Origin: Candidatus Jordarchaeales archaeon
Lineage (GTDB): Archaea > Asgardarchaeota > Jordiarchaeia > Jordiarchaeales > Freyrarchaeaceae
Assembly: GCA_038889235.1 (NCBI GenBank)
Contig: JAWAHN010000002.1
Span: 104,356-136,355, forward strand
DNA length: 32,000 nucleotides
Reading direction: 5' to 3'
Part shown: positions 1 through 32,000 of the stretch, in pieces
How positions within the stretch are numbered: position 1 is the first letter of the stretch
Layout: each line of letters begins with the position of its first letter
Translations under genes and position numbers: made by a program
The notes under the pieces: generated by a model
What the model was told of the DNA's origin: nothing
Database searches by the model: none
Seen by the model: only the letters and a program-made list of their open reading frames with translations

Positions 1-282
1 TACTATTTAAATCTTCATAGGGGTACGGCAACTTATAAAACTGTCCCGACAGGTGGGGGGTGCACAGATAGGTCTCAATATACATTCTAGCTGTACCAGT
101 TTACATTTCCCGTTCACGAGGTAACCAAACGAATGCCTGCCTTTCTCAACAATGTTCAATAATGACTGATTGTAGTTGATGATTTATCAATTTGAACTAC
201 TAATTAGAGAAATAACTTTTATTAATGTTGAAAGTAATTAATGATACATGCCTCCCTCCTATGCTCATTAAGTGGTGGTTTC

Positions 283-984
283 ATGCCATCCTCTCCGAAG
301 GCGGTTGTTCAGAGCGAGGAGATGAATACTGCTACCCAAAAGGTGATAGAGCTGCTTACACCTGTTAGAGAGTGCATTGTTCGCACCCTCCTATCGAGGT
401 TCCCCATGCGTGGGCTGGAGCAGATGCTCCGCGAGGCCTTCGACAACGCCGTTTCCGAGAATTTATGCTTATTCTCCAGTCTAATTTCTCAAAAAGAAGG
501 AGAAGAGAGAAGAGAGGAATCACTAAAAAAGGCGATGTTAGATGCTAAAGAGCTCTTAAAGACTCCCGCTGTCGAGGGTGATGCACCTGAATCTTTGAAG
601 GAAGACGTTTTGCGCTTAAGAAAAGAGATTGACCGCTTGGTTTTGGAGTTAAAGGTTAGAGACAAAAAGATCAAGGAACAAGAAAAACTCTTGGAAAAAT
701 TGCGTGCACTTAATGAAGACAGCTTGTTCGTAACGCTACTCGGAGGAAACATGCCTCAGACTTGTCCGGAAACGCTTTCCTTCTGGAAGCAGGTTAGTAC
801 ATTTCTAGAGAAAGAGCCGAAGTTTAAGATTTTACGCCTACTCATACACTTAAAAGAGTTGTCCCTAGAGAAACTCTACCAGTCGACTGGTATACAAAAA
901 CAGCTTGTAGCGAGATACCTCGATGAAATGAAGGAAGCAGGGCTTATTGAAGTCGTGGGCGAGAATGTAAGGTTGAAAATATAG
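283..984 (+). CDS. Hypothetical protein with central coiled coil and C-terminal winged helix-turn-helix
   Basis: ATG at 283 follows an SD-like GGTGGT. Heptad-like segment LKEDVLRLRKEIDRLVLELKVRDKKIKEQEKLLEKL; C-terminal KFKILRLLIHLKELSLEKLYQSTGIQKQLVARYLDEMKEAGLIEV fits an ArsR/MarR-type wHTH pattern. Confidence 0.6.
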   Translation: MPSSPKAVVQSEEMNTATQKVIELLTPVRECIVRTLLSRFPMRGLEQMLREAFDNAVSENLCLFSSLISQKEGEERREESLKKAMLDAKELLKTPAVEGDAPESLKEDVLRLRKEIDRLVLELKVRDKKIKEQEKLLEKLRALNEDSLFVTLLGGNMPQTCPETLSFWKQVSTFLEKEPKFKILRLLIHLKELSLEKLYQSTGIQKQLVARYLDEMKEAGLIEVVGENVRLKI

Positions 985-1326
985 TTACTTCTGCCCCCGC
1001 GTTTTTACCAGCCAGTTAAGCGGGATCCTATATGTCCCCTCTCTATCTGAGACTATGAGTGGAGCACCTTTAACGAGTGCTTCAAGGTTTATCTCGAATA
1101 CTCCCCTACGCAGTATTCTCACGGTTTCAACTCTCTCCTCGCTTCCCTCACTGTCTACGTGTTGACTGAGCGTCTCGTCTACTTTCTCATCGGCTTTCTC
1201 CACTTTTTCACGGCTGAATTCCCGCACTAACTTAAAAACGTTGGAGCCGCATGCTGGGCAGCTTAACTCGCTGTGTCCATCAGGAATTTTTTTGCCACAA
1301 GCAGCGCAGACGTTGTAAAAGCTCAC
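985..1326 (-). CDS. oapC: Zn-ribbon protein OapC (DUF2072-like)
   Basis: CAAC...CPACGSNVF Zn ribbon and C-terminal GVFEINLEAL...DREGTYRIPL. GTG start overlaps the oapB stop (GTGA); third gene of the GTPase-DUF2073-Zn-ribbon triad. Confidence 0.8.
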   Translation of the reverse strand: MSFYNVCAACGKKIPDGHSELSCPACGSNVFKLVREFSREKVEKADEKVDETLSQHVDSEGSEERVETVRILRRGVFEINLEALVKGAPLIVSDREGTYRIPLNWLVKTRGQK

Positions 1327-1640
1327 TTAGTGCACCCCATCGTGTACATCAAGGAAATCAAATCTTTTCCTTTAGTTACTTCGACAAGGTCGGAGGGAGC
1401 AACGACTGTTATTTTGCCGCCTTTCCTCTCCCCGTTGAACGTGACAACTTCTATCCCGCAGAAATCCTTGAAATCAATTTCCATCATAGTCTCCTTAATA
1501 AGTTCGGCTTGCTCTTCAGGCTTCAGCTTTTCCTCTAAGATCAATATGCTCTTCCCCTTAACTTTCTCAATGATCATCTTCACTTTGTCGCTTGGGCTCA
1601 AGCTCTTGGTGGCTCTCTCGGAGATTATGTCTATCTTCAA
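1323..1640 (-). CDS. oapB: OapB / DUF2073 family protein
   Basis: Motifs KGKSILILEEKLKPEEQAELIKETMMEID...GIEVVT and KITVVAP. TTG start at 1640 with GGAGG SD (ORF track starts 6 codons earlier). Confidence 0.8.
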   Translation of the reverse strand: MKIDIISERATKSLSPSDKVKMIIEKVKGKSILILEEKLKPEEQAELIKETMMEIDFKDFCGIEVVTFNGERKGGKITVVAPSDLVEVTKGKDLISLMYTMGCTK

Positions 1641-1651
1641 GACGCGCCCTC

Positions 1652-2257
1652 CTAGCAATATTCTGTTATCGTTTTGTAGAGCTCCTCCATATTATATCCA
1701 TGCAGCGCGGATACGCAAACAACCTTGTAGTCCGGGAAGGACTCCTTAATGAGCTCTGGCCGCGCCTCTGGAAGGTCTATCTTGTTTGCAACTATGATCG
1801 TCGGTATTTTCTTAGATTTCAGGCATCCCAGAATTACCAAGTTAACCTGGTCAAATGGAACCTTTGTCGAGTCAAAAACTGTTAAAGCCACGTCTATGTT
1901 GTCAAGCCACTGTATAGCCTCCACAACGCCGCGCGTGGCCTCCTTAGCCCTCTCCACTGCTTCTTCCTCGCTTAAACCGTACTTCATGAAGTCTCTATAG
2001 TCCACTTTACTCGCTATTCCAGGCATATCGACCAAGTCGACATTAACCCCTTTACCGTTAAACTTTATGTTAACTTGCCTAGCAATAGTCGCCTTTCTCG
2101 TCTCGTGAGGTATAGGTGAAACCGTACCAACTTCGACTCCAAGAAAATCCTTCGCTATCCTATTGGCAAGAGTAGTCTTGCCAGCATTGGGCGCCCCATA
2201 AATGCCCAGGATAAAGTTTTGCTTTTTCTTCAAAATTCTCGAAATTTTATCGAGCAA
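1652..2257 (-). CDS. oapA: Era-like GTP-binding protein OapA
   Basis: G1 GAPNAGKT, G2 HETR, G3 DMPG, G4 NKID, G5 SAL. TTG start at 2257 after GAGGGGAG SD; the ORF-track extension to 2404 is not supported. Confidence 0.85.
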   Translation of the reverse strand: MLDKISRILKKKQNFILGIYGAPNAGKTTLANRIAKDFLGVEVGTVSPIPHETRKATIARQVNIKFNGKGVNVDLVDMPGIASKVDYRDFMKYGLSEEEAVERAKEATRGVVEAIQWLDNIDVALTVFDSTKVPFDQVNLVILGCLKSKKIPTIIVANKIDLPEARPELIKESFPDYKVVCVSALHGYNMEELYKTITEYC

Positions 2258-2790
2258 GTTAACTCCCCTCGCAGTGTTTAACCAGAACCGCTTCCTGGCT
2301 TTAGCGGAAAACATGCCGACCCAAAATAGGATGAAAAGAAAAACCAATTTTAAGCTTGAATAATACCATGAAAACACTAACACTAGATATATGGGGAGCT
2401 TCATCAGTTAAGCAAACGCCCGGCTTACTCCTAAACAATTTCCTGTCTTACTGTTCAAACACAGCCCAAGTGTATTCCTTAACACAGTTAGTAAGCCTAT
2501 AGTTGGCAGCGTGTTGGATTTTCGCCGAGAACGCCGAACCAGCGTAAGCACCCTAAGATGCAGTTGTCCATAAGCTCTACGCCACCCAGTAACCATAAAC
2601 TACTAGCTAACTCGACACTGTTGTAGCAACTTTTACGGTTAGAAGACGTCACGCAGCCCTTGCTAGACGATTTTTCATGGGCGACTAAAAAGGTGCCCTA
2701 CGAGTTAATTTTATCTTTCTCCCCTTATTCCTTATAACTTGACAACTTTTAGTCATGCGGCCTTTTCTCAAGTAAGGGAGGGTCTCTGAG

Positions 2791-4161
2791 TTGGTAGAAA
2801 TCAGAGAAATCCTCCCTGGGCGTTTTGAAAGAATAGGTGCTCACTCACACATAAAGGGTCTCGGGTTGCGAGGACTTAAAGCCGAACTGGTCGCCGACGG
2901 CATGGTTGGACAAACAGAGGCTAGAGAGGCGGCAGGAATAATTGTCAGAATGATAAAGGAGGGCAAGATGGCCGGCCGAGGGGTCCTGCTTGCGGGACCA
3001 CCGGGGACAGGTAAGACCGCCATTGCCATCGCTATAGCTAAAGAGTTGGGTGAAGACGTTCCGGTAGTAATGATCACAGGTTCAGAGATATACTCTGAAG
3101 AGGTAAAGAAAACCGAGATCCTAACTCAGGTATTAAGGAAGGCTATAGGGGTCAGGATACACGAAATAAAGAAAGTGTACGAGGGTGTCGTCAAAAACTT
3201 GGACATAACTATGGTGAAGAACCCCTACAACCCCTACCAACAGATCCCCCAGTCCGCGAAGATAACGATTGCCACTAAGGACGAATCCAAAACTTTCGAG
3301 GTTGGACAAACCATAGCTATACGCTTGATCAACGAGGGAGTTAGCGTAGGCGACGTGATAATGATCGACGCAGAAACCGGCCGAGTTACACGTGTAGGGA
3401 AAGCCGAGTCCCCAGACGTCAAGAAGTATGACATTGAAGCGGAGAAGCCGGTTCCAGTGCCCTCGGGACCAATACTTAAGGAGAAGGAGTTCATCTATAC
3501 GCTGACCCTCCATGACCTTGACGAGATAAACGCCAGAAGGAGCAGCTTCTCGATATTCAGCCTGTTTGGAGGAGGAAGAGAAGAAAAAGAAATAGACCCA
3601 GAGATACGGGAGAGAGTGAACCAGATGGTAAAGAACATGGTCGAGGAAGGGCGGGCTGAAATCCTGCCAGGCGTAGTGTTCATAGACGAAAGTCACATGC
3701 TCGACATAGAAGCATTCAGCTTCATAGCCAGAGCTATGGAGTCCGAGCTAGCACCAATAATAATACTGGCGTCGAACAGAGGGTTCGCAAAGATAAGGGG
3801 AACAGAGCTTGTGTCACCGCATGGAATGCCACTAGATCTCCTGGATAGGCTTCTCATAATAAACACGAGGCCATACACTGAAGAAGAAATACGAGAAATA
3901 CTGAAAATAAGAGCCAAGGAGGAAAAGATAGAGCTCAGCGAGGAAGCACTAGAGTACCTAACACAGATAGGAGCGAAAACCAGTCTGCGCTATGCAGTGC
4001 AGCTCCTAACCCCAAGCATGGAACACGCTAAGGAAAACGGACGCAAGAAACTAACCAAGGAAGACGTGCAAGCCGTGGAGAAACTTTTCGCTGACGTTAA
4101 GCGTTCAGCCAACTACGTGAGAAATCACGAAAAAGAGTTCATGGTTTCAGAACCAGCATAA
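2791..4161 (+). CDS. tip49: TIP49/RuvB-like AAA+ DNA helicase (RuvBL1/2 homolog)
   Basis: RIGAHSHIKGLG N-terminus, Walker A GPPGTGKT, Walker B FIDESH, SLRYAVQLL motif. Confidence 0.97.
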   Translation: MVEIREILPGRFERIGAHSHIKGLGLRGLKAELVADGMVGQTEAREAAGIIVRMIKEGKMAGRGVLLAGPPGTGKTAIAIAIAKELGEDVPVVMITGSEIYSEEVKKTEILTQVLRKAIGVRIHEIKKVYEGVVKNLDITMVKNPYNPYQQIPQSAKITIATKDESKTFEVGQTIAIRLINEGVSVGDVIMIDAETGRVTRVGKAESPDVKKYDIEAEKPVPVPSGPILKEKEFIYTLTLHDLDEINARRSSFSIFSLFGGGREEKEIDPEIRERVNQMVKNMVEEGRAEILPGVVFIDESHMLDIEAFSFIARAMESELAPIIILASNRGFAKIRGTELVSPHGMPLDLLDRLLIINTRPYTEEEIREILKIRAKEEKIELSEEALEYLTQIGAKTSLRYAVQLLTPSMEHAKENGRKKLTKEDVQAVEKLFADVKRSANYVRNHEKEFMVSEPA

Positions 4162-4607
4162 AACCACCAAAGTTACCGCAGTAATAGGAAAATTTTCCCC
4201 ATCTGAGAAAATAAATCTCTCGAAGAGGAAAACTTAAGCCCTCTTTTTTCTCGGAAGCTAACTCTAAACAAATTGTCAACGAACCCCTTTCTCATACTAA
4301 CAAAAACCGAGACATTGTCCTCGTCATCCGCAAAACTTTGCTACGAGTTTATAAAGCAAATCCTAAACCTGAACGAGCTTCGACATGGAAAACGAACGAA
4401 AAACGAGTAAAAACGCGCTAGGCGGTTTTTCCTCAAATCAACGAAAACATCAGTCTTAGCAGTTAAGTCGCCCCTAATTAACTTAGACTCTGAAAAACTC
4501 GCCGAGGACCGCATTATCACAGAAAGAGAACGGTAAAACTATTTTTAGTGGTGCACTCTTTCTTAGCTTGTTTTACACTTGAAGCCCCAAAGAGGGTGGT
4601 GTTACTC

Positions 4608-5636
4608 TTGTTCAGAAGGGTTGTGTGGTCCTCTACAATCATCGACCATAGATGTGGTTTCACTCGGGTCTCACTCCCCGTCGAAGTCAGATTCGACCCC
4701 TTAACAGGGAGACCGTGCATAATTTCCGAAGCACGCCTCACACTTCCCGTGAAAGCGGACTTCTCAGAGCTTGCAAAACTAACAGAAGCGTTCTGCCCCT
4801 TCTGCCCCGAAAGAATAGAGGCAGCTACGCCCAAGTTCCCGGAAGAGTTCATCCCGGAAGGGCGAATAAGAGTTGGGGAAGCTGTTGTGGTACCTAACCT
4901 CATGCCTTACTCCCAATACAGTGCAGTCACTATCATCTGCAAGAAGCACTTCGCCACACCATCAGAACTCACACAGGAAACCCTGACAAACGCCTTTCTA
5001 GCATCGCAAGAATACCTGAAAAAGGTGGCGTCGCACGACCCCTCTCAAAAACACTTCCTTGTAACTTGGAACTTCATGCCCCCCTCAGGAGGCAGCATAA
5101 TACACCCCCACCTCCAACCAGTAAGCTACCCGGAGCCGACAGGGTACTACCACGAGCAACTCGATGCCTCAAGAAACTTTATTGCAAGACACGGCGAAAA
5201 CTTCTGGGAGCTACTCATCAAAGAAGAGAAAAAGCTGGGAGAACGATATATAGGAGCAACCGGGAACATACACTGGCTCACGGCCTTTGCCCCAAGAAAC
5301 TACCTCTTCGAAGTAATCGCGGTTTTCCTCCAAAAAACATCCATACTAGAACTCGAACACCAGGACATCGAAAACTTCGCCAAAGGACTAACAAAAATCC
5401 TAAACTACATGGAAAACGTGAACATCACAAGCTTTAACCTCATCCTACAATCAGGGCCACCAAATGAAACAAGCTACAGAGTTAACGCATCAATAATACC
5501 CAGGTTCACACTACCACCACTAGGAACATCAGACACAGCATCCCTCCGAGCACTAAACGACACATCAGTGTGCTACAAAAAACCAGAAACCACATGCGCG
5601 GAAATCAAACAATACTTCCAAACAACAAACGGGTAA
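4608..5636 (+). CDS. galT: Galactose-1-phosphate uridylyltransferase-like HIT-fold protein
   Basis: RFDPLTG, CPFC Zn site and HPHLQ (HxHxQ) catalytic motif. Start uncertain: TTG at 4608 chosen from the upstream GAGGGTGG; the ORF opens at 4548. Confidence 0.8.
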   Translation: MFRRVVWSSTIIDHRCGFTRVSLPVEVRFDPLTGRPCIISEARLTLPVKADFSELAKLTEAFCPFCPERIEAATPKFPEEFIPEGRIRVGEAVVVPNLMPYSQYSAVTIICKKHFATPSELTQETLTNAFLASQEYLKKVASHDPSQKHFLVTWNFMPPSGGSIIHPHLQPVSYPEPTGYYHEQLDASRNFIARHGENFWELLIKEEKKLGERYIGATGNIHWLTAFAPRNYLFEVIAVFLQKTSILELEHQDIENFAKGLTKILNYMENVNITSFNLILQSGPPNETSYRVNASIIPRFTLPPLGTSDTASLRALNDTSVCYKKPETTCAEIKQYFQTTNG

Positions 5637-5637
5637 G

Positions 5638-5727
5638 TGGCGGCCCCGAGGGGACTTGAACCCCTGAATTCCCGGCTTAGGAGGCCGGTGCCCTCTCAGG
5701 AACACATCCTGGCTAGGCCACGGGGCC
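5638..5727 (-). tRNA. tRNA-Arg(CCT) with genomic CCA and an 11-nt intron at 20a/21
   Basis: Acceptor GGCCCCG/CGGGGCC, anticodon stem CCGGC/GCCGG around CT-CCT-AA, T arm AGGGG-TTCAAGT-CCCCT. Removing 5695..5705 gives a normal D arm GCCTAGCCAGGATAGGGC. Confidence 0.95.
5695..5705 (-). other. 11-nt tRNA intron (bulge-helix-loop type)
   Basis: Intron GTGTTCCTGAG. Helix CAGG/CCTG; cuts AT|G and AG|A fall 2 nt 3' of each helix strand. Confidence 0.85.
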
Positions 5728-5766
5728 AACCAGCAGCCACACCAATAATACCTAAACAACTACTAG

Positions 5767-5811
5767 TTTTTTAATCCTTTCCCTTCCATAAACACCAGAA
5801 AAGTTTAAGTA
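5767..5811. promoter_or_regulatory. Divergent BRE/TATA promoters for tRNA-Arg (-) and tRNA-Gly (+)
   Basis: GAAAAGTTTAAGTA at 5798..5811, about 30 nt upstream of tRNA-Gly; TTAAAAAA on the minus strand at 5767..5774. Confidence 0.55.
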
Positions 5812-5840
5812 CAATCTCCACAATTACCCAAGACTTGGGC

Positions 5841-5936
5841 GCGGGCGTAGTCCAGCCTGGTCTAAGACGGCGGCCTGCCACGCCGCGGACCCGGGTGGTT
5901 AACAAAAACCAGGGATTTCAAATCCCGGCGCCCGCA
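5841..5936 (+). tRNA. tRNA-Gly(GCC) with a 21-nt intron at 53/54
   Basis: Acceptor GCGGGCG/CGCCCGC, anticodon stem GCGGC/GCCGC around CT-GCC-AC. Removing 5896..5916 restores the T arm CCGGG-TTCAAAT-CCCGG. Confidence 0.95.
5896..5916 (+). other. 21-nt tRNA intron (relaxed BHB)
   Basis: h GA/TC, H CCCG/AGGG (one G.A mismatch), bulges GG|T and AT|T, h' GGTT/AACC. Confidence 0.85.
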
Positions 5937-5976
5937 TTAAAATCCACAAAGAAGAAATAAAATAGTGGAATTAGTG

Positions 5977-6813
5977 CTATATTTTCGTTTCCAACCATTC
6001 ATCTATGTCTTTAAGGACCTTCTCTTTTTCTAGTTCATTAAGTATTTCGTGGTACAATCCCTTGTAGATTTTCATCGTGAAGTCTTTGTGTTTCACTTTC
6101 TCTGCTAGTTCCATGCTTCCTTTGGGGTTGACTAGCTTGTCTTCTCCTGCTACTAATAATAGTGTTGGAACTTTGAGTTTGTCGGCATTTTCAAGTATTG
6201 TTTTCATGGCTTTGATGAATTCAACCGCAAATTTGACCGTGATCGTCTTGAATATTAACGGGTCGTTGGCGTATGCTTCGCAGACTTTCTTGTCGTGGGA
6301 TAGAGTGTATGGATCTATTTGGCTCGGTATCTCCTGCTTGGGGTTTGTCTTTGCAAGTTCTTCGAGCATCTTCATCGTTCCAGCGTCTACGTCGCTCGCA
6401 AGTCTCAGCGCAGGAGAGGAGAGAACTAGACAGTCGATTTTTTCCGGGTTTTTGAGCGCGTACAGCAATGCTATTGTTCCGCCCATACTGTGGCCTAAGA
6501 GGATAAGCTTCTTTTCCTTTTCTTTTTTCTTCACCATATCGATGAACGTGTCGAGGTCTTCCACGTAGTCGTCGAAGTTGTCCACGTGTCCTCTGGCTCC
6601 CTCGGAGCGGCCGTGCCCCCTGTGGTCCAATGCGTAAAATGCTATACCTTTGCTGGCAAAGTGTTCTGCCACATGCTTATACCTTCCCGAGTACTCGGCC
6701 AAACCGTGGGCTGCAACCATTACTGCCCTAACTTTTTCAGGTCTCCAAAACTGGTAGTATATTTTCAATCCTTCTTTTCCCTTAAACTCTCCCTCCTCAT
6801 GAGCAATTTTCAC
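5977..6813 (-). CDS. Alpha/beta hydrolase (lysophospholipase / monoglyceride lipase family)
   Basis: HGLAEYSGRY, DHRGHGRS, nucleophile GHSMGG, catalytic Asp (AGEDKLV) and His (GLYHEIL). Confidence 0.92.
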   Translation of the reverse strand: MKIAHEEGEFKGKEGLKIYYQFWRPEKVRAVMVAAHGLAEYSGRYKHVAEHFASKGIAFYALDHRGHGRSEGARGHVDNFDDYVEDLDTFIDMVKKKEKEKKLILLGHSMGGTIALLYALKNPEKIDCLVLSSPALRLASDVDAGTMKMLEELAKTNPKQEIPSQIDPYTLSHDKKVCEAYANDPLIFKTITVKFAVEFIKAMKTILENADKLKVPTLLLVAGEDKLVNPKGSMELAEKVKHKDFTMKIYKGLYHEILNELEKEKVLKDIDEWLETKI

Positions 6814-6972
6814 TTGCCTATCCCCCCACCTTTTCTGCTTAAGTGTTGGCGCTCTCCATTTGCTTTCTTTTTACTATAATTTAACTTTTATGTAGAATTT
6901 CATGTACCAGCAGCATTGAACGGTTAACGCTTGCACTGTTTGTCCAGGTTAATCAGTGCTCAGAGGAGGAAA

Positions 6973-6983
6973 GAAATATATAA
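6973..6983 (+). promoter_or_regulatory. TATA box of tRNA-Trp
   Basis: Purine-rich run then AAATATATAA, about 30 nt upstream of G1 (7010). Confidence 0.6.
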
Positions 6984-7028
6984 CTTGACGGCGAATTTCT
7001 TCTCTCGATGGGGGCGTAGCGCAGCTAG

Positions 7029-7043
7029 AACGTTTGTGGCGAA
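7029..7043 (+). other. 15-nt D-loop intron (18/19) of tRNA-Trp
   Basis: H AGCT/GGCG (one A.G mismatch), bulges AG|A and AA|G, h' AC/GT. Removal restores the invariant G18-G19. Confidence 0.8.
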
Positions 7044-7062
7044 GTAGCGCGGCTGGCTCCAG

Positions 7063-7141
7063 AAGCAATGAGAACAAACTGGTGCGCTGATTGGGGATGA
7101 TGACCTTCTGGAGCTTCGAGCCGGAGAGGAATCCCGGAAGC
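7063..7141 (+). ncRNA. Canonical 37/38 intron of tRNA-Trp encoding a box C/D guide RNA (predicted Cm34 and Cm39)
   Basis: C box ATGAGAA 7068..7074, D' CTGA 7087..7090, C' ATGATGA 7097..7103, D TCGA 7116..7119. Guides are complementary to GCACCAGTT and GCTCCAGAAG; the N+5 rule lands on C39 and C34. Confidence 0.85.
7127..7139 (+). other. 13-nt intron nested within the 37/38 intron
   Basis: h G-C, H CCGG/CCGG (perfect), bulges AG|A and AA|G, h' G-C closing GAAT. Its removal creates GGAG-GC|A, the missing 3' half of the 37/38 BHB. Confidence 0.75.
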
Positions 7142-7160
7142 ACCAGTTGGTCGTGGGTTC

Positions 7161-7178
7161 ACCCTCTCCGGGGCCTTC
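7161..7178 (+). other. 18-nt T-loop intron (56/57) of tRNA-Trp
   Basis: H GGGT/GCCT (two G-U), bulges TC|A and TC|A, h' CCC/GGG. Of the registers checked (53/54 to 56/57), only 56/57 gives a BHB. Confidence 0.8.
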
Positions 7179-7453
7179 AAGTCCCACCGCCCCCATCATT
7201 CTCTGCTTCCCCCAGGATTTTTCGGCTGCTTTATCTGTCTGGTGTGTAATCCTAAGTTTTGCTTTCAACTTTCGAATGCCCTCTCGACTTGCCACTCGTC
7301 TCTGAGACCACTTGCGGGCTACCCCTTCATTTAAAAAAGATCTGTGGTGGGCGGAAGAACGAGCTGTTCGGCTTCTAGGTGGGTTCGTGGAAAAAATTTT
7401 TATTCTGTTTGTTGGGAGTTCTTCAAGTTGGTGCCCGAAAAGGAGGGTTTGTC

Positions 7454-8047
7454 GTGCGCCTTTGGTTGCTTGACATCCTTGCTTGTCCGGCTGATGGTTG
7501 CAAGTATTACCCGTTGAAACTATCGATATTTGAGTGGGACGACAATGACGCTGGACGAATACTTGAGGTGAGTGAAGCGTACGCTAAAGGCAACGCTGAA
7601 AAGGCGAGGCAGGAGTTGAAGGATAGCGTCAAGGTTGATAGGGTGAAGGGCCTTGTGGAAGACGAGCTTGTTAGGTCTCCGATGGAGGTAAAAGACTACG
7701 CTCTGGCTTTTAAAGAGAAGGTTAACAGCGTGTTTAGCAACGTTGTAATCGACGAAACGGGGGCTAGCACTAAGCTTATAAAGTCAATACTCAGTTTCGA
7801 GCCCCCCTCCGTCCTCAACGAGTCATTTGAAAACACGATATATGTCGCCAACTGGCTGGCCTTCAAAGTCAATGTAAAAAGTGGCATCTTGGTCTGCGAA
7901 AAGTGCGGCCGCTTCTACCCCATAATAGATACGATACCTCACATGCTACCCGACGATCTGAGAGACAAAAAAGAGGATAAAGAGTTCCTTTTGAAGTGGC
8001 AGAAGTTCATCCCAAAGAAGATACTTGAGGCAGAGGGCATCAAGTAG
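7454..8047 (+). CDS. trm112: Trm112-like methyltransferase activator with a long internal insertion
   Basis: N-terminal LLDILACP and C-terminal GILVCEKCGRFYPIIDTIPHMLP are the two halves of the Trm112 Zn knuckle. GTG start at 7454 after GGAGGG. Confidence 0.75.
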   Translation: MRLWLLDILACPADGCKYYPLKLSIFEWDDNDAGRILEVSEAYAKGNAEKARQELKDSVKVDRVKGLVEDELVRSPMEVKDYALAFKEKVNSVFSNVVIDETGASTKLIKSILSFEPPSVLNESFENTIYVANWLAFKVNVKSGILVCEKCGRFYPIIDTIPHMLPDDLRDKKEDKEFLLKWQKFIPKKILEAEGIK

Positions 8048-8056
8048 CCCGGCGCG

Positions 8057-9217
8057 CTAGAATAGTGGGGCATACTTCGAAATAGTCTCCTTAAGTTTTT
8101 TAATGGTCTCTCTCACGACAGCAAATATTCTATCTTTTTCGTAGGTTAGCGGTGGCTTTTCCTGGTCATACATGGTCTCTGGGTCCCTAGGGACATCGCC
8201 AAGTTCAAGTGCGATTTTAGTGTAGAGCTCCCTCCACGACGGAGGCGTATGTTCCGGCGGTTTAACCCCCAGTAACTTACAGACCATCAGGGTCCACGCT
8301 TTTGCCGTGCATCCTATATCGTATCCTCCCCCACCGAGGAGTATTAGTTTACCGCCTGTAGCCTCGTGTGCTAGCTTATGAAGTATCTCCATTATTTTCT
8401 CGTAGCAGTCCAGTGTGAGCGCCTCCGTGGTTAACGGATCCCTGAAGTGCGTATCGACACCGCATTGTTGTATTATTATGTCGGGCTCATAGGACTTCAC
8501 TAGCGACGGAACCACTTCGTTGTATGCATAAAGGTATGCCTCGCTGAACGTTAGGGGAGGGAGTGGAACGTTCACGCAGTAACCTTTCCCCTCTCCCTCT
8601 CCAACTTCGTCTATGAACCCTGTTCCAGGATAGAGGAATCGCCCGTCCTCGTGGAAGGAGACCGTCAAAACGCTCGGGTCATCGTAGAACACTTCTTGGG
8701 TTCCATCTCCATGGTGACAGTCTATGTCGACGATCATTATTTTCTTCAAACCATACTTCTTCTGAAGGTATCTCGCAGTTATGGCGACATCATTGAAAAC
8801 GCAGAAGCCAGCGCCTCTATCTCTGGCGGCGTGGTGCATTCCCCCTCCTGGGTTAAACGTGTGAACCGCCTTTCCTTCAACGACTAACTCTGCAGCCTTC
8901 AAAGAGCCACCGACGAGAATTGCCGACGCACTGAACATTCCCTTGAATGCTGGCGTGTCACCATAGTCTAAGTACCCCACGCCTATCTCATCAAGCTTCT
9001 TAACGCGTTGTAAGTATGCCTCACTGTGAACCAGTTTAAGCTCCTCCTCGCTCGCCATCCTAGCCTCGGCAATGTAGAGGTCAGGGTGACTGAGTAGACC
9101 TATTCCCTTCATGAGCTCCATCATGAGAACCAGCCTTTGAGGGCGCAACGGGTGCTCGGGGCCGAAGAAGTACTTAAGATAATCATCTGAATAAACTAAA
9201 GCTACTTTTCCACCCAA
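8057..9217 (-). CDS. Zn-dependent histone deacetylase family protein (AcuC/class I-like)
   Basis: HPLRPQR, GGGMHHA, GFCVFND, DIDCHHGDGTQ, GGGGY motifs. Confidence 0.95.
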   Translation of the reverse strand: MGGKVALVYSDDYLKYFFGPEHPLRPQRLVLMMELMKGIGLLSHPDLYIAEARMASEEELKLVHSEAYLQRVKKLDEIGVGYLDYGDTPAFKGMFSASAILVGGSLKAAELVVEGKAVHTFNPGGGMHHAARDRGAGFCVFNDVAITARYLQKKYGLKKIMIVDIDCHHGDGTQEVFYDDPSVLTVSFHEDGRFLYPGTGFIDEVGEGEGKGYCVNVPLPPLTFSEAYLYAYNEVVPSLVKSYEPDIIIQQCGVDTHFRDPLTTEALTLDCYEKIMEILHKLAHEATGGKLILLGGGGYDIGCTAKAWTLMVCKLLGVKPPEHTPPSWRELYTKIALELGDVPRDPETMYDQEKPPLTYEKDRIFAVVRETIKKLKETISKYAPLF

Positions 9218-9320
9218 AGCACGAAACCTCCTTCAAACTAGTGTAGAATTACTTATCCACATAGATGAAGAGTCGAGGTGACTTGGGAGTTTGTTTCTCG
9301 AAATAAAAGAAAGGGAAATG

Positions 9321-9755
9321 CTAGTGGATGACGAGCACGTCCCTCTCGCTCCAGCGTATCACTTTCTGCGTAGTGCTTCCGAGTACCACGCGCTTAACTC
9401 CTGTCAACCCTCTCGTTCCAATTACTATGAGGTCAACGTTCTCGTTATTCGCCTCTTCAACTATTTTCTCCGCCGGGTCTCCGTAGGTTATCTTCTTCAC
9501 CACGTCTTCTATACCTTTCTTCTTAGTCAACTTCTCGGCTTCTTCTAGTATTTTCGAAGCCGCTTGTTCTAAGTAAGATTTAACAAGTCCATAAGATGCC
9601 TCAGAGTATTGCTTTACCACTTCTAGTTCTTCTGTTTTAACAACATTTAACAAAATTATCTGAGAATTATACGTCTTGGCGAGACTTATTGCCCTCTCCA
9701 AAGCTCTCTCGGCGTGCTCTGAACCGTCTACAGGAACAAGTATTTTCTTATACAA
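9321..9755 (-). CDS. Universal stress protein (UspA family)
   Basis: YKKILVPVDGSEHA and IVIGTRGLTGVKRVVLGSTTQKV. TTG start at 9755 after GGTGA SD. Confidence 0.92.
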   Translation of the reverse strand: MYKKILVPVDGSEHAERALERAISLAKTYNSQIILLNVVKTEELEVVKQYSEASYGLVKSYLEQAASKILEEAEKLTKKKGIEDVVKKITYGDPAEKIVEEANNENVDLIVIGTRGLTGVKRVVLGSTTQKVIRWSERDVLVIH

Positions 9756-9820
9756 CTGATCACCCAAAAAGAGTTCTCCCGGCATTCCTTTTAAAATTCT
9801 TCTCCACAACGCTTCGCTCA

Positions 9821-10093
9821 TCAGCCGCCGTGCACGACCCCTAGAATCGTTATAACGTCCCCGTCCCGTACCTCGGTATCCAGTCCCTTAAGTACCCTCA
9901 CATCTCTCTCGTTTAAAAGAATAAGCATTCCGGGGGCCACCCTTCCCCCATCGACAACTCTTTTGAAAGCTTCTCTGTTAAGAGCTGCTGAAAGCACGTC
10001 TCTGACACTCGCCCCCTCACCGACTCTAACGTTTAACTCTTTAGTCCCAATGATTCTCGCTAACACTAAAGGTAACCGGACCTTAACCTCCAT
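9821..10093 (-). CDS. MoaD/ThiS/SAMP ubiquitin-like protein
   Basis: About 90 aa beta-grasp pattern, ILLNERDV...LDTEVRDGDVI and C-terminal di-glycine (VVHGG). Confidence 0.88.
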   Translation of the reverse strand: MEVKVRLPLVLARIIGTKELNVRVGEGASVRDVLSAALNREAFKRVVDGGRVAPGMLILLNERDVRVLKGLDTEVRDGDVITILGVVHGG

Positions 10094-10206
10094 ATAAGAC
10101 ACCAGTACTAAACGCAACTAGTCTTGTAAAACTTAGTCAGGGGAGATGCATTTCCTCACAGCCTAAGCGGCTCGGAGTAGGTCAATCTCCTCATCCTCAA
10201 ACTTGT

Positions 10207-10785
10207 TTAACACCACAAACCTATAAATATAGCGTTCACCGTCTATCCACAGTTTGAGCATTTAAGAATGCTTCCAACTCGGAGCCTTCTCTGTCCGCAT
10301 TTATGGTATATTGCGGACGTGTTCTTCTCGCTTACTTTCATGACTTCTGCGCCATACCACTTGCCTTACACGCTATGAACTAGCTTAGCTTTAAGGATGT
10401 GGGAATCTGTTGTTACGCTTTCCTCTAAAGGCCCTACTTTCACCGTTTCGCCTTACACCTTTAAGGTCTCCGAGAAATGTCATTAAATCGTTTGCTAATA
10501 CCTCGTCAACCATTCTTCTGCTTATCCTGTGGGGGATATCGATAACTACTCTTCTCTACTTGCTTCCAACATTCTTTGTAGCTTTGTATGTTTTTTTAGG
10601 GGGGCCGAGGTTCTCCTAAAGCCAGAAGTGTCTCTTAACTTCTCTCAGTTCTCCTCCACAGAATTCCGGCTCTGGGACTGCCGGAACTGACTGTTGCAGC
10701 TATTCAGCTTACTCCTATTTTATTGCTAGAACTGTTTTTTTCTCGTCGACCTCTTTTCCCACAGCTGTATATAGGCGAACCACTC
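10207..10785 (-). pseudogene. tnpB: Degenerate IS200/IS605-family tnpB remnant
   Basis: Hand translation across frames gives EWFAYI / VGKEVDEKKTVLAI / IGVS*IAATVSSG / PEFCGGELREVKRHFW / IPHRISRRMVDEVLAND...FLGDLKGVRRNG / FIACKA / WYGAEVMKVSEKNTSAIYHKCG...LKCSNCG*TVNA. This is the RuvC-I, RuvC-II, Zn-finger, RuvC-III order, with several stops and frameshifts. Confidence 0.8.
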
Positions 10786-10832
10786 ATCAAGGCAAATCCA
10801 TAACATTACATTCTATATTAAAAACAGTTTTC

Positions 10833-12003
10833 CTATCCAAATATCGTCCTAATAGTCCTCGACACCACTAGCGGCATCGCCTCAACTATAATTCTCCTGC
10901 ACCCCTTACGGCCGACGAGTAAGTCTGAAATAAGTCGCTGTATTTTTCCCGATGAAGCGTCCACCACTCTCCTTCCGCTACCTTTCCTTTTCAAAAAGAA
11001 GTTTCTAAGCCAAAGGCTCCACTTCAACTCTCCTCCAACCTCTCTCATGAGCCGCTTTCTGTACCAATGCAATGTTTCACAGCCTTTCTCATAAACTCTA
11101 AGCACACCTTCAGCACCTACAACTGCTGATAGCATCGCAAAGTACATTCCCTCACCGGTTATAGCCGAAACAGCGCCCGCAGCGTCCCCCACAGCCACCC
11201 ACCTCCTCCCGCAAACGTTTTCTATAATACCTGAAAGAGGAACCAATGCTGTCTCAAACTTCCACTCGCCCACCCTTAACCTTGGGCGCCACTAGAGGGT
11301 GCCCCCAAACGAAGTTGTCCAGGTATTTCTTAAGCGAACCCCTAACCTCTGAAAGCAGAGATCCAACTCCAACCACGAGCGAACCCCTTCTAGGAAAAAT
11401 CCAGGCATACCCGAAAGGCGCGACCCCGCCACCATAATAAAAGTAGTTTCTACACCCGAAATCTTCCTCTACACGTTTCTCCCCAACCTCTACAATGTAC
11501 TGGAAGCACAACCCTAACTGGTCTCTCCTCCAATTCCACCCGGAAATAGTTCGCGAGAGCGAGAGGACTCCGTCGGCAAACACTATCCACTCGCACTCGT
11601 AATCGTTGCTCCCACGGCATACTACACTTTCCTCTCTAAAGGAAACCTCTTTCACTCTCTCCCCGCAAAAAACTCTCCCCCCTTCTCCCTCGACTCTTTC
11701 AGCTAAGTGAAGTCCAAGTCTAGTCCTGTCAACGTTTACCCCTACTCTCTCATTGTAGTCAACCATGAACTGTCTTTCCCCAACGGAAACAGCGACACCA
11801 TACAACTCTCTTTCAAACACTTCTGAGCTTATCTTGAACTTTCTCACGGCTCTCTCGGTGAGCATTCCTCCACACGGCTTCCCTTTGTTTGGCGTCTCCT
11901 TCTTGTCAACCACAATAACCCTCAAACCTGATCTAGCCAACTCTTCACCGCAAACTAGCCCGGCGGGCCCCCCTCCTACGACGACCACATCGCACCTCAA
12001 CAC
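10833..12003 (-). pseudogene. Geranylgeranyl reductase-family flavoprotein split by a frameshift near 11262
   Basis: ORF 11254..12003 carries GGGPAG, PCGG and YAWIFP; ORF 10833..11273 carries VGDAAG and TGEGMYFAMLSA. The halves join as KVKGGRV/KFETALVP with a 1-nt register change. Confidence 0.75.
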
Positions 12004-12015
12004 GCTTAACCCCCT

Positions 12016-12759
12016 CTAGAGACTAAAGCTGGAAAGCGTCTCGAGCGCAACTTCAACAGCGTGGTCAAGCCCCTCCACAACCCTTCGACCTATACAGTCG
12101 AAGAAGTCCTTTCCTTCAGTAGGCTTATCGCTCACCGCCATTACAGCACCACACTTTACACCATAAAAAGAGCACACGGCGAAAAGGGCTGAGGTCTCCA
12201 TGTCTATCCCAATGCATCCAGTCTCTACAGCCATTCTCAAGTCTTCCTCCTCTCTAAAAAAGACGTCGGTGGTCCAAACGGGGCCCGCATGCACCCTCCA
12301 CCCTCTAGCCCTTGCCACACTCAAAAGCCTGGCGGTCACATCGCTGCTCCCATCAACCACCATCCTGCCGACATAACGTCTTGCAGTTCCGTCGCCTATA
12401 AATGCCCTATCAGCCACTATGAGGTCTCCCACTCTAACCTCTCTTCTGATACCCCCAGCAAGATCGCTCCTCACAACAAGGCGGACACCCGCCCTACAAA
12501 GCGCTTCTAGGGTTACAGCCGTTGCTGGGCACCCCATTCCAGTTTGCACAACAGACACCGCAACACCACCGTAATATCCATAAAAAGTCTCCCCCCTTCT
12601 TTCGGCTTTATCGAGGAACCTAATTGCCCTAGCCGTAGCTATCTTAGTCGCCGTTAACAACACACGCCTCCCCAACCTGCCCGGTCTACATCCAAGAATG
12701 GCATAAACTTCCCTAACACGTCTTGGCACCGCCCTCAGAAGACTTACGGCCACATTCAA
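12016..12759 (-). CDS. Purine/uridine nucleoside phosphorylase family protein
   Basis: GMGCP, VGDLIV, WTTDVFFRE, GIDMETSALF, VSD motifs. Confidence 0.88.
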   Translation of the reverse strand: MNVAVSLLRAVPRRVREVYAILGCRPGRLGRRVLLTATKIATARAIRFLDKAERRGETFYGYYGGVAVSVVQTGMGCPATAVTLEALCRAGVRLVVRSDLAGGIRREVRVGDLIVADRAFIGDGTARRYVGRMVVDGSSDVTARLLSVARARGWRVHAGPVWTTDVFFREEEDLRMAVETGCIGIDMETSALFAVCSFYGVKCGAVMAVSDKPTEGKDFFDCIGRRVVEGLDHAVEVALETLSSFSL

Positions 12760-12801
12760 GAGTATCTTCCCCCCAGAAGACGTACGAGGAGAAGTGTATG
12801 G

Positions 12802-13656
12802 CTAAATCAGATAGGGTAGCAAGACTTTCCACTCATCTTTTACGACCCCCGAGAAAATTATGAACTGGCGTAGTATTCTCTTTGGCTCTGAGGGTTGAGG
12901 TATCCTGCCAGCCAAGCCGTGAAGAGCCACACTCAGCGGGTCGAAGTACATGACCGCAAGCGTGACTAAGCACATTACAGTCAACATGCTAGCTAAAAAT
13001 ATGAGGAGGGTAAACGGCTTCCTCACTAGTTGCCTCTTAAAACATGCTGGTAAAGCCAGTGCTACCGCAGACGAGAATACCAAGGCGTGGACGGCGTACT
13101 GCCCCTCAACCGTGGCGAAGGTTGTTATTAGGGCAAGCATGGCCGACGAGACGGTTATAGCGGCGTAGTCTCTTGCTGTCAACTCCTCTTCCTTTCTATA
13201 CCACCCTTCCAGCAATATTCCTCCCACCATTAATCCGAAGAACCCTGTGTAAACGAGCTGGTGCCCTAATATTTCATCAAAGTAGTAAACTGGTGCATAA
13301 ACATGGTAAAGGTAAACTAGAGCTTCGGGACTTGTAGCCACCTTCAAAGCCGCGAGCAACATAAATTCGTTCTCAGCCATCGTAACCTCAACCCAGTTAG
13401 CGGCGAAGTGCAAACCGTAGCCTATAAAGAACACCATCAGGGAGAAGAGAAGTAAGATGTCTAGAAAGATCCTCCTCCAACCTTCTCTGTGAACACCATC
13501 CGAGAGAACCCTGTAAAACCCATAAAACATGACAGCCATGTAAGGCGCCTGAACGAAGCACTCAAAGAACACGCCTAGTCCTCCAAAAGCGGTTGCAAAG
13601 GAAACGATGAAGAACAAAGCTATGAGTGCTAGCGACAACCTAGCCACTTTACTCAA
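12802..13656 (-). CDS. Uncharacterised polytopic membrane protein
   Basis: About 7-8 hydrophobic segments; upstream of and co-oriented with the nucleoside phosphorylase. Confidence 0.7.
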   Translation of the reverse strand: MSKVARLSLALIALFFIVSFATAFGGLGVFFECFVQAPYMAVMFYGFYRVLSDGVHREGWRRIFLDILLLFSLMVFFIGYGLHFAANWVEVTMAENEFMLLAALKVATSPEALVYLYHVYAPVYYFDEILGHQLVYTGFFGLMVGGILLEGWYRKEEELTARDYAAITVSSAMLALITTFATVEGQYAVHALVFSSAVALALPACFKRQLVRKPFTLLIFLASMLTVMCLVTLAVMYFDPLSVALHGLAGRIPQPSEPKRILRQFIIFSGVVKDEWKVLLPYLI

Positions 13657-13766
13657 CAGGGAACACCTCTCTCAGAGAAGGAGCTAAAATTCCTAATTAG
13701 AATTTCGCCGTTTAGACACAAAACTAATAACGGTTATCTTCCCCTCTATTCGGGGATGGGACCATT

Positions 13767-14336
13767 ATGGAAGGCAACATTTTAGAAGAAACAGTTAAAG
13801 AATTAGATCGCTCAGCAAAGCTGATAAGGGACCTAGTGGCCGACCTCATAAAACTCAGGCGCAGCCTCTTAAAAGCATACTCGAATTTAAGCAGACTCGT
13901 AGAAGAGCCGGAACTCCTAAAGCAGGCACCTTCCACGCCTCTGACTCCACAGCCTCAACTCGTCGAAGCTCCACCACCAACTCCTCCCCCACCGGTACAG
14001 CCTCCACTCACACCCCAAGTGTCCGTTCCTGCAGCACTCTCTGTGGTGCCTCCTGCGCCTCGTGAGGAGCTCCCCGTTAAGGGGGAATTGGCTCCTATCG
14101 TAAAGGAGTTGATGGAGTCCATAAAGTCCAACCCGCAAGCTTCGAACATTGCTACGAAGCTGAGTGCGTTTAAAGAAAACATTGAGAAAAAGTACATTTA
14201 CCACCCCGTTCTCTCAGAGGTGAAACTGGTTATTTCAAAGTTTCAAAGTATCCCAGGGAGCAGTGTGTTAAGTGAAGGTGAAGTAGAAGAACTCTTGAAG
14301 AAAATCCTAAACTGGGCTTCCCGAATTTCACAGTGA
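13767..14336 (+). CDS. Hypothetical protein: N-terminal coiled coil, Pro-rich linker, helical C-terminal domain
   Basis: ATG start; linker APSTPLTPQPQLVEAPPPTPPPPVQPPLTP; converges on pmbA. Confidence 0.65.
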   Translation: MEGNILEETVKELDRSAKLIRDLVADLIKLRRSLLKAYSNLSRLVEEPELLKQAPSTPLTPQPQLVEAPPPTPPPPVQPPLTPQVSVPAALSVVPPAPREELPVKGELAPIVKELMESIKSNPQASNIATKLSAFKENIEKKYIYHPVLSEVKLVISKFQSIPGSSVLSEGEVEELLKKILNWASRISQ

Positions 14337-15680
14337 CGCGGCAACCAGCCTAACACTGGAAAACCTTACCGAAGGGGAAACTAGGTAAGCGTACTTTCTC
14401 ACGTCATTTGCGACGCCGTCAACGCGCTTAAGCATTTCGTAAAAGTTGTCTGCCACCATAGCCGTCCTTGCCGACCCGATAATTTCTCCTCCCTTTATCA
14501 CCCAGCATGGATTAGCAACTACGCTTATCTCTCCCGAGACCGGGTTACTGGAGTGGGCTCCCTGAACATCCCAGATGATCACTCCATCGTCTATTTCCTC
14601 GATAAGTTTCTCGGGACTTACATCTCCCTTCGTCACAACTAGGTTTGTCGCAGCAATCTGAGGTAGCGAAGCATACCCGGCTCGCCCCGCATTACCCGTC
14701 GACTCGACGCCTGCCACGTTCCCCCAGTAAGTATCGAACAAGAACCCCTTCAAAACCCCCTTGTCTATTATGCTCTTCCTCTGAGTTGGAACTCCTTCAT
14801 CATCGAAGGGAAAAGAGTTGAGGCCGCCCTCCAAAGTTCCATCATCTACTATGTTGAGGATGCTGGAAGCCACTTGCTCTCCAATTTTTCCAGCGTAGGG
14901 TGTCCTCTCCCTCACAACGTTATCTCCAGAAATGGCCTGCAAAAACGTATAACTTATCAGGGAGCTAAGCGCCGGGTGAGCTAAGACAGCCGGCTTCCAT
15001 CCCTGCTCAACATCAGCCGTTTTTAGTGATTCAACAGCTAAGCGCGCCGCCTCTCTCCCCACCCTCTCGGGGTCTATTTTATGGCTCCTTTGAAAGTCGA
15101 AGTCACTACATTCAGGTGATACGCGCTCCCCATCCTTAGCCACAGTTCCGAGGGCACATCCCATCTCTGTTCCTTCAGCGCTAACGTCGATACCGCAACT
15201 ATTCATTATGGATACTTTCTCCCTTCCGCTCACCACCACCCCCCAGTACGCTGAGACCTTATCACTGTAATTAGTTGCAGCGTTAAGCATAGCCACAGCC
15301 GTATCGACGAGCTCTTCCTCGGTCACGCTGCAGACTCTGTTGTCGAATATCCCTAAAACTGCAGAAGGTTTCTTAGGGGACGGTAACCCCCTCCACTTCT
15401 CGTCGGGCTTGCTCACCCTTGCAGCTCTGACAGCCTTATCCACAACATATTCTAGTCTTGTTCTATCCAGATTGTTGGAAAAGCTGAACCCAACTGCCCC
15501 ATTAACGACAACTCTCAATCCAACTCCCTGTTCGTCCGAGAAGCGGCAGGAGGAAACTTGTCCGAGGTTGATTTCAACCTTCATTTCTCTACTGTAACTG
15601 TAGTATACTTCCGTCTCATCCGCTCCAAGCCTTTCAGCGTGTCTGAGAACCCATTCAAGCAACCCGGCTAGGTCACTCAA
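14328..15680 (-). CDS. pmbA: PmbA/TldE family metalloprotease modulator
   Basis: GVGLRVVVNGAVGFS, PFDDEGVP, TGNAGR, GAHSSNPVSGEIS; coupled downstream of tldD. Confidence 0.92.
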   Translation of the reverse strand: MSDLAGLLEWVLRHAERLGADETEVYYSYSREMKVEINLGQVSSCRFSDEQGVGLRVVVNGAVGFSFSNNLDRTRLEYVVDKAVRAARVSKPDEKWRGLPSPKKPSAVLGIFDNRVCSVTEEELVDTAVAMLNAATNYSDKVSAYWGVVVSGREKVSIMNSCGIDVSAEGTEMGCALGTVAKDGERVSPECSDFDFQRSHKIDPERVGREAARLAVESLKTADVEQGWKPAVLAHPALSSLISYTFLQAISGDNVVRERTPYAGKIGEQVASSILNIVDDGTLEGGLNSFPFDDEGVPTQRKSIIDKGVLKGFLFDTYWGNVAGVESTGNAGRAGYASLPQIAATNLVVTKGDVSPEKLIEEIDDGVIIWDVQGAHSSNPVSGEISVVANPCWVIKGGEIIGSARTAMVADNFYEMLKRVDGVANDVRKYAYLVSPSVRFSSVRLVAASL

Positions 15681-17098
15681 CCTTCCCGGCCCCCTACCAA
15701 CATTCTACTACACCTTATATGCGGTCCGCCATCTCCCACGTTTACTGTTTGCCCCTTCCCGCACCACCCGACGTTGAGCTTAAAATCGCGCCCGACGGCG
15801 TCAACGTGCATGAGTGTTTCCAAAGTGTTTCCACTAATAGACAAGTTCCTGACGGGTCTGCCTACTTCGCCATTGACTATCTCGTAGGCCCTTTGGACTC
15901 CAACCTGAAATGTTCCATCGAGGTTGGCCTGCCCCCCTCTAAAGCTCTCAAGTAGATATCCAAAAGAGACTTCCTCCACCATTTCTTCAAGTGTCCACTC
16001 TCCGGGCGCGATGTACGTGTTTCTCATCCTCACAATAGGGGGTACTCTAAAGCTTTCAGCTCTAGCATTCCCAGTAGGTTCAACGTCAAATTCTTCTATC
16101 TTAACGCGCAACTTGTCCACCATTCCCTGAATTTTTGCGGCGGTCTCCCTGTCATACATTAACCCGACTACGCGTCCCTCCTTTACTATACTGCACTTAC
16201 GCGCCCTTACCCCCTCGTCGTCATACTTGAAATTCCCAAACCCCCCTTCTATCGACGCGTCGTCAAATATGTTGACTAACGGTGAGGCAACTCTCTGCCC
16301 CAACTTGTCGAGAAGCAAGCCCCCGGCAAGAGCTAAGTCCGCCTCTGCAAGGTGGCCGAAAGCCTCATGGACCAGTACCCCCGTCACGTTAGGTCCCATA
16401 ACCACAGGGAAAATGCCTCCCTTTGGCGTGGCTGCCTCCAGCTGCTCGACAACGGCGCGTGCAATTTTCTCGGCCAATTCGCTCGGCGTGTTTTTCCTCC
16501 AAACTTTGAACCCTTTGAGCGAACCTATCTCTTCTCTATAGGCAGCATAAACCTCTCCCTCCCTAGCGGTGACCACAGCCTTCCCCCAAACGTAGAGCAC
16601 TTCCTGGACGATACTCGCCCCCTCACTATTAAAAAACCACTTCCTGCCGTACACGTCACTATAACCAAAGTTAAAACTCTTAATCCTCCTGTCGAAGGCA
16701 AACGTTTCGCCTGCTAGCTCCAAAAAAAGCTTGATCTTCTCATCTACCCCAACGTCGGCTGGGTTCTCGTCGGGGACTAACCTAACGTTGTCTGTGAACG
16801 CCTTCACATCGGCCAGTTTTACCTTATCCTTCACAGCTCTACTCGCAGCTCTCGCCATTTTAACGGCGCTTTCACAAGCTTCACACAATCTCTCGACACT
16901 ACTAGTGGATGCGAAACCCCATGCACCATCCACAATTACACGCACAGCAAACCCGCGGTCAACCCCTTGCTTCACAGCCCTAACCTGTTTGTCCTCTATG
17001 CTTATTGATGTTTCCGCAACTTCTTCCCCTCTAACTTCAACGTAACTAGCTCCTATGCTGAGCCCGTAGTTAACTGCCTTGGCCAGCTCGTCTTCCAC
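15677..17098 (-). CDS. tldD: TldD family metalloprotease
   Basis: HEAFGH (HExxxH), DDEGV, TGNARA, RMRNTY, CGKGQ. GTG start at 17098. Confidence 0.93.
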   Translation of the reverse strand: MEDELAKAVNYGLSIGASYVEVRGEEVAETSISIEDKQVRAVKQGVDRGFAVRVIVDGAWGFASTSSVERLCEACESAVKMARAASRAVKDKVKLADVKAFTDNVRLVPDENPADVGVDEKIKLFLELAGETFAFDRRIKSFNFGYSDVYGRKWFFNSEGASIVQEVLYVWGKAVVTAREGEVYAAYREEIGSLKGFKVWRKNTPSELAEKIARAVVEQLEAATPKGGIFPVVMGPNVTGVLVHEAFGHLAEADLALAGGLLLDKLGQRVASPLVNIFDDASIEGGFGNFKYDDEGVRARKCSIVKEGRVVGLMYDRETAAKIQGMVDKLRVKIEEFDVEPTGNARAESFRVPPIVRMRNTYIAPGEWTLEEMVEEVSFGYLLESFRGGQANLDGTFQVGVQRAYEIVNGEVGRPVRNLSISGNTLETLMHVDAVGRDFKLNVGWCGKGQTVNVGDGGPHIRCSRMLVGGREG

Positions 17099-17192
17099 GG
17101 GAAAACCCCCAATAAGGAATATTAACTTGGAAATAAAGCTATTTGTAAGCAATCTAAATCGCCTAAAAGTGGGCTTCAGGAGGCTAAAAGGG

Positions 17193-18014
17193 TTGCGCAG
17201 CATTACTGTGGCAGCAATTCAGCTAAAGAAAGCTGACAACAGGGAAGAAAACTTCAGAAATGTTTCTAGGCTAGTTGAAGACGCCATTAAAAGGAGCAAT
17301 GTCGACTTAATCTGCCTCCCTGAAAAGTGGAATATCAAGGAAGGCAATCCTCTCGTAGACTCTGAAGAGCCAAGTGGGCCAAGTATTAAGTTCTTGGAGT
17401 CCTTGGCTGAGGAGTATGGTGTCTACGTGCTCGGCGGCTCCGTATGGGAAAACTGGAATGGAAAAATTTACAATGTTTCCCGCTTGCTAGACCGCTCCGG
17501 AAAATGTATTTGCCTTCATCGAAAAATCCACCTCTACGGCATGGAAAAACATTTTTTCACTCCCGGGAACACGCTTGAACCCTGCAAAACGGAACTCGGC
17601 AGGATAGGTTTAACAGTGTGCTTCGACCTAGCATTCCCAGAAGTTGCAAGGATCCTCGTCCTCAAGGGAGCTGACATAATACTTAACCCAGCATTAATCC
17701 CGTCCGATGGCATTGAGAACTGGCATATTTACGTGAAAGCCAGAGCTCTAGAAAACAGAGTCCCCATAGTAGGAGTGAACTCGGTGAGCTTTGAAAGGGG
17801 TCTCAGCTGGCCTGGGGAAAGCATAATTGTAAGTTTCCTCAAAGGATATGAATCACCTGCAAAGTTAAAAGTGGTTGTGGGGAAAAGAAACGAGGAGGAT
17901 GTGCTAATCCAACAAGTTGACCTCGAATATCCGCGCCGCATACGAGCCATACGACTATCTGAAAGAGCCGAAATAGACAACCTCTTAGGTCTAACCCGAG
18001 AAAACATTTTTTAA
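17193..18014 (+). CDS. Carbon-nitrogen hydrolase (nitrilase family)
   Basis: Catalytic triad motifs LPEKW, HRKIHL, VCFDLAFPE. TTG start after AGGAGG. Confidence 0.92.
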   Translation: MRSITVAAIQLKKADNREENFRNVSRLVEDAIKRSNVDLICLPEKWNIKEGNPLVDSEEPSGPSIKFLESLAEEYGVYVLGGSVWENWNGKIYNVSRLLDRSGKCICLHRKIHLYGMEKHFFTPGNTLEPCKTELGRIGLTVCFDLAFPEVARILVLKGADIILNPALIPSDGIENWHIYVKARALENRVPIVGVNSVSFERGLSWPGESIIVSFLKGYESPAKLKVVVGKRNEEDVLIQQVDLEYPRRIRAIRLSERAEIDNLLGLTRENIF

Positions 18015-18050
18015 GAGCGGAAGTAGATGGGCTGAAAAGGAGGCGGAAAC

Positions 18051-18326
18051 ATGGGCAAAAAAATGAAGAAGGAACAGGAAAAAGTTACCGAAAAAGAAGT
18101 GCGTAGCATTCTTGTCGATGAAAAAATGCTTGAAACAATGGAGAAGGAAATCCCGAGAATGCGCGTGATAACACCGAGTGAAGTGTCTGACAAGTATGGT
18201 ATACGGGTCAGTGTAGCAAAAGCTATCTTGAAACGCCTGGAGGAGAAAGGGTTAATAAAACTGGTATCCTCAGACAAAAGGCTAAAAATATGGGTTGGGA
18301 GCAAGGCGGAAGCGGCTGCCGGCTAA
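18051..18326 (+). CDS. rps25e: 30S ribosomal protein S25e
   Basis: ITPSEVSDKYGIRVSVAKAILKRLEEKGLIKLV winged-helix signature with a Lys-rich N-terminus. Confidence 0.9.
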   Translation: MGKKMKKEQEKVTEKEVRSILVDEKMLETMEKEIPRMRVITPSEVSDKYGIRVSVAKAILKRLEEKGLIKLVSSDKRLKIWVGSKAEAAAG

Positions 18327-18880
18327 ACGCCAGCAGCGGACAGGGCTTCATCAAAAGCTCTAACCTGCTCTTTGTCGATATCGCACAAAACAATTTTCTT
18401 CAACTTGGTTCCCGAGTTGATGTGTCTCACGAGAACCTGAACCATTCTCCTTGCAGCCTCGTCCCGTGGAACACCTCCAACGCCAGTTCCGAGAGCTGGG
18501 ACAGCCAGAGTCTTAACACCGAGCTCCTCCGCACATCGAAGCGCTGCTTCCATGGCCATCTCGACTTTTTCGGGAGTAGTGGCCATAGCGGGCTCCTCCA
18601 TGGTAGGCGCGTGAATCACGTATTTTGCTTTGAGCTTTCCTGCAGTTGAAGCTATAGCCTGACCTACAGGTACAAAGGGTTCACCTCTTTTATCCCTCGG
18701 CGCCCTTTTTCGAGCGTCCTCCTCGATTTCAACGCCACCAGCTCTCTTGATAGCACCAGCAACCCCGCCACCCATCCACAAACGGCTGTTGGCAGCATTA
18801 ACTATGGCGTCGACTTCAAGCTTAGTTATATCCCCAACATGCGTCTCAATCTTAACTCCCCTGTATTCCCGTTCCAACAC
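18323..18880 (-). CDS. Macro domain (ADP-ribose binding / Appr-1-p processing) protein
   Basis: GDIT, AIVNAAN...MGGGVAGAI, VIHA, PALGTGVGG. Confidence 0.93.
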   Translation of the reverse strand: MLEREYRGVKIETHVGDITKLEVDAIVNAANSRLWMGGGVAGAIKRAGGVEIEEDARKRAPRDKRGEPFVPVGQAIASTAGKLKAKYVIHAPTMEEPAMATTPEKVEMAMEAALRCAEELGVKTLAVPALGTGVGGVPRDEAARRMVQVLVRHINSGTKLKKIVLCDIDKEQVRAFDEALSAAGV

Positions 18881-18911
18881 ACTCCCCCCTTACAATTTTT
18901 GTCCCTTACTC

Positions 18912-19355
18912 TTACTTTAGCATTTCCTTTTTCAACTCTCTTTTGACCACCTTACTTTGTAGCGCGGCTAGAATAAGAATGCTCACGACAATTAGGAACG
19001 CGCCCGCCGCGTTCGGCATCAAGAAAATAGAAGTCATGATAACTATCACTGGCTGCGCTAAGAGAACATGGTAGTTGTACTTCCATGGTGAAGTCATCCG
19101 CCACAGAAGAATTATGTTAAATGCCAGCAGCCATAGTGAGAACGCTAACTGCAAGGCGTAAATTGATGGCAGTGTTGAAATCGAAGAATAAATGAATGCT
19201 GTAAGCATCATGTTCAAGGGGTTAGAAGTGGCTCCAAGCAACGGCAACGTCGCGCTTCTCACATCGTTAACCGAGGAAAGCAATGCGTATACAATGTAGG
19301 AGAATAAGGCCGCATAAACTACTTCGACAGAGAGCAATAGTGTTATTATTCTCAT
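18912..19355 (-). CDS. Hypothetical membrane protein
   Basis: About 4 hydrophobic helices and a basic C-terminal tail; ATG at 19355. Confidence 0.65.
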   Translation of the reverse strand: MRIITLLLSVEVVYAALFSYIVYALLSSVNDVRSATLPLLGATSNPLNMMLTAFIYSSISTLPSIYALQLAFSLWLLAFNIILLWRMTSPWKYNYHVLLAQPVIVIMTSIFLMPNAAGAFLIVVSILILAALQSKVVKRELKKEMLK

Positions 19356-19463
19356 GACGGACTTTTCTGCCAAACTTGAACTGCACCTCCCCAAAGGCGC
19401 TAATAGATGGCAGTGGTCTTTAACACTTTTACTTTTCGAACTCTTTGTCTTTTTATCTTTTGG

Positions 19464-19476
19464 GAAAGTTTAAAAA
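19464..19476 (+). promoter_or_regulatory. BRE/TATA upstream of alba
   Basis: GAAAGTTTAAAAA, 75 nt upstream of the alba ATG. Confidence 0.45.
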
Positions 19477-19550
19477 TTCCGTCATCCCTTCTTATTCAAG
19501 AAAGTTCTAGGTTTCCAATATTAGCAGCAGAGAAGGGAGGGCGAATCCAT

Positions 19551-19877
19551 ATGGCTAAATCAAAGGAAAAAGGTTCTTCGACGGAAAATATGGTTTTTGT
19601 AGGTAAAAAACCGACAAAGTGAGGCGGAAGCCGCCCACGTCGAATGAGTTATGTTTTGGCGTGTGTAATGCAGTTTAGTCAAGGAGCCAATGAGGTGAGA
19701 GTCGTAGCGCGTGGAAGAGCGATTTCAAAGGCAGTCGACGTCGTGGAAATAGTGAGGCAGCGCTTCATGCCAGACTCCGTGAAACTAGGAGAAATTAAAA
19801 TCGGAACAGAAACTATTGGCTCAGGCGAAGACCAACGCAACGTGTCCACAATAGAGATACAGCTCGTCAGAGTGTAA
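19551..19877 (+). CDS. albA: DNA/RNA-binding protein Alba, interrupted by a 27-nt BHB intron; join(19551..19617,19645..19877), 99 aa
   Basis: Spliced product reads [17 protein letters not shown]...[17 protein letters not shown], a contiguous Alba signature. GGGAGG SD before ATG 19551. Confidence 0.93.
19618..19644 (+). other. 27-nt mRNA intron with a BHB motif in alba
   Basis: h C-G, H CGAC/GTCG (perfect), bulges AA|A and AA|T, h' GTG/CAC extended by GGCGG/CCGCC. Contains an in-frame TGA. Confidence 0.9.
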
Positions 19878-19899
19878 AAACTTCAGGAGGCTACGGTTC

Positions 19900-20103
19900 T
19901 TGATAGTTGTTGAAAAAGTTAAGAGGAATGACGTGAGGTGCGGCAAATGCGACGCACCTCTCACATTTACCCTTATTTGGGAGAACGGAAAGTACTCTTG
20001 GACCTACGAGTGTGAAAACTGCTCGTCTGCTCAAAAACAAAAGAAGGATCTTTGTGAAGACATGAGAGATGAATTTGTTAAGAGACTTGTGAGGTCATGG
20101 TAA
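19900..20103 (+). CDS. Small Zn-ribbon protein
   Basis: CGKC...CENC; TTG start after GGAGG; co-oriented with alba. Confidence 0.65.
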   Translation: MIVVEKVKRNDVRCGKCDAPLTFTLIWENGKYSWTYECENCSSAQKQKKDLCEDMRDEFVKRLVRSW

Positions 20104-20106
20104 TCT

Positions 20107-20688
20107 TTGCGGTTCAAGTGTCTTAAGTGTGGGAGTTGTTGTAGAGATAAAAAAACCATAGTCACATTGACTCATAAAGACATAATTAGGATCGCTGAGT
20201 TCTTGAGTTTGGACGAAAGAAGGCTTGTAAGGGATGTTCTCATTTTTTACCAAGTTGATGAAGGCCTTAAAAAGCTCCTTGCCTTCCCCTCCGTTGAAAC
20301 TTTCAGAGGGGAGGCGATCATAGGATTAAGGAAAAGAGAGGACGGGTCTTGCATATTTTTGCAAGGCAACCTCTGCAGTATATACCCGGCGCGCCCCATG
20401 ACATGTAGAACTTTTCCCTTCACGTTTTCCGTAAAGGAGGGATGGCTGAAGTACGGTGTTGCTACAAAGGCCAAGGAACTTTGCCCAGGACTGAACGAAG
20501 GCGAGGAGATTGACGAAAACCAGTTAGCTGAAATAGGCTTAAGCGCGGTCACCGAACTCGAAGAGTACTCCAGAATAGCTTCGTTGTGGAAGAAGGTGGT
20601 CGAAAAAAGCATTCCCGCGATACCCGAACTGTTAGTTAGGCTCATATTGCAAGGGAAAGATGAAAAGAAAATTGCCTTGACACACTAA
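20107..20688 (+). CDS. YkgJ family cysteine-cluster protein
   Basis: FKCLKCGSCC, CIFL, CSIYPARPMTCRTFPF, CPG. Confidence 0.9.
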   Translation: MRFKCLKCGSCCRDKKTIVTLTHKDIIRIAEFLSLDERRLVRDVLIFYQVDEGLKKLLAFPSVETFRGEAIIGLRKREDGSCIFLQGNLCSIYPARPMTCRTFPFTFSVKEGWLKYGVATKAKELCPGLNEGEEIDENQLAEIGLSAVTELEEYSRIASLWKKVVEKSIPAIPELLVRLILQGKDEKKIALTH

Positions 20689-20730
20689 AACAATGCACCT
20701 GGAAGTGATGAGTTTAACAGCTGACTGCAG

Positions 20731-21111
20731 CTACTCTTTAAATAGTTCAACTTTTACCTTTGCTCCCTGTTTTGCGCTGCGGAAAACCTCAAGCCCCTTA
20801 ACTACCCTGCCTACGGGGTTTACCTCAGAATACGGCCTAATTTTGTCGTAGAACACGCACAATGAGTCCCCCATAGGCCAGTAAGCTATCTCACCCACTT
20901 CCACACTTTCTTTTGCGTTTTCCTCCCCAACATTTATCCCAACAGAGAAGTATACCTCTTTGTTCTGCCACACGTTAACCTCGCTTGTTATCGGGAGAGC
21001 ATTAAAAAATGCATCAACCGTTGAAGGAGCCTTTGACCTGTCAATCTCACCAACAGCCTCTCCAGCACCCTCAATCAGAAAGCGAACCTTAAACTTGTCT
21101 GGCGCTCTCAT
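20731..21111 (-). CDS. Cyclophilin-like fold protein (DUF369-like)
   Basis: APSTVDAFFNALP, EVYFSVG, GEIAYWPMGDSLCVFY, VNPVG. Confidence 0.8.
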   Translation of the reverse strand: MRAPDKFKVRFLIEGAGEAVGEIDRSKAPSTVDAFFNALPITSEVNVWQNKEVYFSVGINVGEENAKESVEVGEIAYWPMGDSLCVFYDKIRPYSEVNPVGRVVKGLEVFRSAKQGAKVKVELFKE

Positions 21112-21169
21112 TTAGAAGAACTCCTCCACACATTCTGGCAGCGAAATTAGAAGAAAGAGAAAAAAGAAG

Positions 21170-22939
21170 CTACTTTTTGAGTGTTTCCGCTAGCTTCTCG
21201 AACGGAACGACCTCAACTTTCCATCCAGTGCTCTTCTCAATGGCATTCTTGATGGGAGCCGCCTCCTCCGGAACTATGAGTTTCCTGTGCTTAACTTTCT
21301 TGTCCACATCCTCTCTTTGAATAAACTCTTTCACGATTTCCCCTGTGAGCTTCCCTTCTTTCACCGCTTCGCTGACCGATAATCCGTCAACGTTGATTAC
21401 GAGGATCCACGCATCAATCCGCGCGTCTAGTAACGGTACTTTCACCCTGTAGAAGTCTTTTATGTTATTGGTTACGAGCACAACTGGGGAATTTTCGTTC
21501 GGGTCTCCGACGTATCTAAGACCGTCACGCGGCCTGTACTTGGTTTTCAGGAAGTCTGGAATAGCACTCGAGTCTTTCGGCCCAACGTAGACGTCCCATC
21601 CGCTTGCGTCCTCCAGTTCACCGGCAAATCTTGCTGCGAGTCCAGGTATTATGACTGCCCTATGTCTCACTTTCTCTGCTACCTTATACTCGTTGAGTGC
21701 ATCAGCCATTTTAGCAGCGTTCAACTGTCCTCCAGCCGCAGACGCCTCTACGCCTATACCTCCAGTATCTATTATCACAAGCCAGGCGTCTATCTTGGCT
21801 TGCTCTAGGTCTGACCTAACAACGGAAGCCGTAGATGCATAGTTTGTTGTTATCATTACCGGGCTGTCCTCGTTAGGGTTACCTATCGCGAAAAGTCCAG
21901 GCTCAACAGCTGGGTGTATCCTCGGGTCGGTGTAAATGTTCTGTCTCAGTGTTGCTAGAGCAAGGAAGCTCCACAGTTCCTTGGAGTTTATTATGAGGAG
22001 GTCAGCGTATCTGCAGATAAGGGCCGCTGCTAGGAAGGTCTCCATGAAAGCGGTTTCCAACTTTTCTGCTTCAGTCGCCGCCTCTTTTCCTATCCATAGG
22101 GTCGCTGGAACACCTACCAGCGGCCAGCCAACCGACTTATCTCCCCTCTCTATTGCAGCCCTTCTAAGCATCGTGAAGCTATCTATGGTGTCCGCTAAAA
22201 CTCCTGCACCCCACGCCGTTCCTGGGTCTAACGCCACCTGTATTCCAGCACTCGAGAGTGTAACCGCAAGGGACTTAAGCGTGTCAAGATCCCCGGGAGC
22301 AGCTACGACAACCGGGCACCCTGCTTCGAGTGCTATCTCAGCTACTTCCTTCCAGTTATCTCTCGTCGCAGCGTATAGCAGTGGCTTCCTGTTTTTCACA
22401 ACCTCGACGCCCGCCTTAAGACAAGCTGGATCAAGTGAGCAAAGTATCAGCGGGTAATTCGTATTGTCCGCTACAATCTTCACTGCTCTAGCGAACGTTG
22501 CTGGGTCTCTCGAGACAGACTTGATTGCTATCGCGTCGAGGCGCAGCTCAGCGCCCACTCTGAAAACCGACCAATTGCTTATCAGCTTAACGTTCTTGAT
22601 AAGCTCCTCCTCAGTCATTTCGTCATGTACGCAAACAGCTATAGCCGTTGGATTGAAGTATGTCAGCTCATGCCTGTACATCACTTCTTCTCCGCCTATA
22701 ACCACCTCGTTCCCGTCACCACCGAACTTCACGGGCCTAACTGGCGGTGTAACTAGCTCTTTGAGCTCTTCAAACGCCTTTTTGAACTTTGGATCCGTTG
22801 CCAACGGTTTGCAATTTTCAACCTCTAGCTCGTGCTCGATCAATTTGTAAGCGAAGGCCATGCAGCTATCTAAACCGCACTCACCGCAGTTCGTCTTGGG
22901 AAGGTAATTGTATATGTCTAGCGGTTTTAACCGAGCCAT
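21170..22939 (-). CDS. cdhE: Acetyl-CoA decarbonylase/synthase gamma subunit (CFeSP large subunit) with a duplicated C-terminal domain
   Basis: LPKTNCGECG...CMAFA [4Fe-4S] motif, TIM-barrel core, RQNIYTDPR, then two copies of the GxPNExSPV domain. Confidence 0.95.
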   Translation of the reverse strand: MARLKPLDIYNYLPKTNCGECGLDSCMAFAYKLIEHELEVENCKPLATDPKFKKAFEELKELVTPPVRPVKFGGDGNEVVIGGEEVMYRHELTYFNPTAIAVCVHDEMTEEELIKNVKLISNWSVFRVGAELRLDAIAIKSVSRDPATFARAVKIVADNTNYPLILCSLDPACLKAGVEVVKNRKPLLYAATRDNWKEVAEIALEAGCPVVVAAPGDLDTLKSLAVTLSSAGIQVALDPGTAWGAGVLADTIDSFTMLRRAAIERGDKSVGWPLVGVPATLWIGKEAATEAEKLETAFMETFLAAALICRYADLLIINSKELWSFLALATLRQNIYTDPRIHPAVEPGLFAIGNPNEDSPVMITTNYASTASVVRSDLEQAKIDAWLVIIDTGGIGVEASAAGGQLNAAKMADALNEYKVAEKVRHRAVIIPGLAARFAGELEDASGWDVYVGPKDSSAIPDFLKTKYRPRDGLRYVGDPNENSPVVLVTNNIKDFYRVKVPLLDARIDAWILVINVDGLSVSEAVKEGKLTGEIVKEFIQREDVDKKVKHRKLIVPEEAAPIKNAIEKSTGWKVEVVPFEKLAETLKK

Positions 22940-22954
22940 AATGACTCACCTTTT

Positions 22955-24151
22955 CTAAACTCTAGCAGTAACCCAGTTGAGAAGTGGGGGCACCTCCTCT
23001 TTCTTAGAGGACGTGAGGTACTCCACGAACGTCTTGAATATTTGTGCACTCGCTGGGTGAATCATCATGAAGACATCACACCCTACTAGTGACAGTGCTA
23101 GCGCCGTTATAGCCTCCCATATAGGCCCTCTGAACCTCTGGAGACCCCACTCGTCTCCCTTTTTCTTGTCACTCATGTAAGCCTCTCTCGCACCCCAAGC
23201 GTTGGTCGTTCCGGACGAAAGCGGCATCTGTAAGTCTGCATCCCCCTTGAGAGCTGAGAGCCTTATTCTTTCGTACACGCTGAACGAGTACTCCAACCCG
23301 TAGCCTAAAGCAGCCGTGGTTGCGTCCTGCACAATCCTATTTTTAGGCATGCCTGCATCCATTATGAGCTTGTTAAGCTTCTTTTGGTTGTTCACGTCCA
23401 GCTGTGTCCAAGATAGAACGTTGTGCCCATACTTCTTAGCCGCGTCAACTATCCTCTTCCAGTCAAGGTTAAGTGACGCTGAGTTGAGCATCAGTCTTTC
23501 TCCCTCGGAAACCGCAGCAGCAGCCTCGAGAACTTCAGGGTCCTTGTCTGGGTTCCCCGACCCACCTATAAGTATTGGTGTATCGACTGCTTGCAGAACA
23601 TCCTCTACGACTTTGGCCGCCTCTCTAGCAGGCGTGTTCTTAACATATGGGTCTGTGCTTATCAGATGCACTGTTACCAAGTCTGCGCCGAACTCGTTAA
23701 TCGCCTTCTTAGCCCAGTCTGCTGGATCCTCCATAACGTCTCCAAAGTGCTCCACTACAGGCTTCGGAAGGCTTATCGGCATGTCGAAAACGTCGAAAGC
23801 CACGACGGGCCTGTTAGGATTGTTGAACTCAAACCTATAGAAAGCAGGGGCTTTCTCGCCACCGATCTTAATGACCTTCTTACGCGTGCCTCCCTCAGCT
23901 CTAGTAGCTCCAAACTGGACCTCAACTATTTCCCCTGGGTACGACTCAATTGGACGCTCGAATTTTTGCTCGATGAGGGCTGCAGGTATTCTCGCCCTAG
24001 CTGCAGGAGGGAGCGCAGCAGCGAACATTCCTGGTATAACCTTGAGAACCAATTCTTCTGCTTCTATGACGACATCTTCAAGTTCCAGCTCCTCATATTT
24101 TCCAAGAATTTCCAGTATCTTCTTGCCTAGTGCTAATTCGTCTTTAGACAT
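22955..24151 (-). CDS. cdhD: Acetyl-CoA decarbonylase/synthase delta subunit (CFeSP small subunit)
   Basis: VAFDVFDMP, GGSGNPDKDPEVLE, DATTAALGYGLEYS, WGAREA, MIHP. Confidence 0.96.
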   Translation of the reverse strand: MSKDELALGKKILEILGKYEELELEDVVIEAEELVLKVIPGMFAAALPPAARARIPAALIEQKFERPIESYPGEIVEVQFGATRAEGGTRKKVIKIGGEKAPAFYRFEFNNPNRPVVAFDVFDMPISLPKPVVEHFGDVMEDPADWAKKAINEFGADLVTVHLISTDPYVKNTPAREAAKVVEDVLQAVDTPILIGGSGNPDKDPEVLEAAAAVSEGERLMLNSASLNLDWKRIVDAAKKYGHNVLSWTQLDVNNQKKLNKLIMDAGMPKNRIVQDATTAALGYGLEYSFSVYERIRLSALKGDADLQMPLSSGTTNAWGAREAYMSDKKKGDEWGLQRFRGPIWEAITALALSLVGCDVFMMIHPASAQIFKTFVEYLTSSKKEEVPPLLNWVTARV

Positions 24152-25566
24152 CAGTCTCCCCTGCTCTTATCGCTTCTCCTAATGATGAGCTTGTCCACTT
24201 TGATCTTCACGTTCTTGAAGATTAACTGCACTCCACCTCCGATGGCAGGCACACCTTCGACTGGAACAACGATCTCCGGCACGACGGCCCCGGTTGTCGC
24301 GGCTTCAGCCGCAGCCTCAGCTTTAGCTGCAGCCTCGACAGCCTTCCACCTCTCAACCACTGGGTGCCCTTTAGCCTTAAGGAACTCCTTAAGTTCCGCA
24401 GTGTTAGATACATCTTTCTCGGTTGCAATTTTGTCTCTAAGATGCTCAGGTATCGCGTCAAGAACTCTTTCCTTGACGTAAGACGGCAGCCATACAACTC
24501 TGTTCCAACCACCTTCAGCCTGCAGGAACTTCGGGCTCCTCATATACTCTATAGCGATGCCGAGGAAGCCCTCAACCTGCTTGCCACCACCAGTCTGGTT
24601 GGCCATTGTTGAGAACGGCAGACCGTTGACTGCAACACCTTGATAATTCCTGTCAACGATACCTATGCCGTCAACCTCTGGGATATAGAACGCTATAGCT
24701 TCAAAGCACCCACAGCTCGTGTGCGGATGCCCAAACATGCTATAGAGGAAAACCCTCTGAATTTCACCAAGAGACCTCTCCTTGGCAGCGGCATTTACCC
24801 CACTGTACTCTCCTACCACTGGGTCAAGCAGCTCACCCTTCTCAACCTTGAAGTTTGGACCCTTCGGGTCAACTCTAGCAGCTGCTCTAGCATCAAACCA
24901 GTTAATGGAACCACAAAGTGACACCCTGTTAGGAGTGATAATACACACGTGCGTCGGTGCGAAGCTCTGGCATAACACGCACCCATAAAACTCCTCCACG
25001 TCCTCATCCTTTAATCCTCTAGCCCTAGCATCTCTCGCCTCGTAGATCTTTAGGGCCTGCTCGTACATCTCCTCAACTTTCTTCGGGTCCGTAATATACG
25101 TCACCTGTATCTTCTCAATGAACGGGAACTCGGCCTTATAGAGCCTTGCCAAAACGCCACCGATCTGCTTGAAGCTATTCAATCCTTTCTTAAAGGAGGA
25201 CTGAGATATGCGGATCCAGATGTCATACCTCTGGTTAAGGTGCATGACCCCCTCAATATAGTTTGTAAACTCGTGTATACGCCTCTCAAGTACCCCTTCA
25301 AGGTCTTTTTCCAATTGCGCCCCTGCAACCTCAACAAGTATGCCAAGCGGGTATGAACCACCTTGTTCCAAGTCCTTTATATCCGGCCCAATTACACTGA
25401 CCCTGCCGTCCTCTATTTCGTTGAGACCTCTCACTTGTACCAGTTCGAACTTGTGTTTGACCTTCGGACCGCCGAACTCTACCTGCATATCTTTGCTGCG
25501 GATTCTCTCTCCTTCGTAGACCGGACCAACATCCACGGGGCATATATCCTTAAACGAGGACGCCAT
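24151..25566 (-). CDS. cdhC: Acetyl-CoA synthase beta subunit
   Basis: EGERIR, A-cluster ligands CVLCQSFAP and SCGCFE, GGGKQVEGF; Ala-rich C-terminal linker. Confidence 0.96.
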   Translation of the reverse strand: MASSFKDICPVDVGPVYEGERIRSKDMQVEFGGPKVKHKFELVQVRGLNEIEDGRVSVIGPDIKDLEQGGSYPLGILVEVAGAQLEKDLEGVLERRIHEFTNYIEGVMHLNQRYDIWIRISQSSFKKGLNSFKQIGGVLARLYKAEFPFIEKIQVTYITDPKKVEEMYEQALKIYEARDARARGLKDEDVEEFYGCVLCQSFAPTHVCIITPNRVSLCGSINWFDARAAARVDPKGPNFKVEKGELLDPVVGEYSGVNAAAKERSLGEIQRVFLYSMFGHPHTSCGCFEAIAFYIPEVDGIGIVDRNYQGVAVNGLPFSTMANQTGGGKQVEGFLGIAIEYMRSPKFLQAEGGWNRVVWLPSYVKERVLDAIPEHLRDKIATEKDVSNTAELKEFLKAKGHPVVERWKAVEAAAKAEAAAEAATTGAVVPEIVVPVEGVPAIGGGVQLIFKNVKIKVDKLIIRRSDKSRGD

Positions 25567-25764
25567 GGGCACCACTCCTCTCCAAATTAAGTCCTCTGTC
25601 GTCGAGAAACATTTAAGTTGTCCACTTTTAACTTTTTTTGTTAACTTTTATAACTGGTAGAGGCAACGCTCGGCTCAGGGTGGCTGATGGTTTCTCACGT
25701 ACCTTTCTTATCCGTCGAAAAGCTTTTTGTTGAAAGGTAACGCTTTTCTGATAGGTGTCTTAGG

Positions 25765-26685
25765 TTGTACGACTTAACTGTCATAGGGCATTTAACGATC
25801 GATTTCATATCCCGCTTTGGTGTTAGATTGCGTAAGTCAGTGGGTGGCCCGCCTTTCTACTGTAGTCTCACTGCACGCGCGCTGGGCGCCAAAGTTGCTG
25901 TCGTTTCTAAAACTGCAGTAGGAGAAGACTTGCGTGAATTTTCATCATTGCTGGGTAACGCTGGAATTTCTACTTTCATATTGAGTGGAAAAGCTACGAC
26001 GACGTTTGAAATAGATTACAGGGGAGAAAAGCGCAATCTGAGACTTATATCCCGCGCGGAAAACATTTCGATAAATGAAGTTCCAAGCGAGTCATTAAAG
26101 GCATCAGTGGTGTTGCTCAGCCCCGTGGCTGGAGAGCTAAGTCTAGATTTTGTTAAGGCTCTCCCACGTTACCGTGAAAGTGGTTGTCACTTAATCGCCG
26201 GCGACCTTCAGGGTTTTACGAGAATATTTCACAAGGACGGCAAAATGTCTTTTAGGCGGCTTGAGGAAGATTTCTTCAGTCTCTTCGACATCATTAAGGG
26301 GTCCGAAAGAGAAGTTAAAGCGGTGACCGGTTGTCGCTCAGTTGAAGAAGCCCTAAAACAGATAACATACTTTGGCCCCAAGATAGCCATAGCAACTCTA
26401 GGCGAAAAAGGCGCTCTCGCTCTTTCTGAAGGCTTGCTCTTCCGAGTTCACCCATTGAGACCTGAAAGCGTTGTCGATACGACTGGAGCCGGGGACGCAT
26501 TCATCGCAGCCTTCCTTGTAGGATATGCATGGTCAATGAGCCTAGAAGACTGCTTAAAACTAGCCTGCTCCGCTGCTACGTGTACCGTGGAGAGGAAGCT
26601 TCCTCTTGGCGGTGCAAACAAGGAGTATATCGTGGAGAAAAGCAAGAACGTGCGCATTGAAAAAATATCGCGATTTGAATCATAA
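25765..26685 (+). CDS. PfkB family carbohydrate kinase
   Basis: GHLTID, GGPPFY, TLGEKGA, DTTGAGDAF. Confidence 0.92.
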   Translation: MYDLTVIGHLTIDFISRFGVRLRKSVGGPPFYCSLTARALGAKVAVVSKTAVGEDLREFSSLLGNAGISTFILSGKATTTFEIDYRGEKRNLRLISRAENISINEVPSESLKASVVLLSPVAGELSLDFVKALPRYRESGCHLIAGDLQGFTRIFHKDGKMSFRRLEEDFFSLFDIIKGSEREVKAVTGCRSVEEALKQITYFGPKIAIATLGEKGALALSEGLLFRVHPLRPESVVDTTGAGDAFIAAFLVGYAWSMSLEDCLKLACSAATCTVERKLPLGGANKEYIVEKSKNVRIEKISRFES

Positions 26686-26806
26686 CACGTCTCTCAATAG
26701 TAGTTCCTCTCAAAACGCCACCATACATCTTTAAAAACTACTAAATAAGGTCGATAAAGTTAGTCTAGTTTAGTTTGAGTTTCATTTATTGTTGGAGGTG
26801 TTTGTC

Positions 26807-27097
26807 GTGATTTGCGTGGAAGAATTCTATGTAGAGGGAGTGCCTGTGATAGGTTTGAAGGTTAATTTGAATCCGCCCTTTCTGATGATTGTTTGCCAGC
26901 GGGGTGTTCTCGCGTGTGGCTATTTTAACATAGAAGTCGCTGAAAAGTTTGGTGTGTCCGCTGCAATAGTCAAGGGTGTTTCATCGTTCGAGGAAATGTT
27001 GAGGGCAAACGTAGTAAGTGTTACATCTAAAGCCAAGGAGCTTGGGGTAACTGAAAACTGCAGTGGAAAGGACGCGGTTCTCCTTTTCTCATTGTAA
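26807..27097 (+). CDS. YunC / DUF1805 family protein
   Basis: GVLACGYFNIEVAEK, AAIVKGVSSFEEML, AKELGV. GGAGGTG SD 6 nt before the GTG. Confidence 0.85.
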   Translation: MICVEEFYVEGVPVIGLKVNLNPPFLMIVCQRGVLACGYFNIEVAEKFGVSAAIVKGVSSFEEMLRANVVSVTSKAKELGVTENCSGKDAVLLFSL

Positions 27098-27209
27098 CCA
27101 TGAAGCTCCTCCTCTGCAACCAGGAAAAAGTACTTAAAAACTATCTTTCTGTTTCTTGGTAGAGTTTGACGGTTAATTCAGTTTATGTGTTTCAGAGAGG
27201 TGCTGCTTT

Positions 27210-28661
27210 TTGGCGAAAGGCGAGGAAACACCACTCCCAAACAAGTACGAGAAATTCAGTGAGTGGTATAACGAGATATTGCAAAGGGCTGAACTAATAG
27301 ACTTACGTTACGGTGTTAAAGGTTTCATTGTTTACAGGCCGAATGCTGCAATGATAATGAGGCAAATTTACCGTTTTTTCGAAGAAGAACTTGACAAGCT
27401 TGGACATGCCCCCTGCGTTTTCCCTGTTGTTATTCCTTTGGAGTACTTCGAGAAAGAGGCTCAGCACATTAAGGGCTTTCTTGACGAAGTGTTCTGGGTC
27501 ACAAAGGCTGGGCGACATGACCTCAACAAGCCACTATTGTTGCGTCCGACATCCGAAACTGCGATGTACCCTCTCTACGCTTTGTGGATTAGGAGCTACA
27601 AAGATCTTCCACTAAAACTATACCAGTCTAACTCTGTATACCGGTATGAAACGAAGGCAACCAAACCCCTTCTAAGAGGGCGAGAATTTTTCTGGATAGA
27701 GACACACTGCGCTCACAGAACCAAGGAGGACGCTGAGCTACAAGTGTTGGAAGATATGAAGGTCATGAGCAGAGCCCTTCATGAGGTCTTAGGGATTCCC
27801 TTCATGCTCTTCGAGCGACCACCATGGGACAGATTCGCCGGAGCCGACAAAACTTACGCTTTCGACGTCCTGCTCCCAGATAAATCCGTACTACAGGTGG
27901 CTACCACGCACATACTCGGAGAGAATTTTTCCAAGGCTTTCGAGATAACCTACAAAGACGAGGATGGAAGACTAAAATACGTCCAGCAAACGTGCTTCGG
28001 AATAGGAATTTCAAGAATACTGGCTACGCTAATAAGTGTTCATGGAGACGAATACGGGCTAATTCTTCCATTCGACGTCGCTCCAACACAAATAGTAATA
28101 GTTCCGATAGTTTTCAAAGAGAACAGGGAAGTCGTTCTGGATAAATGTAAATCTCTCTTCGCGAAGCTCAGAAGCAAAGGATACCGGGTTGTGCTCGATG
28201 ATTCCGAAGAACGCCCGGGAGCTAAATTCTACAAATGGGAGCTTCTAGGAGTCCCCATAAGGATAGAGATCGGTCCAAAAGACATTGAAAAAGGTGTTGT
28301 AACGCTTTTCAGGCGCGATACTAGGGAAAGGATCGTCGTTGCAGAACAAGAGGTTGAAAACAAGATTGCGGAGCTAGGAAAGGAGATCTTGAATGTTTTG
28401 AGGGAACGGGGTGAAAAGTGGCTTAAAGAAAACTTGAAAGACATTAGAAGCAGGGAGGAACTCATGGAGCTAGCGAAGAACGGTGGAATAGGCCGGATGG
28501 CTTTCTGCGGAAGAGAAGAATGCGCTGCCGAAATAAAGATCACAACAGGCGGCTTCGAAGTTAGAGGGGTCATGGTAGGGGAAAAGTGGGGCGACTTAGG
28601 CGCCTGTGCCGCATGCGGCAAGGAAGCAAAACAAATAGTTTACGTTGCCAAGCCATACTAG
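27210..28661 (+). CDS. proS: Prolyl-tRNA synthetase (archaeal/eukaryotic type)
   Basis: RPTSET, YRYETK...LLRGREF, class II motif 3 GIGISR, C-terminal Zn domain ending AKPY. Confidence 0.97.
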   Translation: MAKGEETPLPNKYEKFSEWYNEILQRAELIDLRYGVKGFIVYRPNAAMIMRQIYRFFEEELDKLGHAPCVFPVVIPLEYFEKEAQHIKGFLDEVFWVTKAGRHDLNKPLLLRPTSETAMYPLYALWIRSYKDLPLKLYQSNSVYRYETKATKPLLRGREFFWIETHCAHRTKEDAELQVLEDMKVMSRALHEVLGIPFMLFERPPWDRFAGADKTYAFDVLLPDKSVLQVATTHILGENFSKAFEITYKDEDGRLKYVQQTCFGIGISRILATLISVHGDEYGLILPFDVAPTQIVIVPIVFKENREVVLDKCKSLFAKLRSKGYRVVLDDSEERPGAKFYKWELLGVPIRIEIGPKDIEKGVVTLFRRDTRERIVVAEQEVENKIAELGKEILNVLRERGEKWLKENLKDIRSREELMELAKNGGIGRMAFCGREECAAEIKITTGGFEVRGVMVGEKWGDLGACAACGKEAKQIVYVAKPY

Positions 28662-28739
28662 ACCCCCCTCCAAAGGTAGTTTTGCTTAGATTTTTATGTC
28701 TCTCTGCACTTCTCTATTCCTAAGATTGCTTAGGAGGGT

Positions 28740-30082
28740 GTGCGATTATTGCTTTTCTTTGCAGATCTTCACATTCACAGCAAATATAGTAGGGGTAGCA
28801 GCTCCAACATGGAGCCTCGCATTCTACGTTCTTTTGCTAAAGTAAAGGGCCTTAACCTATTAGGGACAGGCGACTTCTCCCACCCTAGATGGTTTGCCGA
28901 GTTGAGGGAGAAGCTTGAGGAAGTAGATGAAACGGGCTTCCACACGTTGAAGGAAGGTGAAAAAGACGTTTTCTTTCTGCTTTCGAACGAGGTGAACACT
29001 AGTTTTGAGTTTGAAAATGAGGCTAAAAACATTCACCACGTCATATTAGTCGAAAACTTCGACGTTGCCGAACAAGTGAACGAGGTCTTATCGAAGTACG
29101 GGAACCTTGAAGTCGACGGAAGGCCTTCCCTTAAGTGTTCCCCCGCAGAACTCGTCGAGTCACTCATCCAAGTAGATAGGGACATACTAGTAGTTCCAGC
29201 CCACCTGTGGACGAGTTGGTTCGGGGCGCTAGGCGAACGCGGCTTCAACAGTTTGGAGGACTGCTACGGCGACATGGTAAGACACATATACGCCGTTGAA
29301 ACAGGCCTCAGCTCTGATCCTCCAATGAACTGGAGGCTTAGCGCCCTCGACAAGTATGTCCTGATGAGCAACAGTGACTCACACAGCCCATGGTCCTGGA
29401 GACTTGGGCGGGAAGCGAATGTTTTCGACCTTGATGAGCCTTCATTCCACGAAATTGTTGACGCCATAAGGAGTAGAAATAGGAAAAAGATTGTCATGAC
29501 TATCGAGGTCGCCCCTGAATACGGAATCCCCCTCCACTCCGGAGCGTGGACGTAAAATATCACTATGATGGGCATAGGGGCGACCGCCAGGGACATAACG
29601 GCGTAGATGTATGCATGCACCCAAAGGAAGCTATAAAACTTGGGAACATTTGCCCTGTTTGCGGGAGGAAAATGACCATAGGCGTACAGCACAGGGTTGA
29701 AGAGCTTGCTGACAGGGAGGAAGGTTTTGTCCCTAAAAACTTCATACCGTTCAAAAGATTAATCCCACTCGCCGAGTTGATAGCTGTCGCCTTAGGCACC
29801 GAGAACCTTCACACACAGAAAATTAGAGAGGAGTATGACCGTCTTGTGAACAAGTTTGGGAACGAGTACAAGGTTTTACTGGAGGCCTCGATGGAAGACC
29901 TCCTAAAGGTCACACATCCAAAGATAGCCGAACTCATAATACTCAACAGAGAAGGACGGCTGAAGATAAAGCCGGGATTCGATGGAGTTTACGGCAAAGT
30001 GGTATTAGAGGAGTCTCAAGAGGAAAAGGGTGTGGAACGCCGTGTAAAAGTCGGACAACAGAGTCTCGACAGTTACTTCTAA
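28740..30082 (+). CDS. Endonuclease Q-like PHP-domain protein, interrupted by a predicted 29-nt intron; join(28740..29526,29556..30082), 437 aa
   Basis: ADLHIHSKYS, GTGDFSHP, ETGLSSDP, NSDSHS, RLGRE in the first ORF; KYHYDGH, CPVCG, HRVEELADR, PGFDGVYG in the second. The join restores PEYGKYH. Confidence 0.85.
29527..29555 (+). other. Predicted 29-nt mRNA intron (relaxed BHB)
   Basis: h AT/AT, H ACGG/ACGT (one G.A mismatch), bulges AA|T and AA|A, h' CC/GG. Carries most of the TAA that ends ORF 28740..29555. Confidence 0.7.
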
Positions 30083-30100
30083 ACCCGGCACAGCCCCACA

Positions 30101-31126
30101 TCAGCACACACGGGGGATCGGCTCACCGTAAGGCTCCTCTATCACCCTTTTTCCTCCAACAACTGTTTCCATGATAACATAGCCAGGTCTTTCCTTCCGC
30201 ACCTCTCCTATTATGTTGGCGTTTTTCCCGTACTTCGTTGCCCTAACAGCTTTCAGCACTTCTTCAGCTTTTTCAGGTCTCACTGCTATGAGTGCCTTTC
30301 CCTCACAAGTCACCTCAAGGGGGTCTATCCCGAGCATCTCCGACGCGGCAACAACCTCCTCCCTAATAGGAATGTCTTCCTCTCTAATCCATATACTGAC
30401 CCCGTTCTTCTTAGCCCAACCGTTTAAGGCTGCAGCAACACCCCCCCTAGTCGGGTCTTTCATCGCTGTGATGCCGCCCACCTTTAAAGCGGCCTTAATA
30501 GTCTCATTTAGAGGAGCTACATCGGATTCTAATTTCGTTCCAAAACTTATCCCCTCACGGGCTGCAAGCAGCGCTATCCCGTGGTCTCCAACAGTTCCTG
30601 TCAGTATTATCTTGTCACCGACTTGTATCCCGTGGTCGCAGATCACATCGCCTTTAACAAATCCTATCCCGGCTGTTGCCAAGACTATTTTGTCAATTTT
30701 CCCTCTAGGCATGACCTTGGTGTCCCCAGCTATTAGAGCAACTTCAGCTTCGTCGCACGTGTCGCTCATGGACTTAACTATCCTCCTAAGGTCAGATATG
30801 GGAAACCCTTCTTCCACTATCATGGAACACACTACGGCCACGGGGTTTGCCCCCATCATGAGAAGATCATTGACCGTTCCCGAAATGGCGAGGCGCCCTA
30901 TGTCGCCACCCGGGAAGAATATAGGGTCAACGGTGTGCCCATCTGTTGTTACGACAATGTTAACGCCCTCTAACGGTATAGTTGCTCCATCGTCAAGCTC
31001 ATCCAGCCCTATCCCGCCTGGAACCTTCCGCTTTCTGATCAACGGAAGAATAACTTCTTTGATCAGTTTCTCCATGGCTACTCCGCCAGCTCCATGGGCC
31101 AGCTCAATAACCTCTTGAAGTCCCGT
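30101..31126 (-). CDS. hypE: Hydrogenase maturation protein HypE (carbamoyl dehydratase)
   Basis: TTDGHTVDPIFFPGGDIG, GDTKV, MKDPTRGG, C-terminal PRVC. The conserved IELAHGAGG lies in frame upstream of ATG 31075, implying an earlier start (ACG at 31126). Confidence 0.92.
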   Translation of the reverse strand, partial: TGLQEVIELAHGAGGVAMEKLIKEVILPLIRKRKVPGGIGLDELDDGATIPLEGVNIVVTTDGHTVDPIFFPGGDIGRLAISGTVNDLLMMGANPVAVVCSMIVEEGFPISDLRRIVKSMSDTCDEAEVALIAGDTKVMPRGKIDKIVLATAGIGFVKGDVICDHGIQVGDKIILTGTVGDHGIALLAAREGISFGTKLESDVAPLNETIKAALKVGGITAMKDPTRGGVAAALNGWAKKNGVSIWIREEDIPIREEVVAASEMLGIDPLEVTCEGKALIAVRPEKAEEVLKAVRATKYGKNANIIGEVRKERPGYVIMETVVGGKRVIEEPYGEPIPRVC

Positions 31127-31279
31127 TTAAACCACCTCCAAAAACATGCTTAAACCTGCAAAATGATTATTCTCGGAACTGCCAACATCTCTGGAACGTC
31201 ACGGACACTTTTGCCCGATGAATTTATATTCCCTTTCACATTTTTGAAATCTCTGAACGACTTGTGGAGGCCTCCCAAA

Positions 31280-31669
31280 ATGGGCGTTTGGCAAGGCAGG
31301 TCTAAGAGGAAACCCACTGGTGGCAAACTTAGGCCAGCTCGGGGAAAGAGAAAGTATGAGATGGGACGTGAACCCACCGAAACACAGGTAGGAGATACAG
31401 AAAAACGAAAGAAGATCCGGGTGCGTGGCGGTAACTTTAAAATTAGGTTGAAAGTGGCATCCTACGCAAACGTCACAGACAAGACTACGGGGAGAACTGT
31501 TAAGGTCAAGATCCTAGATCTGGTGAAGAACCCAGCCAGTGTAGATTACACCCGCCGCAAGATAGTAACAAAGGGTTCAATCATAAAGACGGAGCTAGGG
31601 TTAGCGCAAGTCACGAGCAGACCGGGCCAAGATGGCGTAGTGAACGCTGTCCTAATAGAGGCTAAATAA
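31280..31669 (+). CDS. rps8e: 30S ribosomal protein S8e
   Basis: [36 protein letters not shown]. Confidence 0.97.
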
Positions 31670-31682
31670 GACGCATAGAAAG

Positions 31683-32000
31683 TTACTCCTTCTGTATTAT
31701 TTGAATGTTTTTAATGGTACACTCCCTTCCGCCAACTATCTTCGTTGAGTTACTTCCACAGTTTGGACACTTCAAAGACAATGATAATAGTTGGGGGATG
31801 TGTGGGGTCTCGTCTAACTCTTCCCTCTTAACTTCCCCCTCGTAGCCACACTCTAAACATTTAATGACACCAGGCTTGATAACTATTTTAATGGTCGCCC
31901 CTTCCGCTATGGTTCCCTCAGCGGCGGTTTCTAGTCCAAATTTCAAGTACTCTGGGTTTAATAGCGTGAGCTCTCCTAACTCCAAGTTTATCTCCGTCAC
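31683..32000 (-). CDS. hypA: Hydrogenase nickel metallochaperone HypA (5' end beyond the window)
   Basis: LELGELTLLNPEYLKF, CLEC...CPNCGS, GGRECTIKNI. Confidence 0.9.
   Translation of the reverse strand: MTEINLELGELTLLNPEYLKFGLETAAEGTIAEGATIKIVIKPGVIKCLECGYEGEVKREELDETPHIPQLLSLSLKCPNCGSNSTKIVGGRECTIKNIQIIQKE

What the first reader, a model, noticed from the sequence alone, without database searches (positions are those of the whole stretch)
5638..29555. Window-wide pattern: pervasive BHB-type introns in both tRNAs and mRNAs
Seen: 8 predicted BHB/BHL excisions in 32 kb. Six are in 3 of 3 tRNA genes and two are in about 33 protein genes. Five short introns are 11-21 nt and the two mRNA introns 27-29 nt; several tolerate a purine.purine mismatch in the central helix. 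Established: broad-specificity heteromeric splicing endonucleases accept relaxed BHB/BHL motifs, and multi-intron tRNAs are known from Thermoproteales. Inference: this lineage has extended EndA-type splicing to mRNAs on a notable scale, so many annotated pseudogenes or split genes in the genome may be intact spliced genes. If the lineage is Asgard-related, this bears on intron evolution.
Basis: inference. Interest (0 to 1): 0.88.

Follow-up and report, generated by a model that had tools for sequence, protein, structure and literature searches.

The report
tRNA-type introns in Asgard mRNAs
In this hot-spring Asgard archaeon (Jordarchaeales), short introns of the kind normally cut out of tRNAs interrupt all three tRNA genes of the window and at least 13 protein genes genome-wide, including single-copy translation factors, so its mRNAs very probably need tRNA-style splicing, which was known before only for one archaeal coding gene (cbf5).

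Summary
Observation confirmed: all eight excisions exist. Six sit in three tRNA genes: Arg 11 nt; Gly 21 nt; Trp 11, 13, 66 and 18 nt, a gene that ARAGORN and Rfam both miss. Two sit in protein genes: alba (27 nt) and an EndoQ-like TIGR00375 gene (29 nt).

The motif alone proves little, because it hits hundreds of times per strand in 32 kb. The evidence is comparative:
- The EndoQ-like insert lies at one codon boundary in all 10 other genomes of the order, with compensatory changes.
- The alba and aEF-2 inserts are cleanly absent in sister species, which leaves exactly the predicted exon junction.

A homology-anchored survey of the whole genome found 12 clear BHB introns in protein genes, plus alba. 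The hosts include aEF-2, aIF5B, GatE, Cbf5, eL42 and DnaG. The same survey found about 5 plain frameshifts, and one is the window's third split gene (GGR), which is not an intron.

A two-subunit (alpha-beta)2-type EndA and RtcB are encoded. The nearest named genome is Ca. Jordarchaeales.

Heavy tRNA interruption in this class is already in a 2026 preprint. The mRNA scale is not in the literature I could search. This scan had already noted several of these mRNA introns elsewhere in this genome.

The parts
5638..5727 (-). tRNA-Arg(CCU) gene with encoded CCA
   Evidence: ARAGORN reports a tRNA of undetermined type here. It becomes tRNA-Arg(cct) once 5705-5695 is removed.
5695..5705 (-). 11-nt D-loop intron, bulge-helix-loop type, central helix CAGG/CCTG
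   Evidence: An insert of 10-17 nt at the same place is kept in both families of the order. A more distant relative (G011) lacks it and has the D loop predicted after excision.
5841..5936 (+). tRNA-Gly(GCC) gene
   Evidence: Rfam tRNA model, 41.8 bits, with 27 nt where the model has 6 in the T loop.
5896..5916 (+). 21-nt intron after position 53. Central helix CCCG/AGGG with a G.A mismatch next to the 5' bulge; inner helix GGTT/AACC.
   Evidence: Removing it gives a tRNA-Gly that ARAGORN accepts. G003 and G001 have the compensatory inner helix GGCT/AGCC. A tRNA-Gly(CCC) paralogue carries the same kind of intron.
7010..7195 (+). tRNA-Trp(CCA) gene, 186 nt, four introns; not found by ARAGORN or Rfam
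   Evidence: Read from the sequence. After the four excisions ARAGORN calls tRNA-Trp(cca). It is conserved in 4 relatives.
7031..7041 (+). 11-nt D-loop intron, central helix CTAG/GTGG with a G.G mismatch
   Evidence: CTAGAAC and GTGG are conserved (CCAG in G004). The stretch between them varies in length and sequence, and so do the two intronic bulge bases.
7063..7141 (+). Anticodon-loop intervening sequence at 37/38, 79 nt in the genome. It is an outer intron (66 nt once the inner one is gone) and carries a box C/D-like guide: AATGAGA ... CTGA ... ATGATGA ... TCGA. The guides are complementary to positions 34 and 39 of the tRNA.
   Evidence: The outer helix CTCC/GGAG and the 3' bulge GC|A form only after 7127-7139 is removed. 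In G004 GGAG-GC-A-CCAG is contiguous. The box and guide reading is by inspection.
7127..7139 (+). 13-nt intron nested in the anticodon intron, central helix CCGG/CCGG
   Evidence: G003 and G002 have the compensatory helix CTGG/CCAG.
7161..7178 (+). 18-nt T-loop intron, central helix GGGT/GCCT, inner helix CCC/GGG
   Evidence: The length varies from 17 to 20 nt among relatives. G002 has a compensatory inner helix (TCTC/GGGA). The intronic bulge bases vary and the exon A is fixed.
19552..19617 (+). alba exon 1 ([22 protein letters not shown], plus the first base of the next codon)
19618..19644 (+). 27-nt BHB intron in alba. Central helix CGAC/GTCG, bulges AA|A and AA|T, inner hairpin GTGAGGCGG/CCGCCCAC. 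It contains an in-frame TGA.
   Evidence: It is present in G000, G001, G004 and all six genomes of family f2, with different hairpins. It is precisely absent in G002 and G003, which read ccgaca|atgagt, the predicted junction.
19645..19877 (+). alba exon 2
   Evidence: 74-96% identical to the order-level relatives' alba genes and 56-65% to more distant ones.
28740..29526 (+). TIGR00375 (EndoQ-like, PHP-domain family) exon 1
   Evidence: NCBIfam profile positions 2-234. It aligns to residues 4-260 of the unsplit G018 homologue.
29527..29555 (+). 29-nt BHB intron. Because of A repeats, 29525-29553 and 29526-29554 are equivalent. Central helix ACGG/ACGT with a G.A mismatch; bulges AA|T and AA|A.
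   Evidence: An insert of 24-32 nt sits exactly between ..EYG and KYH.. in all 10 other genomes of the order. Family f2 has a perfect ACGG/CCGT helix. L007 and L011 have the compensatory ATGG/CCAT. The inner helix differs completely between the two families.
29556..30082 (+). TIGR00375 exon 2
   Evidence: NCBIfam profile positions 251-374. It aligns from residue 261 of the unsplit homologue.

Best explanation
These are archaeal bulge-helix-bulge (BHB, or relaxed bulge-helix-loop) introns in a Jordarchaeales (Asgard) genome.

Proposed mechanism: in the primary transcript, four exon bases just upstream of the 5' splice site pair with four bases near the 3' end of the insert. This helix is flanked by two 3-nt bulges, most often starting AA, and an intron-internal hairpin stacks on it. 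The heteromeric (alpha-beta)2 splicing endonuclease EndA cuts after the second base of each bulge. RtcB joins the exons and probably circularises the intron.

In this lineage the pathway acts on tRNAs, with 1-4 introns per gene in the window, one of them nested so that splicing must be ordered. It also acts on at least 13 mRNAs, about 1% of the genes that could be compared. These include single-copy essential genes (aEF-2, aIF5B, GatE, eL42, Cbf5, DnaG) and the window's alba and EndoQ-like genes.

Introns are gained and lost at species level.

Shown: the anatomy, the restored products, the conservation and covariation, the clean intron-less alleles, and the presence of the enzyme genes. Inferred: cleavage, ligation, and their timing relative to translation.
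For: - Excision restores canonical tRNAs.
- Excision restores proteins colinear with unsplit homologues. EndoQ-like: the alignment breaks at residue 260/261 of the G018 protein in 9 of the 10 other genomes of the order, and the tenth (G003) carries a 24-nt in-frame insert with a TAG stop at the same site. For 10 further genes both halves match one NCBIfam profile and abut or nearly abut in it, for example aEF-2 2-97 and 99-720, GatE 2-88 and 90-628, Cbf5 2-66 and 68-322, aIF5B 4-24 and 25-592, DnaG 1-26 and 28-279.
- Compensatory changes occur in the exon-intron helix (TACGG/CCGTA to TATGG/CCATA). The inner helices are wholly different between families. The same is seen in tRNA-Gly and in tRNA-Trp.
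- Sister species carry natural intron-less alleles with exactly the predicted junction: alba in G002 and G003, aEF-2 in G002.
- aEF-2 is single-copy in this genome and is split in G000, G001 and G003.
- The inserts share an anatomy: 27-34 nt (one of 59), A-rich 3-nt bulges, and in most a 5-10 bp inner hairpin (only 2-3 contiguous bp in the alba and EndoQ-like introns).
- ORF-bridging BHB sites exceed shuffles: 193 against 133-138 overall, and 48 against 19-23 for lengths of 21-31 nt.
- The enzymes are encoded. The EndA alpha subunit's best matches are crenarchaeal (alpha-beta)2 catalytic subunits (3p1z_B, 3ajv_B, 2zyz_B). There is a second EndA paralogue without the catalytic His, and RtcB.
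Against: - There is no RNA-level evidence.
- The outer helix is only 0-3 bp in the mRNA introns, and several central helices carry a mismatch. The motif alone would not single these sites out: about 400 relaxed hits per strand in 32 kb, and the shuffled background of the reference-free scan is high.
- Part of the excess over mononucleotide block shuffles may be generic structure. All motif hits, with no ORF condition, are also about 18% above the shuffles.
- Not every split gene is an intron case: GGR in the window and about 4 others are plain frameshifts.
- This is a metagenome-style assembly in 8 contigs with 3% estimated contamination.
Confidence: 0.82

Rival explanations
1. The protein-gene inserts are not removed from the RNA. 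Instead the ribosome bypasses them: translational hopping over 27-34 nt, or programmed frameshifting, with the hairpin acting as the bypass signal.
For: The inserts are short, contain a stable hairpin and lie inside coding sequence. Archaeal transcription and translation are generally coupled (established knowledge), which makes pre-translational splicing awkward.
Against: - The conserved element is a helix between exon bases and the 3' end of the insert, flanked by two 3-nt bulges. It shows compensatory changes and has the same geometry as the tRNA introns in the same window. Bypassing does not require this.
- I saw no matching take-off and landing codons at the alba, EndoQ-like or aEF-2 junctions.
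- Thirteen independent bypass sites would be unprecedented.
Confidence: 0.05
2. The split protein genes are pseudogenes or assembly and sequencing artefacts, and the BHB-like folds are chance matches to a permissive motif.
For: The motif is permissive. The genome does hold plain frameshifts, including GGR at about 11262. It is a draft assembly.
Against: - The same insert sits at the same codon in independently assembled genomes: 10 for EndoQ-like, 9 for alba, and 2 besides this one for aEF-2.
- The flanking exons are under purifying selection, 62-96% amino-acid identity.
- The hosts include a single-copy aEF-2, plus aIF5B, GatE and eL42.
- The insert lengths cluster at 27-34 nt, whereas the true frameshifts are 1-2 nt.
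Confidence: 0.03
3. The inserts are removed at the RNA level, but by something other than EndA and RtcB, for example another endonuclease that recognises the hairpin, or an RNA-guided process.
For: The outer helix is weak and the central helix is sometimes mismatched, which departs from the strict hBHBh' substrate. No enzymology exists for this lineage.
Against: - The geometry (4-bp helix, two 3-nt bulges, cut after the second bulge base) gives the correct junction in every case tested.
- It is shared with the tRNA introns, whose removal by EndA is the established pathway.
- (alpha-beta)2 enzymes are known to accept relaxed motifs (PMC5829648).
Confidence: 0.06

Closest known systems
BHB intron in the cbf5 pre-mRNA of Crenarchaeota (Desulfurococcales and Sulfolobales; Watanabe 2002; Yokobori 2009, PMC2738675)
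   Same: It is a tRNA-type BHB intron inside a protein-coding sequence. It is removed by the tRNA splicing machinery, and gain and loss are lineage-specific. cbf5 itself is split here too (C1:835887-835915, 29 nt).
   Different: In Crenarchaeota it is one gene. A 2020 paper still states that cbf5 is the only such coding-sequence case (PMC7714728). Here at least 13 genes of unrelated function are affected, in an Asgard lineage. They include aEF-2, aIF5B, GatE, eL42, DnaG and alba, and presence varies at species level.
Multi-intron tRNA genes of Thermoproteales, and of Asgard Jordiarchaeia and Atabeyarchaeia (bioRxiv 10.64898/2026.10.13.758758)
   Same: Introns lie at non-canonical positions (D loop, T loop), often several per gene, and annotators miss them. 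The preprint reports 2.0-2.4 intervening sequences per tRNA gene in Jordiarchaeaceae and Freyrarchaeaceae. The window has 6 in 3 genes.
   Different: In my term search of the preprint, 'mRNA', 'cbf5' and 'nested' do not occur. The nested, order-dependent pair in tRNA-Trp and the recurrent purine.purine mismatch next to the 5' bulge are details I did not find described.
Box C/D guide RNA inside the tRNA-Trp intron of Euryarchaeota (Haloferax and Pyrococcus; from my own knowledge, not checked in a paper here)
   Same: The canonical 37/38 intron of tRNA-Trp carries C, D', C' and D-like boxes. Its guides are complementary to the tRNA around positions 34 and 39.
   Different: The D box is degenerate (TCGA, CCGA or CGGA). 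The intron additionally hosts a nested 13-nt intron. The host is an Asgard archaeon.
BHB intron in the 5' UTR of HVO_1309 mRNA, Haloferax volcanii (PMC7714728)
   Same: An mRNA is a substrate of the archaeal splicing endonuclease.
   Different: That intron is in the untranslated leader. Here the introns interrupt the reading frames.
(alpha-beta)2 heterotetrameric EndA of Crenarchaeota and Nanoarchaeota (PDB 3p1z, 3ajv, 2zyz, 3iey; PMC5829648)
   Same: There are two separate subunit genes of about 195 aa. One has the catalytic Tyr/His/Lys and one lacks the His. The best structural-sequence matches of the alpha subunit are crenarchaeal catalytic subunits.
   Different: I did not examine the specific loop that confers broad specificity, and the subunit assembly is untested.

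Membership tests
Archaeal BHB/BHL (EndA-dependent) intron | Two 3-nt bulges separated by a 4-bp helix, with the cut after the second bulge base giving the observed junction | tested here: met
   All 8 window introns and the 11 further mRNA introns fit this register. In several the helix has one mismatch: G.A or G.G next to the 5' bulge, an A.C in GatE, and an outer G.A in DnaG.
Archaeal BHB/BHL (EndA-dependent) intron | Flanking outer (h) and inner (h') helices of the strict hBHBh' motif | tested here: inconclusive
   In 9 of the 11 mRNA introns outside the window the inner helix is strong: 5-10 contiguous bp in seven and a hairpin in the two refined by hand (GatE 9 bp, DnaG 10 bp). It is weaker in the LeuC, aEF-2, alba and EndoQ-like introns (2-3 contiguous bp where scored). 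The outer helix is only 0-3 bp. The short tRNA introns have no inner helix, which makes them the BHL type.
Archaeal BHB/BHL (EndA-dependent) intron | Excision yields a functional product (a cloverleaf tRNA, or an ORF colinear with homologues) | tested here: met
   tRNAs; proteins.
Archaeal BHB/BHL (EndA-dependent) intron | The structure is maintained by compensatory substitutions across relatives | tested here: met
   The counts were made by eye on the alignments, not with a formal covariation test.
Archaeal BHB/BHL (EndA-dependent) intron | Spliced RNA, or cleavage by EndA, observed | not testable with these tools
   No RNA data are held for this organism. Intron-less alleles in sister species stand in for the junction only.
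(alpha-beta)2 splicing endonuclease | Two separate genes with the EndA catalytic-domain fold, of which only one keeps the catalytic Tyr/His/Lys | tested here: met
   PF01974 matches at C1:1056473-1056727 and C3:444309-444566. The sequences were read.
(alpha-beta)2 splicing endonuclease | A lineage-specific loop in the alpha subunit that confers broad substrate specificity | not tested
   I made no alignment to the crenarchaeal loop.
Box C/D guide RNA in the tRNA-Trp intron | C and D boxes, with guides that place the target at the fifth base upstream of D or D' | tested here: inconclusive
   By inspection only. The guides pair with positions 32-38 and 38-44 and put positions 34 and 39 at N+5. 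The D box is non-consensus.

The most novel reading that the evidence does not exclude
In Jordarchaeales, tRNA-type splicing is an obligatory step in the expression of roughly 1-2% of protein genes. These include single-copy core translation and replication genes. Introns are inserted and lost at species level, and often sit at the most conserved motif codons: the P-loop of aIF5B, DTPGH|VDF of aEF-2, GTL|DP of Cbf5 and GKKP of Alba.

That would make this Asgard lineage a prokaryote with a real mRNA-intron load. It would imply some way to keep ribosomes off unspliced transcripts, that is, a delay or separation between transcription and translation.
Probability: 0.5. Interest if true: 0.9.

Novelty: new variant of a known kind. 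Interest (0 to 1): 0.8.

Why it matters
Protein-coding introns are textbook-absent from archaea apart from cbf5. The implications, if these introns are spliced as proposed:

- **Annotation.** Gene callers split or truncate these genes, so aEF-2, aIF5B, alba and others would be reported as fragments or pseudogenes. This affects gene annotation and completeness estimates for Asgard genomes.
- **Gene expression.** It raises the question of how an organism without a nucleus avoids translating unspliced mRNA.
- **Intron turnover.** The sister species with and without a given intron provide natural experiments on how protein-spliced introns are gained and lost.
- **Eukaryotic origins.** The link is indirect, because these are not spliceosomal introns. 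Even so, the group closest to eukaryotes tolerates interrupted coding genes and relies on EndA and RtcB, both of which eukaryotes retain.

Tried and rejected
- **Standard tRNA finders.** ARAGORN and Rfam (gathering and E-value modes) found only 1-2 of the 3 tRNA genes. ARAGORN run after every single BHB-like excision in the intergenic regions found no further tRNA. tRNA-Trp was found from a G+C peak and by reading the sequence.
- **Bare motif scans.** They are far too permissive to be evidence.
- **GGR as an intron.** I considered the GGR split (12003-10833, minus strand) as a third mRNA intron and rejected it. All orthologues are unsplit. The window reads GGRV-g-KFET where relatives have two more residues, so this is a 2-nt deletion.
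- **Reference-free genome scans.** ORF-bridging BHB sites with a hexamer coding filter show only moderate enrichment over block shuffles, so they cannot list introns one by one.
- **Low-threshold tblastn.** I replaced it with targeted alignment of the flanks.
- **Apparent frameshift clusters.** Those at C1:894.8-896.5 kb and C2:20.4-21.3 kb are artefacts of spurious ORFs inside the 23S and 16S rRNA genes.
- **Unresolved inserts.** Two short inserts (C2:461132, 14 nt; C2:361444, 16 nt) and several low-scoring junctions have no convincing BHB.
- **Spliced junctions in metagenomes.** Exact-match scans of metagenome contigs for the spliced alba and aEF-2 junctions found nothing. This says little, because strain variation and the lack of RNA libraries would give the same result.
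- **Not attempted.** A formal covariation test and structure prediction of EndA.

Full report
**Setting.** The window is C2:104356-136355 of a 2.14-Mb, 8-contig genome with 47-51% G+C on its three large contigs. It encodes about 33 proteins. Among them are a CODH/ACS cluster, TIP49, an Urm1-like protein, ProRS, HypE and eS8. The nearest named genome by ProRS (82% identity) is a Candidatus Jordarchaeales MAG from a hot spring, so the lineage is Asgard. ARAGORN finds only 14 tRNA genes in the whole genome, which already suggests that most tRNA genes are interrupted.

**The three tRNA genes.**
- tRNA-Arg(CCU), 5727-5638 on the minus strand, has a 21-nt D loop. Removing 5705-5695 (central helix CAGG/CCTG, with the bulge-helix-loop form on the 5' side) gives a tRNA that ARAGORN accepts. 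An insert at this place is kept in both families of the order. It is absent in a more distant relative, whose D loop matches the predicted mature one.
- tRNA-Gly(GCC), 5841-5936, has 21 extra bases in the T arm. The register that yields the TTCAAAT loop is 5896-5916, with central helix CCCG/AGGG (a G.A mismatch next to the 5' bulge) and inner helix GGTT/AACC. G003 and G001 carry the compensatory GGCT/AGCC.
- tRNA-Trp(CCA), 7010-7195, is invisible to ARAGORN and Rfam. I found it from a G+C peak and by reading the sequence.

**The four intervening sequences of tRNA-Trp.**
- An 11-nt D-loop intron at 7031-7041, central helix CTAG/GTGG with a G.G mismatch.
- A 13-nt intron at 7127-7139, central helix CCGG/CCGG.
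- The canonical 37/38 intron at 7063-7126 plus 7140-7141. Its CTCC/GGAG helix and GC|A bulge can form only after the 13-nt piece has gone.
- An 18-nt T-loop intron at 7161-7178.

The alignment of five genomes shows conserved helix and bulge positions, loops of variable length, free variation of the intronic bulge bases, and compensatory changes: CTGG/CCAG in the nested intron and TCTC/GGGA in the T-loop intron. In G004 the GGAG-GC-A-CCAG arrangement is contiguous. That supports the nested reading.

The long intron carries box C/D-like elements. By inspection, their guides pair with the tRNA around positions 34 and 39, as in euryarchaeal tRNA-Trp.

**The two mRNA introns.**

alba (19552-19877) stops after GKKPTK. 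A 27-nt BHB at 19618-19644 has central helix CGAC/GTCG, bulges AA|A and AA|T, and an inner hairpin. Removing it gives GKKPTMSYVL, colinear with Alba proteins. The insert is present, with different hairpins, in G000, G001, G004 and all six family-f2 genomes. In G002 and G003, which belong to the same genus, the DNA reads ccgaca|atgagt, which is exactly the predicted junction.

The TIGR00375 (EndoQ-like) gene is split at 29546-29555. Against the unsplit 459-aa homologue of G018, the alignment breaks between residues 260 and 261 in 9 of the 10 other genomes of the order. An insert of 28-32 nt lies between the two parts. The tenth genome (G003) carries a 24-nt in-frame insert with a TAG stop at the same site. 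Family f2 shows a perfect motif: ACGG, AAA, CTAACT...AGTTAG, CCGT, AAA. Two genomes carry the compensatory ATGG/CCAT. Family f1, which includes the window, has ACGG/ACGT with a G.A mismatch and a completely different inner helix. The window intron is 29527-29555, and two equivalent registers exist because of A repeats.

**A counter-example.** The geranylgeranyl-reductase-family gene (12003-10833, minus strand) is also split. Every orthologue in relatives is intact, and the window simply lacks 2 nt at about 11262. Split genes are therefore not all spliced genes.

**How much does the motif prove?** Very little on its own. A relaxed search gives about 400 hits per strand in 32 kb. Among 1,400 frame-restoring excisions around the GGR frameshift, chance scores equal that of the true EndoQ-like intron. 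The evidence is comparative.

**Genome-wide tests.**

First, a reference-free scan looked for BHB sites whose removal joins two open stretches that both look coding. It was compared with 40-nt block shuffles scored at the same coordinates. The result was 193 loci against 133-138. For lengths of 21-31 nt it was 48 against 19-23. Earlier, looser versions gave similar modest excesses. Motif hits with no ORF condition are also about 18% above the shuffles. My rough reading is therefore an excess of some 30-60 sites.

Second, I fetched the complete 1.42-Mb genome of a more distant relative, G011. I aligned its 2,995 open frames to this genome and looked for homologues that continue in another frame or beyond a stop. 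After removing artefacts inside the 23S and 16S rRNA genes, 12 junctions are clear BHB introns:

| Host gene | Length (nt) | Location |
|---|---|---|
| aEF-2 | 29 | C1:445963-445935 |
| NuoD-like | 59 | C1:549889-549831 |
| GatE | 31 | C1:615266-615296 |
| Protein-isoaspartate methyltransferase | 31 | C1:804345-804315 |
| aIF5B | 29 | C1:806573-806601 |
| Cbf5 | 29 | C1:835887-835915 |
| eL42 | 29 | C1:836938-836966 |
| Radical-SAM-like | 28 | C1:964013-964040 |
| DnaG | 34 | C1:972112-972079 |
| HacA/LeuC | 29 | C2:318687-318659 |
| LeuD | 29 | C2:145890-145918 |
| EndoQ-like (window) | 29 | C2:133882-133910 |

For 10 of the 11 outside the window I scanned both halves, and they match abutting or nearly abutting stretches of one NCBIfam profile. 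For LeuD only exon 2 was scanned; for the radical-SAM-like gene exon 1 matched no family and exon 2 matched only weakly. alba was missed because its first exon is too short, and it makes 13.

About five junctions are plain 1-2 nt frameshifts, and two short inserts stay unresolved. Only genes with a G011 homologue and two sizeable exons could be seen, so 13 is a lower bound. Earlier notes of this scan list further cases in this genome (ppsA, kae1 and a Rab-like GTPase) that I did not re-test.

**aEF-2 as a test case.** It is single-copy here. The 29-nt insert lies inside the codons for DTPGHV|DF. It is present in G000, G001 and G003 with small differences in the hairpin. It is cleanly absent in G002 and in all more distant relatives, which read GTAGAC.. 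at the junction. An essential gene that is interrupted in three independently assembled genomes, next to a sister species with a precise intron-less allele, is hard to explain other than by splicing.

**Machinery.** Two EndA paralogues are encoded.
- The 196-aa protein has the Tyr, His and Lys of the active site. It matches crenarchaeal catalytic subunits best.
- The 195-aa protein lacks the His.

This is the (alpha-beta)2 arrangement that is known to accept relaxed motifs (PMC5829648). RtcB is present.

**Comparison with the literature.**
- A 2020 study states that cbf5 is the only BHB intron reported in an archaeal coding sequence, and adds one in a 5' UTR in Haloferax (PMC7714728; see also PMC2738675).
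- A preprint of October 2026 documents the heavy interruption of tRNA genes in Jordiarchaeia. In my term search it does not contain 'mRNA', 'cbf5' or 'nested'.
- Full-text searches found no report of multiple mRNA BHB introns in Asgard archaea.

The tRNA half of the finding is thus known. The mRNA half is a large extension of a known kind. This scan had already flagged individual cases in this genome. What this report adds is the window-level verification, the negative case, the survey and its controls, and the classification of the enzyme.

**Limits.**
- There is no RNA or protein evidence, and two junction scans of metagenome contigs were empty.
- The covariation was counted by eye.
- The shuffles preserve mononucleotide content only.
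- The survey depends on a single reference genome.

Noticed in passing
window 10833-12003 (-), break at about 11262: A geranylgeranyl-reductase-family gene is broken by a 2-nt deletion (GGRV-g-KFET). All orthologues in 10 relatives are intact. It is either a true pseudogene or an assembly error, not an intron.
   Followed up: yes
window 7063-7126: The tRNA-Trp anticodon intron carries box C/D-like elements (AATGAGA, CTGA, ATGATGA, TCGA). Its guides are complementary to the tRNA around positions 34 and 39, as in euryarchaeal tRNA-Trp. The region is nearly invariant in 5 genomes.
   Followed up: partly
window 10117-10833: A 716-bp stretch between the Urm1-like gene and the GGR gene has no open frame of 80 aa or more on either strand and no RNA-family match. 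Its content is unexplained.
   Followed up: no
G000 C1:445963, 806573, 835887, 804345, 836938; window 19618: In these six of the 13 genes (as far as I recognise the motifs by eye) the intron sits inside one of the protein's most conserved motifs: DTPGHV|DF of aEF-2, GHIDHGK|TSL (P-loop) of aIF5B, GTL|DP of Cbf5, SAP|HM of the isoaspartate methyltransferase, the GYGSQP|KPV region of eL42, and GKKP of Alba. I did not test this against random codons.
   Followed up: no
L050 (G002) and L051 (G004), tRNA-Trp loci: G002 has an extra 16-nt insert in the variable region of tRNA-Trp. G004 has a different, 34-nt second intron after position 42 or so, in place of the nested 13-nt one. Intron positions turn over between close relatives.
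   Followed up: partly
G000 C1:305261, C1:884114, C1:888778, C3:260896: Four further genes with homologues in G011 switch frame with a 1-nt excess and no insert. They are plain frameshifts like GGR, and a measure of the assembly error or pseudogene rate.
   Followed up: partly
window 2791-4161, 7379-8047, 9821-10117: These are eukaryote-like proteins of the kind reported from Asgard archaea. They are a TIP49/RuvB-like ATPase, a Trm112-like zinc ribbon whose two halves are separated by about 150 residues, and an Urm1/ThiS-like modifier.
   Followed up: no
window 21170-25575 (-): A CODH/acetyl-CoA synthase cluster (CdhC, with two CdhD-family genes, one carrying an Fe-S domain). It suggests a Wood-Ljungdahl-type pathway.
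   Followed up: no
G000 C2:461132 and C2:361444: Two genes show 14-nt and 16-nt frame-shifting inserts relative to G011 homologues, with no convincing BHB. They may be mini-introns of the bulge-helix-loop kind, or indels.
   Followed up: partly

Follow-up and report, generated by a model that had tools for sequence, protein, structure and literature searches.

A tRNA-Trp gene of an Asgard archaeon with three introns, a box C/D guide RNA and a candidate nested mini-intron

Results

A tRNA-Trp gene in four exons

Positions 7010-7195 on the forward strand of the window (the whole stretch of 32,000 nucleotides analysed) hold a tRNA-Trp(CCA) gene in four exons with a joined length of 74 nt (Table 1). 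Introns of 15, 79 and 18 nt take up 112 of its 186 nt, as the sequence-only reading had counted, and every coordinate given there agrees with the sequence. The joined exons (plus CCA) are called by ARAGORN as tRNA-Trp(cca) with a regular cloverleaf, 4/4 stems paired. The same program makes no call on the unspliced gene, nor on the gene minus the 13-nt segment of the main intron alone; once both small introns are removed, it calls the gene with either a 79-nt or a 66-nt intron. The locus was missed by ARAGORN run on the whole window, has no Rfam match at gathering score and no tRNA match in Rfam at E<=10 over 6900-7300, and is also missed by the Rfam tRNA model applied across the whole genome, so the expectation that standard tRNA finders would overlook this gene held for ARAGORN on the unspliced gene and for Rfam. 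NCBI genome (GCA) assemblies that share the flanking hydrolase gene carry a tRNA gene identical to the one in the window.

Table 1. Features of the tRNA-Trp locus, in window coordinates
Feature	Position	Strand	Details
A/T-rich promoter-like box AAAGAAATATATAAC	6970..6984	+	about 26-40 nt upstream of tRNA 5' end
Exon 1	7010..7028	+	acceptor 5' strand, D stem 5' strand, D loop through G18; from sequence and ARAGORN
Intron 1, 15 nt, D loop 18/19	7029..7043	+	relaxed BHB; from sequence and orthologues
Exon 2	7044..7062	+	G19 to G37; anticodon C34 C35 A36 = 7059-7061; from sequence and ARAGORN
Main intron, 79 nt, position 37/38	7063..7141	+	carries predicted box C/D guide RNA
Box C, AUGAGAA, non-consensus	7068..7074	+	read from sequence
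D' guide, 12 nt	7075-7086	+	pairs with 7140-7148; fifth base upstream of D' opposite C39 (7143)
Box D', CUGA, consensus	7087-7090	+	read from sequence
Box C', AUGAUGA, consensus	7097..7103	+	invariant in all orthologues
D guide, 12 nt	7104-7115	+	pairs with 7056-7065; fifth base upstream of D opposite C34 (7059)
Box D, UCGA, non-consensus	7116-7119	+	read from sequence
GCC + GGAG	7120..7126	+	inner- and central-helix 3' strands of main BHB after 7127-7139 removal
Candidate nested mini-intron, 13 nt	7127..7139	+	hairpin strands 7121-7124/7134-7137; bulges 7125-7127, 7138-7140
Exon 3	7142..7160	+	A38 to C56; from sequence and ARAGORN
Intron 3, 18 nt, T loop 56/57	7161..7178	+	BHB; from sequence and orthologues
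Exon 4	7179..7195	+	A57 to discriminator A73; from sequence and ARAGORN
T5 run, possible terminator (putative function)	7218..7222	+	downstream of gene; from sequence

We compared the gene across four species of its genus (the window species, G001, G002 and G003) and a member of a sister genus in the same family (G004), and searched 400 genomes of the phylum for a pattern running from the anticodon loop to the D guide. The pattern has one match per genome in 5/5 family genomes and 6/6 sister-family genomes, and also occurs in two other families; a looser 15-base pattern, searched for more orthologues, returned mostly chance bacterial matches. Exon sequence does not vary among the three same-genus genomes and shows a few differences in G004; the intron loops vary. 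The promoter-like box, a putative archaeal TATA/BRE promoter, is an identical 15-mer in the three same-genus orthologues and lacks one base in G004 (AAAGAAATATATAC). Gene and box are kept together in four relatives and in four metagenome contigs, three of which are identical to G002 or G003 and one of which is a near copy of G004.

These comparisons bear on whether the locus could be a decaying pseudogene, the cell being served by an undetected second tRNA-Trp gene. A second copy could be hidden, since ARAGORN and the Rfam model overlook the majority of tRNA genes in this genome. However, the exons and guide elements are invariant or co-changing across five species, the promoter-like box is retained, the anticodon-loop and D-guide pattern matches exactly once in each family genome, and the spliced cloverleaf is perfect. 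We find a pseudogene scarcely credible; judged by its sequence, the locus is a functional tRNA-Trp(CCA) gene, the sole one detected in the genome.

The host is a hot-spring Asgard archaeon (Jordarchaeia) with a 2.14 Mb genome in 8 contigs, 95% complete. ARAGORN finds 14 tRNA genes in it, nearly all intron-bearing, and the Rfam tRNA model scores above cut-off at 12 places. The genome encodes two EndA paralogues of 196 and 195 aa, each with PF02778 and PF01974 and 33% identical to one another, the second of which has no His in the aligned catalytic stretch. Two paralogues, one without the catalytic His, suggest a broad-specificity two-subunit enzyme, and we infer a composition of one catalytic and one structural subunit.

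Both small introns have recognizable splicing motifs. That in the D loop has a relaxed BHB with central helix GCU/GGC (3/4 pairs), bulges AG|A and AA|G and inner helix AC/GU (2 bp); its length ranges from 15 to 23 nt across orthologues with the pairs kept. The T-loop intron has central helix GGGU/GCCU (4/4), bulges UC|A and UC|A and inner helix CCC/GGG (3 bp); the central helix pairs in 4/4 genus members, and the inner-helix sequence differs among species. These two introns are common to the sister family and are thus older than the insert described below. The G002 orthologue has an extra 16-nt intron in the variable loop (central helix AGUU/AAUU, bulges GG|U).

A predicted box C/D guide RNA in the main intron

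The proposal that the main intron encodes a guide RNA is borne out: boxes C, D', C' and D follow in that order with two 12-nt guides, and the fifth-base rule holds at both D' and D (Table 1). In the non-consensus boxes C and D, G7070.A7119 and A7071.G7118 can make sheared G.A pairs, and G7072-C7117 and A7073-U7116 take the place of the U.U and G-C normally found there. An 18-base stretch running from box C' to 7114 (ATGATGACCTTCTGGAGC) is invariant across the family. Guide and target have changed together in G004, in which U43 is C and the facing D'-guide base has gone from A to G. Rfam C/D families gave sub-threshold matches alone (sR40 at 16.5 bits, sR3, sR17 and others, with gathering scores of 36-50). 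From these elements the 37/38 intron is identified as a box C/D guide RNA predicted to place C34 and C39 at the methylation position.

A family-specific insert in the main splicing motif

In the six sister-family genomes, as in G319 and G033 (two further families), the D box is followed by GCC or GCCU, xGAG, two bases and A38, uninterrupted, and the main BHB has a central helix of 3/4 or 4/4 pairs with an inner helix of 3-4 bp. The window minus 7127-7139 matches this outgroup order (UCGA, GCC, GGAG, GC|A38). Relative to these outgroups, the aligned sequences indicate that the 13-nt segment is a family-specific insertion. The insert measures 13 nt in the window, 16 nt in both G003 and G001, 17 nt in G002 and 38 nt in G004.

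The sequence-only reading had called the 3' side of the 37/38 BHB imperfect as encoded, and it is: GGAA (7136-7139) opposite C32-U33-C34-C35 makes three pairs and one A.C mismatch. Deletion of 7127-7139 yields GGAG-GC|A38, the perfect partner it had foreseen, with a 4/4 central helix. Its further claim, that the 13 nt have a BHB of their own, stands in part. CCGG (7121-7124) does pair with CCGG (7134-7137) as a central helix, followed by the unpaired AG|A (7125-7127) and AA|G (7138-7140), but the outer helices are about 1 bp each: G7120-C7141 and then an A.A mismatch on one side and G7128-C7133 only on the other (1-2 bp in orthologues). With no flanking helix of at least 2 bp, the candidate has neither the strict BHB nor the relaxed hBH/HBh' form, and these outer helices are weaker than in any comparator examined, each of which has at least one better helix. 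Of the four splicing events that had been proposed for this gene, three belong to introns that are real and the fourth to a candidate nested intron.

Some introns of the same genome come close to this minimal form. In tRNA-Val(GAC) a 14-nt intron is bounded by a central helix of 4 bp with bulges AC|A and AA|G, and its inner helix measures a single base pair; a 27-nt BHB intron at 19618-19644, which must be removed for the alba gene to be read in frame, has an outer helix of 1 bp. By analogy, such motifs, together with the two EndA paralogues, make a nested mini-intron plausible in this genome.

How readily the motif arises by chance depends on what is asked of it. A bare 4-bp central helix is no rarity by chance: within the intron, 2.2% of site pairs offer one with G.U allowed and 0.3% with Watson-Crick pairs only; among random inserts, 0.4% (Watson-Crick) or 0.8-1.7% (with G.U) match the exact geometry that restores GGAG-GC|A. 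An unrestricted scan for 4-bp central helices returned hundreds of chance motifs and is uninformative alone. CCGG is moreover palindromic and lies within a near-direct repeat, CCGGAG ... CCGGAA, which is perfect (6 nt) in G001, so that a duplication could have created pairing and spacing together. A mobile or repeated element was considered and rejected, as elsewhere in the genome the 13-mer, and likewise the flanked hairpin, has chance near-matches only.

Across the genus the hairpin pairs C[C/U]GG with CC[G/A]G, the bulges being AG|A and, on the other strand, AA|G or, in a single species, AG|G; its loops are unrelated in sequence and variable in length. Three unpaired bases after each hairpin strand put the cuts expected under the BHB rule exactly at the ends of the insert. 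At its second position the hairpin has C-G in two species (window, G001) and U-A in the other two (G002, G003), the sole two-sided change among 13 pairs (four helices) in the genus alignment. As the hairpin pairing and spacing could have come from a duplication, only this later change to U-A argues for selection on the pairing. It happened once among four related sequences, and the observed score was reached by shuffled controls in 87/500 trials; being a single event, the compensatory change is statistically weak. The C-to-U change also converts an A.C mismatch to A-U in the inner helix of the post-removal BHB, and the partner G-to-A change abolishes one pair of the as-encoded helix.

The 38-nt insert of G004 occupies the same site, between copies of an 8-nt direct repeat (GCACCAGC). 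No nested BHB with a credible central helix was found there in any repeat register or by a general scan. In the predicted fold, the box C region is the pairing partner of this insert, which also supplies a new GGUG strand adjoining GC|A38, an arrangement that, as modelled, looks like a one-step solution.

Splicing of the main intron

Helix counts frame the question of splicing order. The nested hairpin helix is 4/4 in the window, G003, G001 and G002, and so is the main central helix (CUCC/GGAG) after removal of the insert; as encoded, the main central helix is 3/4 in the window, 2/4 in G003, 4/4 in G001 and 2/4 in G002. Only once the insert is gone can the main intron form a canonical BHB that has both a 4/4 central helix and an inner helix, the as-encoded motif being relaxed throughout. 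That the as-encoded helix falls to 2/4 in two species while the nested and post-removal helices stay complete favours nested splicing, and we lean, with modest confidence, towards an ordered removal in which the 13-nt piece goes first.

In outline, a two-subunit EndA would cut the introns and a ligase would rejoin the exons. In the family ancestor, the 3' strand of the main BHB would have gained a short segment that separated GGAG from the bulge GC|A38. In the genus, this segment and the upstream CCGG (or CUGG) could fold into a mini bulge-helix-loop motif with predicted cuts that coincide with the insert ends, and the 13-nt piece would most likely be excised first. The freed GGAG could then pair with C32-C35 and form the ancestral canonical BHB for a 66-nt guide intron. 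Excisions would total four in the window species and five in its relative G002. One-step excision through the relaxed as-encoded motif may operate in parallel, which makes the order probable and not proven obligatory.

Such one-step excision could also be the whole story. The entire 79-nt intron would then leave at G37|A7063 and C7141|A38 through a relaxed motif consisting of the anticodon stem, the bulge GC|A, a helix of 2-4 bp with C32-C35 and a 5' site in a loop. The hairpin would remain uncut, either serving a structural role or surviving from a duplication of the 3' splice region, and might delay the BHB while the guide acts. The as-encoded helix, at 3/4 in the window and complete in G001, is compatible with this, and the sister family and the gene's own D-loop intron evidently make do with 3/4 helices; the as-encoded motif of the window thus cannot be called unspliceable. 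G004 appears to use its new downstream helix (GGUG) without a nested motif, broad-specificity two-subunit EndA enzymes are described as accepting hBH/HBh' motifs (PMC4090602), and the nested motif has almost no outer helices. However, the as-encoded helix makes just two of four pairs in G002 and G003, where it is weakened by the same base change that maintains pairing in the hairpin. The as-encoded form also has no available inner helix, its BHB conformer lies 12-16 kcal/mol above the minimum in those two species, and the conserved bulge-like spacing that flanks the hairpin is left unexplained. We therefore regard one-step excision as the sole route as a rather unlikely, if serious, alternative.

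The sequence-only reading had gone further and made the order obligatory. This is not supported: the 3/4 helix as encoded is no worse than that of the gene's own D-loop intron or of the main intron in the sister family, one genus member has a perfect as-encoded helix, and the sister genus is without a nested motif.

Predicted folds add detail to the nested reading and its one-step rival. The hairpin is present in the minimum-energy fold of 3/4 genus species. Relative to the minimum-energy fold, conformers with the nested motif cost 2.5-4 kcal/mol and those with the as-encoded main BHB 6-16 kcal/mol (the upper values, as noted, from G002 and G003); for the window and G001, the post-removal main BHB comes no closer to the minimum. 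Every fold is dominated by the guide-target duplex, and folding consequently cannot choose between splicing pathways.

The two excisions might instead run in the reverse order or in tandem. CUCC could pair with the GGAG at 7123-7126, with cuts at G37|A7063 and AG|G (7128|7129), so that a 66-nt guide intron would leave first and 7129-7141 (13 nt) would follow at 37/38 through CUCC/GGAA. A CUCC/GGAG motif with bulges AG|A and AG|G does exist in the sequence, and the sister-family GAGCCAGAGAG|A also aligns with GAGCCGGAGAG of the window, an alternative alignment that places the insert exactly at the old 3' splice site. Yet the first step would have no outer helix beside the 3' cut, the second-step helix would be 2/4 in G002 and G003, and the conserved, covarying hairpin would have no role and would compete with the pathway. 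We hold this order to be very unlikely.

Returning to removal of the 13-nt piece first, a more elaborate version would make the nested mini-intron a checkpoint that has C34 and C39 methylated before the guide intron is spliced. The hairpin would hold two bases of GGAG, block the main BHB and prolong the guide-target conformation; the intron-encoded C/D particle would meanwhile methylate C34 and C39, and the guide intron could be spliced only once EndA had removed the 13 nt. We consider such a checkpoint improbable.

Discussion

The gene, its three introns and its guide are, from sequence comparison, secure, and each has precedents. Introns are reported in 92-95% of tRNA genes of Jordiarchaeia/Atabeyarchaeia (PMC11291895), and a preprint gives a mean of 2.2 interruptions per tRNA gene, with a maximum of five, for focal families of these groups (bioRxiv 10.64898/2026.10.13.758758). 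The same preprint describes, for this lineage, many interrupted tRNA genes missed by tRNAscan-SE and two EndA paralogues (bioRxiv 10.64898/2026.10.13.758758). The tRNA-Trp gene resembles published Jordiarchaeia tRNA genes in its several non-canonical introns (D arm, T arm), in the finder misses and in the two EndA paralogues. A word search of the available text of the published Jordiarchaeia accounts, which count interruptions against the mature tRNA, returned no tRNA-Trp, C/D guide intron, nested introns or ordered introns.

The guide itself has a well-known counterpart. The intron of archaeal pre-tRNA-Trp guides methylation of C34 and U39 (Omer 2000, Clouet d'Orval 2001 and Singh 2004, as reviewed in PMC4090602). 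Like the pre-tRNA-Trp guide of Haloferax volcanii and other Euryarchaeota, the one described here is a 37/38 intron of tRNA-Trp(CCA) with guides to positions 34 and 39, obeys the fifth-base rule at D and D', and forms a guide-target duplex that is mutually exclusive with the BHB. Unlike it, the present guide is found in an Asgard host and faces C, not U, at position 39; its boxes C and D are non-consensus (AUGAGAA, UCGA), with Watson-Crick pairs replacing U.U and G-C; and its gene has two further non-canonical introns and an extra hairpin insert in the 3' BHB strand.

Nested introns are likewise familiar. The sequence-only reading had stated that ordered removal of nested introns has been shown for some archaeal pre-tRNAs, and PMC3978253 and PMC3728597 do cite nested BHB introns with ordered removal in Crenarchaeota as known. 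In the nested pre-tRNAs of Thermoproteales (Sugahara 2007/2008, Tocchini-Valentini 2009), as these two papers cite them, there are likewise several BHB introns per pre-tRNA, and the last intron cannot adopt its canonical BHB until some other piece is gone, so that an order of splicing is implied. The present gene differs in that the candidate inner intron lies inside a guide-RNA intron and not between exon segments, and in that its outer helices are nearly absent; a relaxed one-step route is possible, and the order is a prediction.

The gene is thus an elaboration of known phenomena and not a new kind of system. Its four excisions combined with an intron-encoded guide RNA had been judged to look exceptional; up to five interruptions, nested introns and a tRNA-Trp guide intron are all in the published record, and the combination is unexceptional for the lineage. 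A mini-intron lodged physically within the guide intron of tRNA-Trp may be new.

Our findings have several implications. First, the tRNA-Trp intron guide, familiar chiefly from Euryarchaeota, is extended here to Asgard archaea. Second, with only 14 (ARAGORN) or 12 (Rfam) tRNA loci found in a 95%-complete genome, annotation of Asgard tRNA sets needs motif-independent methods. Third, if nested excision is real, the relatives compared here form a natural series, from no insert (sister family) through a 13-17 nt hairpin (genus) to a 38-nt insert without the motif (sister genus), for examining how EndA handles minimal motifs and how order is enforced. The same series could show how BHB introns originate, even within other introns. 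Finally, the insert sits at the switch between the guide and splicing conformations, which raises the question of whether methylation is timed before splicing. If the checkpoint were true, a close prokaryotic relative of eukaryotes would gate the splicing of one intron by that of another within it and couple this to RNA modification.

Comparison with relatives

Two tRNA-Trp orthologues, one from a sister-genus genome of the same family (G004) and one from a metagenome relative, carry a 38-nt insert where the window has the candidate nested mini-intron (7127-7139). This insert is bordered by an 8-nt direct repeat, GCACCAGC, which duplicates the 3' splice junction and anticodon-stem strand, and the box C region is complementary to the insert over about 11 bp. 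A search of the sister-genus insert for a nested bulge-helix-bulge (BHB) motif found none.

Coordinates of the features discussed
Feature	Record or region	Positions	Strand
tRNA-Trp orthologue, sister species (G002)	L152	1450-1661	
tRNA-Trp orthologue, 38-nt insert, G004	L155	1453-1665	
tRNA-Trp orthologue, 38-nt insert, metagenome relative	L167	1632-1844	
EndA paralogue, 196 aa	L168	1192-1782	+
EndA paralogue, 195 aa	L169	1474-2061	-
tRNA locus closely upstream of tRNA-Trp	window	5638-5727	-
tRNA locus closely upstream of tRNA-Trp	window	5841-5936	+
BHB intron in alba, 27 nt	window	19618-19644	+

Introns and splicing in the host genome

ARAGORN called only 14 tRNA genes across the whole 95%-complete host genome, and the Rfam tRNA model scored above its cut-off at 12 places. 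Only 4 of the 14 calls, including one undetermined, are intron-free; several others have 'introns' of 47-96 nt (tRNA-Tyr, Lys, Ala and Gln) that look compound. Of the two loci upstream of tRNA-Trp, one was called by ARAGORN with an undetermined anticodon and the other is the sole Rfam tRNA match within the window; both exceed plain tRNA length and therefore probably contain introns.

Excision of the alba intron, which has a CGAC/GUCG central helix, AA|A and AA|U bulges and a long inner hairpin, fuses ...VFVGKKPT and MSYVLA... in frame. The bulges of the small introns examined (window 7029-7043, the candidate 7127-7139, the alba intron and C1:695039-695129) are A-rich and resemble one another: on the 5' side they read AG|A, AC|A and AA|A, and on the 3' side AA|G and AA|U. 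The likeness could stem from enzyme preference or from a shared origin. The two paralogues of the splicing endonuclease EndA share 33% identity and the second lacks the His in the aligned catalytic stretch, consistent with a catalytic and structural subunit pair.

The tRNA-Trp gene of the sister species contains an additional 16-nt insert in the variable loop, with a BHB-like motif whose central helix is AGUU/AAUU and whose two bulges both read GG|U. If nested excision does occur, this copy would require five excisions.

Follow-up and report, generated by a model that had tools for sequence, protein, structure and literature searches.

The alba gene of a Jordarchaeales archaeon is in all probability interrupted by a genuine archaeal bulge-helix-bulge (BHB) intron, a segment of 27 nt within the coding sequence of one of the two alba genes of this genome; we put the probability of this reading at roughly nine in ten. 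The initial annotation had taken the segment for an intron of the endonuclease type, and that view is now supported by the anatomy of the gene, by orthologous introns in related genomes, by the junction found in intronless relatives, by covariation within the fold, by a contig from an RNA library, and by the presence of EndA and RtcB genes. The DNA analyzed here, called the window, is a stretch of 32,000 nucleotides (G000:C2:104356-136355) from the genome, G000, of a hot-spring Jordarchaeum species; the genome has a size of 2.14 Mb and a completeness of 95%.

The locus contains two open reading frames (ORFs) that lie in the same frame (Table 1), the second of which runs from ATG 19644 (MSYVLAC...) to the TAA stop. 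The position of the 27 nt and the in-frame TGA that they contain are as the initial annotation gave them. Its further claim, that cutting 2 nt into each bulge yields CCG ACA ATG AGT and a 99-aa Alba, was reproduced by removing 19618..19644 from the sequence; the spliced junction 19617/19645 then reads CCGACAATGAGT, and the protein across the junction reads ...KPTMSYVLAC.... Exon 2 matches profile positions 12-65 of the Pfam Alba family (PF01918) with a score of 65 bits, and in the two intronless orthologues the same profile is unbroken over positions 2-65, across the junction. Of 19 exon 1 positions compared with the N-terminus of an intronless relative's orthologue, 17 are identical. A search of Rfam at the intron site returned no known RNA family.

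Table 1. Features of the split alba locus, in coordinates of the window, and of the EndA paralogs, in coordinates of the genome
Feature	Coordinates	Strand	Remarks and basis
A/T-rich TATA-like box, putative promoter element	19469..19476	+	About 75 nt 5' of the start codon; inferred from sequence
Shine-Dalgarno-like GGGAGGG	19535..19541	+	9 nt 5' of ATG 19551; read from sequence
alba, whole split gene	19551..19877	+	ATG 19551, TAA stop 19875-77; sequence reading and Pfam
alba exon 1	19551..19617	+	22 codons and base 1 of the Met codon; Lys-rich tail and strand beta-1
Whole BHB motif	19611..19646	+	All pairs Watson-Crick
BHB intron, 27 nt	19618..19644	+	Phase 1, inside the Met codon (A/TG)
Intron hairpin (inner helix h')	19619..19638	+	GUG-A-GGCGG, loop AAG, CCGCC-CAC
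In-frame TGA	19620..19622	+	Ends the unspliced frame one codon past the 5' splice site
alba exon 2, including the TAA stop	19645..19877	+	Helix alpha-1 onwards (SYVLACV...); Pfam Alba, 4e-18
Zinc-ribbon gene (67 aa) and CxxCxxCC gene (193 aa)	19900..20688	+	Co-oriented, downstream of alba; context
EndA paralog, first	G000:C1:1056164-1056754	+
EndA paralog, second	G000:C3:444282-444869	-

In the predicted fold, an outer pair (C19611-G19646) is followed by a central helix of 4 bp, formed by CGAC at 19612-15 with GUCG at 19639-42, and by two bulges of 3 nt each on opposite strands, AAA at 19616-18 on the 5' side and AAU at 19643-45 on the 3' side. The intron hairpin pairs GUG 19619-21 with CAC 19636-38 and GGCGG 19623-27 with CCGCC 19631-35, which amounts to an inner helix of 8 bp interrupted by a single bulged A; this helix is present in every fold computed. 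The pairs and bulges listed in the initial annotation were recovered, all of them Watson-Crick where paired; its description of the motif as near-ideal was overstated, as the outer helix is 1 bp long. The exon-exon helix h consists of one C-G pair, beyond which lies an A-A mismatch, and the motif is therefore a relaxed one on its 3' side. Nor does the outer pair lend independent support, because coding also fixes the two letters that form it. When the same 27 nt were shuffled, only 109 of 2,000,000 shuffles (5.5e-5) reached even an in-register central helix with three inner pairs, so that a chance origin of the motif is improbable.

Without constraints, the minimum free energy (MFE) fold of the G000 sequence at 37 C keeps the intron hairpin, pairs the exon letters elsewhere, and has no central helix. 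Within a 66-nt context, the free fold has an energy of -20.6 kcal/mol versus -17.0 kcal/mol when the BHB is enforced, the BHB being about 3.6 kcal/mol less stable. The MFE fold of the G005 sequence is the BHB itself, and that of G004 keeps the central helix, the 5' bulge, and the hairpin, the 3' side being closed with a 1-nt bulge.

A survey of 11 genomes of the class Jordarchaeia (Asgard) found an alba orthologue in every one, and an intron at the same alba site in nine. The intron measures 27 nt in the genome of the window, 28 nt in G001, 40 nt in G004, which belongs to another genus, and 30 nt in six Freyarchaeum-like genomes. The two remaining genomes, the sister species G002 and G003, have no intron, and their junction, ccgaca/ATGAGT, is exactly the predicted one. 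When the paired positions of the nine intron-bearing genomes were aligned, all 83 cells of the nine pairs proved to be standard (100%), as compared to 4-49% of cells in a control with slid pairings. The two 3-nt bulges and the 4-bp central helix are kept in all nine, the helix being invariant, and hairpin pairs 3 and 5 show compensatory replacement of G-C by A-U across genera. It was such an alignment of relatives, for gain or loss and for covariation, that the initial annotation had proposed, and its outcome favors the intron. The exon strand of the central helix shows a single change, from CCG to CCA, and it is found in an intronless species. In all species, ACA-ATG is obtained only from a cut past letter 2 of each bulge, an outcome that independently tests the canonical cleavage site.

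The order of alba, the zinc-ribbon gene, and the CxxCxxCC gene is kept across the order Jordarchaeales. In a tree of the three syntenic proteins, G002 and G003 are sisters (support 94/92) and are nested among the intron-bearers, so that the simplest history is one in which the ancestor shared by the whole order already had the intron and a single precise loss followed. By that history, the intron would be older than the divergence between the Jordarchaeum family and the Freyarchaeum family, and the one precise loss would have taken place within a Jordarchaeum sublineage. The alba orthologues and paralogs of the other Asgard and the non-Asgard lineages sampled are uninterrupted at the Jordarchaeales site. 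A genome search for the intron as a repeated element gave, as its only other match, a 17-nt identity at C4:12128; this was rejected as a second intron copy, being a chance match that sits inside an uninterrupted ORF.

RNA across 19617/19645, which the initial annotation had named as a check, is represented by a contig of depth 26, X1, from a run recorded as metatranscriptomic. This contig covers 19584-20000 with seven mismatches and lacks exactly 27 nt; it is one assembled contig from a sediment record, another habitat, with no matched DNA from the sample. In the alignment the gap falls at 19616; owing to the AA repeat, this is the same deletion as 19618..19644. X1 is about 98% identical to G000, whereas other species of the genus are 77-80% identical over the same stretch, and the contig is therefore assigned to the same species as G000. 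The zinc-ribbon and CxxCxxCC genes are covered by X1 as well. A second candidate comes from a Freyarchaeum-like relative: the Logan contig L118 (SRR28530378, 1057 nt) differs from the G010 locus L011 by four mismatches (about 99.6% identity) and by one 30-nt gap, which corresponds to the alba intron. If that run is RNA, L118 represents a spliced Freyarchaeum-like alba transcript. The raw-read metatranscriptomes X2-X4, sampled at 3-5% of each run, gave no reads on this stretch. Among the runs listed as containing intron-spanning words there is no RNA run, which is neutral either way.

Of the alternatives to a BHB intron, the one that survives best dispenses with splicing: a 23-aa peptide would be made together with a truncated 77-aa Alba from ATG 19644, and the hairpin would have a regulatory or stabilizing role. 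We regard this as very unlikely. The genomic codon at the 3' site, which is ATG, GTG, or TTG depending on the species, is a possible start codon in every intron-bearing genome, and public gene calls for Freyarchaeum-like contigs do begin an Alba of 78 aa from exon 2 (P0003, P0006-P0009). The coincidence of start codons is weak, however, because three of the four possible letters would give one. The truncated product would also lack strand beta-1, represented by positions 1-11 of the Pfam profile, and exon 1 is under coding constraint, being kept as ENMVF[VI]G[KR]KPT, with core differences among relatives that are mostly synonymous. Moreover, a Shine-Dalgarno-like motif precedes 19551, but none is found in the sequence upstream of the internal ATG 19644. 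Nearly all of the 11 orthologues have a GGGAGG motif 5' of their start codon; the motifs of G000 and G003 were read directly, since the ortholog comparison had started both at an earlier ATG. Lastly, the RNA-library contig X1 has the joined form.

It is likewise highly improbable that the split alba is a decaying pseudogene, its work being done by a paralog, and that X1 stems from an intronless strain. A second, uninterrupted Alba gene does exist at G000:C2:201769-201930 (locus L001); it reads ...IGNKPV-MNYVLA and is 57-59% identical to exon 2. Its presence means that the cell does not wholly depend on splicing for Alba, so the proposal in the initial annotation that Alba depends on tRNA-type splicing holds for one paralog and fails for the other. 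The sample of X1, having no matched DNA, would also accommodate an intronless strain of the same species, yet the stable retention of the intron makes such an origin unlikely. A pseudogene is further at odds with an interruption at the same site across two families in which the exons are intact and no other lesion is seen, with spliced Alba proteins that are 74-96% identical among orthologues, and with the retention of both the Shine-Dalgarno motif and synteny; nor would a covarying BHB persist in a pseudogene.

An insert of nine codons, in frame and translated through a recoded TGA by selenocysteine or other suppression, is extremely improbable. In its favor, Jordarchaeia have been reported to recode stop codons, the length of 27 nt is divisible by three, the stop is TGA and is followed by a hairpin, and in one public gene call (P0005, locus L119) the Freyarchaeum form is translated into a protein of 118 aa with TAG as Q. 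Every unspliced form has a stop one codon past the 5' site, but this is TGA in Jordarchaeum and TAG elsewhere, namely in G004 and all of the Freyarchaeum genomes. The 28- and 40-nt orthologous inserts shift the frame as well, so that read-through cannot rescue them. The insert is conserved as base pairs rather than as protein, and it is wholly absent from two species. The remaining alternative, an assembly or sequencing artefact, has nothing found in its favor and is practically negligible, given that all five of the intron-spanning words sampled recur in three DNA runs that were assembled independently and come from two hot-spring studies, so that the intron is real DNA and the initial concern that the 27 nt might be missing from reads does not apply, and that equivalent inserts occur in nine genomes from different studies.

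For removal of a BHB intron, the genome offers a plausible set of enzymes. G000 has two genes of the EndA family (PF01974; 111 and 77 bits), encoding proteins of 196 and 195 aa, and one RtcB gene (PF01139; 600 bits, 1.6e-180). The closest chains to the first EndA paralog are 3p1z_B, 3ajv_B, and 2zyz_B (4e-47), which we take to be catalytic subunits of crenarchaeal two-subunit enzymes (see also PMC2724299). The second paralog is divergent and, as judged by eye, is without the His of the catalytic triad. These sequences make it probable that the G000 endonuclease is a two-subunit, (alpha-beta)2 enzyme like that of Crenarchaeota, a type described as tolerant of relaxed motifs (PMC5829648).

We propose that, in the alba pre-mRNA, the exon sequence CGAC, which belongs to codons CCG-ACA, would pair with the intron sequence GUCG to form a helix that has a 3-nt bulge at either end and stacks on the GC-rich intron hairpin. 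The tRNA-splicing endonuclease, probably in its two-subunit, crenarchaeal form, would cut past letter 2 of each bulge, and RtcB would join the exons. Joining would remove the stop codon and at the same time build the conserved Met codon (A+UG), resulting in the full-length Alba of 99 aa. In this scheme, both the assignment of the steps to EndA and RtcB and the production of the protein are inferred.

The alba gene is not the only split gene in G000. The gene for protein-L-isoaspartate methyltransferase (pcm) is split by a 31-nt BHB at G000:C1:804315-804345 on the minus strand (locus L120), with a CGCC/GGCG helix, bulges ACU and ACA, and a 10-bp hairpin; its exons match the Pfam PCMT profile at positions 2-59 and 61-208. 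A 27-nt BHB with a UCAG/CUGA helix and AAA bulges splits an oxidoreductase gene of the FAD_binding_4 family at G000:C3:304889-304915 on the plus strand (locus L121), the exons lying at profile positions 1-80 and 93-139. The cbf5 gene (TruB_N) is split as well, at G000:C1:835906-836211 (L116, L117), where profile positions 13-55 and 72-149 are matched and a TGA lies inside. Separately, a BHB-shaped insert of 32 nt, with a GUUC/GAAC helix and bulges GAA and AGG, was observed at G000:C1:1035681-1035712 on the minus strand (L122); it lies upstream of an ORF for a hexapeptide-repeat transferase, and its exon 1 has no family match.

A census of the genome was also made for motifs with a 4-bp helix, 3-nt bulges, and at least three inner pairs, with filters for ORFs and codon usage. 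The motif gave 14655 hits versus 14511 for a decoy pairing rule under loose settings, 31 versus 41 at a codon-score cut-off of 0.2, and 6 versus 9 at 0.3. A count of introns from the motif by itself was rejected as no better than the decoy, and only individual hits checked against Pfam were used; since the motif alone cannot count introns, no total is given.

The alba intron sits in the archaeal group closest to eukaryotes, where it is kept across an order and precisely lost in one branch. Taken with the further split genes of G000, it suggests that mRNA splicing independent of the spliceosome is ordinary in some Asgard lineages, and it bears on the way in which interrupted genes and RNA-level repair could be tolerated before spliceosomal introns arose. 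There is also a practical consequence, in that public annotations have either cut the split alba short, at 77-78 aa, or translated through the intron under a wrong genetic code. A broader proposal, which we consider doubtful, is that the alba intron belongs to a sizeable and ancient set of endonuclease-type introns in the coding sequences of Jordarchaeales, an Asgard lineage for which mRNA splicing by the enzymes of tRNA splicing would be routine, and that it is kept because it couples the dosage of Alba to the capacity of EndA and RtcB, on which nearly all tRNAs also depend.

Our search of the published literature found no alba intron and no Asgard mRNA intron, consistent with the initial annotation, which was not aware of a described alba intron. 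The nearest observation from the same lineage concerns tRNAs: in Freyarchaeia and Atabeyarchaeia, 92-95% of tRNA genes are interrupted, in many cases by more than one intron and outside the canonical positions (Valentin-Alvarado et al. 2024, PMC11291895). These are introns of the same kind as that of alba, although the report deals with tRNA introns only and makes no mention of alba or of mRNA introns. Their frequency accounts for an abundant and permissive splicing machinery. Within the window itself, Rfam identifies a tRNA of 96 nt at 5841-5936 (plus strand), long enough for one or more introns, and ARAGORN calls an odd 90-nt 'tRNA-???' at 5638-5727 (minus strand); these odd calls at 5638-5936 fit the intron-crowded tRNAs of the lineage.

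In the same host gene, an intron of the same kind occurs in Aenigmatarchaeota-like contigs (L062:773-853, L065, L066:1435-1515, L078), where alba carries a 28-nt insert in the codons for GK/K. Its MFE fold is a textbook hBHBh', with a UAGG/CCUA helix and bulges AAA and AUA. The insert lies 10 nt upstream of the Jordarchaeales site, in the same Alba loop, and since its position in alba is different, it was apparently gained independently.

Among mRNA substrates of the splicing endonuclease, HVO_1309 of Haloferax volcanii (Schwarz et al. 2020, PMC7714728) resembles alba in being cut by this enzyme, but its intron lies in the 5' UTR, the protein is not interrupted, and the enzyme is a homodimer. 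As of 2020, the cbf5 intron was described as the only other BHB intron in archaeal mRNA besides this 5'-UTR case (PMC7714728). The cbf5 intron of Crenarchaeota (Watanabe 2002; Yoshinari 2006; Yokobori 2009, PMC2738675) is the closer parallel, in that it too is a short, frame-breaking BHB intron within a coding sequence, its removal needs the tRNA-splicing endonuclease and a ligase, and its hosts have a two-subunit EndA and many tRNA introns. Its phyletic pattern also includes secondary precise loss (PMC2738675), the same pattern as that of alba. The two differ in the evidence for splicing, which for cbf5 consists of RT-PCR and in vitro cleavage and for alba of one line, the RNA-library contig, and they differ in host gene and phylum, alba encoding a chromatin/RNA-binding protein and belonging here to Jordarchaeales of the Asgard archaea. 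With unusually good comparative backing and a first piece of support from RNA, alba is, against the literature searched, a well-supported second host gene, after cbf5, of BHB introns in coding sequence, and it extends them to a new gene and a new phylum.

Follow-up and report, generated by a model that had tools for sequence, protein, structure and literature searches.

A predicted bulge-helix-bulge intron interrupts the endonuclease Q gene of Jordarchaeia

The endonuclease Q gene (endoQ) of Candidatus Jordarchaeum, a hot-spring Asgard archaeon, is very probably one gene with a 29-nt bulge-helix-bulge (BHB) intron, whose mRNA would be cut by the tRNA-splicing endonuclease EndA and joined by RtcB. 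The gene was analyzed within a 32,000-nt stretch of DNA (G000:C2:104356-136355, hereafter the window) from a 2.14-Mb genome in 8 contigs. What the data establish is the split of the gene, the class-wide insert with the covarying structure around it, purifying selection on each exon, and the occurrence of the enzyme genes in the genome.

We propose that endoQ is transcribed as a single pre-mRNA, in which the exonic ACGG at the end of exon 1 would pair with ACGU near the 3' end of the intron to form a 4-bp helix with two 3-nt bulges and an intron hairpin. EndA would cleave after positions 29526 and 29555, the second base of each bulge, and RtcB would ligate the exons into a message for full-length EndoQ, with the AAA codon for Lys built across the junction. 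If splicing did not take place, translation would stop within the intron and yield the PHP domain alone. The intron would have been acquired once in the ancestor of Jordarchaeia and retained since. We infer the occurrence of splicing, the enzymes responsible, and the exact cuts from comparison of sequences.

The endoQ reading frames in the window and in relatives

Two ORFs on the forward strand, in different frames, span 28740..29555 (271 aa) and 29546..30082 (178 aa). The first matched residues 5-242 of Pyrococcus furiosus EndoQ (PfuEndoQ; PDB 5zb8 and 7k30) with an E value of 5e-36 (phmmer), and the second matched residues 259-385 with an E value of 6e-18, over a stretch that contains the zinc-site CxxC. 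Both ORFs matched the NCBIfam model TIGR00375, at consecutive profile positions (2-234, then 251-374). EndoQ proteins are characterized by TIGR00375, by PHP, Zn-binding, and helical domains, and by cleavage of DNA 5' of dU, dI, or AP sites. The consecutive matches bear out a first-pass annotation of the window, which had taken the ORFs for halves of one EndoQ-like protein; by this homology, the pair encodes the N-terminal and C-terminal portions of a single endonuclease Q, whose activity is predicted. No other endoQ match was present in the genome, where the gene is single copy, and an Rfam search of the gene matched no family.

The N half ends in PEYG, which aligns with PRLG242 of PfuEndoQ, and the C half starts with KYH, residue 243 of the Pyrococcus protein being Lys. 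Removal of 29 nt gives TAC GGA AAA TAT, that is, YG followed directly by KYH, as the first-pass annotation had noted; the same continuous sequence is found in uninterrupted homologs. The Pyrococcus gene itself is continuous (PDB 5zb8 and 7k30; PMC5961232, PMC4357722), whereas the gene in the window is interrupted. Exon 1 (28740..29526, forward strand), which encodes the PHP nuclease domain, begins with GTG shortly downstream of a GGAGG sequence; its last base is the first of the Lys codon. The predicted intron (29527..29555, forward strand) is in phase 1, within that codon, and corresponds to an insert found at the same codon across the class; its bounds come from two relatives, L205 and L206, described below. 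Exon 2 (29556..30082, forward strand) encodes the Zn-binding and C-terminal helical domains and terminates at a TAA stop codon (30080-30082). The predicted spliced product has 437 aa. Without removal of the insert, the exon 1 frame meets a TAA at 29553-29555. Gene callers split endoQ in two, and public annotations list the resulting ORFs as 'hypothetical' or 'endonuclease Q family'.

The residues that bind metal in the PHP domain of PfuEndoQ (His8, His10, Glu76, His84, His139, and Asp193; PMC5961232) are identical in the window protein at all six positions of the phmmer alignment with 5zb8. A K243A mutant of PfuEndoQ is strongly impaired in activity (PMC5961232), and the Lys equivalent to this DNA-binding residue, right after the conserved Gly, is present in the window protein only once the intron is removed, as the AAA formed across the junction. 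The second Cys pair of the Pyrococcus C4 zinc site (Cys268 and Cys271) is aligned in the window protein as CPVC. The first pair (Cys249 and Cys252) has no Cys match: that stretch is unaligned, and the window protein reads KYHYDGHRGD, with His and Asp instead of Cys.

The class as sampled comprised 1 order, 2 families, 3 genera, and 11 species genomes. Its members are titled Jordarchaeia, Jordarchaeum, Jordarchaeales, or Freyarchaeota, and one is represented by a complete chromosome (CP147778.1, SRVP19_Freyarchaeia-1). Each of the 21 distinct Jordarchaeia/Freyarchaeia sequences, among them those of all 11 class genomes, had an insert of 24, 28, 29, or 32 nt at one and the same codon; the 24-nt form is carried by the relative G003. 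The other 10 distinct sequences with the insert came from NCBI, JGI, ENA, and Logan assemblies. In each of the 10 class genomes other than that of the window, the gap falls exactly between (E/A)YG and KYH(Y/F). Both halves could be placed at 153 further loci, of which 133 had abutting halves, 16 had the insert (all Jordarchaeia), and 4 were left unscored; these 4, among the 137 homologs from outside the class, had an N-half alignment that ended early. The 133 gapless loci belong to other Asgard lineages, Bathyarchaeia, DPANN archaea, and many bacteria.

A collection of 5.8 billion proteins was searched as well. All 15 clusters with at least 63% identity to the N half were N-half only (239-318 aa), and the full-length EndoQ proteins among the matches listed (about 420-450 aa) all had at most 58% identity to the N half of the window. 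Queries with the N half, the C half, and a 40-aa junction peptide retrieved no spliced product of the Jordarchaeia lineage from this collection. The simplest history would be a single intron gain in the ancestor of Jordarchaeia (= Freyarchaeia) with no loss since. Two other origins of the gap were considered and set aside: an assembly artifact, since the insert recurs in many independent NCBI, JGI, ENA, and Logan assemblies, and an intein, on grounds of size.

Both halves of the gene had low dN/dS ratios (0.04-0.13 overall; 0.04-0.08 for exon 1 and 0.07-0.13 for exon 2), with synonymous sites near saturation. In each of 12 relatives inspected, the reading frame of the C half runs open to a conserved end, and tracing the halves through 12 relatives brought up no additional lesion that breaks the frame. 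By these ratios, both exons are under purifying selection. The first-pass annotation had proposed comparing orthologs, with unrelated inactivating indels as the mark of an ordinary pseudogene; the relatives carried no such indels, and their insert lies class-wide at one codon.

Bulge-helix-bulge structure around the insert

All elements of the relaxed BHB motif described in the first-pass annotation were recovered on the forward strand of the window. The central helix H consists of the exonic 5' strand ACGG (29521..29524) and the intronic 3' strand ACGU (29550..29553), with A29550 mismatched opposite G29524. Bulge 1 (AA^U, 29525..29527, with the caret marking the predicted cut) is cleaved after 29526 in our reading, and bulge 2 (AA^A, 29554..29556) after 29555. 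Between them lies the intron hairpin h' (29528..29549), in which CC (29528-29) pairs with GG (29548-49) and, further in, CUCC (29532-35) pairs with GGAG (29541-44). The outer helix h (AU at 29519-29520 with AU at 29557-29558) is weak; 88% of its cells in the alignment pair, and this pairing is not independent evidence because the helix has only 2 bp and both of its strands are coding.

An intron of the BHB type requires exon 1 to pair with the 3' end of the insert, whereas a split or decaying gene would have no need of such a helix. We aligned the 21 distinct sequences with the end of exon 1, as placed by protein alignment, at column 18 and the insert in columns 19-50. Paired columns were 12-13 with 53-54 (h), 14-17 with 46-49 (H), and 21-26 with 40-45 (h'), and the bulges occupied columns 18-20 and 50-52. 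Standard pairs filled 90.4% of the cells, compared with 22-43% when the 3' partners were slid by 1-3 columns. Changes on both sides of a pair were seen for 6 of the 12 pairs overall and for 5 of the 6 counted h' pairs. None of 500 column shuffles reached the observed covariation score, a figure that is not a probability since the sequences are related. The most informative pair was 15-48, between the wobble position of the Tyr codon in exon 1 (TAC or TAT) and an intron base (G or A): 12 sequences have C-G, 9 have U-A, and none has a mismatch; as few as one double substitution may lie behind this perfect covariation.

At pair 17-46, the six members of the window's genus have G.A, whereas the other 15 sequences have G-C. 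Those 15, from the sister family and the sister genus, show a perfect 3-4-3 BHB geometry. The window's genus keeps the 3-4-3 geometry with one G.A in the helix, and its motif is best called relaxed, of the HBh' type. The folding energy of single sequences was not beyond that of shuffles (z from +0.6 to -1.9), so the case that the structure is more than chance is comparative, not thermodynamic. Judged by the compensatory changes in its stems, the insert is very probably a BHB intron.

Cut sites, registers, and splicing enzymes

Cuts were placed by the rule that cleavage occurs after the second base of each bulge, which is between columns 19 and 20 and between columns 51 and 52. In the sister family (Freyarchaeia-like, genus g3) and the sister genus (g2), H is a perfect AYGG/CCRU helix and bulge 1 is A,A,A, closed by H and h'; there the canonical cuts would excise just as many bases as are needed to restore the frame. 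Over the whole alignment, these cuts restore the frame and YG-KYH in 21 of 21 sequences. The rule also held where the mature sequence is independently known, namely in the tRNA-Gly of G003 and in a second endoQ intron present in L020 and L023.

Taken by itself, the window sequence would give an identical product with 29526-29554 or 29525-29553 as the intron. The relatives L205, whose C half is 93% identical to that of the window, and L206 read cgtaGAATAT where the window reads cgtaAAATAT. In these two sequences, the canonical cuts yield TAC GGA AAA TAT, with Lys, while the other in-frame joins yield GAA (Glu) and the 31-nt register discussed below yields a frameshift. Lys occupies the junction position in 136 of 137 continuous homologs, the remaining one having Arg. 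The bounds 29527-29555 are fixed by this comparison, because only the canonical cuts yield the AAA for Lys in L205 and L206 and the G of their AG^A bulge must be intronic. The productive boundaries thus appear to be pinned by the comparative data.

The window's genus differs from the others in that all six of its sequences have A instead of C at column 46 and U at column 20, able to pair with that A. A shifted register is the outcome, in which H would be UACG/CGUA, the cuts would fall between columns 18 and 19 and between columns 52 and 53, and 31 nt would be removed, breaking the frame. This alternative placement, to which the first-pass annotation had drawn attention, does exist, and the minimum-free-energy fold uses it. 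By nearest-neighbor energies, it is more stable by about 2.4-2.7 kcal/mol in all six sequences of the genus. Removal of 29 nt would produce the junction TACGGAAAATATCAC, and removal of 31 nt would produce TACGGAATATCAC; the predicted junction peptide of spliced EndoQ is ..APEYGKYHYDGHR...

It is conceivable that both registers are used in Jordarchaeum, the 29-nt excision giving full-length EndoQ and the 31-nt excision a frameshifted, truncated product, so that splicing would be partly unproductive or, as the first-pass annotation had suggested, act as a switch. We consider this quite unlikely. The 31-nt register has a perfect 4-bp helix with 3-nt bulges and an advantage of about 2.5 kcal/mol in 6 of 6 genus sequences, and the U29527-A29550 pair on which it is based is conserved within the genus and absent from the other two genera. 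A one-base migration of the bulge, with U29527 pairing with A29550 in place of G29524, could have created two competing BHB registers whose choice tunes the amount of full-length EndoQ, a scenario to which we assign little probability. The strong purifying selection on exon 2 indicates that the product of the 29-nt excision matters.

The tRNA-Gly(GCC) gene of the window (5841-5936) presents the same ambiguity. It has a 21-nt intron at position 53/54, with H formed by CCCG/AGGG, bulges GG^U and AU^U, and h' formed by GGUU/AACC; as the first-pass annotation had pointed out, its G lies opposite A at the same helix position as in endoQ. The third bulge base is likewise U, and only the G.A register yields a functional T-arm, with a 5-bp T-stem and a TTCAAAT loop. 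In the tRNA-Gly of G003 (H CCCG/AGGG, bulges GG^C and AC^U), the bulge base is C, the junction is unambiguous, and the T-loop is TTCAAAT, so G.A is tolerated there with no alternative pair available. G.A was found at this helix position in the tRNA-Gly(GCC) genes of G000, G001, and G003 and in one more tRNA of G000 (L213); a fifth tRNA (L216) has G-C instead. Since splice sites in these introns are fixed by the tRNA, the endonuclease of the genus evidently accepts G.A at that position. A tRNA at 5642-5727 (reverse strand) and the tRNA-Trp at 7010-7195 have ambiguous junctions and were left out as precedents for the cut rule. An Rfam search of 5930-7300 found nothing.

The productive 29-nt register is favored because it is homologous to the unambiguous motif of the other two genera, and also by purifying selection on exon 2 and by the Lys restored in L205 and L206. 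Within the genus, the dN/dS of exon 2 is 0.07-0.12, which implies that exon 2 is translated in its own frame. The preference of the first-pass annotation for the 29-nt product as the functional one fits these comparative tests, together with the class-wide insert and the G.A of tRNA-Gly.

The genome encodes candidates for both enzymes. Two genes matched PF01974 (EndA), with 111 and 77 bits. One, a 196-aa ORF, resembles chain B of the Aeropyrum pernix enzyme most closely (3p1z and 3ajv; E 4e-47) and has the Tyr, His, and Lys that a catalytic subunit should possess; the other, a 195-aa ORF, lacks the His. We infer the subunit roles (catalytic versus structural) from these residues and similarities. 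The presence of two paralogous EndA subunits suggests a heteromeric enzyme of broad specificity. A match of 600 bits identified the RtcB ligase.

Other readings of the gap and relation to known introns

The two halves might instead be translated apart and form an active EndoQ as separate polypeptides, with no splicing; GTG 29546 is one possible start for the C half. The gene callers do annotate two genes, and the break falls near the boundary between the PHP (1-238) and Zn-binding (239-303) domains of PfuEndoQ (PMC5961232). An in-frame GTG, TTG, or ATG lies upstream of KYH in the window and in 9 of 15 other sequences checked. However, in 6 of the 16 sequences the conserved block KYH(Y/F)DGHR is not preceded by any in-frame ATG, GTG, or TTG and would stay untranslated, and the starts that do exist vary in position and type. 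A separate C half in L205 and L206 would, moreover, carry Glu rather than the nearly invariant Lys. Separate translation also leaves unexplained the BHB geometry, the compensatory changes, and the covariation between an exonic wobble base and the intron, and we judge it very unlikely.

Inactivation of endoQ by the insertion, leaving an ordinary pseudogene, almost certainly did not occur: the genomic sequence is indeed frameshifted, and its halves are publicly annotated as hypothetical proteins, but the insert site is kept across two families with saturated synonymous sites, no other frame-breaking lesion was found in the 12 traced relatives, the gene is the only endoQ copy in the genome, and the dN/dS of 0.04-0.13 in both halves led us to reject this reading. 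Ribosomal recoding, by programmed frameshifting or by bypassing of the gap, has a conceivable model in gene 60 of phage T4, where the take-off codon is GGA, as it would be here; it is extremely improbable and was rejected, since with gaps of 24, 28, 29, and 32 nt the frame change required would vary between species, stop codons lie within the gap, and a landing codon is missing (the sister family has no matching GGA in the right frame, and GGA 29548-29550 of the window is out of register with exon 2). Unlike a frameshifting mechanism, excision of an intron would suit such a range of lengths.

An excised intron in the coding sequence of endoQ has a close counterpart in the pre-mRNA intron of cbf5 in Crenarchaeota (Aeropyrum, Sulfolobales, and Desulfurococcales), which is cut by EndA at a BHB-like, often relaxed motif (Yokobori 2009, PMC2738675; Watanabe 2002, as cited in PMC2738675). 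Both introns are short, lie within a coding sequence, have a BHB-like motif that is often relaxed, and show clade-wide vertical inheritance; the cbf5 intron is associated with a hetero-oligomeric EndA of broad specificity and with a lineage rich in noncanonical tRNA introns (PMC2738675). They differ in the gene, which here is the DNA-repair gene endoQ, and in the phylum, here the Asgard Jordarchaeia. The endoQ intron is further distinguished in that all members of the class sampled have kept it, no loss having been detected. Splicing of cbf5 was shown experimentally, whereas that of endoQ is predicted here from sequence. A 2020 study of EndA substrates in Haloferax named cbf5 as the sole mRNA example besides its own 5' UTR intron (PMC7714728). 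That intron, in HVO_1309 of Haloferax volcanii, is likewise an EndA substrate in an mRNA; it was demonstrated by circRNA-seq and in vitro cleavage, and in contrast to the endoQ intron it lies in the 5' UTR, where no frame is restored by its removal.

According to the available text of PMC11291895, 92-95% of tRNA genes in Freyarchaeia and Atabeyarchaeia contain introns, often at noncanonical positions. These introns occur in the same lineage and presumably involve the same motif and enzymes, the host RNA of the endoQ intron being an mRNA instead. In that text, the introns described are tRNA introns only, with no mRNA intron, and none was found in the available portion of a 2026 preprint on Asgard tRNA introns. 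Literature searches for endonuclease Q introns and for Asgard mRNA introns returned nothing relevant. For BHB introns in archaeal coding sequences, the literature searched reports only cbf5 of Crenarchaeota, plus the Haloferax 5' UTR case (PMC2738675, PMC7714728). The proposed mechanism belongs to a type already described, and the novelty lies in the gene and the lineage.

The endoQ intron has persisted throughout the diversification of a class. Splicing of mRNAs by the tRNA-splicing machinery in Jordarchaeia, if routine, would bear on how a cell can tolerate interrupted protein genes in advance of any spliceosome. Because annotation splits endoQ, the number of intact genes in these lineages is underestimated in gene catalogs and metabolic reconstructions. 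The covariation between exon and intron and the G.A-tolerant helix yield specific, testable predictions about which substrates the Asgard endonuclease accepts. If both registers were indeed used, the tRNA-splicing endonuclease of an Asgard archaeon would be carrying out a kind of alternative or regulated splicing on an mRNA.

Genomic context and annotation of the endoQ halves

Gene order around the endonuclease Q gene (endoQ; 28740-30082), which is split by a predicted 29-nt bulge-helix-bulge (BHB) intron (29527-29555), is conserved within the genus, as seen at 27210-31669 of the window and in two close relatives (L205 and L206). Prolyl-tRNA synthetase is followed by endoQ, then by an AIRS/HypE-like gene in convergent orientation (30101-31075, minus strand), and last by the gene for ribosomal protein S8e. 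In the sister family, the position upstream of endoQ is occupied instead by a LarA-like gene.

Public protein records for Jordarchaeia and Freyarchaeota list the endoQ halves as two separate proteins (259-268 aa and 135-192 aa), named either "hypothetical protein" or "endonuclease Q family protein." This two-protein listing is an annotation artefact arising from an unrecognised intron. The endoQ intron of a Freyarchaeia-like contig (L036:62-1018; JGI 3300033148) carries no stop codon in the frame of exon 1, and a 318-aa chimeric ORF was consequently called there, extending 183 nt beyond the junction. An in-intron stop codon is evidently not a conserved trait of the endoQ intron.

Inserts in tRNA genes

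The tRNA-Gly(GCC) gene (5841-5936, plus strand) is interrupted at T-loop position 53/54 by an intron of 21 nt, and the G.A mismatch in its central helix is kept across three species of the genus. Among the loci compared (L208, L209, L213, and L216), G.A was found at the same place in another tRNA of the window genome, and one further tRNA had G-C instead. A second tRNA gene in the window, tRNA-Arg with anticodon CCU (5642-5727, minus strand), has an insert within the D-arm; it was reported by ARAGORN as tRNA-??? and had a weak Rfam score.

A second endoQ insert in another family

Two complete 2.8-Mb genomes (G021 and G031) of another family in the same phylum, f13, which may be Atabeyarchaeia, also have endoQ inserts. 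That of G021 (C1, about 320545-320564, minus strand; L023) is 54 nt long and in frame and contains stops, and that of G031 (C1, about 338634-338643; L020) is 41 nt long and breaks the frame. Both lie near residue 45, straight after the GTGD motif, a site different from that of the Jordarchaeia insert. Each folds into a canonical BHB, with a central helix of GGAG/CUCC or GGGG/CUCC, an inner hairpin helix (h') of ACUC/GAGU, and bulges (cuts arrowed) of either A,C↓a and a,c↓U or A,U↓a and a,a↓U. Canonical cuts regain GTGD↓F in both genes. The f13 insert looks like a separate intron gain within the same gene.
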